Of a stretch of DNA of 64,000 nt, positions 1 through 64,000 are shown one piece after another. This DNA comes from Candidatus Poriferihabitaceae bacterium (GTDB lineage Bacteria > Pseudomonadota > Gammaproteobacteria > Arenicellales > Poriferihabitantaceae). The stretch lies in assembly GCA_965262585.1 (NCBI GenBank), contig OZ253546.1, forward strand, positions 136,653 to 200,652. The letters run 5' to 3'. Position 1 is the stretch's first letter, and every line of letters begins with the position of its first letter. A program made the position numbers and the translations under genes. The notes under the pieces are model-generated. The model was given only the letters and a program-made list of their open reading frames with translations. It had not been told where the DNA came from and did not search any database.

Positions 1-19
1 GCAGTAGTATCCGGGAAGC

Positions 20-121
20 GATTATACAGGGGGGAATAGGCAGTGCAAGAACAACAACGAACATCTTTTGGACGCGCGACACTCCGATTATACAGGGGGG
101 AATAGGCAGTGCAAGGACAAC
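20..121 (-). CRISPR. Two 36-38 nt direct repeats with a 66-bp period (36-nt repeat plus 30-nt unique spacer) at the window edge. Possibly the end of a type II-C-like CRISPR array that continues left of position 1.
   Basis: Copies at 20-55 and 86-121 (GATTATACAGGGGGGAATAGGCAGTGCAAG[A/G]ACAAC) differ at one base, and 56-85 between them is unique. On the minus strand the unit reads GTTGT[T/C]CTTGCACTGCCTATTCCCCCCTGTATAATC. Only two copies are visible, so a simple duplication cannot be excluded. Confidence 0.4.
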
Positions 122-274
122 ACAATAACAAGCCCATAGGAGATCGGATCGCGACACCGCCGCTGGAGCAAAAACACCCCGCCTTTATTCCGGCTTTTGA
201 TCGTCCTGACGATGCGCGATGTAAAGCAGGACGAGCAATGCGGCCGCCGCAATCAAAGTAGCCCCAAGTGCCGG

Positions 275-373
275 TTATTTGTTTTTGTTGTTTTTGTTTT
301 GGTGTAGCACAGCAAAGAACACGATAAGCAGTGGTACCGTCCCAACTAACAATGCGGCGATGGCAGGATCCAT
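275..373 (-). CDS. Hypothetical 32-aa hydrophobic peptide (MDPAIAALLVGTVPLLIVFFAVLHQNKNNKNK).
   Basis: ATG preceded by GAGGT 7 nt upstream. One predicted TM helix and a Lys/Asn tail. It is below the ORF-track size cutoff and I recognise no family. This call competes with the anti-repeat idea for the same region. Confidence 0.25.
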   Translation of the reverse strand: MDPAIAALLVGTVPLLIVFFAVLHQNKNNKNK

Positions 374-417
374 AATCATTACCTCTGTTTGTATGCGGCT
401 GTTAATATTAACACAAT

Positions 418-882
418 TAAGGAGCGGCTTACGCCGACATGTTTTACTGGATTCCCGATACGATGAAAAATATGGTCGCTGGCGCTCCCTATTTTTCTAT
501 CGTTCGGGAATGACGCACTTTTGATATTCCTCGTTTGCGGATGAGGACTCCCAGATCGTCATTCTCGTGCCGCCAAGTCGTTATTCCCGCGACAGCGGGA
601 ATGACGAGTTGGGGGACACGGGAATCCAGTGAGACATGCCGGCGATAGCCGACTCATTATTAGTTTTCTGGATTCCCGATACGATGAAAAATATGGTCGC
701 TGCCGCTCCTTATTTTTCTATCGTTCGGGAATGACGCACTTTTGATATTCCTCGTTTGCGGATGAGGACTCCCAGACTCGTCATTCTCGTGCCGCCAAGT
801 CGTTATTTCCGCGACAGCGGGGATGACGAGTTGGGGGACACGGGAATCCAGTGAAATATGCCGGCGATAGCCGACTCCTTAA
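418..882 (+). repeat. Mosaic hairpin-repeat array R1 (A-, B- and D-units, ATTCCC-N8-GGGAAT cores).
   Basis: A-unit at 451-511, D-unit at 516-557, B-unit at 558-630 with core ATTCCCGCGACAGCGGGAAT at 583-602. A second A/D/B set follows. Confidence 0.9.
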
Positions 883-1419
883 TTATTTATGCAACGCCAT
901 TTCTATTTTTTCGCGGTCTCGGTTTGGGTCGGGGGTTGCTGTTATGGCTTCGATTTTTTTTATGTAGTCGGGGGGTAAACCGGCTTCTTTGGCGCCGGTT
1001 AGGACGTGTTGTTTATACCAAGTGAAGGGGTGGATGGTGGTGTTGATTGCGGTGGGGGCGGCGCAATAGGTGAATGCGGTTTCAGTTTCGCCGGTTTCAT
1101 TTAGTACGCGGACTACTTTTTTTTCGTAGCCGTATCCCAAACCTTCGGCTTTATCTAATGCGTCTACTTCGCCAGCGTCAATGGTGAATAATCTGCCGAT
1201 TACGGCGTGATTTTTGTCTCCGGTATAATACGCATCGCATTTACCCGAGCCGTCTTTGTCGCTGCGTTTATGAAAACGTAAATCGTGGGCTGGCAAGGTG
1301 TAGATTCCGATTACTTTTGCGCTCGGCACTCGCTTGCACAACCGCCGCGCAAACATGTTGGAGCCATATGCAAAATATTTTTCCTGCATTTCTATTCCGC
1401 TATCTACAAATGAGATCAT
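883..1419 (-). CDS. Gamma-glutamylcyclotransferase (AIG2/GGACT-like) family protein.
   Basis: N-terminal YFAYGSNM motif typical of the GGCT fold. About 170-aa size. The start may be the internal Met (MQEKYFAYGSNM). The gene is AT-richer than its neighbours. Confidence 0.7.
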   Translation of the reverse strand: MISFVDSGIEMQEKYFAYGSNMFARRLCKRVPSAKVIGIYTLPAHDLRFHKRSDKDGSGKCDAYYTGDKNHAVIGRLFTIDAGEVDALDKAEGLGYGYEKKVVRVLNETGETETAFTYCAAPTAINTTIHPFTWYKQHVLTGAKEAGLPPDYIKKIEAITATPDPNRDREKIEMALHK

Positions 1420-1461
1420 AATAATGTGTGAGCAATTACAACATACATGAAGTACGCCAGA

Positions 1462-3138
1462 TTACATATTCACATAATTAGGACCGCCGCCACCTTCGGG
1501 CGTTACCCAGGTTATGTTTCCGGTTGGGTCTTTGATGTCGCAGGTTTTGCAGTGTACGCAATTTTGGGCGTTGATGCGAAATTCGGGGTTGCCGGAGTCG
1601 CTGCCGGGGAGAAATTCGTATACGCCGGCCGGGCAGTAGTATGCTTCGGGGCCGGCGTAGGTGGTGAAGTTTACTTTTATGGCGTCCGCGGGTTTGGTTA
1701 ATTGCAAGTGAACCGGTTGGTCTTCTTCGTGGTTGGTGTTGGATAGGTATACCGATGAGGTTTTGTCGAAACTAATTTTGCCGTCTGGTTTTGGATAGGC
1801 GATTGGTTTGCATTCCGATGCCGGTTTGAGGGTGGCGTGGTCGGCTGTCGGGTCGGTTAAGTTGAAAGCGAGTTTGCCGTTGAATAGGTTTTGATCGAGG
1901 TAGTTGTAAGCACCGCCCATCCACACGCCGAATTTATGCAATGCCGCGCCGAAGTTTCTTGATTTATGTAGTTCGTGGTGTAGCCATGAATCGTTGAAAC
2001 GTTGTTGGTAGGAATCGAGTGAAGCGCCTCCGGTCAATGTTTCGGTCAACGTTTCAAATACCGTTTCGGCGGCGATCATGCCGGATTTCATTGCAGTGTG
2101 TGATCCTTTAATCTTGGAAAAATTGAGGGTGCCGGCGTCGCAGCCAATCAACAATCCGTTGGGTAATACCATTTTCGGTAGCGCATTGAGGCCACCTTTG
2201 GTGATGGCACGGGCGCCGTAGGCGATGCGTTCGCCGCCGTCGAGATGTTTGCGAAATACCGGATGATGTTTGAGGCGTTGCAGTTCGTCGAAGGGGCTGA
2301 GGTAGGGATTGTCGTAGGAAAGGTCGGTGATTAATCCGAGCGAGACCAGATTGTCGCCGAGGTGATAGAGGAACGAGCCGCCGGATGCGCCGTTTTGCGA
2401 AAGCGGCCAACCGGCGCCGTGCACCACCAGCCCGGGTTGATGTTTGCCCGGGTCGATTTGCCATAGTTCTTTGATGCCGATGCCGTAATGTTGGGTTGCG
2501 CGGTCGGCATCGAGGTTGAATTTTTCAATCAACTGTTTGCCGAGATGCCCGCGACATCCTTCGGCGAAAATGGTTGCGCGCGCGTGTAGTTCCATTCCCG
2601 GTTCAAAGGATGTTTTGCGTTCGCCAGCGACATCACGCCCCATTTCGCTGGTGGCGACTCCTTTGATGCCGCCGCCTTCGTGATATAACACTTCGCATGC
2701 TGGAAAGCCCGGAAAAATTTCCACGCCGAGTGCTTCGGCCTGCTGCCCCAACCAACGGCACACTTCGCCGAGGCTGACGATGTAATTGCCATCGTTACGC
2801 ATGGGTTTCGGCACCATCGCGTGGGGTATCGAGATTGCTTTTTCGGCGTTGCGGAATAGATATAGTTGATCGGTTGTGACCGGGGTGTTGAGGGGTGCGT
2901 TTTGGTCTTTCCAATCGGGAAATAATTCGTCCATCGCACGGGGTTCGAACACCGCCCCAGACAAGATATGCGCGCCCACCTCCGAGCCTTTTTCCAATAC
3001 CACCACGGATAATTCCTGCGCCCGCGCTTTGGCGAGTTGCATCAAGCGGCAAGCGGCGGATAAACCAGCCGGACCGGCGCCGACTATGACGACGTCGACT
3101 TCCATGGATTCTCGTTCGGGCGGGGTGCTGCTGGGCAT
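1462..3138 (-). CDS. Electron transfer flavoprotein-ubiquinone oxidoreductase (ETF-QO).
   Basis: FAD dinucleotide motif VVIVGAGPAGLSAA. C-terminal 4Fe-4S motif CPAGVYEF...NCVHCKTCDIKDP. ORF trimmed to Met52 (MPSSTPPE), giving about 558 aa. Confidence 0.9.
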   Translation of the reverse strand: MPSSTPPERESMEVDVVIVGAGPAGLSAACRLMQLAKARAQELSVVVLEKGSEVGAHILSGAVFEPRAMDELFPDWKDQNAPLNTPVTTDQLYLFRNAEKAISIPHAMVPKPMRNDGNYIVSLGEVCRWLGQQAEALGVEIFPGFPACEVLYHEGGGIKGVATSEMGRDVAGERKTSFEPGMELHARATIFAEGCRGHLGKQLIEKFNLDADRATQHYGIGIKELWQIDPGKHQPGLVVHGAGWPLSQNGASGGSFLYHLGDNLVSLGLITDLSYDNPYLSPFDELQRLKHHPVFRKHLDGGERIAYGARAITKGGLNALPKMVLPNGLLIGCDAGTLNFSKIKGSHTAMKSGMIAAETVFETLTETLTGGASLDSYQQRFNDSWLHHELHKSRNFGAALHKFGVWMGGAYNYLDQNLFNGKLAFNLTDPTADHATLKPASECKPIAYPKPDGKISFDKTSSVYLSNTNHEEDQPVHLQLTKPADAIKVNFTTYAGPEAYYCPAGVYEFLPGSDSGNPEFRINAQNCVHCKTCDIKDPTGNITWVTPEGGGGPNYVNM

Positions 3139-3308
3139 GATTATTTTTCCGGTGGTAGGGCGGGGTTGCGCATTTTGTGGATTATTGTAATGTAATTTGC
3201 ATGTTTTTCCATGCTGAATGGAGGGGAATTGTTTTACAGTAAAAACATGTCCGGCGTAAGCCGCTCCATATGGGGTAGAATGCCCTACCAATTTTGATAA
3301 TTTGTGTT

Positions 3309-4559
3309 ATGTCATCCGCATCTACAAAATCTCCGGCGAAACCAAACGAAGTCAGCCGGGCATTGTATGACCAAGTTATGACGCCTAACTATGCGCCGAT
3401 GTCGATTTTGCCGGTGCGTGGCGAGGGTTCGCGTATTTGGGATGCGGATGGCAATGAGTATCTGGATTTTGCCGCCGGGATTGCGGTTAGTGTGCTTGGG
3501 CATGCCCATCCGCAACTTCGTGAGGCACTCGCTGCGCAGGCGGATAAACTCTGGCATGTCAGCAACTTGCTTGCCAACGGGCCGGCCATCGAATTGGCGC
3601 GGCGGTTGTGCGGCATCACTTTTGCCGAGCGGGTGTTTTTTGCCAACTCCGGGGCTGAAGTCAACGAAGCCGCGCTCAAACTGGCGCGCCGTTATGCTCT
3701 CGATGTGCATGGTTCGGGTAAGAACGACATCATCGCCTTCGATAATGCTTTTCACGGGCGGACTTTTTTTACCGTATGCGTCGGCGGGCAATCCAAATAC
3801 AGCGACGGCTTTGGCCCCAAACCCGGTGGCATTATTCATACGCCATTCAACGATGTCGCGGCGCTGGAAAAAGTAGTCGGCGAGTCCACCTGCGCGATAA
3901 TCCTTGAGCCCATTCAGGGGGAGGGCGGGGTTACGCCAGCCACTTCGGAGTTTGTCGCCGCCGCCCGCGAATTGTGCGACCGCCACAACGCGCTCTTGAT
4001 ATTGGATGAAATACAAACCGGTGTCGGGCGTTCCGGCTTTTTGTATATGTACGAAAAATTGGGCGTTACCCCGGACATTTTGACCACCGCCAAAGGTCTC
4101 GCCGGTGGCTTTCCCATCGGCGCGATGCTGACCACCGAAGCCATCGCCAAAAGTTTCGCGGTGGGCGTCCACGGCAGCACTTTCGGCGGCAATCCTATGG
4201 CATGCGCGGTCGCCAATCGGGTGCTGAAAATCGTCAACACCGAGCCAATGCTGGCGGCGGTGCGCGCAAAAGGTCGGTTGTTGAAACAGGGATTGAAGTC
4301 AATCAACCAGCGCTTTCAACTATTTAGCGAAATCCGTGGTGAAGGATTGTTGCTTGGTTGTGAATTGAATGACTTGTGGCACGACCGCGCTAGGGCGATT
4401 CTCACCGCTTGCACCGGGCATGGGTTGCTGGTGCTAAACGCCGGTCCGAATGTGCTGCGCTTTGCCCCGGCGTTAACCATCGACGAAGCAGAAATCGCCC
4501 GTGGGTTGGAATTGTTGGAAGCGGCTATTGTTGAGGTTGCGGAGGAGTGTAAGGGCTGA
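3309..4559 (+). CDS. argD: Acetylornithine/succinylornithine aminotransferase (class III PLP aminotransferase).
   Basis: Motifs FANSGAEVNEAALKLAR, LILDEIQTGVGRSG and TTAKGLAGGFPIGA (PLP lysine region). First ATG at 3309. Confidence 0.85.
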   Translation: MSSASTKSPAKPNEVSRALYDQVMTPNYAPMSILPVRGEGSRIWDADGNEYLDFAAGIAVSVLGHAHPQLREALAAQADKLWHVSNLLANGPAIELARRLCGITFAERVFFANSGAEVNEAALKLARRYALDVHGSGKNDIIAFDNAFHGRTFFTVCVGGQSKYSDGFGPKPGGIIHTPFNDVAALEKVVGESTCAIILEPIQGEGGVTPATSEFVAAARELCDRHNALLILDEIQTGVGRSGFLYMYEKLGVTPDILTTAKGLAGGFPIGAMLTTEAIAKSFAVGVHGSTFGGNPMACAVANRVLKIVNTEPMLAAVRAKGRLLKQGLKSINQRFQLFSEIRGEGLLLGCELNDLWHDRARAILTACTGHGLLVLNAGPNVLRFAPALTIDEAEIARGLELLEAAIVEVAEECKG

Positions 4560-5050
4560 ATGACGAGTTTTGATACTCCTCGTTTGCCGATGAGGACTCC
4601 CAGACTCGTCATTCTCGTGCCGCCAAGTCGTTATTCCCGCGACAGCGGGGATGACGAGTTGGGGGACACGGGAATCCAGTACAACATGCCGGCGATAGCC
4701 GACTCCCTACGCCGTCATTCTCGCGAAAGCGGGAATCCAGTGAGACATGCCGGCGATAGCCGACTCCTTATTAGCCTTCTGGATTCCCGATACGATGAAA
4801 AATATGGTCGCTGACGCTCCCTATTTTTCTATCGTTCGGGAATGACGACGCACCGCCGTCATTCTCGTGCCCCCAAGTCGTTATTCCCGCGCCAGCGGGG
4901 ATGACGAGTTGGGGGACACGGGAATCCAGTAAAACATGCCGGCGATAGCCGACTCCTTATTTGGCCTTCTGGATTCCCGATACGATGAAAAATATGGTCG
5001 CTGGCGCTCCCTATTTTTCTATCGTTCGGGAATGACGAGTTTTGATACTT
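4558..5050 (+). repeat. Mosaic hairpin-repeat array R2.
   Basis: D-, B-, C- and A-units. C-unit example GTCATTCTCGCGAAAGCGGGAATCCAGT at 4714-4741. The array starts at the argD stop and runs into the nudC 3' end. Confidence 0.9.
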
Positions 5051-6032
5051 CCGCCAGCCAAGTGTCAATCAAAATTCTTGCGATGGAATCTCGGCGGGGT
5101 AGGGCGATGTCGTTGTTGGGGTCGTCGTATTCGCCGAATTTTTGGATTTCGGCGGCGCTGAACCAACGGGCGTCCTCCAGTTCATGGGCGGCGATGGTGA
5201 TTTTTTGGTCGCGGGTGTGGGCGTGGAAACCCATCATCATGCAGGACGGGAATGGCCACGGCTGGGATGCCAGATAGGTGGTTTGGCAAACCGCGATGCC
5301 GGTCTCTTCCATGACTTCCCGTGCCACCGCTTCTTCCAAACTTTCGCCGGGGTCCACATAACCGGCGAGGGTGGAATAAACCCGCTTGGGCAGGTTTCGG
5401 CTTCGTCCTAATAGGCATCGGGGGATTCCATCGTCGGGCGCGAGTTGTTCTACCAGCATGATTACCGCCGGGTCGATTCGGGGAAATAATTCCCGCGCAC
5501 ATTGTGCGTCAACGCAACGGCGCATGTGTCCGCCTCGGTGGCTGTGGGTGGGGTTGCCGCAACGGCCGCAGTATTGATTTTGTCGATGCCAATAGGCGAG
5601 GCCACGGGCATAGGCCATGGTCGCCGCTTGTTCGCCGCCGAGTACCGTGCCGACTGTGCGTAAATCGAGGAATTTGGCTTCGGTGGCGGTGGCGGCAATC
5701 AGCCGCATGGCGTGGTGTTCTTCCAAGTGGGTGATGTCGGCGGCAAATATCGGCGCGTGGCGGTCGTGGCCGAGGTAAATTAGTTCGGTTGAATCCAAGA
5801 CCATGACTTCGGCCCAGTGTTTATTGACATCGCATGCTTCGATAAAACAGGCTTCTGGCTGACTCAATGCCTGATCTTGTCGATGCTGCCTGAATAAGTT
5901 GCGGTCACGCCACAGCGGTAGAATCCGGGTGTGGTCGGAATTGAGTTGCCGGAGAATCCACGCCGGGTCTTCGCGCAACACGCTGCTGCGGTCGAGGGGC
6001 ATGCCGCAATAGGTCGGTGGCGGGAAAACCAT
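5019..6032 (-). CDS. nudC: NADH pyrophosphatase (Nudix hydrolase with zinc ribbon).
   Basis: Zinc ribbon CGRCGNPT...RRCVDAQC. Nudix box GYVDPGESLEEAVAREVMEETGI. SQPWPFP motif. The start may be Met11. The last ~8 codons and the stop lie in repeat sequence. Confidence 0.85.
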   Translation of the reverse strand: MVFPPPTYCGMPLDRSSVLREDPAWILRQLNSDHTRILPLWRDRNLFRQHRQDQALSQPEACFIEACDVNKHWAEVMVLDSTELIYLGHDRHAPIFAADITHLEEHHAMRLIAATATEAKFLDLRTVGTVLGGEQAATMAYARGLAYWHRQNQYCGRCGNPTHSHRGGHMRRCVDAQCARELFPRIDPAVIMLVEQLAPDDGIPRCLLGRSRNLPKRVYSTLAGYVDPGESLEEAVAREVMEETGIAVCQTTYLASQPWPFPSCMMMGFHAHTRDQKITIAAHELEDARWFSAAEIQKFGEYDDPNNDIALPRRDSIARILIDTWLAEVSKLVIPER

Positions 6033-6056
6033 GGGCAGGGCTGATTCAGAAGCCCA

Positions 6057-7010
<954 letters not shown>

Positions 7011-7216
7011 CTAACGCAAAGCGCGGGGCGTAACCCGCGAAAGCCCGGTGGGGGGCGTGGGTAGTTTCGCGTCTAGGGCGTATTGCGGCGATATACCGCC
7101 GGGCGGCAATTATGCTATTATTGCCGACCTTGCGAATATCCTGATTAACCTCCAACCAATTCTTGACTTGCCCGACTGCCACCGGCATCGGGGCGGGTAT
7201 GAATGAGGCCTCATTA

Positions 7217-8383
7217 ATGTCAAATTCCTTTTTGTTTACTTCCGAATCGGTCTCCGAAGGCCATCCTGATAAGATTGCCGACCGAGTTTCGGATGCGGTG
7301 CTCGATGCGCTGTTGAGTCAAGATCCGCTGTCACGGGTTGCCTGCGAAACTATGGTCACCACTGGCATGGTAGTGCTCGGCGGCGAGATTACCTCAAGCG
7401 CATCGGTGGATTTTCCCGAAGTGGTGCGCGATGCCATTGCCGACATCGGCTACAACTCTTCGGAAATGGGTTTTGATGCGCGAAGTTGCGCGATCCTCGT
7501 ATCCCTCGACAAGCAGTCATCGGACATCGCCCAGGGGGTCAACGAAGGGGAAGGGTTGGACCTCGATCAGGGCGCCGGTGATCAGGGCTTGATGTTCGGC
7601 TATGCGTGCAACGAAACCGACGTGCTCATGCCGTTTCCCATTACCTACGCGCATCGGCTGGTTGCCAAGCAAGCCGAAGTGCGCAAATCCGGCAAACTTT
7701 CGTGGTTGCGCCCGGATGCCAAATCGCAGGTGACGGTGCGCTATGTTGATGGCAAACCGCAGACCGTGGACACCGTGGTGTTATCCACTCAGCACGATGA
7801 AGGCGTCGAACACGGCGAGTTGTCCGAGGCGGTTATCGAAGAAATAATCAAGCCGGTGTTGCCCGTTGAAATGATCACCGCCGACACGCGATTTTTGGTG
7901 AACCCCACCGGGCGTTTTGTCATCGGCGGCCCGGTCGGCGACTGCGGCCTTACCGGACGCAAGATCATCGTCGACACTTACGGCGGCTCGGCGCACCACG
8001 GCGGCGGTGCTTTCTCCGGCAAGGACCCGTCCAAGGTTGACCGCTCGGCGGCTTACGCCACCCGGCATGTCGCCAAGAACGTGGTGGCGGCGGGATTGGC
8101 GGACAAATGCGAGGTGCAAGTCGCTTATGCCATCGGGGTTGCGCAGCCGGTCTCGGTGATGGTGGAAACTTTCGGCACCGGAAAAATCGCCGATGCGCAA
8201 ATTGAAAAACTGATTGCCAAGCACTTCGATCTGCGCCCCAAGGCCATCGTTCAAAGCCTCGACCTACTCAGACCGATTTACCGCAAGACCGCCGCTTACG
8301 GACATTTCGGGCGAAACGATAGCGACTTTACTTGGGAAAACACCGACAAGGCCGGGCAGTTGCGCGCCGACGCTGGCCTCTGA
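7217..8383 (+). CDS. metK: S-adenosylmethionine synthetase.
   Basis: Motifs [28 protein letters not shown] and [19 protein letters not shown] trimmed to the ATG at 7217. Confidence 0.95.
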
Positions 8384-8417
8384 TTCTTACTTATTTATAC
8401 CCTACCGGACTGTAAAA

Positions 8418-9848
8418 ATGCCTACACAAACCGCACAACAACTCAACCCCGATTATCAAGTGGCGGACATCAGTCTGGCCGGTTGGGGGCGCAAGGAAAT
8501 GAACATTGCCGAAACCGAAATGCCCGGACTGGTGTCGGTTCGGCAGAAATATGCCGATGAACAGCCGTTGAAAGGTGCGCGTATTGCAGGCTCCCTGCAC
8601 ATGACCATCCAGACGGCGGTGTTGATTGAGTCGCTGACCGCACTCGGCGCGCAAGTGCGTTGGGCTTCGTGCAATATATTCTCGACTCAGGATCACGCCG
8701 CCGCTGCCATCGCCGATAGCGGCGTGCCGGTGTTCGCCTACAAGGGCGAGTCGCTCGAAGAATATTGGGAATTTAGCCACCGCATCATGCATTGGGGAGA
8801 CGGGCACGGCGAAGACTGCGCGCCTAACATGATTCTCGATGACGGCGGCGATGCCACGCTGTTGCTGATACTCGGCACCAAGGCGGAAAAGGATCTCTCG
8901 GTGCTCGACAACCCCGGTAGCGAAGAGGAAGTCGCGTTGTACGCCGCCATCAAAAACCGCCTGAAAAGCGATGGCGGATGGTATAGCCGCCGCCTCGCCA
9001 ACATCCGTGGCGTTACCGAAGAAACCACCACCGGCGTTCAACGTTTATATCAAATGGCGGCGCAAGATGGTTTGCCATTCCCGGCAATCAATGTAAATAA
9101 CTCGGTCACCAAATCCAAATTCGACAATCTGTATGGCTGCCGCGAGTCGCTGGTTGACGGCATCAAGCGCGCCACCGATGTAATGATCGCCGGCAAGATC
9201 GCGTTGGTGCTCGGCTACGGCGATGTCGGCAAAGGCTGCGCGCAATCGCTGCGCGGATTGGGCGCGACCGTGTGGGTTGCCGAGGTCGATCCGATCTGCG
9301 CGTTGCAGGCGGCGATGGAAGGTTATCGGGTGGTGCGAATGGATGAAGTGTGCGGGGAAGTGGATATTTTTGTCACCGCCAGCGGCAACTTCAACGTCAT
9401 CACCCACGACCACATGTTGCGCATGAAAGATCAGTCCATCGTCTGCAACATCGGGCATTTCGACAACGAAATCGACATTGCCGAGATGAAAAAATACCAA
9501 TGGGAAAACATCAAACCGCAAGTCGACCAAATCATCCTGCCGAGCGGCAACCGCATCACGCTACTCGCCGAAGGCCGCTTGGTCAACCTCGGCTGCGCCA
9601 CCGGCCATCCGAGTTTTGTGATGTCCAACAGTTTCACCAATCAGGTATTGGCACAAATTGAACTATGGCGAGACTTTGCCAAATACGACAACGAGGTTTA
9701 TGTACTCCCCAAACACCTGGACGAAGAAGTCGCCCGCCTCCACCTAGAAAAAGTCGGCGCCAAACTAACCAAAATGACCCAACAACAAGCCGACTACATC
9801 GGTGTACCAGTAGACGGCCCGTATAAACCGGAGCATTATCGGTATTGA
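8418..9848 (+). CDS. ahcY: Adenosylhomocysteinase.
   Basis: Motifs [29 protein letters not shown] and [10 protein letters not shown] (NAD site). C-terminal YRY. The ORF-track N-terminus overlaps metK, so I trimmed to the ATG at 8418. Confidence 0.95.
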
Positions 9849-9944
9849 TTCTGAAAAAATAGGCGTGAAATTGTAGTCAAAAGCGAGTTCTCGTCTATTT
9901 TTTGTGTATACTATTTTTCTAATCAAACGCCGATATGTAATGCC

Positions 9945-10115
9945 ATGGACCGTTTAACTAAAATCGAAACTGATATTAAGCACATGGTCACCAAGGAAGA
10001 TATCCAAAAAGTAAAAGTGTGGATACTGGGTGGATTACTGGGTGGATTGCTCGGTGGAATGGGCATTGCTATTATATTGACCATTACCGTCCCAAAATCA
10101 TTTTTCCTTCCTTAA
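9945..10115 (+). CDS. Hypothetical 56-aa tail-anchored membrane protein.
   Basis: ATG ORF in an AT-rich stretch. Charged N-terminal half (MDRLTKIETDIKHMVTKEDIQK) followed by a Gly/Leu-rich TM helix. It is in a different frame from the ORF-track entry at 10019 and I recognise no family. Confidence 0.35.
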   Translation: MDRLTKIETDIKHMVTKEDIQKVKVWILGGLLGGLLGGMGIAIILTITVPKSFFLP

Positions 10116-10117
10116 AA

Positions 10118-11362
10118 GCCTCGTCAAAATCTGCAAACGAGGAGTATCAAAACTCGTCATTCCCGAACGATAGAAAAATAGGGAGCGCCAGCGACCATAT
10201 TTTTCATCGTATCGGGAATCCAGAAGGCTAATAATGAGTCGGCTATCGCCGAACATGTTGTACTGGATTTCCGCTTTCGCGAGAATAACGGCGTAGGGAG
10301 TCGGCTATCGCCGGCATGTTTCACTGGATTCCCGTGTCCCCAACTCATCATTCCCGCTGTCGCGTGAATGACGAGTTGGGGCACGAGAATGACGAGATTG
10401 TGGTTTTTTTCGTAGGTACCCATTGCGACTTGTCCTCATCCGCAAACGAGGAATATCAAAAGTGCGTCATTCCCGAACGATAGAAAAATAAGGAGCGCCA
10501 GCGACTATATTTTTCATCGTATCGGGAATCCAGAAGGCTAATAATGAGTCGGCTCTCGCCGGCATGTTGTACTGGATTCCCGTGTCCCCAACTCATCATT
10601 CCCGCTGTCGCGTGAATGACGAGTTGGGGCACGAGAATGACGGCGGCCCGTCGTCATTCCCGAACGATAGAAAAATAGGGAGCGCCAGCGACCATATTTT
10701 TCATCGTATCGGGAATCCAGAAAGCCAATAATGAGTCGGCTGTCGCCGAACATGTCTTACTGGATTCCCGCTTTCGCGAGAATGACGGCGTAAGGAGTCG
10801 GCTATCGCCGGCATGTTGTACTGGATTCCCGTGTCCCCAACTCGTCATCCCCGCTGTCGCGTGAATAACGAGTTGGGGCACGAGAATGACGGCGGCCCGT
10901 CGTCATTCCCGAACGATAGAAAAATAGGGAGCGCCAGCGACCATATTTTTCATCGTATCGGGAATCCAGAAAGATAAATAATGAGTCGGCTATCGCCGGC
11001 ATGTTTTACTGGATTCCCGTGTCCCCAACTCGTCATTCCCGCTGTCGCGTGAATAACGAGTTGGGGCACGAGAATGACGGCGGCCCGTCGTCATTCCCGA
11101 ACGATAGAAAAATAGGGAGCGCCAGCGACCATATTTTTCATCGTATCGGGAATCCAGAAGGCTAATAAGGAGTCGGCTATCGCCGGCATGTTTCACTGGA
11201 TTCCCGTGTCCCCAACTCATCATTCCCGCTGTCGCGTGAATGACGAGTTGGGGCACGAGAATGACGGCGGCCCGTCGTCATTCCCGAACGATAGAAAAAT
11301 AGGGAGCGCCAGCGACTATATTTTTCATCGTATCGGGAATCCAGAAACTAAATAATGAGCGA
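10118..11362 (-). repeat. Mosaic hairpin-repeat array R3 (about 6 A-units, inverted orientation).
   Basis: Repeated ...GTCATTCCCGAACGATAGAAAAATAGGGAGCGCCAGCGACCATATTTTTCATCGTATCGGGAATCCAG..., interleaved with B- and C-type units. Confidence 0.9.
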
Positions 11363-11394
11363 CTTAAGTTGGAGTATTAGCGGTATTGACCCGT

Positions 11395-12312
11395 CTATTC
11401 CTGGTCAAAAAAATCTTCGTCTATGATTTTTGTTTCATAGGTTTGTTGCGTCTGCACGCCGATGTTGTGTTGGTACATTAGATCAACCAACTTGCTTCCA
11501 TCAATAAGAATTATTGAGTGGTGCGCCTGACTGGCTTTTTCCTGCGCATTCCTATGAAAATTGGAAGTAGTGACGAAGATGCCTTTGTTCGTGTCTCCAC
11601 TCATTGCGCCGATGAAATTGCGAATCTCTTTTTCACTGACATCGGTTTCGGAATAACGCTTTGCCTGAGTATAGATTTTTTCAAGACCGAGTTGGTCTGA
11701 ATTAATCACTCCGTCAATCCCGCCATCTCCAGATTTCGGTGTTTCAAGAAAATCCCCGTAACCCATTTTCTTGAAGAGTTCCAGTATCACTCTTTCAAAA
11801 TAATAGGGGTTGATTTCTTTTAGTTTGTCCAAGAGTTCATCCTTGGTTTGTTCTTCAATGGCAGACAGGCCTTTATCAATTAACTCCTGTGGAGACGCGC
11901 CTTTTAAGTCCGCATCGTTGTCAGTATTCTCTGTAACATTATCCACTTTTCTTGCGCGTGTCTTTGTTTTGCGATTGGCGACGTGCGCTAAATAATCAGG
12001 ATCTTTGATGATGTCCTTGCTTGTTATCTTTCCTTTCAAAAGGGCGGATTTCCCCTTTTCCGTTATTTGCACCCTCCCCCGCTCAGGGTAATGTACAAAC
12101 TTTGCAAGTTTTAAATGAGAGGTTGCCCAATGTATACGGTGCAATAACGCATTGGGCCCGGTTTTAGTGACTTGATTGAGCAAGTCTTCGGGAAGGGCGG
12201 AATAATACTTATCCCGCACTTGAATCCTTAAATCTTTTTTGTTCAATGACTGGTCATTGCTGAGAATTTCAAGAATGGGTTGACAGGTATCGAGAGTTTT
12301 AGGTAATTTCAT
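11395..12312 (-). CDS. mrr: Mrr-type (type IV, modification-dependent) restriction endonuclease.
   Basis: N-terminal winged-helix-like region, then an Mrr catalytic core: FERVILELFKKMGY...GDGGIDGVI...IYTQAKRY...GIFVTTSNF. Low-GC gene. First ATG at 12312. Confidence 0.85.
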   Translation of the reverse strand: MKLPKTLDTCQPILEILSNDQSLNKKDLRIQVRDKYYSALPEDLLNQVTKTGPNALLHRIHWATSHLKLAKFVHYPERGRVQITEKGKSALLKGKITSKDIIKDPDYLAHVANRKTKTRARKVDNVTENTDNDADLKGASPQELIDKGLSAIEEQTKDELLDKLKEINPYYFERVILELFKKMGYGDFLETPKSGDGGIDGVINSDQLGLEKIYTQAKRYSETDVSEKEIRNFIGAMSGDTNKGIFVTTSNFHRNAQEKASQAHHSIILIDGSKLVDLMYQHNIGVQTQQTYETKIIDEDFFDQE

Positions 12313-12334
12313 AATAGTGCTTTCCAATGGGTTA

Positions 12335-14989
12335 TTAAAAATTCAACGAAATATCCCGATGTGCCGATTGGCAACTGGCTATGTCTTTGGCTTGGTCGGT
12401 GGTTAAGCGTTTTTGCAGGCGCAGGCCGATGGTGTTTTTAATTGCGTTGTTGTATTGATTGAGGGTTGGTAAAAGTGATTCTGTGGCGGTGGTGCGCCAG
12501 GTGATTTGTTGGTTGAACAGGGCGACTGCTTGTTGCAATAATTGTCTTGCCTTGGCCGGGTTGTTGTCCTTGAGCGCGCGCCGGGATTCTGATAACAGCG
12601 ACTTGATCGGGTCGGCGCCGGGGATGTTTGTTAATTCGTTTTCCAGCGGTTTGATGTGCGTGGTTGCCGCGCTTGCGGGGTTGGAGGCGAGGGCATTTTC
12701 AAGGGCGGTCAGCGGTTCGCCGAGCGCGGCCAGTGAATCGCTTTGTCCCAGCAAATCGCGCATCTCGTTGAGCGATTGATACGCATCATCCACATTGCGC
12801 CGGTATGCGAGGCGCGCTTGTTGGTCGGTGGCGGCGAGTTTTACATACTCTGCTTTGGCGGCGGTCCAGTTGGCGGGAATACTGTTTTGCAACGCGGTTT
12901 TGCGCTGTTGTAATTGCGCGATTTCGGCGCTCAGGTCTAGTTGTCGCGGAATATTGGTTTGCTTGCGTTGCAACCGGTCGAGGAGGGTTTCTGCTCGCTC
13001 GATTTTGCGATCAATTTTACGGCCATCGATCTGAATGCGCCGCACCCGCCGTTGCAGCGGGGCGTATTCATCGCTATACGCGGTTAGTTTCTGCTCGGCA
13101 GTCACCATCCGTTCCACCAACGCAAAAGTATCGCGCGCTTTATCTAAACCGTCGGCCAGCGAGTTGCGATGGTTGTTCGGCAATACCGACAAATCCAATG
13201 AACTCACGCGTTCGATGCCGTCTATGATTTGTTCGCGGTCGTTGTCGTATTCGCGGACTAGGCGGCGTTCGATGCAGTATTGCAATCTCGGATTGATTGG
13301 CGGCGGCGCGGTTTCCGAGGTCAGGTAGGTGCGGTAGGGCAGGTAGTTGACCAAACTTGGGAAGTAGCCGGCGATTGCCAAGCCGGCCAGTTGCAAGGCG
13401 ATGAAGGCGACCGCGCCTTTGTAGATGTGCGTGGTTTTGACTTCGGGTGGCGCCACGCCGCGCAGGTAGAACAATGCGAAACCAAATGGCGGCGTCAAAA
13501 ACGAGGTTTGGATATTCAAACCAATCATCACGCCGAGCCATACCGCGGTGATGTTGGCGGACGGATCGGATAGCAATATCGGCGCGACTATCGGCACCAC
13601 GACCACCGCAATTTCGATGAAGTCGAGGAAAAATCCGAGTAGAAAAATTACCACCATGACCACTACGAACTGCGTCCAAAAACCGCCGGGCAGGCCGGTC
13701 AAAAATTCCTTGACCAGATGTTCGCCGCCGAAACCGCGAAAGGCCGAGGTCAGCATCGCGGCGCCGATGAGGATGATGAACACCATCGAGGTTGTTTTCG
13801 CGGTGTCGATCATGACGCCGCGCAAGGTGTCGTCGATGCGCCATGCGCGCCACGCGCTCCACAATACCGCCACCAACAACGCGGTCACCGCGAACATCGC
13901 GAGGGTGATGCCGAGGAGGTCGTGGTTGGTTTTGATGTTTTTAATGTTCAAGTCGAATAGTTTCAACAACACTAAAATCACCACCGTCGAGGCGACCGCG
14001 AGCAACGCCGGCCAGTAGGCGCCGCGCTTGCCTTCCATCAAGCGGTATCCGCCCATGATCATCGCGCCGACCGCACCGATTGCACCGGCTTGATTGACCG
14101 TGGCGACGCCGCTTACGATTGAGCCGAGTACCGTGAAGATCAATGCCAGTGGCGGCACCAATGCGACTAACACGCGCACCGCAAATTTGCGGTCGTATTG
14201 GCCATGGTAGGGAACCGGCGGTGCGCTGGCGGGTTGCAGCAGTGCGCGTATCAAGATGTAGAGCATGTAGATTCCCACCAGCATCACGCCGGGAACGAGC
14301 GCGCCCATGAACATATCGCCGGCACTCGCTGAGGTGATGTCGAATTCAGACGGCATGGAGAACTCGCCGGTTGCTTCGCGGTATTCACTCTTGCGCACGG
14401 TGCTGGCTTGGTCGACCGCGCTGGAAAGTTGGTCGGCGAGAATAATCAGGACGATGGACGGCGGAATGATTTGACCGAGCGTGCCGGAAGCGCAGATCGT
14501 CCCGCTGGCGAGTGGCTTCGAGTAATTGTGTTTCAACATCGCCGGTAGTGAAATTAATCCCATGGCGATGACCGTGGCGCCGACTATGCCGGTGGTGGCG
14601 GCTAACAACGCGCCGACGAATACCACCGAAATGCCAAGCCCGCCGGGAACCGGGCCGAATAACTGCGCCATGGTGATTAGCGAATCCTCGGCGATCTTCG
14701 ATCTTTGCAGCATGATGCCCATAAACACAAACAGCGGAATGGCAATCAGCGTGTCGCGCTCGACGTCCCAATACAAACTGCGAAAATTGGTCACGCCGGC
14801 GCTCAGCCACTGGGTCGGCCCGTCCTGCGCGAAGTAGGCGCTGGTGTCGCCGGCAAACAGATAGCCGCATAACGCCGCCAGCGCGATTGCCAGAATCGAG
14901 GATCCGGGCAACGCGAATGCGACCGGATAACCGGCCGTCAGCGCGGTCATCATCAGCAGTAGCAAAATGGCGAGAAAGACTAGTTCCAT
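12335..14989 (-). CDS. TRAP transporter large permease (DctM-like) with a ~330-aa C-terminal coiled-coil-like extension.
   Basis: About 550 aa of polytopic membrane domain typical of DctM. From ~YLTSETAPPPINPRL onward it is a hydrophilic Q/R/L/A-rich region with no TM segments. Confidence 0.8.
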   Translation of the reverse strand: MELVFLAILLLLMMTALTAGYPVAFALPGSSILAIALAALCGYLFAGDTSAYFAQDGPTQWLSAGVTNFRSLYWDVERDTLIAIPLFVFMGIMLQRSKIAEDSLITMAQLFGPVPGGLGISVVFVGALLAATTGIVGATVIAMGLISLPAMLKHNYSKPLASGTICASGTLGQIIPPSIVLIILADQLSSAVDQASTVRKSEYREATGEFSMPSEFDITSASAGDMFMGALVPGVMLVGIYMLYILIRALLQPASAPPVPYHGQYDRKFAVRVLVALVPPLALIFTVLGSIVSGVATVNQAGAIGAVGAMIMGGYRLMEGKRGAYWPALLAVASTVVILVLLKLFDLNIKNIKTNHDLLGITLAMFAVTALLVAVLWSAWRAWRIDDTLRGVMIDTAKTTSMVFIILIGAAMLTSAFRGFGGEHLVKEFLTGLPGGFWTQFVVVMVVIFLLGFFLDFIEIAVVVVPIVAPILLSDPSANITAVWLGVMIGLNIQTSFLTPPFGFALFYLRGVAPPEVKTTHIYKGAVAFIALQLAGLAIAGYFPSLVNYLPYRTYLTSETAPPPINPRLQYCIERRLVREYDNDREQIIDGIERVSSLDLSVLPNNHRNSLADGLDKARDTFALVERMVTAEQKLTAYSDEYAPLQRRVRRIQIDGRKIDRKIERAETLLDRLQRKQTNIPRQLDLSAEIAQLQQRKTALQNSIPANWTAAKAEYVKLAATDQQARLAYRRNVDDAYQSLNEMRDLLGQSDSLAALGEPLTALENALASNPASAATTHIKPLENELTNIPGADPIKSLLSESRRALKDNNPAKARQLLQQAVALFNQQITWRTTATESLLPTLNQYNNAIKNTIGLRLQKRLTTDQAKDIASCQSAHRDISLNF

Positions 14990-15001
14990 GAAGTGCTCGG
15001 A

Positions 15002-15994
15002 TCAGGTGCGCGTTTTGGGTGGGGTGTTTGTGTTCGACTTTGCTTGCTTTGGCGGTGCGGAATCATTGCGCAATGTCGCGGCGTTTTCTAGGAACGCGCC
15101 GATAAACTGAAACGCCATGGAAAGCGCAAAGACCAGCAAGAATCCGGCCATCAGATATTTCACATACATGCCGTAGCCGCTCTGCGAAATCTCAAAACCG
15201 AGCAACGGGCTGTTGATACTCGAGCTCTTGCCGGACATCCCTTGCAGCAGGATCGTCCAGCACAACGGAAGCCCGAGCAGCAGCGCGCCGACTGTGTTCG
15301 TCCATGCTTTACCTCGGGCGCTGAAATTGGCGTATAGCACATCGACGCGCACATGCCCTTCGGCGGAAAACGTGTGGGCGCTGGCGAATAAAAATAAAGC
15401 GGCATACCAAAACCTGACTAAGTCGCCCATGAACGCTTGCTCGTAGGAAAAAACAAAACGCGACACTACCACTTGAAATTCCGCAATCACCACCAAAATC
15501 GTCAGCCAGATGAAGCCGAGGGAACGCGAGAACCAAGCGATCACGAGCGAGACCAGCAACAATGGGTAATGCACATAGAGGCCGCGAAAAACCGGCCGAC
15601 CGAGTTGAATCGCCAAATTTTTTCCGACCAGCACTTCGAGAAATCCTTCGACCCGCACAAATGAAATCAACATATCGGTAAGCCCAATCAGCAACACCGC
15701 CCAATACGATGCGCGAATCAGATAAGCGGCCATGTGTGCGTATAAACCGGCGTCGTCGCGCAGCGATCTCGCCGGGGTTGCAATCGTCAGCCACACCACC
15801 GTGGCCAATAGCGCGGCGTAGATGAGTAATTGAATCCATCCTTGTGGCGCCGGCGAGGCGCTGAATAGCGCGGAAAATTCGGGCCAGTTGCGCCAATACA
15901 CCAGATAGTTGTTGAGCAAAAATAACAACACCAGCGCGCACATCAACGCCGCCGACAGGCGCAATGCGCAGGCCGTGAGCGTGCGGTGATTCAT
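15002..15994 (-). CDS. TRAP transporter small permease (DctQ-like), N-terminally extended.
   Basis: Lies between the TRAP binding protein and the large permease. Multi-TM protein with a GHVRVDVLY motif typical of DctQ, placed ~125 aa later than in ordinary DctQ. Confidence 0.7.
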   Translation of the reverse strand: MNHRTLTACALRLSAALMCALVLLFLLNNYLVYWRNWPEFSALFSASPAPQGWIQLLIYAALLATVVWLTIATPARSLRDDAGLYAHMAAYLIRASYWAVLLIGLTDMLISFVRVEGFLEVLVGKNLAIQLGRPVFRGLYVHYPLLLVSLVIAWFSRSLGFIWLTILVVIAEFQVVVSRFVFSYEQAFMGDLVRFWYAALFLFASAHTFSAEGHVRVDVLYANFSARGKAWTNTVGALLLGLPLCWTILLQGMSGKSSSINSPLLGFEISQSGYGMYVKYLMAGFLLVFALSMAFQFIGAFLENAATLRNDSAPPKQAKSNTNTPPKTRT

Positions 15995-16013
15995 CGAAAC
16001 GGCGCGCGCATGT

Positions 16014-16073
16014 CAGTCGATAAAAGCCCAGTCGATAAAAGCCCAGTCGGCAAAAGCCCATTTGGCAAAAATT
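16014..16073. repeat. 15-bp tandem repeat x4 (CAGTCGATAAAAGCC; the last copy is degenerate).
   Basis: Copies at 16014-16028, 16029-16043, 16044-16058 and 16059-16073, in the intercistronic region between the TRAP binding-protein and small-permease genes. Confidence 0.85.
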
Positions 16074-16105
16074 GGACCGAAGTGTTGTGCCGACTTGCGC
16101 AAAAG

Positions 16106-16129
16106 AAACGGAGTCCGAAGACTCCGTTT
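16106..16129 (-). terminator. Intercistronic hairpin; probable intrinsic terminator/attenuator after the TRAP binding-protein gene.
   Basis: Perfect 8-bp stem ACGGAGTC/GACTCCGT with a 4-nt loop. On the minus strand it is followed by TTTCTTTTGCG. It lies 37 nt downstream of the stop at 16167. Confidence 0.55.
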
Positions 16130-16166
16130 TCAGTTTTCCTCGGTTCTAAGGTGATCAACCTCAGGG

Positions 16167-17354
16167 TTACAAGCCAAGCACGCGGTTTCGCTGGCTGACA
16201 TATTCCTGATCGGAAATTTTCGCCCAGGCACCGACATTGGCGCGTGATTTGACGAAACTTGCGTGGATGCGTTGCGCCAGATCGCTGTGTTCGACCACTT
16301 CGTCGAACACCTCGTTCGCCGCTCTGCCGAATGCGTCGTAAATATCATCGTTGAAACGTCTTAGTTGCACGCCTTGTTCCGAGATCAATCGGGCCAGCGA
16401 TTCGCCGTTTTTAGCGTTGTATTCCGACATCATTACATCGTTCTCCATGGCGGCGGCGGCTTCGATGATCAACTGGTCGGATTTGGATAAACCCTCCCAG
16501 AAATCTTTGTTGAGGCCACACGCCAACATTGCCGCCGGTTCGTGCATGCCGGGGTAGTAATAATATTTGGCGGCTTCGTAGAATTTCATCACCGCATCAT
16601 TCCACGGCCCGACCCATTCGGTTGCGTCGATCGCACCGGACACCAGATTTTCGTAAATCTGACTGCCGGGCAGGGAAACCGGCGAAGCACCGAGTTTGGC
16701 GAGTACATCGCCGCCGAGTCCGGGGATGCGCATTTTCAAGCCTTTGAAGTCATCGGCGGAGTTCATTTCTTTGCGAAACCAGCCACCCATCTGCACGCCG
16801 GTATTGCCGCACATCACGCCTTTGAGACCGGCTGCTCCGGCCAGTTCATCCCACAATTCTTGGCCGCCGCCGAAACGTATCCAAGCGTTGATTTCGGTGT
16901 AGGTTAAGCCGAACGGCACGGCGGTGAAATAGGCCCAACCCGGATGCTTGCCTTTCCAGTAATACTCGGCGGCGTGATACATCTGCGCGTTGCCGGAAGC
17001 GACTTCGTCGAACGAATCGAACGGCTTGACGCGCTCGCCACCGGCAAAATATTGGATCACAATGCGGCCATCGCTCATGTTATTGACGCGATTGGCAAAG
17101 CGTTGCGCGCCGGTGCCAAGTCCGGGGAAATCTCGCGGCCAGGTGCTAACCATCGCCACGTCGATACGCGCCTGAGTCGCCGCCGGGGCTTGTTGCGCCG
17201 CCGTCATTTCGGCGATTTTGCTGTTGGCTTCGTCCAGTTGCTGTTGCAACGCCGTCTTATCCTCTTCCTGCGAGCAAGCGGCCAGACCGACCGCAGTTGC
17301 GGTAACCGCCGCACCGGCAGCGGCGCCTTTCAGTAGTTCTCTGCGTTTCATCAT
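16167..17354 (-). CDS. TRAP transporter substrate-binding protein (DctP superfamily) with a Tat-type signal and lipobox.
   Basis: N-terminus MMKRRELLKGAAAGAAVTATAVGLAAC (twin-arginine motif plus lipobox Cys). A Q/A-rich linker precedes the periplasmic binding domain. Adjacent to the TRAP permeases. Confidence 0.8.
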   Translation of the reverse strand: MMKRRELLKGAAAGAAVTATAVGLAACSQEEDKTALQQQLDEANSKIAEMTAAQQAPAATQARIDVAMVSTWPRDFPGLGTGAQRFANRVNNMSDGRIVIQYFAGGERVKPFDSFDEVASGNAQMYHAAEYYWKGKHPGWAYFTAVPFGLTYTEINAWIRFGGGQELWDELAGAAGLKGVMCGNTGVQMGGWFRKEMNSADDFKGLKMRIPGLGGDVLAKLGASPVSLPGSQIYENLVSGAIDATEWVGPWNDAVMKFYEAAKYYYYPGMHEPAAMLACGLNKDFWEGLSKSDQLIIEAAAAMENDVMMSEYNAKNGESLARLISEQGVQLRRFNDDIYDAFGRAANEVFDEVVEHSDLAQRIHASFVKSRANVGAWAKISDQEYVSQRNRVLGL

Positions 17355-17538
17355 AATTCTCCCGAATGGTGAATGGGTTGAAAGCGGTTAGACCGCATGG
17401 TGTCGAGCATTTACCGGTGAGTATTGCCGATTTGCCCTGCTGAGTAAAGCCCGCGTATTAGAAGGTTAATAGAAGATTTTAGACCTTATAGAACATTTGA
17501 GAGAATATTAGACCTTAATTTGAATTCAACTCAATAAG

Positions 17539-17567
17539 TGCAACTTCACCGCCAAATAGGGTATAAT
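17539..17567 (+). promoter_or_regulatory. Putative sigma70 promoter of the rpsF operon.
   Basis: Perfect -10 TATAAT at 17562-17567. Weak -35 TGCAAC at 17539-17544 with a 17-bp spacer. About 75 nt upstream of the rpsF ATG. Confidence 0.35.
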
Positions 17568-17643
17568 CCGCGCACTTCTATAAACTCCTTTCTTCACCGC
17601 CGTTGCGGGAAGATACAACCCGTGGGGAGATCCATAAAACATC

Positions 17644-18267
17644 ATGCGACATTATGAAATCGTGCTGTTGATCCACCCGGATCAAAGCGAGCAGGTGCCG
17701 ACTATGCTGGCGCGTTACAAGGATGTGGTGACCGCCGAAAAGGGGCTTGTTCATCGCGTCGAAGACTGGGGCAGGCGGCGTCTGGCCTATATGATCAACG
17801 AAGTCCACAAGGCGCATTATGTGATGCTGAATGTGGAATGCGAGTTGGAGGTTTTGCGGGAACTCGAGAAAAACTTCAAGTTCAATGACTCGATTATCCG
17901 CAGTTTGGTAATCCGCCGCGACCAGGCTGTCACCGAACAATCCGCCCTCGCCAAAGCGAAGGCCGAGGAAATGCGCGAAGAAGCGCGGATTGAATCCGAA
18001 AAACGTGCCGCCCGGGAAAAGGCTGAAGCGACCCGTGAAGCCCGTGAAGCCCGCGAAGCCGCCGAACCAGCCAAACCCGCCGAACCCGCGAGTGAAACCA
18101 AGCAACCGGCGGACGATGCCAAACAACCGGCGGATGATGCCGAACAAAGCGTTGATGAAGGCAAGTCTGAAAATCAACAACTTGATAAAGAACCTGATCA
18201 ACAACCCGATCAAGAACCCGAACCACAACCCGAACCCGAACCCGAACCTCAACCGGAGACCGTGTGA
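17644..18267 (+). CDS. rpsF: 30S ribosomal protein S6 with a ~95-aa acidic/proline-rich C-terminal extension.
   Basis: N-terminus [18 protein letters not shown]...WGRRRLAY is canonical S6. The tail contains KQPADDA x2 and [15 protein letters not shown]. Confidence 0.95.
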
Positions 18268-18497
18268 TGGCCAGAGTACAACGACGTCCGCGGTTTTGTA
18301 AATTCACCGCCGAGGGGATTCAGTCCATCGACTATAAGGATATGGATATTCTCAAAGCCAACATCAGCGATACCGGCAAGATTCTGCCGCGCCGCAGCAC
18401 CGGCACCAAGGCGCATTTTCAGCGCCAACTGGCCGCCGCGGTCAAGCGCGCCCGCTATCTTGCGCTGATTCCCTACACCGACCAGCACGACAACTAG
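18267..18497 (+). CDS. rpsR: 30S ribosomal protein S18.
   Basis: Motifs RRPRFCKFT...IDYKD...GKILPRR.TG are canonical S18. The ATG overlaps the rpsF TGA by 1 nt. No priB lies between rpsF and rpsR. Confidence 0.95.
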
Positions 18498-18507
18498 GCG
18501 CGAAGGC

Positions 18508-19083
18508 ATGATGGAAATCATTTTACTGGAAAAAATCCAGAACCTCGGCAACCTCGGCGATACCGTCAAGGTTGCCAACGGCTACGCCCGCAATTACCTG
18601 ATTCCGCAGGAAAAAGCCGTGCGCGCCACCGCCGAAGCCAAAGCCAGTGTCGATGAGCGTCGGCAGCAACTGGCCGGAGAGGAAAGCAAGCGAGTGGAGG
18701 TCGCCCGCGCCCGCGCTGACCTCGGAATCCGCGAAATCACCGTCACCCGCCTTGCCGGCGAAGCAGGCAAGTTATACGGGTCGGTCTCACCGACCGACAT
18801 CGCCGAAGCGCTGACCGAAGCGGGCTGCCGTATCGAGAAGTCCGAAGTGTTTCAGGGCGACGGACCCATCAAGCAAACCGGCGAATTCACGGCGGACATA
18901 ATCCTGCATCCTGAAGTACGCTTTGAAGTGAAAGTCACTGTGCTGGGAGAAGACCAAAGCGATAGCCAAGACGATAACCAAAACGACGACCCACCACCCG
19001 CACCCGACCAACCCGAAACCCCCGATTCCCCCTACGCTTCCGATTCCCCAGATATGGACGAGATGCCCCAAAGCAGGGAATAA
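18508..19083 (+). CDS. rplI: 50S ribosomal protein L9 with an acidic/proline-rich C-terminal extension.
   Basis: N-terminus MEIILLEKIQNLGNLGDTVKVANGYARNYLIPQ is canonical L9. About 40 extra C-terminal residues. The last two codons and the stop lie in repeat-derived sequence. Confidence 0.95.
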   Translation: MMEIILLEKIQNLGNLGDTVKVANGYARNYLIPQEKAVRATAEAKASVDERRQQLAGEESKRVEVARARADLGIREITVTRLAGEAGKLYGSVSPTDIAEALTEAGCRIEKSEVFQGDGPIKQTGEFTADIILHPEVRFEVKVTVLGEDQSDSQDDNQNDDPPPAPDQPETPDSPYASDSPDMDEMPQSRE

Positions 19084-19983
19084 CGACGTACCGCCGTCAT
19101 TCTCGTGCCGCCAAGTCGTTATTTCCGCGACAGCGGGAATGACGACTTGGGGGACACGGGGATCCAGTGAAATATGCCGGCGACAGCCGACTCCCTACGC
19201 CGTTATTCTCGCGCAACTGGAATCCAGTACAACATGTGCGGCGAGATCCGACTCATTATTAGCCTTCTGGATTCCCGATACGAAGAAAAATATAGTCACT
19301 GGCGCTCCTTATTTTTCTATCGTTCGGGAATGACGACGTACCGCCGTCATTCTCGTGCCGCCAACTCGTTATTCCTGCGACAGCAGGAATGACGAGTTGG
19401 GGGACACGGGAATCCAGTAAAACATGCCGGCGACAGCCGACTCCCTACGCCGTTATTCTCGCGAAAGCGGGAATCCAGTACAACATGTGCGGCGAGATCC
19501 GACTCATTATTAGCCTTCTGGATTCCCGATACGATGAAAAATATAGTCGCTGGCGCTCCTTATTTTTCTATCGTTCGGGAATGACGACGTACCGCCGTCA
19601 TTCTCGTGCCGCCAAGTCGTTATTCCTGCGACAGCAGGAATGACGAGTTGGGGGACACGGGAATCCAGTGAAATATGCCGGCGACAGCCGACTCCCTACG
19701 CCGTTATTCTCGCGACAGCGGGAATCCAGTGAAACATGCCGGCGATAGCCGACTCATTATTGGCTTTCTGGATTCCCGATACGATGAAAAATATAGTCGC
19801 TGGCGCTCCTTATTTTTCTATCGTTCGGGAATGACGCACTTTTGATATTCCTCGTTTGCGGATGAGGACTCCCAGACTCGTCATTCTCGTGCCGCCAAGT
19901 CGTTATTCACGCGACAGCGGGGATGACGAGTTGGGGGACGCGGGAATCCAGTGAAACATGCCGGCGACAACCGACTCATTTAG
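19076..19983 (+). repeat. Mosaic hairpin-repeat array R4.
   Basis: Three A-units with B-, C- and D-units, in the same consensus as R1. Confidence 0.9.
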
Positions 19984-20061
19984 TAACTTCGCATAAGTGA
20001 TATTATGTAAAGTTACTTATTATTCCGGCCAAACCAGCCAAATCCCCGGCCAGATCGGTTT

Positions 20062-20811
20062 TCAGGCGTCTTCCGCCCCTTTCAACTGTTCCAGAATGTT
20101 CTCTACGCCTTCGTGTCGTACATCGATGCCGTGTTTGAGGAACACTAGATGGCCGGCGATGTTTTTTGCGTGGCCGCCGAATCGTTCTAGGGCGCGGATG
20201 CCTAGTACGATGTCTACAAAATGCTCGGCGTTGCGGGAATCTTCCTGCACGAAGACGCTCAAACGGCGCAGAATGGATTGCAACTGCTCGTCCAGTTCTA
20301 GTTCTCTGCTCAGCACTTTCAGCGCCCCGCGTAGGTCCAGATCGTCAAAAGCCGCCATAACCGCGCTGAGCATGCCCTCCACAAACTCCGCCAGCGCGTA
20401 AATATCCGGCAAGATGCGCTCCACTGGTGCCGTTTTGGCATCATCTTCGCCAGCGTAGAAATGAATGGTAAGCCCGGCGATTTTGCGTGCCTCATCGCCA
20501 GCCCGTTCCAATTCGGCGATAATTTTGCTGACTGCGATAATCTCCCGCAAATCCCGCGCCATGGGCTGCCGGAGTGCCACAATCCGCACGATTTCATCAT
20601 CCGCTTCAATGTCCAGATCATTGATTTTCTTATCGTTTTTGATAACCTGCCGGGCTTGTTCTACATTCCGACTTTCCAGAGTGGCCACGGCCTCTCGTAA
20701 CTGCGTGACCGCTAGTTGGCCCATTTGCATGGCCAGGGAACACAGGTGTTCCATTTCGCTGTCAAAACGCTTGAAAATGTGGCCTTCGCTGCTGTTGGTG
20801 CTCATAACCAT
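20062..20811 (-). CDS. phoU: Phosphate signalling complex protein PhoU.
   Basis: Two PhoU repeats, each with a D/E..R.GD motif (ELERAGDEARKIA; ALERFGGHAKNIA). It is the last gene of the pst operon. Confidence 0.9.
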   Translation of the reverse strand: MVMSTNSSEGHIFKRFDSEMEHLCSLAMQMGQLAVTQLREAVATLESRNVEQARQVIKNDKKINDLDIEADDEIVRIVALRQPMARDLREIIAVSKIIAELERAGDEARKIAGLTIHFYAGEDDAKTAPVERILPDIYALAEFVEGMLSAVMAAFDDLDLRGALKVLSRELELDEQLQSILRRLSVFVQEDSRNAEHFVDIVLGIRALERFGGHAKNIAGHLVFLKHGIDVRHEGVENILEQLKGAEDA

Positions 20812-20854
20812 ACCTCACTCATTATCGAGATAAAAATAATAACTATTTGTTTTT

Positions 20855-21709
20855 TCATCCAAACCGTCCGGTGATATATCCTTCTGTCAAGGCGTGAACC
20901 GGGTTGGTGAAAATATCTTCGGTGCGCCCTACTTCGACCAGATGGCCGAGGTGAAAGTATGCAGTGCGTTGGGATACCCGCGCCGCCTGTTGCATGGAAT
21001 GGGTTACGATACCAATGGTATATCGTTGTTTTAACTCATCGATGAGTTCTTCGATGCGGGCGGTGGCGATGGGATCCAGTGCCGAACAAGGCTCATCCAT
21101 CAAAATCACCTCGGGCTGAATGGCGATAGCCCGGGCGATGCACAACCGTTGCTGCTGGCCGCCGGACAGCCCGGTGCCGGGTTGATTGAGGCGATCCTTG
21201 ACCTCTTCCCACAGGCCCGCCCGCCGCAAACTCTTGAACACGATTTCATCGAGTTCGGCGCGATCGCGGCTGATGCCGTGAAGTTTCGGCCCGTAGGCGA
21301 CGTTTTCATACACCGACTTGGGAAACGGATTGGGGGTCTGAAACACCATCCCCACCCGTGCGCGCAGATAAACCACGTCCATATTCCGGGCGTGGATGTC
21401 GTGGCCGTGCAGGGTAATTTCGCCGCGCACCCGGCAGTGGTCGATGGTGTCATTCATGCGGTTGAAGCAGCGCAACAGCGTGGATTTGCCGCACCCGGAC
21501 GGGCCAATCATGGCAAGCACCTCGTTTTTCGCCAGATCCAAGGAAACATCAAAAACCGCCTGCTTCCCTGCGTAGGACACCTCCACATGGCGGCAAGCCA
21601 TCACCGCATCGTCCACCAAAGCGTTGCCAATGGTGGGCCCAAAGGGCTGGTTTGTGGATGATGCCGGTTGTGCGCCGGACGTGCGCCGTGTGTCAGGCAA
21701 CATTTTCAT
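20855..21709 (-). CDS. pstB: Phosphate ABC transporter ATP-binding protein.
   Basis: Walker [10 protein letters not shown], signature [14 protein letters not shown], Walker B ILMDEP. The ATG abuts the pstA stop. Confidence 0.95.
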
Positions 21710-23005
21710 TCACCAGCGTATCTCCATTTTGTTTCGGATTAGCGCGACCAAGCCATTAATGAGCGCCAGCACCGCCAGCAGCATCACAATCGCGGCGGCA
21801 GTGCGTTCTACAAAGGCGCGCTCCGGGCTGTCTGCCCACAAGTATATCTGCACCGGCAGGGCTGTGGCCGGGTCGGTGAATCCGCCGGGCAAGTCAACGA
21901 TGAAAGCCACCATGCCGATAGCCAGCAGCGGCGCGGTTTCACCCAACGCCTGCGCGAGGCCAATGATGGCACCGGTCAGCATGCCCGGCAAGGCCAGCGG
22001 CAGGACATGGTGGACCACGGTCTGCACTTCCGATGCCCCCACCGCCAACGCCGCCTGACGGATGCGCGGCGGCACCGCGACCAGTGCCGCACGGCTGGAA
22101 ATAATGATGGTGGGCAAGGTCATCAACGCCAGCACCATGCCCCCCACCAGCGGCACCGACCTCGACAATCCGAAGAAATTGATCAACACCGCAAGCCCCA
22201 GTAGCCCGAAGAGGATGGATGGCACGGCGGCGAGGTTGTTGATGTTGACTTCGACCAAGTCAATGAATTTGTTTTTGGGCGCAAATTCATGCAGATACAC
22301 CGCCGCGGCGATGCCCACCGGCAGTGCCAACAGCATGGTCACCAGCAGCGTGAACACCGACCCCAGGGCGGCGCCGAGAATGCCAGATTGCTCGGCGTTG
22401 CGCGAATCGCCGGAGTTGAAGAAGGTCCAGTTGAAGCGGTTTTTGATGCGTCCACGGGCATTCAGTTCGTCCACCCAGGCGATGGATTGGTCGGACACTC
22501 GGCGGTTGGATTCGGGCACGGTGCGGTCGATGCGCCCTTTTACCAGCAAATCTATCTCGTCATCCGCCGTCAGCCAAAAGCGGCGCGTCTCGCCAATCCA
22601 TTCGGGATGCTCCAGCACCGCATCCCGCAGTTGATATTCGGCGCCCGAACTAATCAGTTGATATAACCTCTTTTTCTCCTTGCGCCGGGTCACTTCGGGA
22701 AAATCCCCGCGCAGGGCTTGCTTAATCATTTTGTCGTAGGGTGCGTCAAAAATCGCCTGTCGGTGCAGTGGCGTATCGAAGTGCTCCGCATCCAGCGTGA
22801 TGTCGAGGGCAATACTGGTCTGGGAAAACGCGCCGGAAGCCCGCCAGATGTTCGTTCCCAATAGCCACAGCAGGAAACCCATGCCTATGGCGATGGCCGC
22901 CGCGCCCATAAAGCGAAAGCGCCATTCCCGGCGACAGCGGGCACGGATGTTCTTGCGCAGCCGCCGGTGCGTCTCGCTTTCCGTCATTGGCATTAACTCA
23001 TTCAT
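21710..23005 (-). CDS. pstA: Phosphate ABC transporter permease PstA (long form).
   Basis: Polytopic permease with an EAA-like loop (LAQALGETAPLL). The start is taken at MNELMPMTE and overlaps the pstC stop by 8 nt. Confidence 0.85.
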   Translation of the reverse strand: MNELMPMTESETHRRLRKNIRARCRREWRFRFMGAAAIAIGMGFLLWLLGTNIWRASGAFSQTSIALDITLDAEHFDTPLHRQAIFDAPYDKMIKQALRGDFPEVTRRKEKKRLYQLISSGAEYQLRDAVLEHPEWIGETRRFWLTADDEIDLLVKGRIDRTVPESNRRVSDQSIAWVDELNARGRIKNRFNWTFFNSGDSRNAEQSGILGAALGSVFTLLVTMLLALPVGIAAAVYLHEFAPKNKFIDLVEVNINNLAAVPSILFGLLGLAVLINFFGLSRSVPLVGGMVLALMTLPTIIISSRAALVAVPPRIRQAALAVGASEVQTVVHHVLPLALPGMLTGAIIGLAQALGETAPLLAIGMVAFIVDLPGGFTDPATALPVQIYLWADSPERAFVERTAAAIVMLLAVLALINGLVALIRNKMEIRW

Positions 23006-23996
23006 ACTGCTCTCGATATTTGCGCGCCACGCGCAGGGCGACGACATTCAACAACAAAGTAACCGCGAATAGCACCAGCCCCAGCGCAAACGCGGCCAGC
23101 GTCTTGGGGCTGTCAAAGACCTGATCGCCCACCAGCAGCGTTACGATCTGCACCGTCACCGTGGTCACCGACTGCAGGGGATTGGCGGTAAGATTGGCCG
23201 CCAGCCCCGCCGCCATAACCACGATCATGGTCTCGCCGACCGCACGGGAGACCGCCAGCAACACGCTGCCGACTACTCCCGGCAAAGCCGCCGGCAACAC
23301 CACCCGGCGGATGGTCTCCGAGCGGGTCGCGCCCAGCCCCAGGGAGCCGTCTCGCAAGGAACGAGGCACGGCGCTGATGACATCGTCGGATAGCGATGAC
23401 ACAAACGGCAGGATCATGATACCCATCACCAGCCCCGCCGCCAGCGCGCTTTCCGCGCTCGCCGCAAGCCCCAGAAATTCGCCGGCATCGCGGATTAACG
23501 GGCCCACCGTCAGGGCCGCGAAAAATCCATAAACCACCGTGGGAATGCCTGCCAGAATTTCCAGCACTGGCTTGAACACGGCGCGCATCCGGCGGCTTGC
23601 GTATTCCGACAGATAAATCGCCGATAGCAATCCGCACGGAACCGCCACCAGCATGGCGATGACGGTGATTAGCAAGGTGCCGGCAAACAACGGCACGGCA
23701 CCGAACGCGCCGCTGGAACCCACTTGATCTTCGCGGATGGCAGTCTGCGGCGACCATTCAAGGCCGAATAAAAATTCCCACAACGGCACAACGTTGAAAA
23801 AGCGAATGGACTCGAACAGCACCGATAAAACGATGCCTATGGTGGTGACGATGGCGAGGCACGCGCACAGCATCAAAAACCCCTTGAACGCGCTTTCGAT
23901 GCGATGGCGCGCCCGGCGGCGTAGGAAATGCATGGCTACGAGCAGCGCGGCGGGCAAGCCGATGAAAAACAGGCACAGGACAGTGAGGGCGTTCAT
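22998..23996 (-). CDS. pstC: Phosphate ABC transporter permease PstC.
   Basis: Polytopic permease with the loop LAVSRAVGETMIV. Positioned between pstS and pstA. Confidence 0.9.
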   Translation of the reverse strand: MNALTVLCLFFIGLPAALLVAMHFLRRRARHRIESAFKGFLMLCACLAIVTTIGIVLSVLFESIRFFNVVPLWEFLFGLEWSPQTAIREDQVGSSGAFGAVPLFAGTLLITVIAMLVAVPCGLLSAIYLSEYASRRMRAVFKPVLEILAGIPTVVYGFFAALTVGPLIRDAGEFLGLAASAESALAAGLVMGIMILPFVSSLSDDVISAVPRSLRDGSLGLGATRSETIRRVVLPAALPGVVGSVLLAVSRAVGETMIVVMAAGLAANLTANPLQSVTTVTVQIVTLLVGDQVFDSPKTLAAFALGLVLFAVTLLLNVVALRVARKYREQYE

Positions 23997-24083
23997 GGCG
24001 CGGTATTATGCTTGAAAAAATGAGCGACTTACGCCGCTAAACGAATGCCGGGCAACGGCGCAAAACCCGCCGTTTACAACCCC

Positions 24084-25169
24084 TTACAACAAGTCCAAAC
24101 GACTCCGGTTTAGCGTGGCGTCACGAAACAGCGCGCGCTCCGCCTCTGGCATGGGAATCAACCCACGGTCGCTGAGATAGCCCTCTTCCCCCCAGGTGTC
24201 CTCGTCCGTCAACTCGGCCATGAACTCGGCCATGCCGGATATGATGTCGATGTGCGCGGATTTGGCGTATAGGTATAGGGGCCGCGAAATGGGGTATGAG
24301 CGGTCGGCGATGTTCTCGAATTCCGGCGCGATATTCTCCACCCGCGAGCCTTGCACCACATCGCCGTTCTGGTCGAGGAAACTGAATCCGAAAATACCCA
24401 GGGCGTTGGGGTTGTTGCGCAATTTCTGCACGATTAAATTGTCGTTCTCACCGGTCTCGATGAACACGCCATCCTCACGGATATGATGACACACCGCCTG
24501 ATAATCATCTGGAGCGGCTTTTTCCATCGCCTTGATCCAGGCAATCGTCTTGCACCCCCCTTCCATGCCCATCTCCACGAACGCATCTCTGGTTCCCGAA
24601 GTCGGCGGCGGGCCAAGCACTTCGATTTTGACCGCCGGCAACGCCGGATTGATGTCCGACCAGTCCGCATAAGGATTGGCCACCAACTCCTCATCGCCAT
24701 TTGGGTGCGGCACATTCTTTGCCAGTGCCAGGAAAATTTCCTTGCGCGTCAGCGACACCTGCGGCGCGCGATTGCTGTTGGCAAGCACGATGCCGTCATA
24801 GCCGATTTTGATCTCGATGATGTCGGTGACGCCATTTTCGAGACACCGTTTGAATTCGGATTTTTTTATGCGCCGCGAAGAGTTGGTGAAATCGGGATGG
24901 GCTTCGCCGACACCGGCGCAGAACAGTTTCAGACCACCCCCGGAGCCGGTGGATTCGATGATTGGTGTTCTGAAATTGGTCGACTTGCCGAATTTTTCCG
25001 CGGCCACCGTGACGAAAGGATAGACGGTGGATGAACCGACTATGTGGATGTTTTCCCGTGCATGAGTCGGCGCGGCGAAACCCGCCAGCACAAGCCCAAC
25101 CAACGCAAGCGGCAGCACGAGTGGTAATATGTATAAAACGCGGGGGAATAAAACGCGGGGTTTGGCCAT
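24084..25169 (-). CDS. pstS: Phosphate ABC transporter substrate-binding protein (PstS family).
   Basis: Signal peptide MAKPRVLFPRVLYILPLVLPLALVGLVLAGFAAPTHA, then GSSTVYPF and TGSGGG motifs. ORF trimmed from 25430 to the ATG at 25169. Confidence 0.85.
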   Translation of the reverse strand: MAKPRVLFPRVLYILPLVLPLALVGLVLAGFAAPTHARENIHIVGSSTVYPFVTVAAEKFGKSTNFRTPIIESTGSGGGLKLFCAGVGEAHPDFTNSSRRIKKSEFKRCLENGVTDIIEIKIGYDGIVLANSNRAPQVSLTRKEIFLALAKNVPHPNGDEELVANPYADWSDINPALPAVKIEVLGPPPTSGTRDAFVEMGMEGGCKTIAWIKAMEKAAPDDYQAVCHHIREDGVFIETGENDNLIVQKLRNNPNALGIFGFSFLDQNGDVVQGSRVENIAPEFENIADRSYPISRPLYLYAKSAHIDIISGMAEFMAELTDEDTWGEEGYLSDRGLIPMPEAERALFRDATLNRSRLDLL

Positions 25170-25195
25170 GCGCGCAGTGTAACAAAAAAAACTCG

Positions 25196-26161
25196 TCAGG
25201 CGCGTGGTTGGCGGGCGATGGCAATGCCGGAAACGGCGATCATCACCATGCCGACAACCGACTGCAGGTCGGGAATTTCGGTGAACAGCAAAAATCCCCA
25301 CAGCAGGCTGAACACCAAATAGGTGTAATCGAAGGTGGCGATAATCGCCGACGGGCCGCGCTGATAAGCGAAAGCACCGCAGATGTTGCCGACCACCACG
25401 GTAGCGGCGAGGGTAAGCACCGCCAGCCACTGCGTAATGCCAAGCGGTGCCCAGTTGCCGAATAAAAACGGATTCACCGCCGCCAGTTCAAGCGGCCGCC
25501 AGATCAGCAAGCCCAGACTGACGATGCTGCCGGTAATCACAAATGAAACGTTTTGCATCAACGCGAGGATTTTGGGATCTTCGTTTCGGCATTTGGTTCG
25601 GGTCAGAATCATTGCGTAGGCAAACAGGATTGCCGAGAGCAGCGGAAAAAGCGCATACAAGTTGAAGTCCTCGGCGGTGGGGCGAACGATTACCAGAACG
25701 CCGCTGAACCCAAAACCCACCGCCAGCCAAGATTTCATTCCGACCTTGTCGCCGGTGAACAACGCCGAAAAGAGCGTGATGAACAGCGGAATCGTGTATA
25801 GCACCGAAGCCGCCACGGAGAACGCAACATGCGGCAGTGCGGCGTAGTAGATCGCCCACATCACCACCATCAAAAAACTCCTGAACACCGTCCAGCCCAC
25901 GGCGCGCGGAATAAAAGAAACGCCCGACGCCGGAAGTTTAAGCAACAAAATCAGCGGCGGTATCGCCAACAACGAACGCAGCACATATAACTGCCAAAGC
26001 GAAAAATCGGCACTCACGAACTTAACCACAGCATCGCCAAACGACAATACCAACACCGTCACAACAATCGCATAAACCGCCAACCGAACATTATCCGCAC
26101 GCCCCGGATAAGCCCCCCCACCCTCGCCAGTAATTTTCCCGTTCAATTTTTGCCTTCCCAC
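25196..26161 (-). CDS. DMT superfamily (EamA-like) transporter.
   Basis: About 10 hydrophobic helices arranged as two EamA-like halves. No other motifs. The exact start is uncertain. Confidence 0.7.
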   Translation of the reverse strand: MGRQKLNGKITGEGGGAYPGRADNVRLAVYAIVVTVLVLSFGDAVVKFVSADFSLWQLYVLRSLLAIPPLILLLKLPASGVSFIPRAVGWTVFRSFLMVVMWAIYYAALPHVAFSVAASVLYTIPLFITLFSALFTGDKVGMKSWLAVGFGFSGVLVIVRPTAEDFNLYALFPLLSAILFAYAMILTRTKCRNEDPKILALMQNVSFVITGSIVSLGLLIWRPLELAAVNPFLFGNWAPLGITQWLAVLTLAATVVVGNICGAFAYQRGPSAIIATFDYTYLVFSLLWGFLLFTEIPDLQSVVGMVMIAVSGIAIARQPRA

Positions 26162-26244
26162 AGAGCCCCAATTCGCCGCCGAAGTGTAACGGAAAGACCA
26201 ACCATCGCCTATACTTGTAACGGACTGCGCATTAAAAGATAACG

Positions 26245-27075
26245 ATGCATAAAACCAATCAAAAACCCAACCCCGGCGAATCGCTTGCGTTGCATTTTCG
26301 CAAATATGGTGACTCTGGTGACCCTGCCGTGTTGATATTGCACGGACTATTCGGCTCCAACGCCAACTGGCGCACTATCGCCGGGCATCTTTCGGCGTTT
26401 TGCGAGGTCTTTTGTCTCGATTTGCGCAATCATGGCCGCTCGCCGTGGCACGATCAAATGGACTATTCCGTTATGGCCGCCGATGTGGCGCGTTTTATCG
26501 CCGACCATGGATTGCATCGCCCTACCCTGCTCGGCCACAGCATGGGCGGAAAGGCCGCCATGATGCTGGCACAGAACCACGATGTTGAACTGGCGAAACT
26601 GATTGTGGTTGATATCGCACCGCTGGCTTATCGCCCGGCCCGCCACTTGGAATTGATGGACGCCATGGCCGCCCTCGACCTAGTCGCGCTCAATCTGGCT
26701 TCCGCCGACCGCCGACAAATTGATGCGGCATTGGCGAAACAAATCACCGACTCTGCCACCCGGCAGTTCCTCGCTCAGAACCTGATAAAAGCCTCCACAA
26801 AAGACGGCGGCGGATACCGCTGGCGGTTGAACCTCGCCGCCATCCGGCGAAATTTGGGAGTTCTTGCCGGATATGACAACCGCCGGGTAGCAGCCATCGA
26901 AACCTTGTTCATCGCCGGTGCCGATTCCGATTATCTCCCACCCACCGGCCACCACGAAGTCTATGCCCGTTTCCCCAACGCCCGCATAGAAATCATCAAA
27001 AACGCCGGCCACTGGCTCCACGCCCAACACCCCGAACGGCTGGCATCCTTGTGTGAGGTGTTTCTTCGGTCGTAG
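26245..27075 (+). CDS. Alpha/beta hydrolase, YbfF-like esterase.
   Basis: Motifs ILHGLFGS..NW, LRNHGRSP, the GHSMGGKAAM nucleophile elbow and VVDIAP closely follow the E. coli YbfF pattern. Confidence 0.8.
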   Translation: MHKTNQKPNPGESLALHFRKYGDSGDPAVLILHGLFGSNANWRTIAGHLSAFCEVFCLDLRNHGRSPWHDQMDYSVMAADVARFIADHGLHRPTLLGHSMGGKAAMMLAQNHDVELAKLIVVDIAPLAYRPARHLELMDAMAALDLVALNLASADRRQIDAALAKQITDSATRQFLAQNLIKASTKDGGGYRWRLNLAAIRRNLGVLAGYDNRRVAAIETLFIAGADSDYLPPTGHHEVYARFPNARIEIIKNAGHWLHAQHPERLASLCEVFLRS

Positions 27076-27179
27076 GGCGTAATTCGTTCCTTAATGCGCT
27101 CATTTATTTCTCCCCCCGGCGAAGGGATTCGGTATCATTGGCCCTTTGTATTTACCCGTTCCCTTCCGTGAGGCAGTCG

Positions 27180-28322
27180 ATGAAATTTGAAACCAAGTGC
27201 GTGCGTGCCGGCCAGAGTCCTGATCCGACCACCGGGGCGATTATCCCGCCCATTTACCAAACCGCCACTTATGTGCTACCGGAAGTGGGCCGGGATCTGG
27301 GGTTTGACTACACCCGTTCATCCAACCCCACCCGGCAGGTGTTGGAGACCAACCTCGCCGCCCTTGACAACGGCAAATACGGGGTCTGTTACTCCAGCGG
27401 CATGTCGGCGGTGGATGCGGTGATGAAACTGCTTAAATCCGGCGACCATGTGGTTTGCTCGGACGATGTGTATGGCGGGGTTTCCCGACATTTCAACCAA
27501 GTACTAACAACTTACGGCATAGAGTTCACCTATGTTGATAGCACTGATCCACAAAATGTCGCCAACGCCATTCGCCCGCAAACCAAACTAATCTGGCTGG
27601 AAACGCCCTCCAATCCGCTCATCAAAATCACCGACCTCAGCGCCGTCTCCAAAATCGGCAAGGAAGCGGGTATCCCGGTGGGCGTGGATTCAACCTTCGC
27701 TACGCCGGTGTTTTTGCGCCCGCTGGAACTTGGCGCCGACATCGTCATGCACTCCACCACCAAATATCTGAGCGGCCATAACCAAATCATCGGCGGTGCG
27801 GTGGTGGTCAACGACAAAGGAATTTACGACCGGCTTAAGTTCATTCAGAAAACCATCGGCGCGGTCAACAGCCCCTTCGATGCATGGCTGACCCTGCTCG
27901 GCATTAAAACCCTGCATCTGCGAATGTACCGCCACGACCAAACCGGGTTGCGCATCGCCAAATTCCTCGAGGATCACCCCAAAGTGTCCAGAGTCAGTTA
28001 TCCGGGCTTGAAATCCCACCCCCAATACGAAATCGCCAAGCGGGAAATGAGCGGCTACGGCGGCATGCTGTCCTTCGAACTCAAAGGCGGCATCCCATCA
28101 GGCAAAGCATTGATGAACCAAGTGCAACTATGCGGGCTGGCGGAAAGCCTAGGGTCAGTAGAATCCATGATCACCCACCCGGCAACCATGACCCACGCCG
28201 AAGTCCCCGCCGATGAACGCAACGCCCGTGGCCTGACCGATGGTCTGGTGCGCTTGTCGGTAGGCGTGGAAGATCCTGATGATATTGAGCAGGATCTTGT
28301 GCAGGCGTTGGATAAGGCTTGA
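27180..28322 (+). CDS. Cys/Met-metabolism PLP enzyme (cystathionine gamma-synthase/lyase family).
   Basis: Motifs PIYQTATY, YTRSSNPTR, SGMSA and HSTTKYLSGH (PLP lysine). Sub-specificity cannot be resolved. Start at MKFETKCVRAG. Confidence 0.85.
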   Translation: MKFETKCVRAGQSPDPTTGAIIPPIYQTATYVLPEVGRDLGFDYTRSSNPTRQVLETNLAALDNGKYGVCYSSGMSAVDAVMKLLKSGDHVVCSDDVYGGVSRHFNQVLTTYGIEFTYVDSTDPQNVANAIRPQTKLIWLETPSNPLIKITDLSAVSKIGKEAGIPVGVDSTFATPVFLRPLELGADIVMHSTTKYLSGHNQIIGGAVVVNDKGIYDRLKFIQKTIGAVNSPFDAWLTLLGIKTLHLRMYRHDQTGLRIAKFLEDHPKVSRVSYPGLKSHPQYEIAKREMSGYGGMLSFELKGGIPSGKALMNQVQLCGLAESLGSVESMITHPATMTHAEVPADERNARGLTDGLVRLSVGVEDPDDIEQDLVQALDKA

Positions 28323-28685
28323 GGGCGGCTGTCGCCCACCCGTCGTCATTCCCGAACGATAAATAAGGAGTCGGCTATCGCAAGGTCGTCATTCTCGAAC
28401 GATAGAAAAATAGGGAGCACCAGCCGCCGTCATTCTCGAACGATAGAAAAATAGGGAGCGCCAGCGACCATATTTTTCATCGTATCGGGAATCCAGAAGG
28501 CTAATAATGAGTCGGCTATCGCCGGACATGTTGTACTGGATTCCCGTGTCCCCAACTCGTCATCCCCGCTGTCGCGGAAATAACGACTTGGGGCACGAGA
28601 ATGACGGCGGCCCGTCGTCATTCCCGAACGATAGAAAAATAAGGAGCGTCAGCGACCATATTTTTCATCGTATCGGGAATCCAGT
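28323..28685 (-). repeat. Mosaic hairpin-repeat array R5.
   Basis: Two full and two partial inverted A-units plus one B-unit. Confidence 0.9.
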
Positions 28686-28835
28686 GATAGGCGCATACAA
28701 ATCCCCGCATTTGGTTTGTGCGCTGGTATACTGGCGACTGTTTTCCCGGTGAGGTTGTGATGGATTGCTGTGTCGTGTTTCCTGTGTTGCGCCTCGAGCG
28801 GATGCTTGCTAGCGTTTTGACTTCCTGCCCCGATC

Positions 28836-29555
28836 ATGACTGACGCTGCGCCCGTTCAATCGGCGGGGCAAGGCGTGCGGGCGGCGTGTCGGCATTGTTT
28901 GGGGCGGCATCCGGCTACTGGCGGCGTGCTCAGCGAGGCGGAGGCGGGCATTATTCATCAGCACCGCACGCGCCAGAGTTTCAGGGCGCGGAAAACGATT
29001 TGTATCGAGGGGCAGACGCCGCCATTTTTTATTGGCAACATCATTTCCGGGGTGATCAAACTGGCTTTCTCAGGAGTGCCCGGCGAGGTCAGTGCGTTGC
29101 TTTTCCCCGGCGATTTCCTCGGCCCGTTCGGCACTCCCGAAGCCGTTTCCTGCACCGCCAGCGCGTTGTCGGATTGCGAGTTGTGCTGCTTTGAAGGCAC
29201 CGGATTGCACCGCGTTTTTGCGCATCATCCGAACTTACAGGAAAACTTCCTGCAACATTTTGCCGATGCCGTGGAGCGCGCCCGTGCAGATGCGGCGAAA
29301 CTGCGCCGCCCTCAAGCCGTAGCCCGAGTCGCGGCGCTGTTGCGGATTTTTGCCGATCATACTGACGACCAACAGCAAGGCGAAGTGCAGATGCCCCTGC
29401 TCCGCACCGAGATTGCTCTGCTCCTCGGCCTCACCACCGAGACCGTCAGCCGCTGCCTGAGCCAAATGCGCCACGACGGCATCATCCGCCCCCTATCCCG
29501 CCGCAGCGTGGTTATCAAAAATCCGTTGCGACTTCAGGCGTTGGCGGAAAGTTAA
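28836..29555 (+). CDS. Crp/Fnr family transcriptional regulator (Dnr/NnrR-like candidate).
   Basis: Central cNMP-binding-like fold. C-terminal HTH RTEIALLLGLTTETVSRCLSQM with the E--SR recognition motif used by FNR-type proteins for TTGAT half-sites. Confidence 0.8.
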   Translation: MTDAAPVQSAGQGVRAACRHCLGRHPATGGVLSEAEAGIIHQHRTRQSFRARKTICIEGQTPPFFIGNIISGVIKLAFSGVPGEVSALLFPGDFLGPFGTPEAVSCTASALSDCELCCFEGTGLHRVFAHHPNLQENFLQHFADAVERARADAAKLRRPQAVARVAALLRIFADHTDDQQQGEVQMPLLRTEIALLLGLTTETVSRCLSQMRHDGIIRPLSRRSVVIKNPLRLQALAES

Positions 29556-30212
29556 ATAAGGAGCGGCTTGCGCCGGAATTGTTTTACTGGATTCCAGTTT
29601 CGCGGGAATGACGAGGTGAGGAGCGGCTACGCCGGGATTGTTTTACTGGATTCCCGATACGATGAAAAATATGGTCGCTGGCGCTCCCTATTTTTCTATC
29701 GTTCGGGAATGACGACGTACCGCCGTCATTCTCGTGCCCCAAGTCGTTATTTCCGCGACAGCGGGAATAACGACTTGGGGACACGGGAATCCAGTAAAAC
29801 ATGCCGGCGACAGCCGACTCCCCAGGCCCGTCATTCCTGCGAGATCCGACTCATTATTGGCTTTCTGGATTCCCGATACGATGAAAAATATAGTCGCTGG
29901 CGCTCCTTATTTTTCTATCGTTCGGGAATGACGACGTACCGCCGTCATTCTCGTGCCGCCAAGTCGTTATTTCCGCGACAGCGGGAATGACGACTTGGGG
30001 GACACGGGAATCCAGTAAAACATGCCGGCGACAGCCGACTCCCTACGCCGTCATTCTCGCGAAAGCGGGAATCCAGTACAACATGCCCGGCGATAGCCGC
30101 TCCTTATTTAGCCTTCTGGATTCCCGATACGATGAAAAATATGGTCGCTGGCGCTCCCTATTTTTCTATCGTTCGGGAATGACGACCTTGCGATAGCCGA
30201 CTCCTTATTCCC
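29555..30212 (+). repeat. Mosaic hairpin-repeat array R6.
   Basis: Three A-units with B- and C-units. It fills the space between the regulator stop and the nirK promoter. Confidence 0.9.
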
Positions 30213-30218
30213 TCAAAA

Positions 30219-30261
30219 TTGATTTATATCACGAAAAAATGGTTGGTGGCTTGCCTAGAAT
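30219..30261 (+). promoter_or_regulatory. FNR/Dnr-type box plus -10 element: putative class II activated nirK promoter.
   Basis: TTGATTTATATCAC at 30219-30232 matches TTGAT-N4-ATCAA at 9 of 10 positions. TAGAAT at 30256-30261. If the TSS is ~7 nt after the -10, the box centre is near -42. Confidence 0.6.
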
Positions 30262-30292
30262 GGGTTAATTCTATTTGTGGAGTAAGTGAACC

Positions 30293-31732
30293 ATGCAAAC
30301 CTTTCGTGTTTCCCTTGCTTTGTTGGCATGGGCGATTGTTTTTAGTGCTGGGGCGGATGAAAAAAGTGCCGCCCTCGTCGAGGTGACCGGCGAGGAAATC
30401 GCCGTATTGACTACGGCACCGGATGTTCCGCCGCCTATTACGCGCAAGCATGCCACCAAGGTCGTCGTCAATTTGGAAACCCGTGAAATGGTCGGGCGGT
30501 TGGCCGATGGCGTGGAGTATTTGTTTTGGACTTTTGGTGGCGTGGTGCCGGGGAAATTCATCCGCGTGCGTGAAGGCGATTTGGTGGAATTTCATCTGCA
30601 CAATCATCCCAGCAGCCGCATGCCTCACAACATTGACTTGCACGCAGTTACCGGCCCCGGCGGCGGCGCAACTTCTTCTTTCACCGCCCCCGGACGCACC
30701 TCGGTGTTTTCTTTCAAAGCCATCAATCCGGGCTTGTATGTATACCACTGCGCCACGGCACCGGTGGGCATGCACATCGCCAACGGCATGTACGGGCTTA
30801 TTCTTGTGGAACCGGAAGAAGGGTTGCCGGAAGTGGATCGCGAATACTATGTCCTGCAGAGCGAGTTTTACACCAAGGGACCGCACGGCGAGGCTGGCTA
30901 TCAACCTTTCAGCATGGCCAAGGCGCTGCGGGAGGACGCCGACTATGTGGTGTTCAACGGCTCGGTAGGCAACTTGCTGGGAGACGCCGCCCTGCCGGCA
31001 CGACCGGGGGAACGCCTGCGCTTGTTTGTGGGCAACGCGGGACCAAATCTGGTGTCGTCTTTTCACATCATCGGCGAAGTGTTTGACAAGGTGTATGTGG
31101 AAGGCGGGGAACTCATCAACCGCAATGTGCAGTCCACGCTCATCCCCGCCGGCGGCTCGACCATCGTCGAACTGGAGATGCAGGTGCCGGGGGTGAACAT
31201 CATCGTTGACCATTCCATCTTTCGCGCTTTCAACAAAGGCGCGCTGGGGATGATTCGGGTGGCTGAGGATTTCTCTCTCTACCCGGAGACCCTTGCCGCC
31301 GAAGTGTATTCCGGAAAAACCTATGAGGATGTGTATCAACCCGAAGGCGGCGCGGTGGTTGACCTTAACGAAGAGGTGCGCCCGCTGGTGGTGCAAACTC
31401 GCGAGGAGCGTATCGCCGCCGGAATGCGGATTTACAACCAGAACTGCGCCGCTTGTCATCAAGCCAACGGCCAAGGCGTGACCGGCGTCTTTCCACCGCT
31501 TGCCGATTCCGACTGGCTGAAAGCCGACAAAGAACGCAGCATTAGCGCGGTGCTGACCGGCTTAGCCGGGGAGATCACGGTCAACGGCAAACGCTACAAC
31601 GGCGTGATGCCCGCCATACGCATGAGCGATCATGATGTGGCGCATGTGCTGAGTTATGTTTATAACTCATGGGACAACGGCGATACCATGGTGTCAGACG
31701 CGGAAGTCCGGGAGGTTCGTGATCAGTTGTAA
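30293..31732 (+). CDS. nirK: Copper-containing nitrite reductase with a C-terminal cytochrome c domain.
   Basis: Signal peptide. Cu ligand regions HLHNHPSSRMPHNIDLHAV and YVYHCATAPVGMHIANGMYG. C-terminal CAACH heme motif with a downstream GVMP Met. Confidence 0.9.
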   Translation: MQTFRVSLALLAWAIVFSAGADEKSAALVEVTGEEIAVLTTAPDVPPPITRKHATKVVVNLETREMVGRLADGVEYLFWTFGGVVPGKFIRVREGDLVEFHLHNHPSSRMPHNIDLHAVTGPGGGATSSFTAPGRTSVFSFKAINPGLYVYHCATAPVGMHIANGMYGLILVEPEEGLPEVDREYYVLQSEFYTKGPHGEAGYQPFSMAKALREDADYVVFNGSVGNLLGDAALPARPGERLRLFVGNAGPNLVSSFHIIGEVFDKVYVEGGELINRNVQSTLIPAGGSTIVELEMQVPGVNIIVDHSIFRAFNKGALGMIRVAEDFSLYPETLAAEVYSGKTYEDVYQPEGGAVVDLNEEVRPLVVQTREERIAAGMRIYNQNCAACHQANGQGVTGVFPPLADSDWLKADKERSISAVLTGLAGEITVNGKRYNGVMPAIRMSDHDVAHVLSYVYNSWDNGDTMVSDAEVREVRDQL

Positions 31733-32558
31733 GTGCACTCGAGTGGTGGTTGCTGTGGCGGTTGCTGTGGTGGCCGCCGCAGTGGTGATTGCGGTGGTGG
31801 TCGCCGCGGTGATATTTTCCGGTGCGGCGCAGGGGGATGGAGATATGCGGCTTGTTCCGAGCGGCGAGTATCGTCCGTTATACGGCGACAGCGCGGATAT
31901 TGACCAGCGCAGTGGAAAAATCACGCTGGAGGATTTTTATCTGGATGCCGGGGCGGTGTCCAACGCCGCCTTTCTCGAATTCGTGCGCGCTCATCCTCAA
32001 TGGCGCAAGTCCCGAATCAAGAAAATTTTCGCCGATGAAAACTACCTCGCCCACTGGCATGACGACATGACTCCGGGCCCCGCAACGGCGCCGGTGGTGA
32101 ATGTGTCGTGGTTTGCGGCGCGGGCTTTTTGCCACACCCGTGGCGCGGCATTACCCACCACCGCACAATGGGAATTTGCCGCCGCCGCCAGCGAGACCGA
32201 AGTCGACGCCAGCGGCGATGCGGAATTTCTCGCCCGCATTTTGACTTGGTATTCGTTGCCTAATAACTTCTCTCAAGAGCATGGGAACGACCGCGAGCGT
32301 TTCAAGAATTTATACGGCATCTATGATCTGCACGGCTCGGTGTGGGAATGGGTACTGGATTTTAACACCGCCCTCACCAGCGGTGAATCCCGCGCCGATT
32401 CAAGCCGCGACCGCCAGTTATATTGCGCCGCCGGAGTGGTGGGCGCGGCTACTTATGTAGACTATCCGTCCTTCCTGCGCCACGGCTACCGCAGCAGCCT
32501 CGACGGGCGTTATACCCACGGTGAACTCGGATTCCGATGCGCGGCTACAACGATCTGA
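31719..32558 (+). CDS. Formylglycine-generating-enzyme (SUMF1) family protein, NirV-like.
   Basis: Motifs VNVSWFAARAFC, LPTTAQWEFAA and YDLHGSVWEWVLD. N-terminal hydrophobic V/A-rich anchor. The start is uncertain (GTG at 31719 after GGAGG; ORF-track upper bound is 31656). Confidence 0.75.
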   Translation: MISCKCTRVVVAVAVAVVAAAVVIAVVVAAVIFSGAAQGDGDMRLVPSGEYRPLYGDSADIDQRSGKITLEDFYLDAGAVSNAAFLEFVRAHPQWRKSRIKKIFADENYLAHWHDDMTPGPATAPVVNVSWFAARAFCHTRGAALPTTAQWEFAAAASETEVDASGDAEFLARILTWYSLPNNFSQEHGNDRERFKNLYGIYDLHGSVWEWVLDFNTALTSGESRADSSRDRQLYCAAGVVGAATYVDYPSFLRHGYRSSLDGRYTHGELGFRCAATTI

Positions 32559-32583
32559 CGCGAGGTTAATGGGGGGTTTAATA

Positions 32584-33234
32584 ATGAAGTATATTGTCAT
32601 TGGCACCGCAACTCTGCTGTGCATCGCCGCTGTGCTATTCGTTACAACGCGACATGGGCATGAGAACTCGGAACACTCCGAACACTCCGAACATCAACAT
32701 CAGGTTCTACCGCCGGCGGAAATCGGTGATGGTTCGATCTATCAACTGGAATCCATGTGGCTCAACCAAAAAGGCCAAACCCAAACCCTTGCCGACCTCG
32801 CCGGAAAACCGACCGTGGCGGCGATGATTTACACCTCCTGCGAATTCGCCTGCCCGCTCATCGTGCGGGACATGTTCGCCATCTATAATTCCCTCGACGC
32901 CGATGAACGCACCTCGGCAAACTTCGTGCTGTTTTCCTTTGACCCAGAACGCGACACGCCCCAAGCCATGCGCCACTACGCCGCAGAACAAAACCTGCCC
33001 GCTGCAGACTGGACCCTACTCGCCGCCGACGATTACGCCACCCTGGAACTCGCCGTAGCCCTCGGCGTTCGCTACAAACCCTTAACCGGCGGCGATTTCG
33101 CCCACTCCAACGTAGTATTCGTCCTAGACTGCGGCGGCACCCCGTCCCACCGCCAAGAAGGCCTAGGCATCGCCCCCGAAGACGCGGCAACGGCGGTGCG
33201 GGATGCATTACAACAATGCTCGGAAGCGTCCTGA
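32584..33234 (+). CDS. SCO1/SenC family copper chaperone with a His-rich N-terminal tail.
   Basis: TM anchor, HGHENSEHSEHSEHQHQ stretch, thioredoxin-like CEFAC (CxxxC) motif and a conserved downstream His (FAHSN). Confidence 0.85.
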   Translation: MKYIVIGTATLLCIAAVLFVTTRHGHENSEHSEHSEHQHQVLPPAEIGDGSIYQLESMWLNQKGQTQTLADLAGKPTVAAMIYTSCEFACPLIVRDMFAIYNSLDADERTSANFVLFSFDPERDTPQAMRHYAAEQNLPAADWTLLAADDYATLELAVALGVRYKPLTGGDFAHSNVVFVLDCGGTPSHRQEGLGIAPEDAATAVRDALQQCSEAS

Positions 33235-33253
33235 AAGTTTGCTTGCTGATAAT

Positions 33254-33655
33254 CTGCCTGTCCCTACGAGTCGTCATTCCCGAACGATAGAAAAATAGAG
33301 AGCGCCAGCGACCATATTTTTCATCGTCCCCCAGATCGTCATTCCCGAACGGTAGAAAAATAAGGAGCGCGAGCGACTATATTTTTCTTCGTGTCGGGAA
33401 TCCAGAAAAAACATGTCGGCGCCAGCCGCTCCTTATTAAGGACAGGCACGGGGGCACTGTCCCTACGAGATATGGTTTTCGTAGGGACAGCGCCCCCGTG
33501 CCTGTCCTCATCGACAAACGAGGAATATCAAAAGCGCGTCATTCCCGAACGATAGAAAAATAGGGAGCGCCAGCGACCATATTTTTCATCGTATCGGGAA
33601 TCCAGTCAAACAATCCCGGCGCAAGCCGGACATTATTAAGGACGCGGCTTGCGTG
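33254..33655 (-). repeat. Mosaic hairpin-repeat array R7, including an additional GGACRGGCACGGGGGC motif.
   Basis: Three inverted A-units (two degenerate), one D-unit, and the long palindrome listed separately. Confidence 0.85.
33439..33508. repeat. Long palindrome: 29-bp arms with 1 mismatch and a 12-nt loop.
   Basis: AGGACAGGCACGGGGGCACTGTCCCTACG at 33439-33467 pairs with CGTAGGGACAGCGCCCCCGTGCCTGTCCT at 33480-33508. Confidence 0.9.
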
Positions 33656-33707
33656 TTATGATGGGCGGCTGTGGTTGATTTTTGTCGTTAATTAAAGCGT
33701 ATGTAAA

Positions 33708-34946
33708 ATGCATAAGATTGCCCCAAAACTGCAAGTGTCTATAGTGGTGTTATTCGCCGCATTAATCGGGGTATCGTATGGCTTCGGTATATATCTATTC
33801 CCGGCGATAGCGCCGGTTATGATGGAAGAATTTGGATTTACCTATGCGCAGATGGGAATTACCACTGGGCTAGTACAAGCAGGATTCCTGCTGTTTGCAT
33901 TAATCAGCGGATTATTGACTGCAACGTTCGGTGCATTCACAATCATTTTATGGTCGTTATTTTTATGCACCGTATCGCTTGCTGGGTTAGTAGTGGCACC
34001 TAATTTCATTGTTGCGAGTTCTTGTTTAATCATCCTCGGCGGATGCGCCGCATCCATCTGGGTGCCGATGGTGGAAGTGTCGCAGAATTTTATTTATCCA
34101 CAATATCAAGGTCGAGCAATGGGTTTTATGTCATCCGGCACAAGTTACGGTGTTTTGGTAAATGTCGCACTCATTGCTTTATTTTTATCCGCATCAAATT
34201 GGCGAGCGGTGCTAACCGCAACTTTCATCATCGCTTGCGGGTTTTTAATTTGCACGGTTGCATTTTTTCGCTATCTGCAAAAACAACAATTCGCCCAAAA
34301 GACAAAAGTTGCGGAAATTGATGCAGGCATACCGCTACTTGAAAAATTATATTCCATCGCGAATAAAAAAACTGCGGTCGTGTTGTTGCTAATGTTTTTT
34401 GCTGGTATCGCATGCATGCCGTTCCAATCTTTTCTCACATCGTTTTTGGTGGACGAACATGCTCTCAGCGTGCAAGACAGCGTTCATGCTTGGCGAATAA
34501 TTGGACTCACCGGTATGGTAAGCGGTTTTGTGATGGGCTGGGTGGCCGATATGATAACTACTCGGCGAGCGCTATTTTGCGTCTGCGTATCACTTGCAAT
34601 ATCTTCATGGCTTTTAATTGGTGCTGAATTAAACAATATTAAAATTTACAGCGCAGCGATGTTGTTTGGCTTATCTTTTTATGCAATCTACGGGATCATC
34701 CCGGCGTATATCAGCCATATATACAAAGGCGGGCGAGCGGCATTAGTGTTTTCAATCGGCAGTGTTGTGCTAGGTATCGGCGGTATGCTTGGCAATGTCG
34801 CCGGCGGGTTCATAAAAGAATTAACAGGTACGTTTTTCTACATGTACGCCATATGTTTAACCGCCGCAGTTTTGGCGGCGCTGCTTACCTTCTTTATGCA
34901 AGATGACGGTAATAACAGAGCCGTCGTCCGAGAGGCCGGAATATGA
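33708..34946 (+). CDS. MFS transporter.
   Basis: 412 aa with ~12 hydrophobic helices and a central loop (RYLQKQQFAQKTKVAEIDAG). AT-richer than the flanking genes. Substrate unknown. Confidence 0.75.
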   Translation: MHKIAPKLQVSIVVLFAALIGVSYGFGIYLFPAIAPVMMEEFGFTYAQMGITTGLVQAGFLLFALISGLLTATFGAFTIILWSLFLCTVSLAGLVVAPNFIVASSCLIILGGCAASIWVPMVEVSQNFIYPQYQGRAMGFMSSGTSYGVLVNVALIALFLSASNWRAVLTATFIIACGFLICTVAFFRYLQKQQFAQKTKVAEIDAGIPLLEKLYSIANKKTAVVLLLMFFAGIACMPFQSFLTSFLVDEHALSVQDSVHAWRIIGLTGMVSGFVMGWVADMITTRRALFCVCVSLAISSWLLIGAELNNIKIYSAAMLFGLSFYAIYGIIPAYISHIYKGGRAALVFSIGSVVLGIGGMLGNVAGGFIKELTGTFFYMYAICLTAAVLAALLTFFMQDDGNNRAVVREAGI

Positions 34947-35131
34947 AACAACGGCAATTGGTGGATGGATAAAGGGGGCAGAATTGGTTTGCGCTGGGGA
35001 GTATCTTCGACTTGAAGATTGTAGCGTGTTGAATCATAGCAATATAAAGTACTTTGAAGATTACAGGACAAGATATTTTTTTGACAAGTTCATTTACGGT
35101 CAGGGCATGGAGAACGTGTTTTGCATAGTGA

Positions 35132-35290
35132 TATTTTGAAACAATAGTTATAAAAGGCGAGGTCGAGTTGGACGAAAGTTACTTCGGCCCTCGCCGAGTG
35201 CGTGGCAAACGCGGGCGCGGCGCCGCCGGCAAAGTGCCGGTGTTTGGCATGCTCGGCCGCGGGAAGCAAGCCACGCCGGTTGAGCCTTAA
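35132..35290 (+). mobile_element. IS1595-family (IS1016-like) transposase remnant (pseudogene fragment).
   Basis: Translates to YFETIVIKGEVELDESYFGPRRVRGKRGRGAAGKVPVFGMLGRG..., matching the conserved VE.DESYFGG.RKGKRGRGAAGK..VFG region of IS1016/ISXO2-type transposases. No start codon, and it is bounded by stops. Confidence 0.7.
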
Positions 35291-35832
35291 AGCATTCGCC
35301 GCAACACCGAATCGCGGTCGATAAATTGGTGCTTGCAAGCCGCCGCCGCATGCCCGGCGGCGAGCACGGCGATGCCATAGGCCAACCAGTAGTGTGCAGA
35401 TACCGCGGCTTCGCGAACGCGCTCGCCAACCGCCAATAGCGCGGGCATTTCCATGCCGCCCGGCAACGGAATCGCGGCGCCGGATGAGGTGGAGATCAAA
35501 TAACCGCTCACGGGTATCAACCACATCAGCCAGAAAAACAACCCATGCATAACGGCGGCCGTGCGCCGCTCCCAGCGCACCCCCACCGGCGGCAACGAGA
35601 CGCGCCAACGGCGACGGGCAAGTTGGCCGATAGCAACCAGCGGCACCAGCAAACCCAGCACCCGATGCCAGAACAACGAATCGTTGTACCAACTATGGTA
35701 GTAACTGAGACCGGTCATCCACCAACCGAGCAACACCAAGCCGAGGATGAGCACCGCCTGCAGCCAGTGCAGGGCGCGGGTTGTGCGGTCGTAACGGTCG
35801 TGGCGGGAGATCATCTGCATCACGCCCGGCAC
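35287..35832 (-). CDS. Cytochrome b561 family protein.
   Basis: Motifs RYDRTTRALHWLQAVLILGL...HRVLG...H....H. Four TM helices with the His pattern of the CybB/YceJ family. Confidence 0.85.
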   Translation of the reverse strand: MPGVMQMISRHDRYDRTTRALHWLQAVLILGLVLLGWWMTGLSYYHSWYNDSLFWHRVLGLLVPLVAIGQLARRRWRVSLPPVGVRWERRTAAVMHGLFFWLMWLIPVSGYLISTSSGAAIPLPGGMEMPALLAVGERVREAAVSAHYWLAYGIAVLAAGHAAAACKHQFIDRDSVLRRML

Positions 35833-35842
35833 GGTGGCATGG

Positions 35843-36445
35843 TTACTCGCGAATGCCTTCGATATAAAGACTGAGTTCGATGTTCTCGGACAGAGGACCG
35901 AGGTCGTAGTCTATCTTGAAATCGCTACGGGCGATGACGGTGTTGCCCTCAAAGCCGACTCGGTAGCCGCCCCATGGATCCGGCCCCTCGCCAATCTTGC
36001 GCATGGTGATAACAATCGGGCGAGTAACCCCATGCAGTTCGAGGTCGCCGCGCAGTACACCGCCATCGGCGTCGCCGCTATACCCGGTGCCGGTGAATTT
36101 GGCGCTGGGGTAGGTGTCGGTATCGAGAAAATCGTCGCTACGCAAATGTTTATCGCGCTCGGCATGATTGCTGTCGACGCTGGTAGCATCCAAATCCACA
36201 ATAATATTGCGCGGCCCGTCCCCGTTGGCGGCGTCATACTCGAAGTTGCCGCTGAACCGGTTGAAGCGACCAATGAGCCAACTGAAACCGAGATGCTGAG
36301 TGCGAAACTGCACAAACGAATGCGCAAGATCAATACGATATTCGGCGGCAACCGCCACCGAAGTAGAACCAACTGCACCAATCAGCATGGCGGCGGTCAG
36401 CGTAGCAAAGATGCGCGAACGCACTGGAATTGATGAATGTGGCAT
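35843..36445 (-). CDS. yceI: YceI family periplasmic protein.
   Basis: Signal peptide, then YRIDLAHSFVQFRTQHLGFSW, HGVTRPI and FKIDY are typical YceI motifs. ORF trimmed to MPHSSIPV. Confidence 0.85.
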   Translation of the reverse strand: MPHSSIPVRSRIFATLTAAMLIGAVGSTSVAVAAEYRIDLAHSFVQFRTQHLGFSWLIGRFNRFSGNFEYDAANGDGPRNIIVDLDATSVDSNHAERDKHLRSDDFLDTDTYPSAKFTGTGYSGDADGGVLRGDLELHGVTRPIVITMRKIGEGPDPWGGYRVGFEGNTVIARSDFKIDYDLGPLSENIELSLYIEGIRE

Positions 36446-36510
36446 AAGAAACTCCGTGGGTTGTGGGTTGTGGGTTGTCATTTTGTCATAGTTTTGCTGT
36501 GTATTAGTCA

Positions 36511-36604
36511 TATTTAGTTTTCTGGATTCCCGATACGATGAAAAATATAGTCGCTGGCGCTCCCTATTTTTCTATCGTTCGGGAATGACGAACTTTGATA
36601 CTCC
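36511..36604 (+). repeat. Solitary A-unit of the mosaic repeat family (R8).
   Basis: CTGGATTCCCGATACGATGAAAAATATAGTCGCTGGCGCTCCCTATTTTTCTATCGTTCGGGAATGACG, between yceI and acs. Confidence 0.9.
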
Positions 36605-36608
36605 TTGC

Positions 36609-38543
36609 CTACCCCACCCGATTACCAATCAATTCCTCCACCACCGACGGATCCGCCAGAGTGCTGATATCACCGAGGTCGTCCAGTTGGTTGGCGGCGA
36701 CTTTGCGTAGGATGCGGCGCATGATTTTGCCGGAGCGGGTTTTGGGGAGGCCGGGGGCCCATTGAATTTCGTCTGGTTTGGCGATGGCGCCGATTTCTTT
36801 TTTTACCAAGGCCAGCAATTCCGCGCGTAGTGCATCGGTGGGTTCGGTGTCGACCATCAGGGTCACATAGGCGTAGATCCCCTGCCCTTTGATTTTGTGG
36901 GGATAACCGACCACCGCGGCTTCGGCGACTTTTTCGTGTAGCACCAGCGCGCTTTCCACTTCGGCGGTGCCCATGCGGTGGCCGGATACATTGATTACAT
37001 CGTCGATGCGTCCGGTAATCCAATAATAGCCGTCGGCGTCTCGGCGCGCGCCGTCTCCGGTGGTGTAGCAGTTGGGATGGGCGGTAAAATAAGTGTCGAT
37101 GAAACGCTGGTGGTCGCCATATAGAGTGCGCATCTGCCCGGGCCAGGATTGTTTCAACACCAGATCCCCCGACCCCGCGCCTTCCAATTCGTTGCCGTCG
37201 GCGTCCATCAACGCGGGTTGAATGCCGAAGAACGGCAAGGTCGCCGAACCCGGTTTGAGGTCGGTGGCACCCGGCAGCGGGGTAATCAATATCCCGCCGG
37301 TTTCGGTCTGCCACCAAGTATCCACCACCGGGCAACGCCGCTCGCCGACCACGCGGTAATACCACTCCCACGCCTCCGGGTTGATGGGCTCGCCCACGGT
37401 GCCGAGGATGCGCAAACTTTCGCGGCTATGCCGGGTTACCGGCTCATCGCCCTGCCCCATCAACGCCCGCAACGCAGTGGGCGCGGTGTAGAAAATGTTG
37501 ACCTTGTGCTTATCCACCACCTGCCAGAAGCGTCCGGCATCGGGCCAAGTCGGCACGCCTTCGAACATCAAAGTCGTGGCGCCGTTGGCCAGCGGCCCGT
37601 AAACGATGTAGGAATGCCCGGTTACCCAGCCCACATCGGCGGTGCACCAGTAGATCTCGCCGTCTTGGTAATCGAACACATATTTGTGGGTCATGGCGGT
37701 GAACAACTGATAGCCGCCGGTGGTGTGCAGCACGCCTTTGGGTTTGCCTGTTGAACCGGATGTATAGAGAATAAACAGCGGGTCTTCGGCGTCCATTTCC
37801 TCGGGCGGGCAGTCCGCCGAGGCTTCCGCCATTGCCTCGTGATACCACACATCGCGCTCGGTGTTTTTGCTGACGGCATTGCCGGTGCGTTGCACGACGA
37901 TGGTGGTGTGCACTTCGGGGCATTCCGCCAGGGCTTGCTCGACGTTTTCCTTGAGCGGTACCCTGCCGCCGCCACGCAGTCCTTCATCGGCGGTAATCAC
38001 CACCCGGCAATCCGAATCCAAAATCCGCTCGCGCAGGGCATCCGGGGAAAAGCCGCCGAATACCACCGAATGAATCGCCCCGATGCGGGCGCAGGCGAGC
38101 ATGGCCACCGCAGATTCGGGAATCATCGGCATATAAATGGAAACGCGCTCGCCCTTCTTCACGCCACGGGATTTAAGGACGTTAGCAAACTTGCTTACTA
38201 ACTCGAACAATTCATTGTAGGTAATTGATTTATCAACATTTACATCATCCCCTTCCCACAAAATCGCGACCTGATTCCCGCGTTCGGCCAAGTGCCGGTC
38301 CACGCAGTTGTAGCAAGCGTTGAGTTTGCCGCCCTCAAACCACTTGATTTTCGCCTCATGGAAATCCACATCCATAACCCGATCCCAGGGCTTAAACCAA
38401 CTCACAAACGCATCCGCCTGCTCAGCCCAAAACCCCTCCGGATCATCCACCGACCGCTGATACATCGCACGATACTGCTCGCTATTCAAATGCGCCCGCG
38501 CCGCAACCTCGGCGGCAACGGGGTAGATTTTTTGTTCTGACAT
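36609..38543 (-). CDS. acs: Acetyl-CoA synthetase.
   Basis: Motifs [29 protein letters not shown] and [14 protein letters not shown] trimmed to MSEQKIYPV (644 aa). Confidence 0.95.
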
Positions 38544-38671
38544 GGTGTTTTTTTCCAGTGGGGTTTGGGGAATTACTGTACGCGGTGAAGTGGCGATTCG
38601 CAAGCCAGTTGAAAGCGGACGGGGAAAACCGATATGGTATGCTTCCTGATGAATATTCTTGAAACCCGATT

Positions 38672-38710
38672 CACGCCACTTCGTCACGATACTTCGTCAC
38701 GCCACTTTTC
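38672..38710 (+). repeat. 13-bp tandem repeat x3 (CACG[CC/AT]ACTTCGT) immediately upstream of metY.
   Basis: Copies start at 38672, 38685 and 38698. The array ends 14 nt before the metY ATG. Confidence 0.8.
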
Positions 38711-38723
38711 ACCGGAACCGCCC

Positions 38724-40025
38724 ATGCCACAACCCACCAAAACCCGCTTCGACACGCTGGCGTTGCATGCCGGCCAGCGGCCTGATCCGGTGACCGGCGC
38801 GCGGGCTACGCCGATTTATCAAACCGCCAGTTATGTGTTTCAAGATAGCGATCACGCCGCATCGCTGTTTAACATGGAGCGACCGGGGCATGCTTATTCG
38901 CGGCTTTCCAATCCTACCAATGCGGTGCTCGAAGAACGGGTCGCGGCCCTCGAAGACGGCATCGGCGGCATCGCCACCGCCAGCGGACAGGCGGCGTTGC
39001 ACCTCGCCATCGCCACGCTCATGGACGGCGGTTCGCACATCGTTTCCTCGAGCGCGATCTACGGCGGCTCCCACAACATCCTGCAGTATACCCTGCCCCG
39101 CTTCGGCATCCACACCACCTTCGTCTCGCCCCGCGACATCGACGGCATGCGGCGCGCCATTCGTCCCGAAACCCGCCTGATTTTCGGCGAGGTCATCGGC
39201 AATCCGGGGGGCGATGTGATGAATGTACCGCTGGTGGCCGAACTCGCCCATGCGCACGGCATCCCGCTGCTCATCGATTCCACCTTCACCACGCCCTATC
39301 TATTCCAACCGTTTCACCACGGCGCCGACCTCATCATGCATTCGGCAACCAAATTCTTAAGCGGCCACGGCACGGTCATCGGCGGCGTGCTGGCCGAGCA
39401 CGGCCGTTTTAATTGGCAGCAAAGCGGCCGCTTCCCCACCCTCGCCGAACCCTACGGCGGCTTTCACGACATGCGTTTCGGCGAAGAATCTTCACAAGGC
39501 GCGTTTTTACTGCGCGCCCGGCGCGAGGGCCTGCGCGATTTCGGCGCATGCATGAGCCCGACCACCGCTTTTTATATTCTACAAGGCTTGGAAACCCTGT
39601 CGGTGCGCATGGATAGGCATGTGCAAAACACCCGCAAGGTGGTAGAGTTTTTGTGCGCCTCGGATGCGGTTAATGACATCAGTTACCCGGAACTCGAAGA
39701 ACATCCCGACTATGCGCTGGCGCAAAAGTTGCTACCCAAAGGCGCCGGCGCGGTGTTCTGCTTCACCCTGCGCGGCGGACGCGAAGCCGGTCGCGCCTTT
39801 ACCGAAGGCTTGGAAATATTTTCCCACCTCGCCAACGTCGGCGACGCCAAATCGCTAGTCATCCACCCGGCGAGCACCACGCATTACCGAATGAGCGACG
39901 AAGATTTGCTCGCCGCCGGAATCAATCAAGGCACGATTCGGTTGTCAGTCGGGCTTGAGGACATCGATGATCTCCTTGAAGATTTATCGCGAGGGATTCA
40001 TCTTTCTAAAAAAATTGCAAAATAA
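38724..40025 (+). CDS. metY: O-acetylhomoserine/O-acetylserine sulfhydrylase.
   Basis: Motifs [26 protein letters not shown] and [11 protein letters not shown] (PLP lysine), with a C-terminal [16 protein letters not shown] trimmed to MPQPTKTRF. Confidence 0.85.
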
Positions 40026-40029
40026 AGTT

Positions 40030-40872
40030 ATGCGACTTACTCTCGACACCGACACCATCGACTACTACGCCTACGCCGCCAATCACGCCGCCGAAGCAGA
40101 CCGCGATACCGTCGTATTTGTGCACGGTGCGGCGATGGATCATAGCGTGTGGGCGCATCAGAGCCGCTACTTCGCCTATCACGGCTACAATGTCGCGGCG
40201 GTGGATTTACCCGGGCATAACTTGAGCGGTGGCGAACTGCTCGGTGAAATCGCCGATATGGGGCAGTGGTTGCAGCGCATCATCGCCGCCTGCACCGGGC
40301 GGGCTTTTCATATCGTTGGCCACAGCATGGGCGCGTTGATTGCGTTGGAAGCGGCGGCTGGTCTTGTTGGTGAATCGGGGGCCGGCGAATCCACTTTGTT
40401 ACGCTCCCTGACTTTGGTTGGTTTCAGTTATCCCATGATGGTTGCGCCGCAGTTGCTGGAAGCCGCCGAGCACGACCCATCGACGGCGTATGAAATGATG
40501 ACCCAATGGAGCCACGCATCCAAAATCGGTGGCGAGCCGGTGCCGGGGTTTTGGTCGCCGGGTATGCAAATGAGCATGATGGAAAATAGCGCAACCGGGG
40601 CGGTGCTGGCGGATTTGCGCGCTTGTAATAACTATGCCGGTGGTGAATTTGCGTTTGCCGCTCTTGCCGACAAAAACTGCCCGACCTTGTTCATCAGCGG
40701 GCAACTGGATCGCATGGCACCCGCCAAACTCGCCAAAGCATTTGCCGACAAAAACGATAACGCCGAGGTCGTCTTGCTGCCCCACTGCGGCCACAACTTG
40801 ATGTCGGAATCGCCAGACGGCGTGTTGGACGAACTCAAACGTTTCATCGGACTGAACAAAGCGGCTGAATAG
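40030..40872 (+). CDS. Alpha/beta hydrolase.
   Basis: Motifs VVFVHGAAMDHSVW, the GHSMGALIALE nucleophile elbow and a C-terminal PHCGHNLM. Function unknown. Confidence 0.7.
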   Translation: MRLTLDTDTIDYYAYAANHAAEADRDTVVFVHGAAMDHSVWAHQSRYFAYHGYNVAAVDLPGHNLSGGELLGEIADMGQWLQRIIAACTGRAFHIVGHSMGALIALEAAAGLVGESGAGESTLLRSLTLVGFSYPMMVAPQLLEAAEHDPSTAYEMMTQWSHASKIGGEPVPGFWSPGMQMSMMENSATGAVLADLRACNNYAGGEFAFAALADKNCPTLFISGQLDRMAPAKLAKAFADKNDNAEVVLLPHCGHNLMSESPDGVLDELKRFIGLNKAAE

Positions 40873-40891
40873 CCACCGAACTTTCAATTCA

Positions 40892-42208
40892 ATGAAACCA
40901 GTTGACCAAATCATCATTCCGCGCTGGCTGATTCCGGTGGACGATGCGCAATCGGTGCTGGAAGATCACGCCGTGGCCATCACCGGCGACCGCATCGTGG
41001 CGCTGGATTCAACCGCCGCCATCCGCGCAGATTATCGCGCCACCACCGAAGTCACGCTCAGCGACCACGCGCTGTTGCCGGGCTTGGTCAACGCGCATAC
41101 CCACGCCGCCATGTCGCTGTTGCGCGGCTACGCCGACGACCTGCCGCTGATGGAATGGCTGACGAACCACATCTGGCCGGCGGAAGCCAAGTGGGTGGAC
41201 GCCCGGTTTGTGGAGGTTGGAACCGACCTCGCGCTGGCGGAGATGATCCGCAGCGGCACCACTTGCTTCAACGATATGTATTTTTTCCCCGAAGTGGCGG
41301 CGGCGCGGGCGCAAAACGCCGGTATGCGCGCCTGCATCGGCATGATCGTCATCGACTTCCCCTCGGCGTGGGCGCGGAACGCCGATGAATACATCAAAAA
41401 AGGCTTGGAATTGCGAGATGAAACGCGCCATTCGCCGCTCATCAGCACCGCGTTTGCGCCCCACGCACCGTATACCGTTTGCGATGCCGTCCTCGAAAAA
41501 ATCCGCGTGCTGGCGGATGAACTGGATTGCCGAATCCACATGCACATCCACGAGACCCGCCGGGAAATCGAAGAATCCAACGGCCATTATGGTATGCGTC
41601 CGTTGGAGCGGCTGGCGCAGTTGGAATTGGTCGGCCCGCGACTGACTGCGGTACACATGATCCACCTGCTTGACGGGGAAATCGAAACCATCGCCGAACG
41701 CGATGTAACCGTGGTGCATTGCCCGCAATCCAACCTCAAACTCGGCAACGGCTTATGCCCGGTGGCGAAACTCATGAGCAACGGCGTCCCGGTAGCCATC
41801 GGCACCGACAGCGCCGCCAGCAACAACGACCTCGACATGCTAAGCGAATTACAAACCGCCTCGCTGCTCGCCAAAGGCGTCGCCGAAAACCCATCAGCAC
41901 TACCCGCCCACGCCGCCCTACAAGCCGCCACCCTAACCGGCGCCCGCGCCCTCGGCCTAGAACACCTCATCGGCTCCCTACACCCCGGCAAAAAAGCCGA
42001 CCTCATCGCCGTCAACCTATCCGACTGCGCCACCCAACCGATATACCACCCCCTAAACCAAATCGCCTACAGCGCCACCCGCCAACAAATAACCGACCTC
42101 TGGGTAGGCGGAAACCGCCTCATGGAAAACCACCAATTAACCACTCTGGACGAAACCGAAATCGTACAAAAAGCAATGGAGTTTGGGCGGCGGATTCATG
42201 CTGGCTGA
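40892..42208 (+). CDS. mtaD: Amidohydrolase of the 5-methylthioadenosine/S-adenosylhomocysteine deaminase (MtaD/TRZ-ATZ) type.
   Basis: Motifs LLPGLVNAHTHAAMSLLRG.ADD.PLMEWL, HMHIHET and GTDSAASNN. Confidence 0.8.
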   Translation: MKPVDQIIIPRWLIPVDDAQSVLEDHAVAITGDRIVALDSTAAIRADYRATTEVTLSDHALLPGLVNAHTHAAMSLLRGYADDLPLMEWLTNHIWPAEAKWVDARFVEVGTDLALAEMIRSGTTCFNDMYFFPEVAAARAQNAGMRACIGMIVIDFPSAWARNADEYIKKGLELRDETRHSPLISTAFAPHAPYTVCDAVLEKIRVLADELDCRIHMHIHETRREIEESNGHYGMRPLERLAQLELVGPRLTAVHMIHLLDGEIETIAERDVTVVHCPQSNLKLGNGLCPVAKLMSNGVPVAIGTDSAASNNDLDMLSELQTASLLAKGVAENPSALPAHAALQAATLTGARALGLEHLIGSLHPGKKADLIAVNLSDCATQPIYHPLNQIAYSATRQQITDLWVGGNRLMENHQLTTLDETEIVQKAMEFGRRIHAG

Positions 42209-42800
42209 CAGCCGACTCGTTATTTAGTTCTCTGGATTCCCGATACGATGAAAAATAAGGTCGCTGGCGCTCCCTATTTTTCTATCGTTCGAGAATGACG
42301 ACGCGCCGCCGTCATTCTCGTGCCGCCAAGTCGTTATTTCCGCGACAGCGGGAATGACGAGTTGGGGGACACGGGAATCCAGTGAGACATGCCGGCGATA
42401 GCCGACTCCCCAGGCCCGTCATTCTCGCGAAAGCGGGAATCCAGTAAAACATGCCGGCGAATGCCGACTCCCTACGCCGTCATTCTCGCGAAAGCGGGAA
42501 TCCAGTGAAACATGTCCGGCGAGATCCGACTCATTATTAGCCTTCTGGATTCCCGATACGATGAAAAATATAGTCGCTGGCGCTCCTTATTTTTCTATCG
42601 TTCGAGAATGACGACCTTGCGAGATCCGACTCCTTATTAGCCTTCTGGATTCCCGATACGATGAAAAATATGGTCGCTGGCGCTCCCTATTTTTCTATCG
42701 TTCGAGAATGACGGCGGCTGGCGCTCCCTATTTTTCTATCGTTCGGGAATGACGACCTTGCGATAGCCGACTCATTATTTATCATTCGGGAATGACGGAC
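42205..42800 (+). repeat. Mosaic hairpin-repeat array R9.
   Basis: Three full A-units plus partial units, one B-unit and two C-units. It starts at the mtaD stop and ends at the DUF4276 gene stop. Confidence 0.9.
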
Positions 42801-42801
42801 T

Positions 42802-43377
42802 TTAATACCCCTTTATTCCTAAATTTCTAACGCCGGTTATCATGTGGTGAAAACTGGTTGATGTGTTGTTGTTTATGTCCATATGTTGAGGCATTATTCT
42901 TGCCGCTGCGGTTTTGTCAAATCCGGTGACGATTCTTTTTAATTGTTCACTTGGTTTGACTATGTCGTCCGGGACTCGGTATTTTCTCTTGTGTTTATAT
43001 TGAGCGGCACGAAATCGCGGAAACGCCAGTTGCACGGCATCGAGATCACCAAAATACCACGCCTCTAATTCCCGGCAGACGATTCGAATCAAGGGAGTAT
43101 GTGAATTGGACACCGAACACAATTCTTGCAATTCGCTTTTGAGTGACACACAATCATGGTTATCCTGATCATGCAGAATAATAAAAAAAGCATTAGGATC
43201 ACGCCAAGCCCTGAGTTTGAGCGGAATTGATTTTTGTAAATCACCTTTTCCTTGATGCGTAATATATTGTACTGTTACATCTGGCGGAAGAATTTTAGGC
43301 ATCAACACTTCAAGAAGATGCTTGGCGGACTCCTCTTCCAGCATAAAAACAAGGTGCCTTGGCGTGGTGTCAGTCAT
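42802..43377 (-). CDS. DUF4276-like protein with Toprim-like motifs.
   Basis: N-terminal strand plus acidic cluster LVFMLEEES. Central FIILHDQDN (DxD). RELEAWYFGD, which resembles the ELEAW signature I associate with DUF4276. The ATG overlaps the upstream ATPase stop (ATGA). Confidence 0.65.
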   Translation of the reverse strand: MTDTTPRHLVFMLEEESAKHLLEVLMPKILPPDVTVQYITHQGKGDLQKSIPLKLRAWRDPNAFFIILHDQDNHDCVSLKSELQELCSVSNSHTPLIRIVCRELEAWYFGDLDAVQLAFPRFRAAQYKHKRKYRVPDDIVKPSEQLKRIVTGFDKTAAARIMPQHMDINNNTSTSFHHMITGVRNLGIKGY

Positions 43378-44564
43378 GCGTCAAGGTTGTCAAATTCGAG
43401 TAAGTCCTGTCGCCACAGCCAGCCCAATTTGTCCCCGGCATCAATCAACGCATTGATTTGCTCATTCTCTGAAAGCGGATAAATTGTCGTTACACCTTCT
43501 TTCTTTTTCAACCAAAAAGCGTTGCCAATCTCCACATAATTCAGCACATCAGGCGAATGCGTGGAAACAAACACCTGTCCGCCACGAGTTGCATAATCGC
43601 GCAGTTCTTCAACCAGCACGCCGAGCAATTTCGGATACAGTTGGTTTTCCGGCTCTTCAATACACAAAAACGGATGTGGTTTTGGATCGTGTAACAACAC
43701 CAGATAAGCAAATATTTTGATGGTGCCGTCCGACACATAGCGGGCAATGAATGGATCCTTAAAAGTGCCGTCTTGAAAACGCAACAACACATGACCGTCT
43801 GCAGTAATATCGGTAGTTACTTTGGACATGCCGGGAATTCTTTCCTGGAATTTCTTCAGAATTTTATCGAAGGTTGGGCGATCATTCTCATACAAATTTT
43901 GGACAACCAACGGCAGGTTATCACCGCTTTCCGACAAATGTTCAGCAACTCCGACTTCTACCCGTTGGCGGGCGGCCATAATATGGAAATCGGAAACATG
44001 CCAATTCTCAATCAAACTGCGGAAAGCATTTGCCGCCTTAAATCGCTGAAACTGTCCAAGCCCTTTAATCGCGAGTATGTCGTGCGAATCCAATGACTGA
44101 TAATCTTTTATCAAGTCTTCATCTGTACTAAGACGATCCTCATTCCTAATGGCAAATCCTTCGCCTTCCTTGAAATCGAGAAAGTGAAAAGGCGATCCAT
44201 GGCTACTACGTTTGTAGCGCAAAATCTCGCGGCGTATAACAGGTGATCCGTTTTTATCTACAGCGATTTCCAAGTGGTAGGTGACCAGTCGTTTCACTTC
44301 CGCGATTAACATTCGAAATTGAATTTCGATAACAATCGACTCATTCACATGGCCGCGAGTAACAACCTCTTTGTAGCCTCCCATCTTTTGCAGGGCAACA
44401 CTGACATTGTTTTGCAATGCGTCCTTCAAAAAACCAAAAACTTGAAAAAGGGTTGATTTACCGCTGCCGTTTTCGCCCATAAAAACCGCAAACGATGGAA
44501 TATCGCATAACTCAACATCGTGCAAAGCACGAAAATTTTGCAGGTGGATGCGTTCAATTTTCAT
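43374..44564 (-). CDS. ABC-type (SMC/RecF-like, AAA_21/AAA_15-type) ATPase.
   Basis: Motifs IHLQNFRAL...FMGENGSGKST (Walker A), VSDGTIKIFAYL (signature-like), FLCIEEPENQLYP (Walker B/D-loop) and VFVSTHSP (H-loop). Confidence 0.8.
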   Translation of the reverse strand: MKIERIHLQNFRALHDVELCDIPSFAVFMGENGSGKSTLFQVFGFLKDALQNNVSVALQKMGGYKEVVTRGHVNESIVIEIQFRMLIAEVKRLVTYHLEIAVDKNGSPVIRREILRYKRSSHGSPFHFLDFKEGEGFAIRNEDRLSTDEDLIKDYQSLDSHDILAIKGLGQFQRFKAANAFRSLIENWHVSDFHIMAARQRVEVGVAEHLSESGDNLPLVVQNLYENDRPTFDKILKKFQERIPGMSKVTTDITADGHVLLRFQDGTFKDPFIARYVSDGTIKIFAYLVLLHDPKPHPFLCIEEPENQLYPKLLGVLVEELRDYATRGGQVFVSTHSPDVLNYVEIGNAFWLKKKEGVTTIYPLSENEQINALIDAGDKLGWLWRQDLLEFDNLDA

Positions 44565-44706
44565 TAAATCCCCCCCACCGCATTTAAATCACGATAATCC
44601 CGTGCCGTTTTTTTGCTAGTTGTTTGTGACATTGGGGGATTTTACGACAAATTGAAGGTAAACTCTTGGGTTGGCGGGGGAAACAGTGGAATGCGGTGGT
44701 ATTTTA

Positions 44707-45531
44707 ATGAGCAATCAACAAGACAATCAATCCGAAACCAACGAAACCGACCACAACCACAACGTCGACCCGGCGGAAATTCATAAGTTTGGGCAAATGG
44801 CTTCGCGGTGGTGGGATCCGGAAGGGCAGTTTAAGCCGTTGCATGAGATCAATCCGTTGCGGCTTGATTTTATTGATCGGCATTCGGCGTTGGCGGGGAA
44901 GAGGGTGTTGGATGTGGGGTGTGGTGGCGGTATATTGGCGGAGGCGATGGCGTTGCGGGGGGCTGAGGTGACTGGCATCGATATGGGCGAGGCGCCGTTG
45001 GAGGTGGCGCGGTTGCATGCGTTGGAAAGTGGTGTCAGCGTGGCGTATCGGCAAATCACCGCCGAAGCCCTTGCCGCCGAACAATCCACCGAACAATCCA
45101 CCGAACAATCCGCCGAACAATCCACCAAACAATCCGCAAAACAATCCGCGAAAAAAACCGACACGCCAACGCAATGGGACATCGTTTGCTGCCTTGAATT
45201 GCTCGAACATGTCCCCGATCCGGCAAGCGTGGTGTCGGCTTGTGCGGACTTGGTGAAGCCCGGCGGGGCGGTGTATTTTTCCACCATCAACCGCAATCCG
45301 AAATCATTTCTGATGGCGATAGTTGGCGCGGAGTATGTGCTTAACTTGCTGCCCAAAGGCACGCATCAATACGAGAAATTAATCCGCCCACGGGAACTCT
45401 GTAATTGGTGCCAAAGTGCCAACTTGAACATCACCGAAATCACCGGCATGCACTACAACCCCCTCAATCAAACCTATTCCCTGGGCCCCGGCGTGGATGT
45501 AAATTATCTCGTGTTCGGCACTAAAACCTGA
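44707..45531 (+). CDS. ubiG: Ubiquinone biosynthesis O-methyltransferase with an internal repeat insertion.
   Basis: Motifs [29 protein letters not shown] motif [13 protein letters not shown] and [11 protein letters not shown]. The (EQST)n insertion is described separately. Confidence 0.9.
45079..45150 (+). repeat. In-frame 12-bp tandem repeat x6 inside ubiG (GAACAATCCACC and variants).
   Basis: Copies start at 45079, 45091, 45103, 45115, 45127 and 45139. They encode [24 protein letters not shown]. Confidence 0.9.
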
Positions 45532-45534
45532 TTC

Positions 45535-46212
45535 GTGACTGCCGACATTGACACCGTTTTGTTCGATTTGGACGGCACCCTGCTGGATACCGCCCGCGAC
45601 TTTGCGAATGCCCTCAACGTCGTTTTAACCCGCAACGACTGCCAGCCGCTGCCGCCGGAAGTGGTGCGGCCCCATGTATCCAAAGGGGGCATGGCGCTGA
45701 TTTGTCTGGGGTTCGATGTGGTTGCCAACAGCGAACCGGCGGAGCAACTTTATCGGCAATTGCTCGAGGTGTATCGACAAGATTTGTGCACCCACACTCG
45801 CCTATTCCCCGGAATGGAATCGCTGCTGAAGTATATCGATGGCAGCGACCGCCGCTTCGGAGTGGTCACCAATAAACCGGCTTTTTTGAGCGAACCTTTG
45901 CTGCGCGACTTGAACCTGATGCCGCGCATGGCGTGCGTGGTGAGTGGCGATACGCTGGACAAAAAAAAGCCCTGGCCCGACCAGTTGCTGCATGCCTGCC
46001 GGATAATCGGCGGCAGCGTGACGCAAGCGGTTTATGTCGGCGACGATGCGCGGGATATCGAATCCGGCCGCCGGGCGGGCATGCGCACCGTGGCCGCCGC
46101 CTACGGTTATATCCTGCCGGAGGACGACCCACACAAATGGGGTGCGGATGCCGTGGTCGAGCATCCCGATGAAATTCAGCAGTGGCTGGAGCGGGAATGC
46201 CCAAGTCCGTGA
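45535..46212 (+). CDS. gph: HAD-IA hydrolase, phosphoglycolate phosphatase-like (Gph/MupP-type).
   Basis: Motifs FDLDGTLLDT, VTNKP and VGDDARDIESGRRAGM. GTG start. The ubiG-adjacent position is typical of this family. Confidence 0.75.
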   Translation: MTADIDTVLFDLDGTLLDTARDFANALNVVLTRNDCQPLPPEVVRPHVSKGGMALICLGFDVVANSEPAEQLYRQLLEVYRQDLCTHTRLFPGMESLLKYIDGSDRRFGVVTNKPAFLSEPLLRDLNLMPRMACVVSGDTLDKKKPWPDQLLHACRIIGGSVTQAVYVGDDARDIESGRRAGMRTVAAAYGYILPEDDPHKWGADAVVEHPDEIQQWLERECPSP

Positions 46213-46244
46213 TGAAACGCGCATGACACGCGCATAAACTGCGC

Positions 46245-47108
46245 ATGATCCATTCATTGCCCGACCCGCAATCCGCTTCGCAATGGTGCGCAGCGCAACG
46301 CACTCGCCACCGCACCATCGGCTATGTTGCCACCATGGGCGCGTTGCATCGCGGCCATCTTTCGTTGCTGGAGCGGGCGGTGCGGGAAAACCCGGCAACC
46401 TGCGCGAGTATCTTTGTCAATCCCCTGCAATTCAACAATCCAGACGACCTAAAAAATTATCCGCAAGACCGGGAACGAGACCTCGCCCTCTTGGAAGAAG
46501 CCGGTTGCGACATGGTCTATAGCGGAACGCTTGCCGAATTTTTCCCGGAAGTTGCCGACCTGAACGCCATCCGCCCCGGCAATCCGTGCCACGCCGCGCA
46601 TGGCTTGGAAGGCGTGTTTCGTCCCGGCCACTTGCCCGGCGTGTGCGCCATCGTCGAGCGGTTGTTCGCCACAGTCGGCCCCTGCAACGCCTACTTCGGT
46701 GAAAAAGATTTTCAGCAGACGCTGGTCATCCAAGACCTCGCCAAACAACTACCCGGCATCCGCGTCATCGTCTGCCCGACTGTGCGCGAATCGTCGGGCC
46801 TCGCCATGTCATCCCGCAATCGGCAGATGGATGAAGAACAACAAGCCGTCTCGACAAAAATTTATCAGGCTTTATTAGCCGCCAAAGCGTCATGGCAATC
46901 TGGCATTCGCCGCGCCGAGCCACTGGAACATGCCATGCACCGCTGCTTAAACCATGCGCGCCTTCGCGTTGAATACGCCGCGATTCGCGACCCCGAAAAC
47001 TGGAGCGCAAACTCACCCCACGGCGACTTAAAGCAAGCGCGAGCGTTGGTTGCCGCTTGGGTGGATGATGTGCGGCTGATTGATACTCTCAGTATGGATG
47101 ACCATTAA
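46245..47108 (+). CDS. panC: Pantoate-beta-alanine ligase.
   Basis: Motifs TMGALHRGHLSL (HxGH), IFVNPLQFN, GEKDFQQ and SSRN. Confidence 0.9.
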   Translation: MIHSLPDPQSASQWCAAQRTRHRTIGYVATMGALHRGHLSLLERAVRENPATCASIFVNPLQFNNPDDLKNYPQDRERDLALLEEAGCDMVYSGTLAEFFPEVADLNAIRPGNPCHAAHGLEGVFRPGHLPGVCAIVERLFATVGPCNAYFGEKDFQQTLVIQDLAKQLPGIRVIVCPTVRESSGLAMSSRNRQMDEEQQAVSTKIYQALLAAKASWQSGIRRAEPLEHAMHRCLNHARLRVEYAAIRDPENWSANSPHGDLKQARALVAAWVDDVRLIDTLSMDDH

Positions 47109-47127
47109 CCACCACCAACCGCCGCCA

Positions 47128-48282
47128 TCAAGGCAACGACTTCCCCCGGCGGATGGTGGATTTTCCATAGCGTTTTTTGATTTCATCGGTGAGTTCATCC
47201 AGCACTTTTTGTTTCGCGCGGCGATCCGATTGGAACAAATCGGCCTGAACGGTTTCGGGTTGCTCGAAGTTGCTCACGCCAACCCCAATCAGGCGCACCG
47301 AAAATTTTCCGCCCGCCAATTCCTTGCGCAACAACGCCGAGGCGAGATGCCAAATATCGTCGGTGACATTGCTCGCTTGTGCGAGACTGCGGGCGCGGGT
47401 GATGGTGGAAAAATCCTCAAAGCGGATTTTGAGGGTGACCGTTCTGCCGCTGAGATCCGCCTGCCGTAGGCGGTAACAAACCCCTTCGGTCAGATCGAGG
47501 GCGGTGGCTTGAAGAACATCGAGGGCGGCGATGTCCACGGCAAAAGTGGTCTCATGAGAAACGGATTTGACTTCGCTATCGGGAGTCACCTTTCGCTCAT
47601 CCAAGCCATGTGCCAACTGCCACAAACGCTCGCCATGCTGTCCGAATTCACCCTTGAGCCAGTCCGCCGAAGACTGCCGCAACTGCAACACGCTGTGGAT
47701 ACCGGCGCGGTTGAGCCGGGCTTTAGCGGCTTTGCCCACGCCCCATATACGCTCCACCGGCAAGCCATCGAGAAACGCCTGCGCCTGCTGTGGATGGATG
47801 ACCGTAAAGCCGTCCGGCTTGCCGGCATCGCTCGCCAGTTTCGCCAAAAACTTATTGGAAGCCACGCCCACCGAAGCCACCAAACCAAGTTCGGCGCGAA
47901 TGTCCGCCTTGATAGCGTGGCCGATTTGCTCGGCATCGCCATGCAGCCGTTCGCTACCCGCCGGGTCGAGGAACGCCTCATCCAACGACAACGGCTCGAC
48001 CAGTGGCGTATAGCGATTGAAAATTGCGCGGATTTGCACCGCCACCTCAGCATACAAAGCACCCCGTGGCGGAATAATCAACAACTGCGGGCATAACCTC
48101 ACCGCCCTGCTACTCGGCATAGCACTATAAACCCCAAACTTCCGCGCCACATAATTAGCCGCCGCCACCACCCCCCGCCCATCCGCCCGCCCCCCAACCA
48201 CCACCGGCCTACCCCGCAACTCCGGCCTCTCCCGCTCCTCCACCGAAGCATAAAACGCATCCATATCAATGTGTAAAATCAA
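47128..48282 (-). CDS. dinB: DNA polymerase IV.
   Basis: Motifs ILHIDMDAFYASVEER, SLDEAFLD and GVASNKFLAKLASD. Apparent TTG start at 48282, directly abutting a repeat element. Confidence 0.9.
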   Translation of the reverse strand: MILHIDMDAFYASVEERERPELRGRPVVVGGRADGRGVVAAANYVARKFGVYSAMPSSRAVRLCPQLLIIPPRGALYAEVAVQIRAIFNRYTPLVEPLSLDEAFLDPAGSERLHGDAEQIGHAIKADIRAELGLVASVGVASNKFLAKLASDAGKPDGFTVIHPQQAQAFLDGLPVERIWGVGKAAKARLNRAGIHSVLQLRQSSADWLKGEFGQHGERLWQLAHGLDERKVTPDSEVKSVSHETTFAVDIAALDVLQATALDLTEGVCYRLRQADLSGRTVTLKIRFEDFSTITRARSLAQASNVTDDIWHLASALLRKELAGGKFSVRLIGVGVSNFEQPETVQADLFQSDRRAKQKVLDELTDEIKKRYGKSTIRRGKSLP

Positions 48283-49770
48283 CGAGAATAAAGGGGTCAG
48301 TGTGAATTAAATTGATTATACGGCGAGGAAGGGATGAAGTGCGTCATTCCCGAACGATAGAAAAATAAGGAGCGGTAGCGACTATATTTTTCATCGTATC
48401 GGGAATCCAGAGAAAACAATCCGGCGCCAGCCGCTCCTTACATGTTGTACTGGATTCCCGCTTTCGCGGGAATAACGGCATGGGGAGTCGGCTATCGCAA
48501 GGCCGTCATTCTCGAACGATAGAAAAATAGGGAGCGCCAGCGACCATATTTTTCATCGTATCGGGAATCCAGAAGGCTAATAATGAGTCGGCTATCGCCG
48601 CACATGTTGTACTGGATTCCCGCTTTCGCGAGAATAACGGCGTAGGGAGTCGGCTGTCGCAAGGCCGTCATTCTCGAACGATAGAAAAATAAGGAGCGCC
48701 AGCGACTATATTTTTCATCGTATCGGGAATCCAGAAGGCTAATAATGAGTCGGATCTCGCCGCACATGTCTCACTGGATTCCCGCTTTCGCGAGAATAAC
48801 GGCGTAGGGAGTCGGCATTCGCCGGCATGTTTTACTGGATTCCCGTGTCCCCCAAGTCGTCATTCCCGCTGTCGCGTGAATAACGACTTGGCGGCACGAG
48901 AATGACGAGTCTGGGAGTCCTCATCGACAAACGAGGAATATCAAAAGTGCGTCATTCCCGAACGATAGAAAAATAAGGAGCGCCAGCGACCATATTTTTC
49001 ATCGTATCGGGAATCCAGTTAAACAAACCCGGCGCAGCCGCACATTATTAAGGACGGGCACGGGGGCGCGGGAATAACGACTTGGCGGCACGAGAATGAC
49101 GGCGTAGGGAGCGGCTATCGCCGGACATGTTGAGAATAAAGGGGTCAGTGTGAATTAAATTGATTATACGGCCGGGAAGGATAGGGGTTTATCTAATTCA
49201 CACTGACCCCTTTATTCCATCCGCAAACAAGGAAAATCAAAAGTGCGTCATTCCCGAACGATAGAAAAATAGGGAGCGCCAGCGACTATATTTTTCATCG
49301 TATCGGGAATCCAGTAAAACAATCCGGCGACAGCCGCTCCTCGCCGTTATTCCCGAATAAGGAGCGGCTGTGCCGACATGTTTCACTGGATTCCCGTGTC
49401 CCCAAGTCGTCATCCCCGCTGTCGCGTGAATGACGACTTGGGGCACGAGAATGACGGCGTCGCGCCAGCGACCTTATTTTTCATCGTATCGGGAATCCAG
49501 TTAAACAATCCGGCGACAGCCGCTCCTCGCCGTTATTCCCGAATAAGGAGCGGCTGTGCCGACATGTTTCACTGGATTCCCGTGTCCCCAACTCGTCATC
49601 CCCGCTGTCGCGTGAATGACGACTTGGGGCACGAGAATGACGGCGTCGCGCCAGCGACCATATTTTTCATCGTATCGGGAATCCAGTTAAACAAACCCGG
49701 CGCAGCCGCACATTATTAAGGACGGGCACGGGGGCGCGGGAATAACGACTTGGGGGCGCGAGAATGACGG
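48283..49770 (-). repeat. Mosaic hairpin-repeat array R10 (about 7 A-units), containing two copies of a different 40-bp element.
   Basis: Inverted A-, B-, C- and D-units. GAGAATAAAGGGGTCAGTGTGAATTAAATTGATTATACGG occurs at 48284-48323 and 49132-49171. Confidence 0.9.
49134..49217. mobile_element. MITE-like 84-bp element with perfect 24-bp terminal inverted repeats.
   Basis: GAATAAAGGGGTCAGTGTGAATTA at 49134-49157 and its exact reverse complement at 49194-49217, separated by a 36-bp spacer. A solo left arm lies at 48286-48309. Confidence 0.5.
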
Positions 49771-49772
49771 GT

Positions 49773-49898
49773 TATGAGAAGATTTGGTTCATTTATGAGA
49801 AGATTTGGTTCATTTATGAGAAGAAACCATTCATTTATGAGAAGAAACCGTTCATTTATGAGAAGATTCAGAACATTCATGAGAAGAATCAGTTCATT
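49773..49898. repeat. 21-bp tandem repeat x6 (TATGAGAAGA-N6-TTCATT) upstream of the giant surface-protein gene.
   Basis: Copies start at 49773, 49794, 49815, 49836, 49857 and 49878. A conserved 15-bp core surrounds a variable 6-bp centre, and a partial 7th copy follows. Confidence 0.9.
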
Positions 49899-49948
49899 CA
49901 TAAAAGGAAATTCCAGTATCCCCCACCCCCCATATAGCAAATTTAACA

Positions 49949-49976
49949 TTGCGATATATTGAATTGTTTGTATAAT
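49949..49976 (+). promoter_or_regulatory. Putative sigma70 promoter of the giant gene.
   Basis: -35 TTGCGA at 49949-49954, 16-bp spacer, perfect -10 TATAAT at 49971-49976, about 42 nt upstream of the ATG at 50018. Confidence 0.4.
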
Positions 49977-50017
49977 ACGCCGTTGCCTCATCCGTCAAAA
50001 CATCACACCACCGGACA

Positions 50018-53000
50018 ATGCCAATGATGAACTCTATCCCTTCCCCTCGCTTTGGGGCTTCGCTGTTGCTGGTTATCAGTCTCCTTTTTGGGCTGTCCTC
50101 GCAAGTTGCTGCACAGGCAACAGCAGACACACCCGTCATAACTGCTACTAGCATAAACGCTACTAGCGGGGCATCTCTAGCCCATATACAGTTCGGTAAT
50201 ACTTTTGGTAACGCTGTATCTCTAAATGACATTTTTACCGGAACCGCTAGAGCAGGCAGTGGTATTACCATAGCCAGTTTGACATTTTCTCCTAATCGTG
50301 CGACTGACCCAACAGCAAGACTTGATTGCAATGGAGCAATCTTCTTTTCTACAGGAGCAAGTGGTTTTGGTGATACAAATATCTCAATAGATGCCATCAT
50401 TAACAACCCCGGAACCAGCAGTTTTTCAGCCGGTGATACACTCAATTTGGGGATTACCATAAATACTAGTCAACAGCCTAAGGGTACTACACCAACTTTT
50501 TGTGAACCCGTTGACCCAACCCTTTTTATAACCACTTGGCGGACTACCGGGAGTAACGAATCCATTACCATTCCCACCACTGGTACTGGTTATAACTACA
50601 CCGTTGATTGGGGCGATAGCACGGCGGACACCGACCACACCGGCCCCGCCAGCCATACCTTCGCCACGCCGGCCTCGTATACGGTGCGCATCAGTGGTGA
50701 TTTTCCGCGGATTCATTTTAATAATAATGCACCCGATAGAAACAAAATCAGAGCCGTCAATCAATGGGGCGATCAAGTATGGACTTCCATGGAAAGTGCT
50801 TTTCGGGGCGCGGGCAGTCTCGCTGGGCAAGCAACCGATGAACCTGATTTAAGTATGGTTACCAATATGGCGAATATGTTTCGTGGTGCCGGTGTTTTTA
50901 ATCAGGATATTGGTGATTGGGATGTGAGTAATGTTACCAATATGACGAATATGTTTAACACTGCCGCTGCTTTTAATCAGGATATTGGTAGTTGGAATGT
51001 GAGTAACGTTACCAATATGACGAATATGTTTAACACTGCCTCTTCTTTTGATCAGGATATTGGTAGTTGGAATGTGAGTAACGTTACCGATATGAGCAGT
51101 ATATTTGAGGATAACAGTGCCTTTAATCAGGATATTGGTAGTTGGAATGTGAGTAACGTTACCAATATGAGTCTAATGTTTCGCAATAACAGTGTCTTTA
51201 ATCAGGACATTAGTAGTTGGAATGTGAGTAATGTTACCAATATGCGTGGAATGTTTGCTGATGCCACTGCCTTTGATCAGGATATTGGTGAGTGGGATGT
51301 GAGTGGAATTACCACTATGAATCAAATGTTTAGTAGTGCCAGTTCCTTTGATCAGGATATTGGTGAGTGGGATGTGAGTAATGTTACCAATATGAATAGT
51401 ATGTTTAGTACTGCCAGTTCCTTTGATCAGGATGTTGGTGATTGGAATGTGAGTAAGGTTGGCAATTTTGGTAGTATGTTCGCATCCGCTACGCTTTCCA
51501 CGGCTAACTACGATTCGTTATTGCAGGGTTGGTCTACCATCGACACCGCCGCCGGCGAAACGGCATTACAATCCGGCGTTGCTTTCCATGGCGGTAGTTC
51601 CGAATATTGCGCCGGTACCGCCGCCAGAAATATTTTGATTGGTGCGCCGAATAACTGGACCATTGACGCCGATAACACCGGTGGCGGAAGAGCCACCGAT
51701 TGCTCAGCCGTTGCTACTTTGAGCGCGCTATCGCTGTCGACCGGGGGTTTGAATGAAACTTTTGCGCCGGCCACTCTCACCTATACTACATCGGTTCGAA
51801 GTATCGTCGCCGACACCACAATCACGGCAACCGCCGATAACAATGCCACCGTCGCAATCACCGGCACTAATGCAAGTGGCGCGGCATTAGCCGTAAGCGG
51901 CACCACCGTTACGGGATTCACCGAAGGCGCAAACATCATCACCGTTGCCGCAATCTCGCAAGATAACACCGTCACAGCACCCTACACCATCACCGTTACA
52001 CAAGCCGCACCGCCCGACCCAGGCGATTTTGTTACCACATGGCGAGTTGGGGCATCGGAGTTTATCAACTTTTCTACCTTTTTCGGGGAAACCTATAACT
52101 TCAATGTTGATTGGGGTGATGGCACGGCTATGTCCACCAACCAAAGCGCCCTTGTCTCCCATACCTACACCGAGGCAGGCGATTATGAAGTGCGTGTCAG
52201 CGGCACTTTTCCGCGGATGTATATTAATAATAATACCGCCGTGAGAAACAAAATCATCTCCATCGATCAATGGGGTACTCAACAATGGACTTCCATGGGC
52301 AATGCTTTTTTCGGCGCACAAAATCTCGCCGTGCGGGCAACCGATGTTCCTGATTTAAGTAATGTTACCGATGTGACGAGTATGTTTGAAGATGCCGTTG
52401 CGTTGAACCCAGCCACTGCCGGTGCGTTGAACCAAGCCTTTGCTGATTGGGATGTCAGTAATGTTACCAATATGTCTCGCATGTTTTATAATGCCAATGC
52501 GTTTGACCAAGACATTGGTGATTGGAATGTCGGTAGTGTTACCAATATGTCGGAGATGTTTAGTTTGTGTAACTTTAATCAGGATATTGGTGATTGGGAT
52601 GTCAGTAAGGTTAGCAATATGTCGGAGATGTTTAGTAATAACTTTGGCTTTAATCAGGCTATTGGTGATTGGGATGTCAGTAGTGTTGCCAATATGTCGA
52701 ATATGTTTCTTGGCACTCCCTTTGATCAAGATATTGGTGATTGGAATGTGAGTAACGTTACCAATATGTCGAATATGTTTGGAAGTGCCAATTCCTTTAA
52801 TCAGGATATTGGTGATTGGGATGTGAGTAAGGTTAGCAATATGTCGAGTGCGTTTCATACTGCCCAGACGTTTAATCAGGACCTTAGTGATTGGGATGTC
52901 AGTAGTGTTACCAATATGAGTGGAATGTTTAGAAATGCCGATGCCTTTGATCAGGACCTTAGTGATTGGGATGTGGGTAGTGTTACCAATCTGACGAATA

Positions 53001-56000
53001 TGTTTACCAGCATTACGCTTTCCACTGCCAACTACGATTCGCTGTTGCAGGGTTGGTCTACCATCGACACCGCCGGCGGCGAAACGGCATTACAATCCGG
53101 CGTTACTTTCGATGTCGGCAGTTCCGAATATTGCGCCGGTACCCCCGGCAGAAATATTTTGACTGACGACACCGGCAATAACTGGACCGTTAACGATGGC
53201 GGACGAACCACCGGTTGCTCAGCCGATGCTACTTTGAGTGCGCTATCGCTGTCGTCCGGGGGTTTGAATGAAACCTTTGCGGCGGCCACGCGCGCCTATA
53301 CTACCTCGGTTCGCAGTACCGTCGCCGCCACCACAATCACGGCAACCAATGACAATGCCGTCGTCGACATCACCGGCACTGATACCAGTGGCGCGGCATT
53401 AGCCGTAAGCGGCACCACCGTTACGGGATTCACCGAAGGCGCAAACATCATCACTATTGCCCTAACTTCGCGAGATAACACCGCCACAGCAACCTACACC
53501 ATCACCATTACACAAGTCGCACCGCCTAGCCCAGACGATTTTATTACCACATGGCAAGTTGGGCCATCGGATCTGGATATCACTATTCCCACCACCGGCG
53601 ATGGTTATAACTATTCCGTTGATTGGGGCGATGGCACGACTATATCCACCGCCCAAACTGGCGATGCCACCCATACCTACGCCAGAGCAGACGAAGGTTA
53701 TGAAGTGCGTATCAGCGGCACTTTCCCGCGGATTTATTTTAATAATACTTCAGTCGATAGAACCAAAATCATCGCCATCGATCAATGGGGTAATCAAGCA
53801 TGGACTTCCATGTCAAGTGCTTTTAACGGTGCATCAAATCTCGCCGGGCAGGCAAGCGATGTTCCCAATTTAAGTAGTGTTACCAATATGTCGAATATGT
53901 TTGCTAATGCTTCTGTCTTTAATCAGAATATTGGCGATTGGGATGTGAGTAACGTTACCAATATGTCGGGTATGTTTAACACTGCTTCTGTCTTTAATCA
54001 GAATATTGGCGATTGGAATGTGAGTAACGTTACCAATATGTCGAATATGTTTGCCAATGCCAGTGTCTTTAATCAGGATGTTGGTGATTGGAATGTGAGT
54101 AGTGTTACCAATATGGCGGGTATGTTTGCTGGCACTGCCTTTAATCAGGATATTGGTGATTGGAATGTGGGTAAGGTTACCAATATGGTTAGTATGTTTG
54201 CTAGTGCCATTGCTTTTAATCAGGATATTGGTGATTGGGATGTGAGTAGTGTTACCGATATGAGTGGTTTGTTTAATATTGCCAATACCTTTAATCAGGA
54301 TATTGGTGATTGGGATGTGAGTAATGTTACCAATATGAACTCTATGTTTAGGGGTCGCACTTCTAGTGCTTCCATTGCCTTTGACCAAGACCTTGGTGAT
54401 TGGGATGTGGGTAAGGTTACCGATCTGGACCGCATGTTTTTCGGTGCTAGGCTTTCCCCGGCCAACTACGATTCGCTGTTGCAGGGTTGGTCTACCATAG
54501 AGTTCGGAGAATCGGCGCTACAAGCGGGCCGTACTTTCGATGTCGGCAATTCCCAATATTGCGCCGGTACCGCCGCCAGAAATACTTTGACTGCCAACCC
54601 CGGCAGTAACTGGACCGTTAACGATAGCGGAAGAGTCGCCGGTTGCTCAAACGATGCCAGTTTAAGCGCCCTGTCGCTGTCGCCCGGTACTTTGAATCCC
54701 GTTTTTGCTGCCGCTACTACGGCATATACTGCATCTATTGCCAATACCGCAAGTAGCATCACAATCACGGCACCCACCACCAATGAAAATGCCACTGTCA
54801 ACATCGCCGGCACTAGTGAAAATGGCACCGCATTAACCGTAAATGGCGGAGTGGTTTCAGGCTTAAGCACCGGCGTAAACATCATCACCCTTGACATAGT
54901 CTCACAAGATAACACCGCCACAGCAGGAACCTACACTTTCACCGTTACTCGAGCCTCGGTTGCATCCACAACGGATTTTGTTACCACTTGGCGAGTTGAT
55001 GCGGCGGATTTGGGCATCACTATTCCGACCTTTAGCGGGGTGACCTACGACTACGCTGTTGATTGGGGCGATAACATGTCGGACAGCGGCCAAACCGGCG
55101 ACGCCACCCATACCTACACCGATGCAGGGGATTACACGGTGCGCATCAGCGGCATTTTTCCACGGATTTATATTAATACTGCAGGCGATAGACTGAAAAT
55201 CATCGCCATCAATCAATGGGGTGATCAACAATGGACTACGATGGCTCGGGCTTTTGCCGGCACCAGAAATCTTGTCGGGCTGGCAAGCGATGTTCCTGAT
55301 TTAAGTAATGTTACCGATATGCTTAGAATGTTTGCCGGTGCCTCTTCCTTTAATCAGGCTATTGGTGATTGGGATGTGAGTAATGTTACCAATATGGGTG
55401 CTATGTTTACTGGTACCGGGTTTAATCAGGACATTGGTGATTGGGATGTGAGTTCGGTTACCAGTATGAACAGCATGTTTGCTCGTGCCCTTGCCTTTAA
55501 TCAGGATATTGGTAGATGGGATGTGAGTTCGGTTACCAATATGAACGCCATGTTTGATCGTGCCCCTGCCTTTAATCAGGATATTGGTAGATGGGATGTG
55601 AGTTCGGTTACCGATATGGGTTTGATGTTTCAAAGTGCTAATGCCTTTAACCAAGACATTGGTGATTGGGATGTGATTTCGGTTACCAATATGAACTCAA
55701 CGTTTCGCAATACCGCTGCATTTGATCAGGACCTGGGTGATTGGGATATGAGTTCGGCTACCGGTCTCTTCAACATGTTTGTGGGCATTACGCTTTCCGT
55801 GGAAAACTACGATTCGCTGTTGCGGGGTTGGGCTACGATAGATAGCGATGAAAGCCCGCTACTACCCGACCGTACCTTCGTTGCCGGCAATTCCATGTAC
55901 TGCGGCGGTACCGCCGGCAGAAATATTTTGTCGGCAACCGACGGCAATAACTGGGATGTTAGAGATGGCGGACAAACCACCGGTTGCTCAAACGATGGCA

Positions 56001-58918
56001 GTTTGAGTGCCCTGTCGCTGTCGCCCGGTAGTTTGAACCCGGCTTTTGATGCCGCTACTACTTCATATACTGTAGACACTACCACCGACAGCATCACCAT
56101 CGTGGCAACCACCGATAGTGGCGCCGATGTCGACATCACCGGCACTAATTCCAATGGAGTTGCACTAACCGAAACCGACCGAGTGGTTTCAGGCATAACC
56201 ATCGGCATAAATACCATGACCATGGTCATAACCTCACAAGATAATACCGCCGTAACAACCTACGCTTTCACTATTACTCGAGGTGCTGAACCATCCACCG
56301 ATGATTTTGTTACCACATGGCGAGTTGATGCGGCGGATCTGGGCATCACTATTCCCACCTTTACCGGGGCGACCTACGACTACGCTGTTGATTGGGGCGA
56401 TAGCATGTTGGACACCGGCCAAAACGGCGACGTTAGCCATACCTACACCGATGCAGGGGATTACACGGTGCGCATCAGCGGCATTTTTCCACGGATTTAT
56501 TTTAATAATGCAGATGGAGATAATAAAAGTAAAATCATCGCTATCAATCAATGGGGCGATCAAGAATGGACTTCGATGAATCGGGCTTTCACCGGCGCCT
56601 CAAATCTTGTCGGGCTGGCAAGCGATGTTCCTGATTTAAGTAATGTTATCGATATGAATGGGATGTTTGCCGATGCCTCTGCCTTTAATCAGGACATTGG
56701 TGGTTGGGATGTAAGTAATGTTATCGATATGGATTTGTTATTTTCTGAAGCCCTGAGTTTTAATCAGGATATTAGTGGGTGGGATGTGAGTAACGTTACC
56801 GGTATGCTTGGGATGTTTTCCGAGACTCCATTTAATCAGAATATTGGTGGTTGGGATGTGAGTAATGTTACCGATATGAGCAGTATGTTTATTGATAACC
56901 TGATCTTTAATCAGGATATTAGGCGTTGGGATGTGAGTAATGTTACCGATATGAGCAGTATGTTTAATGATGCTGCTGCCTTTAATCAGGATGTTGGTGA
57001 TTGGGATGTGAGTAGTGTTACCAATATGACCGACATGTTTAGAAACGCTACGCTTTCTACGAACAACTACGATTTGCTGTTGCAGGGTTGGTCTGCTTTG
57101 ACGCTACAAAGCGGTATTACCTTCAGTGGCGGCAATTCCACCTATTGCGCCACCGCCGCCAGAACTGCTTTGACTAGTGCGCCGAATAACTGGACCATTA
57201 CTGATGGCGACGTAAGCAACACTTGCAACATCGCCAGTTTGACTGGCTTGTCGTTGTCGCCCGGAACATTGACGCCAATTTTTGACAGCAGCATCACCAG
57301 TTACACCGCCGAAGTTACCACCGACAGCATCACAATCATCGCAACCCCCGGCAATGGCAGCGTCGCAATCACCGGCACCGATGCAGATAGCATGGCACTA
57401 ACCGTAAATGGCGAAGTGGTTTCAGGCTTAACCATAGACGAGAACATCATCACCGTTACCGTAACCGCACTAATCGGCGGCGCTACTCAGTCCTACGAAA
57501 TCACCGTTACTCGAGCCGGACTGACTCTCGCTGCAATAGCCGATCAACAAGCCGTAAATGAAGTCATCTTGCCGGAGACCGCCATTGCCATAGTGGGCGG
57601 CATAGTTACGGCAATCAGCGATAGAGTTTCCAATGCCGCTTCGACCAGCCAAGTCGGCGGTTTCCAATTCGGCGGCGGCAATTCCTTGCACAGCATTTTG
57701 GTCAACGGCGGGCGGGATGTACAAAACGATTCCTTGGATTGGAAAAAAATGATGGGTAATTCCTCATTCACAATGCCGCTTAATGCCCTTGACGGCGGCG
57801 GCACAGTCGGCAATACCACGGTTTGGGGTAACGGAAGTTACACCAACCTCTCCGGCGGCAGTTCCGACCAGGTGGAATGGGATGGCGATGTAAGCGGAAT
57901 TACTTTAGGTGTAGACACCAAAGTCAGCCCCGGTTTATTGCTCGGATTATCGGTTTCACAATTTGACGGTTCCTTTGATTTCACCAACAACAACACCACC
58001 AGCGGCGAAAACCAAAAAGGCACTCACGAAACCGACCTGACCAGCATTAATCCGTATCTAAATTGGCAGTCCGGTAACTTTGATTTATGGGCGACTGTGG
58101 GGTATGGAAGCGGTGAAGTTGAATATGACCCGGACGAGGTTGGTGTTGCGACTAACACCGAAGATGCCGATCTAAAAATGCTCGCCTTCGGACTTAACCA
58201 CACCATAATCCCCGCCGCCGCCGACGCCATGAAAATCCGCCTCAAAAGCGAAGTATCCACCGGGCAATTTGAAGTCCACGGCGTAGGCGGAACCGATGTA
58301 AGCGTATCCCGCCTACGACTGGCCATCGAAGGCAGCAAAGAACACCAAGACGAAACCGGCAATAGATTAGCCTCATCCATTGAATTGGGAGTGAGGCATG
58401 ACGGCGGAGACGGCGAAAACACCGGCGCCGGATTAGAACTAGGCGGCACCCTGAAGTACACCAACCACAAAGGCCTCCGCTTGGAAGGCCGAGGCCACTG
58501 GCTGGCGGCACACTCCGAAAATGTAGACGAATGGGGCGTGTCTGGTTTAATAGGAATCGGCGACGGCATCGCCTCCAAATCCGGTGGATTGTCGTTCAGT
58601 TTATCCACCGGCTGGGGTGCACAATCTGGTGGAAACCTATGGAACGGTGATATATCCAACCTATCCCCCACCGAAACCCAAGACACCACCTTCATGGCAA
58701 CCGAACTAAGTTACGGCATGCCCACCCCCTCCGGCCGTGGCTTAATAACCCCCTACACCCGCCTAAAAACCACCACCAACGGCACAACCCACCACCACCT
58801 AGGCGCCCGCTGGACCCTAAACACAACCGCTACTTTGAACTTGGAAGCCGGACATGAGATCAAAGCGGATGGTGGGGTAGATAACACGATAAAACTAACT
58901 GGCGAGTTGGCTTTATAA
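50018..58918 (+). CDS. Giant (2966-aa) surface protein: signal peptide, five tandem BspA/DUF285-type LRR plus cadherin-like beta-sandwich modules, and an autotransporter-like C-terminal beta domain.
   Basis: Signal peptide [34 protein letters not shown]. Five modules begin near 50515, 52021, 53531, 54970 and 56298. Each has TTWR..ITIPT..YNY.VDWGD...HTY..Y.VRISG.FPRI, then 5-8 copies of the 26-aa repeat [16 protein letters not shown], then [11 protein letters not shown], then LSALSLS.G.LNP.F...YT...ITVTR. The C-terminal ~465 aa has alternating beta-strand-like patterns ([12 protein letters not shown]...GITLGVD...). Confidence 0.85.
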
Positions 58919-60628
58919 GGACGGCTAACGCCGCACCGCCGTCATTCTCGTGCCGCCAACTCGTTATTCCCGCGACAGCGGGAATGACGAGTTGGGGGAC
59001 ACGGGAATCCAGTACAACATGTAAGGAGCGGCTGGCGCCGGATTGTTTAACTGGATTCCCGATACGATGAAAAATATAGTCGCTGGCGCTCCTTATTTTT
59101 CTATCGTTCGGGAATGACGCACTTTTGATATTCCTCGTTTGCGGATAAGGACTCCCAGACTCGTCATTCTCGTGCCGCCAAGTCGTTATTCCTGCGACAG
59201 CAGGAATGACGACTTGGGGGACACGGGAATCCAGTAAAACATGCCGGCGAATGCCGACTCCTTATGCCGTTATTCCCGCGCAACTGGAATCCAGTACAAC
59301 ATGTAAGGAGCGGCTGGCGCCGGATTGTTTAACTGGATTCCCGATACGATGAAAAATATGGTCGCTGGCGCTCCCTATTTTTCTATCGTTCGAGAATGAC
59401 GGCCTTGCGATAGCCGACTCCCTACGCCGTTATTCCCGCGACAGCGGGAATCCAGTACAACATGTCCCGCGAGATCCGACTCATTATTACCCTTCTGGAT
59501 TCCCGATACGATGAAAAATATAGTCGCTACCGCTCCTTATTTTTCTATCGTTCGAGAATGACGACCTTGCGATAGCCGACTCCCCAGGGCCGTCATTCTC
59601 GTGCCGCCAAGTCGTTATTCCTGCGACAGCAGGAATAACGAGTTGGGGGACACGGGAATCCAGTAAAACATGCCGGCGATAGCCGACTCCCTACGCCGTT
59701 ATTCCCGCGAAAGCGGGAATCCAGTACAACATGTGCGGCGAGATCCGACTCCTTATTACCCTTCTGGATTCCCGATACGATGAAAAATATAGTCGCTGCC
59801 GCTCCTTATTTTTCTATCGTTCGAGAATGACGACAGGCCGCCGTCATTCTCGTGCCCCAACTCGTTATTTCCGCGACAGCGGGAATAACGAGTTGGGGAC
59901 ACGGGAATCCAGTAAAACATGCCGGCGAATGCCGACTCCTTACGCCGTTATTCCCGCGACAGCGGGAATCCAGTACAACATGTCCTGCGACAGCCGACTC
60001 ATTATTAGCCTTCTGGATTCCCGATACGATGAAAAATATAGTCGCTACCGCTCCTTATTTTTCTATCGTTCGAGAATGACGACCTTGCGATAGCCGACTC
60101 CCCAGGGCCGTCATTCTCGTGCCCCCAAGTCGTTATTCACGCGACAGCGGGAATAACGACTTGGGGGACACGGGAATCCAGTTAAACATGCCGGCGAATG
60201 CCGACTCCCTACGCCGTTATTCCCGCGAAAGCGGGAATCCAGTACAACATGTAAGGAGCGGCTGGCGCCGGATTGTTTAACTGGATTCCCGATACGATGA
60301 AAAATATAGTCGCTGGCGCTCCTTATTTTTCTATCGTTCGGGAATGACGACGTACCGCCGTCATTCTCGTGCCGCCAAGTCGTTATTCACGCGACAGCGG
60401 GAATAACGACTTGGGGGACACGGGAATCCAGTAAAACATGCCGGCGAATGCCGACTCCCTACGCCGTTATTCCCGCGGCAGCGGGAATCCAGTACAACAT
60501 GCCCTGCGACAGCCGACTCCTTATTACCCTTCTGGATTCCCGATACGATGAAAAATATGGTCGCTGGCGCTCCCTATTTTTCTATCGTTCGAGAATGACG
60601 AACTTGCGACAGCCGACTCCTTATTTGG
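58915..60628 (+). repeat. Mosaic hairpin-repeat array R11 (largest; about 7 A-units).
   Basis: Alternating B-, C-, A- and D-units with ATTCCC-N8-GGGAAT cores. It spans from the giant gene stop to the ccmA upstream region. Confidence 0.9.
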
Positions 60629-60740
60629 GTTGAGTACCGAGGGGGAAAGCCATACACTTTGCTTTTTTCTGGTTACTTTTAGGTTACAAGGTCAGTTGCT
60701 CGGTATTTCCAAAACTAGTTTACCTTCGGGCCTTGAATGT

Positions 60741-61349
60741 GTGGGCTTGGAATGCGTGCGTGGGCGGCGGTCGCTTTTTCGGGGGGTGCGTTTTCGGGTG
60801 GGTGCCGGGGAGATGCTGCAAATTCGTGGCGAGAATGGTGCGGGAAAAACTTCGTTGATTCGGTTGTTGTGCGGCTTGAGCCTGCCTGAATCTGGGGAAG
60901 TGCGGTGGGGCGGCGTGCCTATCTTGAAAAATCGTCCGGATTATTACCGCGCTCTCGCCTACCTCGGCCACCGCACCGCGCTCAACGGGGATCTAACGCC
61001 GCCGGAAAACCTCATCGCCACGCACGCCTTGAGTGGCCGCGCCGCTACCTTTTCGGTACACGAAGCGTTGCAGAAACTAGGGCTGGATGATTGCATTCAC
61101 CTGCCCTGCGGGGTGCTTTCCGCCGGTCAGAGTCGGCGCGTGGCTCTCGCCGGAATGTTGTTGCGTCCCGGCGGCATCTGGATTCTCGATGAACCGGCCG
61201 GCGCGTTGGATGAATCCGCGTTGTGTTTGCTGGAACAAATGCTCGGCGATCAGATTGCGGCGGGCGGTATGGTGATTTTCACTAGCCATCGGGAACTATC
61301 GCCGCGTGGAGTGCGCGCCCAAGAAATCAACCTAGCGCAATTTCAATGA
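60741..61349 (+). CDS. ccmA: Cytochrome c biogenesis heme exporter ATP-binding protein CcmA.
   Basis: Walker A GENGAGKTS, signature LSAGQSRRVALA, Walker B ILDEP. No ATG is available. Start guessed at GTG 60741 (alternatives TTG 60747, GTG 60756). Confidence 0.85.
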   Translation: MGLECVRGRRSLFRGVRFRVGAGEMLQIRGENGAGKTSLIRLLCGLSLPESGEVRWGGVPILKNRPDYYRALAYLGHRTALNGDLTPPENLIATHALSGRAATFSVHEALQKLGLDDCIHLPCGVLSAGQSRRVALAGMLLRPGGIWILDEPAGALDESALCLLEQMLGDQIAAGGMVIFTSHRELSPRGVRAQEINLAQFQ

Positions 61350-62035
61350 ACGCGCCAACCACCCCATTGTCGAGCACCTTTGTCGCGCTGTTGCGCCGCG
61401 ACCTTGCGGTTGCCTGTCGGCGGCGTGGCGAGTTGCTGCATCCGTTGCTGTTTTTTGTGATTACCGTGTCGCTGTTTCCGTTGGCGTTAAATCCCGACCC
61501 GGTTTTTCTCGGAAAAATCGCCCCGGCGGTGTTGTGGGTGGCGGCGTTGCTGGCGACTCTGCTTGCCCTGCCCGGCGTGTTCACGAGCGATTATGAAGAC
61601 GGCTCATTGGAACAACTGCTCATCAGCCCGCATCCGCCCACGCTGCTGGTGTCCGCCAAGATGCTGGTGCATTGGCTGGTCACCGGCGTGCCGCTGATTA
61701 TTATCTCGCCACTGCTGGCTGAAATGTTATACCTGCCCCGCCACGCATTGCCGGATTTGTTGTGGAGCCTGCTGCTGGGCACTCCGGCGCTGAGTCTGGT
61801 GGGTGCCATCGGTGCCGCCCTGACTCTGGCGGCACGGCGAAGCGGGGTATTGCTGGCGTTGCTGGTTCTGCCTTTGTATGTGCCGGTGCTGTTGTTCGGT
61901 GCGGGTGCGGTGCGCGCGGCGACCATCGGCGTTGACCCCACCGCACCATTGCTATTGCTGGGAGCGATGTCGCTACTGGCCCTCGCCTTGACACCCCTCA
62001 CCGTGGTGGCGGCATTGCGTGCCGGGTTGAACTGA
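61346..62035 (+). CDS. ccmB: Heme exporter permease CcmB.
   Basis: Six-TM protein beginning FVALLRRDLAVACRRRGELLHPLLFF. ATGA overlap with ccmA. Confidence 0.9.
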   Translation: MNAPTTPLSSTFVALLRRDLAVACRRRGELLHPLLFFVITVSLFPLALNPDPVFLGKIAPAVLWVAALLATLLALPGVFTSDYEDGSLEQLLISPHPPTLLVSAKMLVHWLVTGVPLIIISPLLAEMLYLPRHALPDLLWSLLLGTPALSLVGAIGAALTLAARRSGVLLALLVLPLYVPVLLFGAGAVRAATIGVDPTAPLLLLGAMSLLALALTPLTVVAALRAGLN

Positions 62036-62099
62036 TTGGCAACCGAAACACCTTCCGAATAAAGTAAAATACAATCTCCAAGCGGTTCTCAAATCTGTT

Positions 62100-62897
62100 A
62101 TGTCTTCGCCGATAAATCCCCCCTCGGAACAACCTGAACCGCCCCATTCGAGGCAGGCCAACTGGCGTATAAAATTCCTGCAACTCGCTTCGCCGCCGCA
62201 TTTTTACCGGTTTGCCGCGCAATGGTCGAAATGGCTTGGCTGGTTAGCGTTGTTGTTGTTTGCCGCCGGTGCTTACGGCGGGCTGGTGTTGGCACCGGCG
62301 GATTATCAGATGGGCGACAGTTACCGAATTCTTTATGTCCACGCACCGGCGGCGTGGATGTCGATGTTTGTGTACGCATTCATGGCGACAGCCGCCGCCA
62401 CCGGATTAATCTGGCACATGAAACTTGGCGACGCCGTTGCCCGCGCTTGCGCTCCGCTGGGGGCGGCTTTCACTTTATGCGCGCTGGTGACCGGATCATT
62501 GTGGGGCAAACCCACTTGGGGCACTTACTGGGTGTGGGATGCGCGGCTGACTTCCGAGTTGGTGTTGTTGTTTTTATTTCTCGGCTACATCGCATTATCC
62601 AACGCCCTGGACGACCGGCGTTCGGCTTCCCGGGCGGCGGCGGTGCTGGCGTTGGTGGGCGTGGTGAACTTGCCCATCATTCATTTTTCGGTGGAATGGT
62701 GGAACACTTTACATCAAGGCGCGAGCGTCACCAAATTCGGGCGACCCAGCATGGATACTCGAATGCTGATTCCGCTGCTGATCATGTTCGCCGCTTTCAA
62801 AGTGTATTTCTTTTCCGTGATGCTGAGCCGGACGCGCTGTGAATTACTCGAACTGGAACGGCGTACCAAGTGGGTGGAGGCGTTGGTTCGTGGCTGA
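62100..62897 (+). CDS. ccmC: Heme exporter protein CcmC.
   Basis: WGxxWxWDxRL tryptophan-rich motif (WGTYWVWDARLTS) plus conserved His residues. Confidence 0.9.
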   Translation: MSSPINPPSEQPEPPHSRQANWRIKFLQLASPPHFYRFAAQWSKWLGWLALLLFAAGAYGGLVLAPADYQMGDSYRILYVHAPAAWMSMFVYAFMATAAATGLIWHMKLGDAVARACAPLGAAFTLCALVTGSLWGKPTWGTYWVWDARLTSELVLLFLFLGYIALSNALDDRRSASRAAAVLALVGVVNLPIIHFSVEWWNTLHQGASVTKFGRPSMDTRMLIPLLIMFAAFKVYFFSVMLSRTRCELLELERRTKWVEALVRG

Positions 62898-63081
62898 GTT
62901 TTTACACATGGGCGGGTATGGGTTTTATGTATGGTGCAGTTACGGCATCGTAGTCGCGGTGTTGTGCGGCAATTATGTTTGGGCGTGGATGTTAAGGAAA
63001 AAATTGTTTCGGGAGTTGGCTGTAGAATTAGCCGCCACCAAGTCGGCGCACAAATCACCACAACACCACCCACAACCATGA
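62839..63081 (+). CDS. ccmD: Heme exporter protein CcmD.
   Basis: [17 protein letters not shown] is the typical CcmD motif. The start is uncertain (ATG 62839 or GTG 62890). The stop overlaps the ccmE ATG. Confidence 0.75.
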
Positions 63082-63521
63082 GACCACAACGCCGACAAAG
63101 GCTGATGCTAATCGCCCTGCTGCTGACCGTGGTCGGCGGTGCCGTGGCGTTGGCACTGACCGCGCTTGAAAAAAACATCAACCTGTTTTTCAGCCCCACG
63201 CAGGTGCACGCCGGTGAAGCACCGAGCGGCGACACTTTCCGCCTCGGCGGCATGGTGGTGACCAACAGCGTCCGCCGCAACGACACCGACCTCTCGGTGA
63301 ACTTCGCGCTGACCGATACCGCGAGCACCGTAAAGGTCGTCTACACCGGCATCCTGCCGGATTTGTTTCGTGAGGGGCAAGGAATAGTCGCGCTTGGGGT
63401 TATGCGCGGCGATGTGTTTGTGGCGCAGCAAGTGCTTGCCAAGCATGACGAAACCTACATGCCGCCGGAAGTGAGCGACGCGCTCAAGGCCGCCAATCAA
63501 AACCGCTACGACACGCAATGA
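63078..63521 (+). CDS. ccmE: Cytochrome c-type biogenesis heme chaperone CcmE.
   Basis: N-terminal TM anchor, [11 protein letters not shown], and the heme-binding [13 protein letters not shown] motif. ORF trimmed to the ATG at 63078. Confidence 0.9.
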
Positions 63522-63555
63522 TTCTTGAACATGACTCATAACATGATTCCCGAAT

Positions 63556-64000
63556 ATGATTCCTGAATTGGGACAGTTTGCGCTGATTCTGGCGCTGGTG
63601 GTGGCGCTCCTGCAATCGGTCTTTCCATTATATGGCTCGCTCGCCAATGTGCCTGCGTGGGTTGCGCTGGCGCGTCCCGCGGCGCGTTGCCAACTGCTAC
63701 TGGTGGCGGTGGCGTTCGCTTGCTTGACTTATTCTTTCATCATCAGCGATTTTTCCGTCGCTTATGCAGCCAATCATTCCAACAGTCACTTGCCCTTGTT
63801 ATACCGTATTTCCGGCGTGTGGGGCGGCCACGAAGGGTCGCTCTTGTTATGGAGTTTGATTTTGGCGTTGTGGAGCGGCGCGGTGGCGGCGTTCACCCGA
63901 CAAATCCCGGACTTCATCATCGCACGAGTGCTGTCGGTCATGGCGATGATTAGCATCGGCTTTTTGCTGTTCATGCTGCTGACTTCCAACCCCTTTGCGC
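63556..64000 (+). CDS. ccmF: Cytochrome c-type biogenesis protein CcmF (5' partial; runs off the window).
   Basis: My own translation gives MIPELGQFALILALVVALLQSVFPLYG...NDFSVAYAANHSNSHLPLLYRISGVWGGHEGSLLLW, a canonical CcmF N-terminus. It is absent from the ORF track because there is no stop in the window. Confidence 0.85.
   Translation, partial: MIPELGQFALILALVVALLQSVFPLYGSLANVPAWVALARPAARCQLLLVAVAFACLTYSFIISDFSVAYAANHSNSHLPLLYRISGVWGGHEGSLLLWSLILALWSGAVAAFTRQIPDFIIARVLSVMAMISIGFLLFMLLTSNPFA

Follow-up and report, generated by a model that had tools for sequence, protein, structure and literature searches.

The conserved module of the intergenic repeat arrays in this gammaproteobacterial DNA is an oriented frame, 5′-CGTC-ATTCYCG...hairpin...CGGGAAT-C(CAG), and not the bare 20-bp dRS3 palindrome. 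Eleven such arrays lie in the window (the whole 64-kb stretch that was analyzed); they sum to 8,103 bp, or 12.7% of it, consistent with the eleven arrays and about 8 kb claimed in an initial annotation of this DNA. The arrays are real, but they are a further example of an already described repeat class, known as CGTC REPs since 2013 (Di Nocera et al., PMC3733652) and as NTS/Ssn motifs since 2025 (PMC11893778), and Neisseria dRS3 is the best-known member of this CGTC-tagged REP/NTS class. We favor, at a probability of roughly 0.6, the reading that the arrays are NIME-like mosaics of these hairpins, with an Ssn-type partner that modulates recombination. The features, in window coordinates, are:

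418–880 (+): array 1, unit order A-D-B-E-A-D-B-E, with the type examples of A (451–511), D (516–557), B (558–630) and spacer E (631–670)
447–514 (−): type example of the A-unit frame, 68 nt, reading (C)GTCATTCCCG, a long imperfect hairpin, then CGGGAATCCAG; 36 full copies in the window
4560–5040 (+): array 2, between argD and nudC, with a C unit/NTS, CGTCATTCTCGCGAAAGCGGGAATCCAG, at 4713–4740; the nudC ORF runs at its 3′ end into the last A unit of the array
10120–11360 (−): array 3, 1.24 kb long, lying between ahcY and mrr/dctM, with units in the order A-B-A-B-A-B-C-A-B-A-D-B-C-A-D
19085–19990 (+): array 4, between rplI and phoU, period ~251 bp
28340–28690 (−): array 5, left flank of a Crp-family regulator gene (28836–29555)
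29600–30215 (+): array 6, to the right of the Crp-family regulator gene, in the opposite orientation to array 5 and upstream of a nirK-cytochrome c gene
33270–33610 (−): array 7, A units only, between a SCO1/SenC gene and an MFS transporter gene
36515–36595 (+): solo A unit, between a yceI-like gene and an acetyl-CoA synthetase gene
42225–42800 (+): array 9, bordering the HEC-01 candidate defense pair (42802–44564), with two NTS copies (42417–42444 and 42478–42505)
48335–49775 (−): array 10, 1.44 kb, upstream flank of a giant autotransporter gene
50018–58918 (+): the autotransporter gene, 2966 aa, not a repeat but bracketed by arrays 10 and 11
58935–60605 (+): array 11, 1.67 kb with a period of ~249 bp, on the downstream side of the autotransporter gene and followed by ccmA

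Each frame consists of 5′-CGTC, a stem base ATTC(C/T)CG, a variable interior, CGGGAAT and an invariant C, usually within CCAG. Unit C is the minimal, 28-nt frame, laid out as CGTC-ATTCTCGC-GAAA-GCGGGAAT-CCAG; A (on the opposite strand) and B keep this frame around long, lineage-specific stems and measure 68 to 72 nt. In A, B and C units alike the trailing C is invariant. The head is always CGTC in the A and B frames but reads CGTC in 5/16 and CGTT in 11/16 of the C units; the T variant of the stem, ATTCTCG, occurs in many copies. Folded as single-stranded DNA, C, A and B reach −5.6, −20.2 and −28.8 kcal/mol (z = −3.0, −7.3 and −9.0, respectively), with no structure for spacers D and E, and the A-frame stem shows compensatory changes at two pairs across three lineages.

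With the units of the initial annotation as blastn-short queries, the window yielded 36 full and ~5 partial copies of A, in good agreement with the ~40 previously counted by eye, as well as ~30 of B, 16 to 19 of C and ~9 of D, plus spacer E (38 to 40 bp). Units bounded by ATTCYCG/CGGGAAT are 28 to 73 bp long, and Tandem Repeats Finder gave array periods of 162 to 251 bp with matches of 72 to 96% (83 to 96% in most rows). The head CGTCATTCYCG was observed 82 times, 41 on each strand, against 0.12 expected. Strict ATTCCC-N8-GGGAAT, the 20-bp dRS3, had been given as the unit boundary; there are 8 complete, exact copies against 0.04 expected, but ATTCTC or GGGGAT variants are far commoner, and at most boundaries the palindrome is present as two half-sites, ATTC(C/T)CG and CGGGAAT, with the interior of the unit between them. 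Similarly, most junctions, but not all, read GGGAATGACG or GGGAATCCAG: the next four bases 3′ of the palindrome are CCAG 57 times, GACG 37 times, AACG 8 times and GATG 6 times. The statement that each array has one orientation holds for the units as first defined, all of which matched the same strand within an array in the blastn-short search; as oriented frames, however, A is inverted relative to B and C in the same array. Frames alternate head-to-head and tail-to-tail along the arrays, separated head-to-head by 9 nt (13 pairs) or by D (~42 nt) and tail-to-tail by E (38 to 39 nt), and therefore both DNA strands carry equal numbers of frames.

The resemblance to Neisseria dRS3 and NIMEs that had been noted at first reading is borne out by unit C. 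The NTS, or Neisseria Transformation Sequence, is a 28-nt element that contains dRS3 (PMC11893778), and CGTCATTCTCGCGAAAGCGGGAATCCAG matches its published consensus, CGTCATTCCCGCGMAVGCGGGAATCYRG, at 27/28 positions, with one mismatch. At the tolerance used by the authors of the NTS study, ≤1 mismatch (PMC11893778), the window has 8 NTS copies, and it has 13 at ≤2 mismatches, with 0 expected. The SRM pattern HGTCWYN(0-2)YYVSBRHN(0-5)WNVSBRGN(0-2)RNCYNB gave 5 matches, each of them a C unit with a CGTC head; the A and B frames are too long for this short-loop regular expression. Because such repeats were already known outside Neisseria (PMC3733652, PMC11893778), the novelty is smaller than the initial annotation implied. 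Beyond this lineage, the exact NTS 27-mer was found in 68 IMG/VR contigs of 41 to 69% GC, of which 13/68 carry the Neisseria DNA uptake sequence.

The DNA does not come from Neisseria but from an uncultured member of Candidatus Poriferihabitaceae, a sponge-symbiont family of gammaproteobacteria in the order Arenicellales. The closest relatives of the proteins of the window come from Arenicellales and Poriferihabitaceae MAGs; the DctM protein had no exact match on record, but a relative at 99% protein-level identity was found. No dialects of the Neisseriaceae DNA uptake sequence (DUS) and a single DUS10 were found in the 64 kb. The doubts raised earlier about a Neisseria origin were well placed, as was the reading of the gene context: ccmA, ccmB, ccmC and ccmE are present, nirK carries a fused cytochrome c domain, and rplI comes next after rpsF in the window, with no priB seen. 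In the syntenic gene calls of the relative L001, rpsR lies between rpsF and rplI.

Comparison with relatives shows both what is kept in the frames and how the arrays change. Two other Poriferihabitaceae/Arenicellales chromosomes keep GTCATTCYCG...CGGGAATC with different interiors and a tail of CCAG or CTCC, and all three lineages retain GTC and the trailing C even where CCAG has become CTCC. Conservation 5′ of the A unit starts at CGTC in the window lineage and in OY843749, and at GTC in OZ243042. At three sites shared with L001 the arrays are syntenic, with flanks 96 to 98% identical, and differ in unit number, order and length, behavior that matches NIMEs (PMC1797815). Array 4, for example, corresponds to L001 5100–5945 with different unit content, and the unit order of array 3 differs in the syntenic L001 array; mrr, which adjoins array 3 in the window, is absent from L001. 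Accessory genes at array borders are mrr and the HEC-01 pair. An array-gene-array arrangement with inverted arrays was seen at two genes, the Crp-family gene and the autotransporter gene, whose product has DUF285/BspA-like, cadherin-like and PKD repeat domains and, at the C terminus, an autotransporter beta-domain; the two arrays around this gene, 10 and 11, are mutually inverted. In two relatives, an autotransporter beta-domain lies within 1 kb of 13/92 sampled array loci, a count that comes without a background rate.

The function and mobility of the family had been called unknown. For function this is dated, because a cognate single-stranded DNA nuclease has now been described for the repeat class. 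The NTS and Ssn-related motifs are single-stranded DNA hairpins, widespread outside Neisseria, that are cut by the small GIY-YIG nuclease SsnA (PMC11893778). Mutagenesis of its recognition showed that the upstream GTC is needed for cleavage and the C directly after the palindrome for binding (PMC11893778); the positions kept across our lineages (GTC, the palindrome and the C after it) are those found critical there. The ssnA gene is a cd10448-type single-domain GIY-YIG gene, often flanked by NTS-type repeats, and is lacking from 19% of the SRM-rich genomes surveyed (PMC11893778). We searched for it with a GIY-YIG regular expression, tblastn of two Ssn-like proteins and an HMM of 120 homologues. 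The window, L001, L002 and the at least 92 array loci of two relatives (~0.85 Mb) yielded no Ssn-family ORF, a negative that is weak because the sample covers ~10 to 15% of the two related genomes; only the positive controls, contigs L018 and L048, were detected. An Ssn match on a 2.64-Mb contig was rejected, as it belongs to an unrelated organism of 66% GC without A units. Ssn-like GIY-YIG proteins are encoded on 2/68 of the NTS-bearing IMG/VR contigs, and on L018 the NTS lies on both sides of the gene. With no ssnA, RAYT or IS110 gene in the ~0.85 Mb, the enzyme partner is inferred, as is any effect on recombination, whereas the anatomy of the frames, their place in the repeat class, the lineage of the host, the dynamics of the arrays and the genes next to them are shown.

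We imagine that, when DNA becomes single stranded (incoming DNA, or replication or repair intermediates), the frames would fold into hairpins and be recognized by a small Ssn-type nuclease of the GIY-YIG kind, whose gene would lie elsewhere in the genome. Such a nuclease might cut a few nucleotides 5′ of CGTC, and cleavage at the frames could modulate recombination of the flanking genes. The arrays themselves gain, lose and rearrange units as their near-identical frames recombine unequally or slip, and they mark borders of accessory-gene exchange, as at the restriction enzyme, the candidate defense pair and the autotransporter. A bolder version, which we think unlikely, is that the NTS frame has diversified into long stems, to ~13% of the DNA, in arrays that bracket autotransporter adhesin genes and border defense genes, so that a Neisseria-style array-gene-array system of cassette exchange or antigen variation would have arisen outside Neisseria. 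Since no ssnA was found in the ~0.85 Mb, an enzyme other than SsnA might run such a system.

One can also envision the units as selfish REP/REPIN-like miniature elements without host function, copied in trans by a transposase (RAYT-type Y1 or other), with the arrays as accumulated insertions. High copy number, REPIN-like head-to-head dimers, copy content that varies among close relatives and units nearly identical between arrays (~4.8 differences per 74 nt, compared with 4.3 within arrays) would fit this, and how CGTC REPs spread is still unexplained (PMC3733652). Their tag, however, is CGTC and not the RAYT-cleaved GTAG (PMC3733652); the array sites are syntenic, and the changes at them resemble unit-level recombination, not new insertions. 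The window contains no transposase, and no protein family was recurrent among 150 array-flanking ORFs. Y1 (RAYT) and IS110 transposases are absent from the 25 families matched by most of these ORFs, an indirect search because only those families are shown, so that single-copy genes could be missed; all-against-all clustering of the ORFs at array loci was swamped by spurious high-GC ORFs and was dropped. Selfish spread seems to us an improbable account of the arrays. The idea that they are recombination landing pads that capture genes is more doubtful still. It draws on the documented role of dRS3 as a phage recombinase target in Neisseria (PMC1797815; PMC11893778), on the bordering of arrays by mrr and the HEC-01 pair and on the inverted arrays around the Crp-family and autotransporter genes. 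Yet the IS110/Piv gene or filamentous prophage that the initial annotation had in mind was found neither in the window nor among the Pfam families reported for array-flanking ORFs, and the A-unit pattern had 0 matches in IMG/VR (2.9 million viral contigs), as it had in JGI metagenome contigs. The only transposase family listed for the array-flanking ORFs is IS3-type rve, in 2 ORFs, and the one insertion sequence inside an array, an IS3 element in L002, merely truncates a unit.

A role as RNA, in which transcribed hairpins would terminate transcription, stabilize mRNA 3′ ends or insulate genes, as proposed for REP/BIME sequences, is suggested by the high stability of the hairpins, by the position of 4/11 arrays between convergent genes and by the E spacer, whose reverse strand forms a 6-bp GC-rich hairpin with a T-rich tail after it. 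Array orientation, however, is independent of the direction of the flanking genes, and some arrays separate genes that are divergent or in tandem; terminator-like sites show no enrichment (19, compared with 14.3 ± 4.4), and Rfam gave 0 matches at gathering thresholds. In addition, the unpaired CGTC and the C after the stem are strictly conserved across lineages, which points to recognition of the sequence by a protein, and SsnA does not bind RNA (PMC11893778). We consider an RNA role very unlikely. Searches of the window for tRNA and tmRNA were negative, a promoter scan gave no sign of enrichment, and GC skew followed no trend.

Several other identities were tried and rejected. CRISPR does not fit, given that spacers D and E are repeated, that units of more than one kind occur and that cas genes are absent; integron attC sites would call for cassettes and R′/R″ cores, neither of which was present. 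MITEs with target-site duplications were dismissed since the CTGG/GACG flanks belong to the frame, and GTAG REP/REPIN-RAYT elements on account of the CGTC tag, with no recurrent transposase among the families matched by most of the 150 array-flanking ORFs and none in the window. The presence of the repeat family in four independent assemblies speaks against an assembly artifact.

NIME arrays were once held to be Neisseria specific (PMC1797815), and their frame is found here at seemingly very high density in an uncultured sponge symbiont, where the arrays bracket a giant adhesin-like autotransporter and border defense genes. This provides a second, phylogenetically distant system for the candidate roles of NTS-type arrays, namely single-stranded DNA recombination control, gene exchange and surface variation. 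It lets one ask whether the long-stem derivatives are Ssn substrates, which bears on the proposal to employ Ssn enzymes as programmable cutters of single-stranded DNA. For annotation there is a warning as well: about one-eighth of such symbiont genomes may be arrays that yield spurious ORF calls.

With the BIMEs and REPINs-RAYT of E. coli the arrays share intergenic mosaic clusters, alternating palindromic units and fixed linkers, and the E. coli elements, too, are recognized as single-stranded DNA hairpins; the sequences are unrelated, the tag is CGTC instead of GTAG, and no RAYT was found here. The CGTC-1 family of REPs is defined by a CGTC tag, an 8-bp stem starting A-T/T-A, a 4-nt loop, a CCA-type tail and head-to-head dimers (PMC3733652). 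Our frames likewise have the CGTC tag at one end, such a stem and tail, the 4-nt loop in unit C and mostly head-to-head dimers, with no dedicated transposase adjoining and large clusters of the kind noted for Neisseria and Wolbachia. They differ in that extended-stem derivatives dominate and that Gammaproteobacteria/Arenicellales is not among the listed hosts.

Neisserial intergenic mosaic elements (NIMEs), in which dRS3 copies are spaced by recurring RS units of ~50 to 150 bp and which were formerly called Neisseria specific (Parkhill 2000; Bentley 2007; PMC1797815), are like the present arrays in being intergenic mosaics with a small vocabulary of units and ATTCCC/GGGAAT bounds, in varying in unit number and order at syntenic sites between close relatives, and in flanking a surface-protein gene. 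Here, though, the host is not Neisseria and has neither Correia elements nor DNA uptake sequences; the 20-bp dRS3 is rare in its complete form (8 copies), and the palindrome halves mostly enclose the unit instead of alternating with it. Five units (A to E) take the place of >100 RS families, at a density of 12.7% of the window. From the Neisseria NTS/Ssn motifs (Chenal et al. 2025, PMC11893778) the arrays are set apart by their sponge-symbiont gammaproteobacterial host, by the predominance of long-stem copies of 68 to 72 nt over the 28-nt form, by the ATTCTCG stem of many copies and by the lack of ssnA in the sampled DNA. They nevertheless share with these motifs 27/28 consensus positions, the hairpin, the orienting head CGTC and the C that follows the palindrome, together with a high copy number and clustering around genes, including the array-gene-array arrangement, and the motif is also known in distant bacteria.

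The repeat arrays described in the initial annotation are real, and motif counts place them far above chance: the strict ATTCCC-N8-GGGAAT motif occurs 8 times in the window (0.04 expected) and the CGTCATTCYCG 11-mer 82 times (0.12 expected). With that annotation's example units as queries, blastn-short recovered A units of 61 bp in the window, 36 of them full-length and about 5 partial, along with about 30 B units of 71-73 bp, 16-19 C units, about 9 D units, and a spacer of 38-40 bp that we call E. These make up ten arrays and one solo A unit, totaling 8,103 bp, or 12.7% of the window. Super-periods of 162, 187, and 249-251 bp were reported by Tandem Repeats Finder at 72-96% match (most rows at 83-96%). 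Unit identity is about 93-95% across the window and only slightly higher within than between arrays. ORFs of 60-140 aa lie inside the arrays (window 29568-29990, 49378-49719, and 59731-60093; 5416-5601 and 13012-13317 of L001, a contig from a related genome), and the public assembly has gene calls for some of them. These ORFs are translations of the repeats and very likely spurious.

Once both strands are read, a common frame becomes apparent.

Units read in the orientation of the frame
Unit C: CGTC-ATTCTCGC-GAAA-GCGGGAAT-CCAG
Unit A (opposite strand; 68 nt, 36 copies): CGTC-ATTCCCG-AACGATAGAAAAATA...TATTTTTCATCGTAT-CGGGAAT-CCAG
Unit B (70-72 nt): CGTC-ATTCTCG-TGCC...(nested dRS3)...CA-CGGGAAT-CCAG

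The three units thus share a CGTC head, an ATTCYCG/CGGGAAT stem base, and a C(CAG) tail. Within any one array, A runs inverted relative to B and C, and over the window the heads are balanced exactly, at 41 per strand. Between head-to-head frames lie either 9 nt (13 cases) or a D spacer (about 42 nt), and between tail-to-tail frames lies E (38-39 nt). Folded as single-stranded DNA (ssDNA), unit C reaches -5.6 kcal/mol (z = -3.0), unit A -20.2 kcal/mol (z = -7.3), and unit B -28.8 kcal/mol (z = -9.0); the D and E spacers gave no significant ssDNA folding. Across three lineages, the A stem has a compensatory C-G to U-A pair in 4 of 30 sequences and a second, G-C to A-U, in 11 of 30. On the strand opposite B and C, the E spacer reads as a GC-rich hairpin of 6 bp (GTCGGCWWTCGCCGGC) with ATGTTTTAC after it, for example at 59672-59687 (-) and 48811-48826 (+).

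The initial annotation had judged the gene context unlike that of Neisseria, and both a DUS scan and the protein relatives agree that the host is not Neisseria. The window, with a GC content of 54%, has a single DUS10, and the known Neisseriaceae DUS dialects are all absent. The closest relative of its fused TRAP-transporter permease, a protein of 884 aa, is a homolog of 99% identity on L001, a 1.94-Mb metagenome-assembled contig, and other relatives at 72-78% identity lie on 1.6-3.4-Mb chromosomes; named matches at about 65-73% are "Gammaproteobacteria bacterium," Arenicellales, and Candidatus Spongiihabitans. Scanning one genome per species with the A-unit pattern matched at least two chromosomes, and among the matches listed are OY843749.1 ("Arenicellales bacterium") and OZ243042.1 ("Candidatus Poriferihabitaceae bacterium"). 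Poriferihabitaceae MAGs derive from sponge genome projects. Taken together, the protein relatives, the A-unit matches, and the origin of these MAGs therefore identify the host as an uncultured sponge-associated gammaproteobacterium. The ccm, rpsF-rpsR, and nirK context was likewise borne out: ccmA, -B, -C, and -E are present, no priB was seen in the window, rpsF is followed by rplI (the syntenic L001 gene calls place rpsR between the two), and the nirK product has a C-terminal cytochrome c domain.

Other repeats are present as well. In-frame short tandem repeats of similar sequence, with periods of 6-24 bp (AACCCG and CCGAACAATCCA types), occur in two genes (window 18032-18254 and 45074-45149), one set in a long C-terminal extension of ribosomal protein S6 (207-aa ORF; S6 domain at residues 3-91) and the other inside a methyltransferase gene. 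At the left window edge is a direct repeat of about 37 bp (ATTATACAGGGGGGAATAGGCAGTGCAAGRACAACA; 21-57 and 87-123, 66 bp apart), unrelated to the array units.

Comparison with relatives shows how the arrays change. L001, whose flanking DNA is 96-98% identical, has arrays at three intergenic sites shared with the window, and all three depart from their window counterparts in unit number and order; this shows that the arrays evolve by unequal recombination at the level of units. The A-type frame persists in OY843749 and OZ243042, where the second long hairpin differs in sequence. Constant in both are GTCATTCYCG, CGGGAAT, and the C directly after it; the tail is CCAG in OZ243042 and CTCC in OY843749, and conservation 5' of the A unit starts at CGTC in the window lineage and OY843749 and at GTC in OZ243042. 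In L002, also from a related genome, an IS3-family element (HTH_Tnp_1 plus rve; 7634-8814) lies within a repeat array and truncates a long-hairpin unit.

The dRS3 element has been assigned to a superfamily of "CGTC-tagged REPs" found in five phyla, mostly as head-to-head dimers, clustered in Neisseria and Wolbachia, and without a dedicated transposase (Di Nocera et al. 2013, PMC3733652). About half of dRS3 copies are the 28-nt oriented Neisseria Transformation Sequence (NTS), CGTCATTCCCGCGMAVGCGGGAATCYRG. This is bound, only as ssDNA, by the 94-aa GIY-YIG protein SsnA and cut a few nucleotides upstream; binding needs the C after the palindrome, and cleavage needs the three bases before it. NTS-like Ssn-related motifs (SRMs) and ssnA are found together in many phyla, with ssnA in 81% of genomes having >200 SRMs (Chenal et al. 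2025, PMC11893778). At the tolerance used there (≤1 mismatch), the window holds 8 NTS copies with 0 expected, and the SRM expression matches 5 times. IMG/VR has 68 contigs with the exact NTS 27-mer; their GC content spans 41-69%, and just 13 have the Neisseria DUS10. Only unit C, through its NTS core, and unit B, through its inner part, match these contigs; A, D, and E have interiors specific to this lineage. By sequence, these tests place the units in the NTS/CGTC-REP class.

The best-supported reading is that the arrays are NTS-type ssDNA hairpin sites set in NIME-like mosaics (NIME, Neisserial intergenic mosaic element). An Ssn-type nuclease probably recognizes these hairpins, as inferred from the conservation across lineages of exactly the published critical positions. 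The window, L001, L002, and 92 array-bearing 8-kb loci from the two relatives gave no Ssn-like ORF; the search, by regular expression, tblastn, and an HMM from 120 homologs, returned only its positive controls and sampled about 10-15% of the genome of each relative and, of the source genome, the window only. Ssn-type GIY-YIG proteins, 97-102 aa long, are encoded on two NTS-bearing IMG/VR contigs with 65-69% GC (L018, 2948-3377; L048, 10026-10334). In L018, exact NTS copies lie on both sides of the gene, an independent case of the published ssnA-NTS linkage; in L048, the one NTS found is about 7.4 kb away.

Less supported is the view that the units are selfish REPINs driven by a transposase, or that they are target sites of a recombinase or phage. 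The 150 array-flanking ORFs show no recurrent protein family, the commonest listed being ABC_tran (3), EamA (3), and rve (2). A role at the RNA level, as terminators or stabilizers, is also less supported. The E-spacer hairpin and tail look like a weak intrinsic terminator, and a count over 48-61 kb shows no enrichment of terminator-like sites (19 versus 14.3 ± 4.4).

The window's genes are housekeeping ones, save for those beside arrays: an autotransporter, a Crp-family regulator, Mrr, and a HEC-01 pair.

Genes beside arrays
11395-12327 (-): mrr, type IV methyl-directed restriction enzyme (Mrr_N and Mrr_cat; PADLOC mREase_IV)
42802-44564 (-): DUF4276 protein and AAA_15/AAA_21 ATPase pair, PADLOC candidate defense system HEC-01 (E = 1e-60 and 1e-181)
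50018-58918 (+): autotransporter with many DUF285/BspA-like 75-bp repeats, cadherin-like and PKD domains, and a C-terminal autotransporter beta-domain

The two largest arrays, mutually inverted, bracket the 2966-aa autotransporter gene, and two inverted arrays likewise bracket the Crp-family regulator gene. Of the 92 array loci in the two relatives, 13 (L075, L090, L094, L120, L123, L136, L145, L149, and L162 among them) have a homolog of the autotransporter's C-terminal beta-barrel region within 1 kb of a repeat core, a count with no genome baseline and so not an enrichment figure. Between array 10 and the autotransporter gene start, a 21-bp unit (TTATGAGAAGAATCAGTTCAT) occurs six times in tandem (49772-49898); these copies could be a regulatory or phase-variable element. 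The mrr gene sits between dctM and array 3; L001 lacks it and has in its place 136 bp with a degenerate frame remnant, which looks like gain or loss of an accessory gene at an array border. The candidate HEC-01 pair directly adjoins array 9.

In Neisseria, NIMEs are dRS3 elements flanking 50-150-bp RS units; syntenic arrays vary and are associated with surface-protein genes, and as of 2007 NIMEs were unseen outside that genus (Bentley et al. 2007, PMC1797815). The window arrays differ from this description in host genus only. They are a clear and unusually dense non-Neisseria instance, in a sponge symbiont, of NIME-type arrays, a kind already known.
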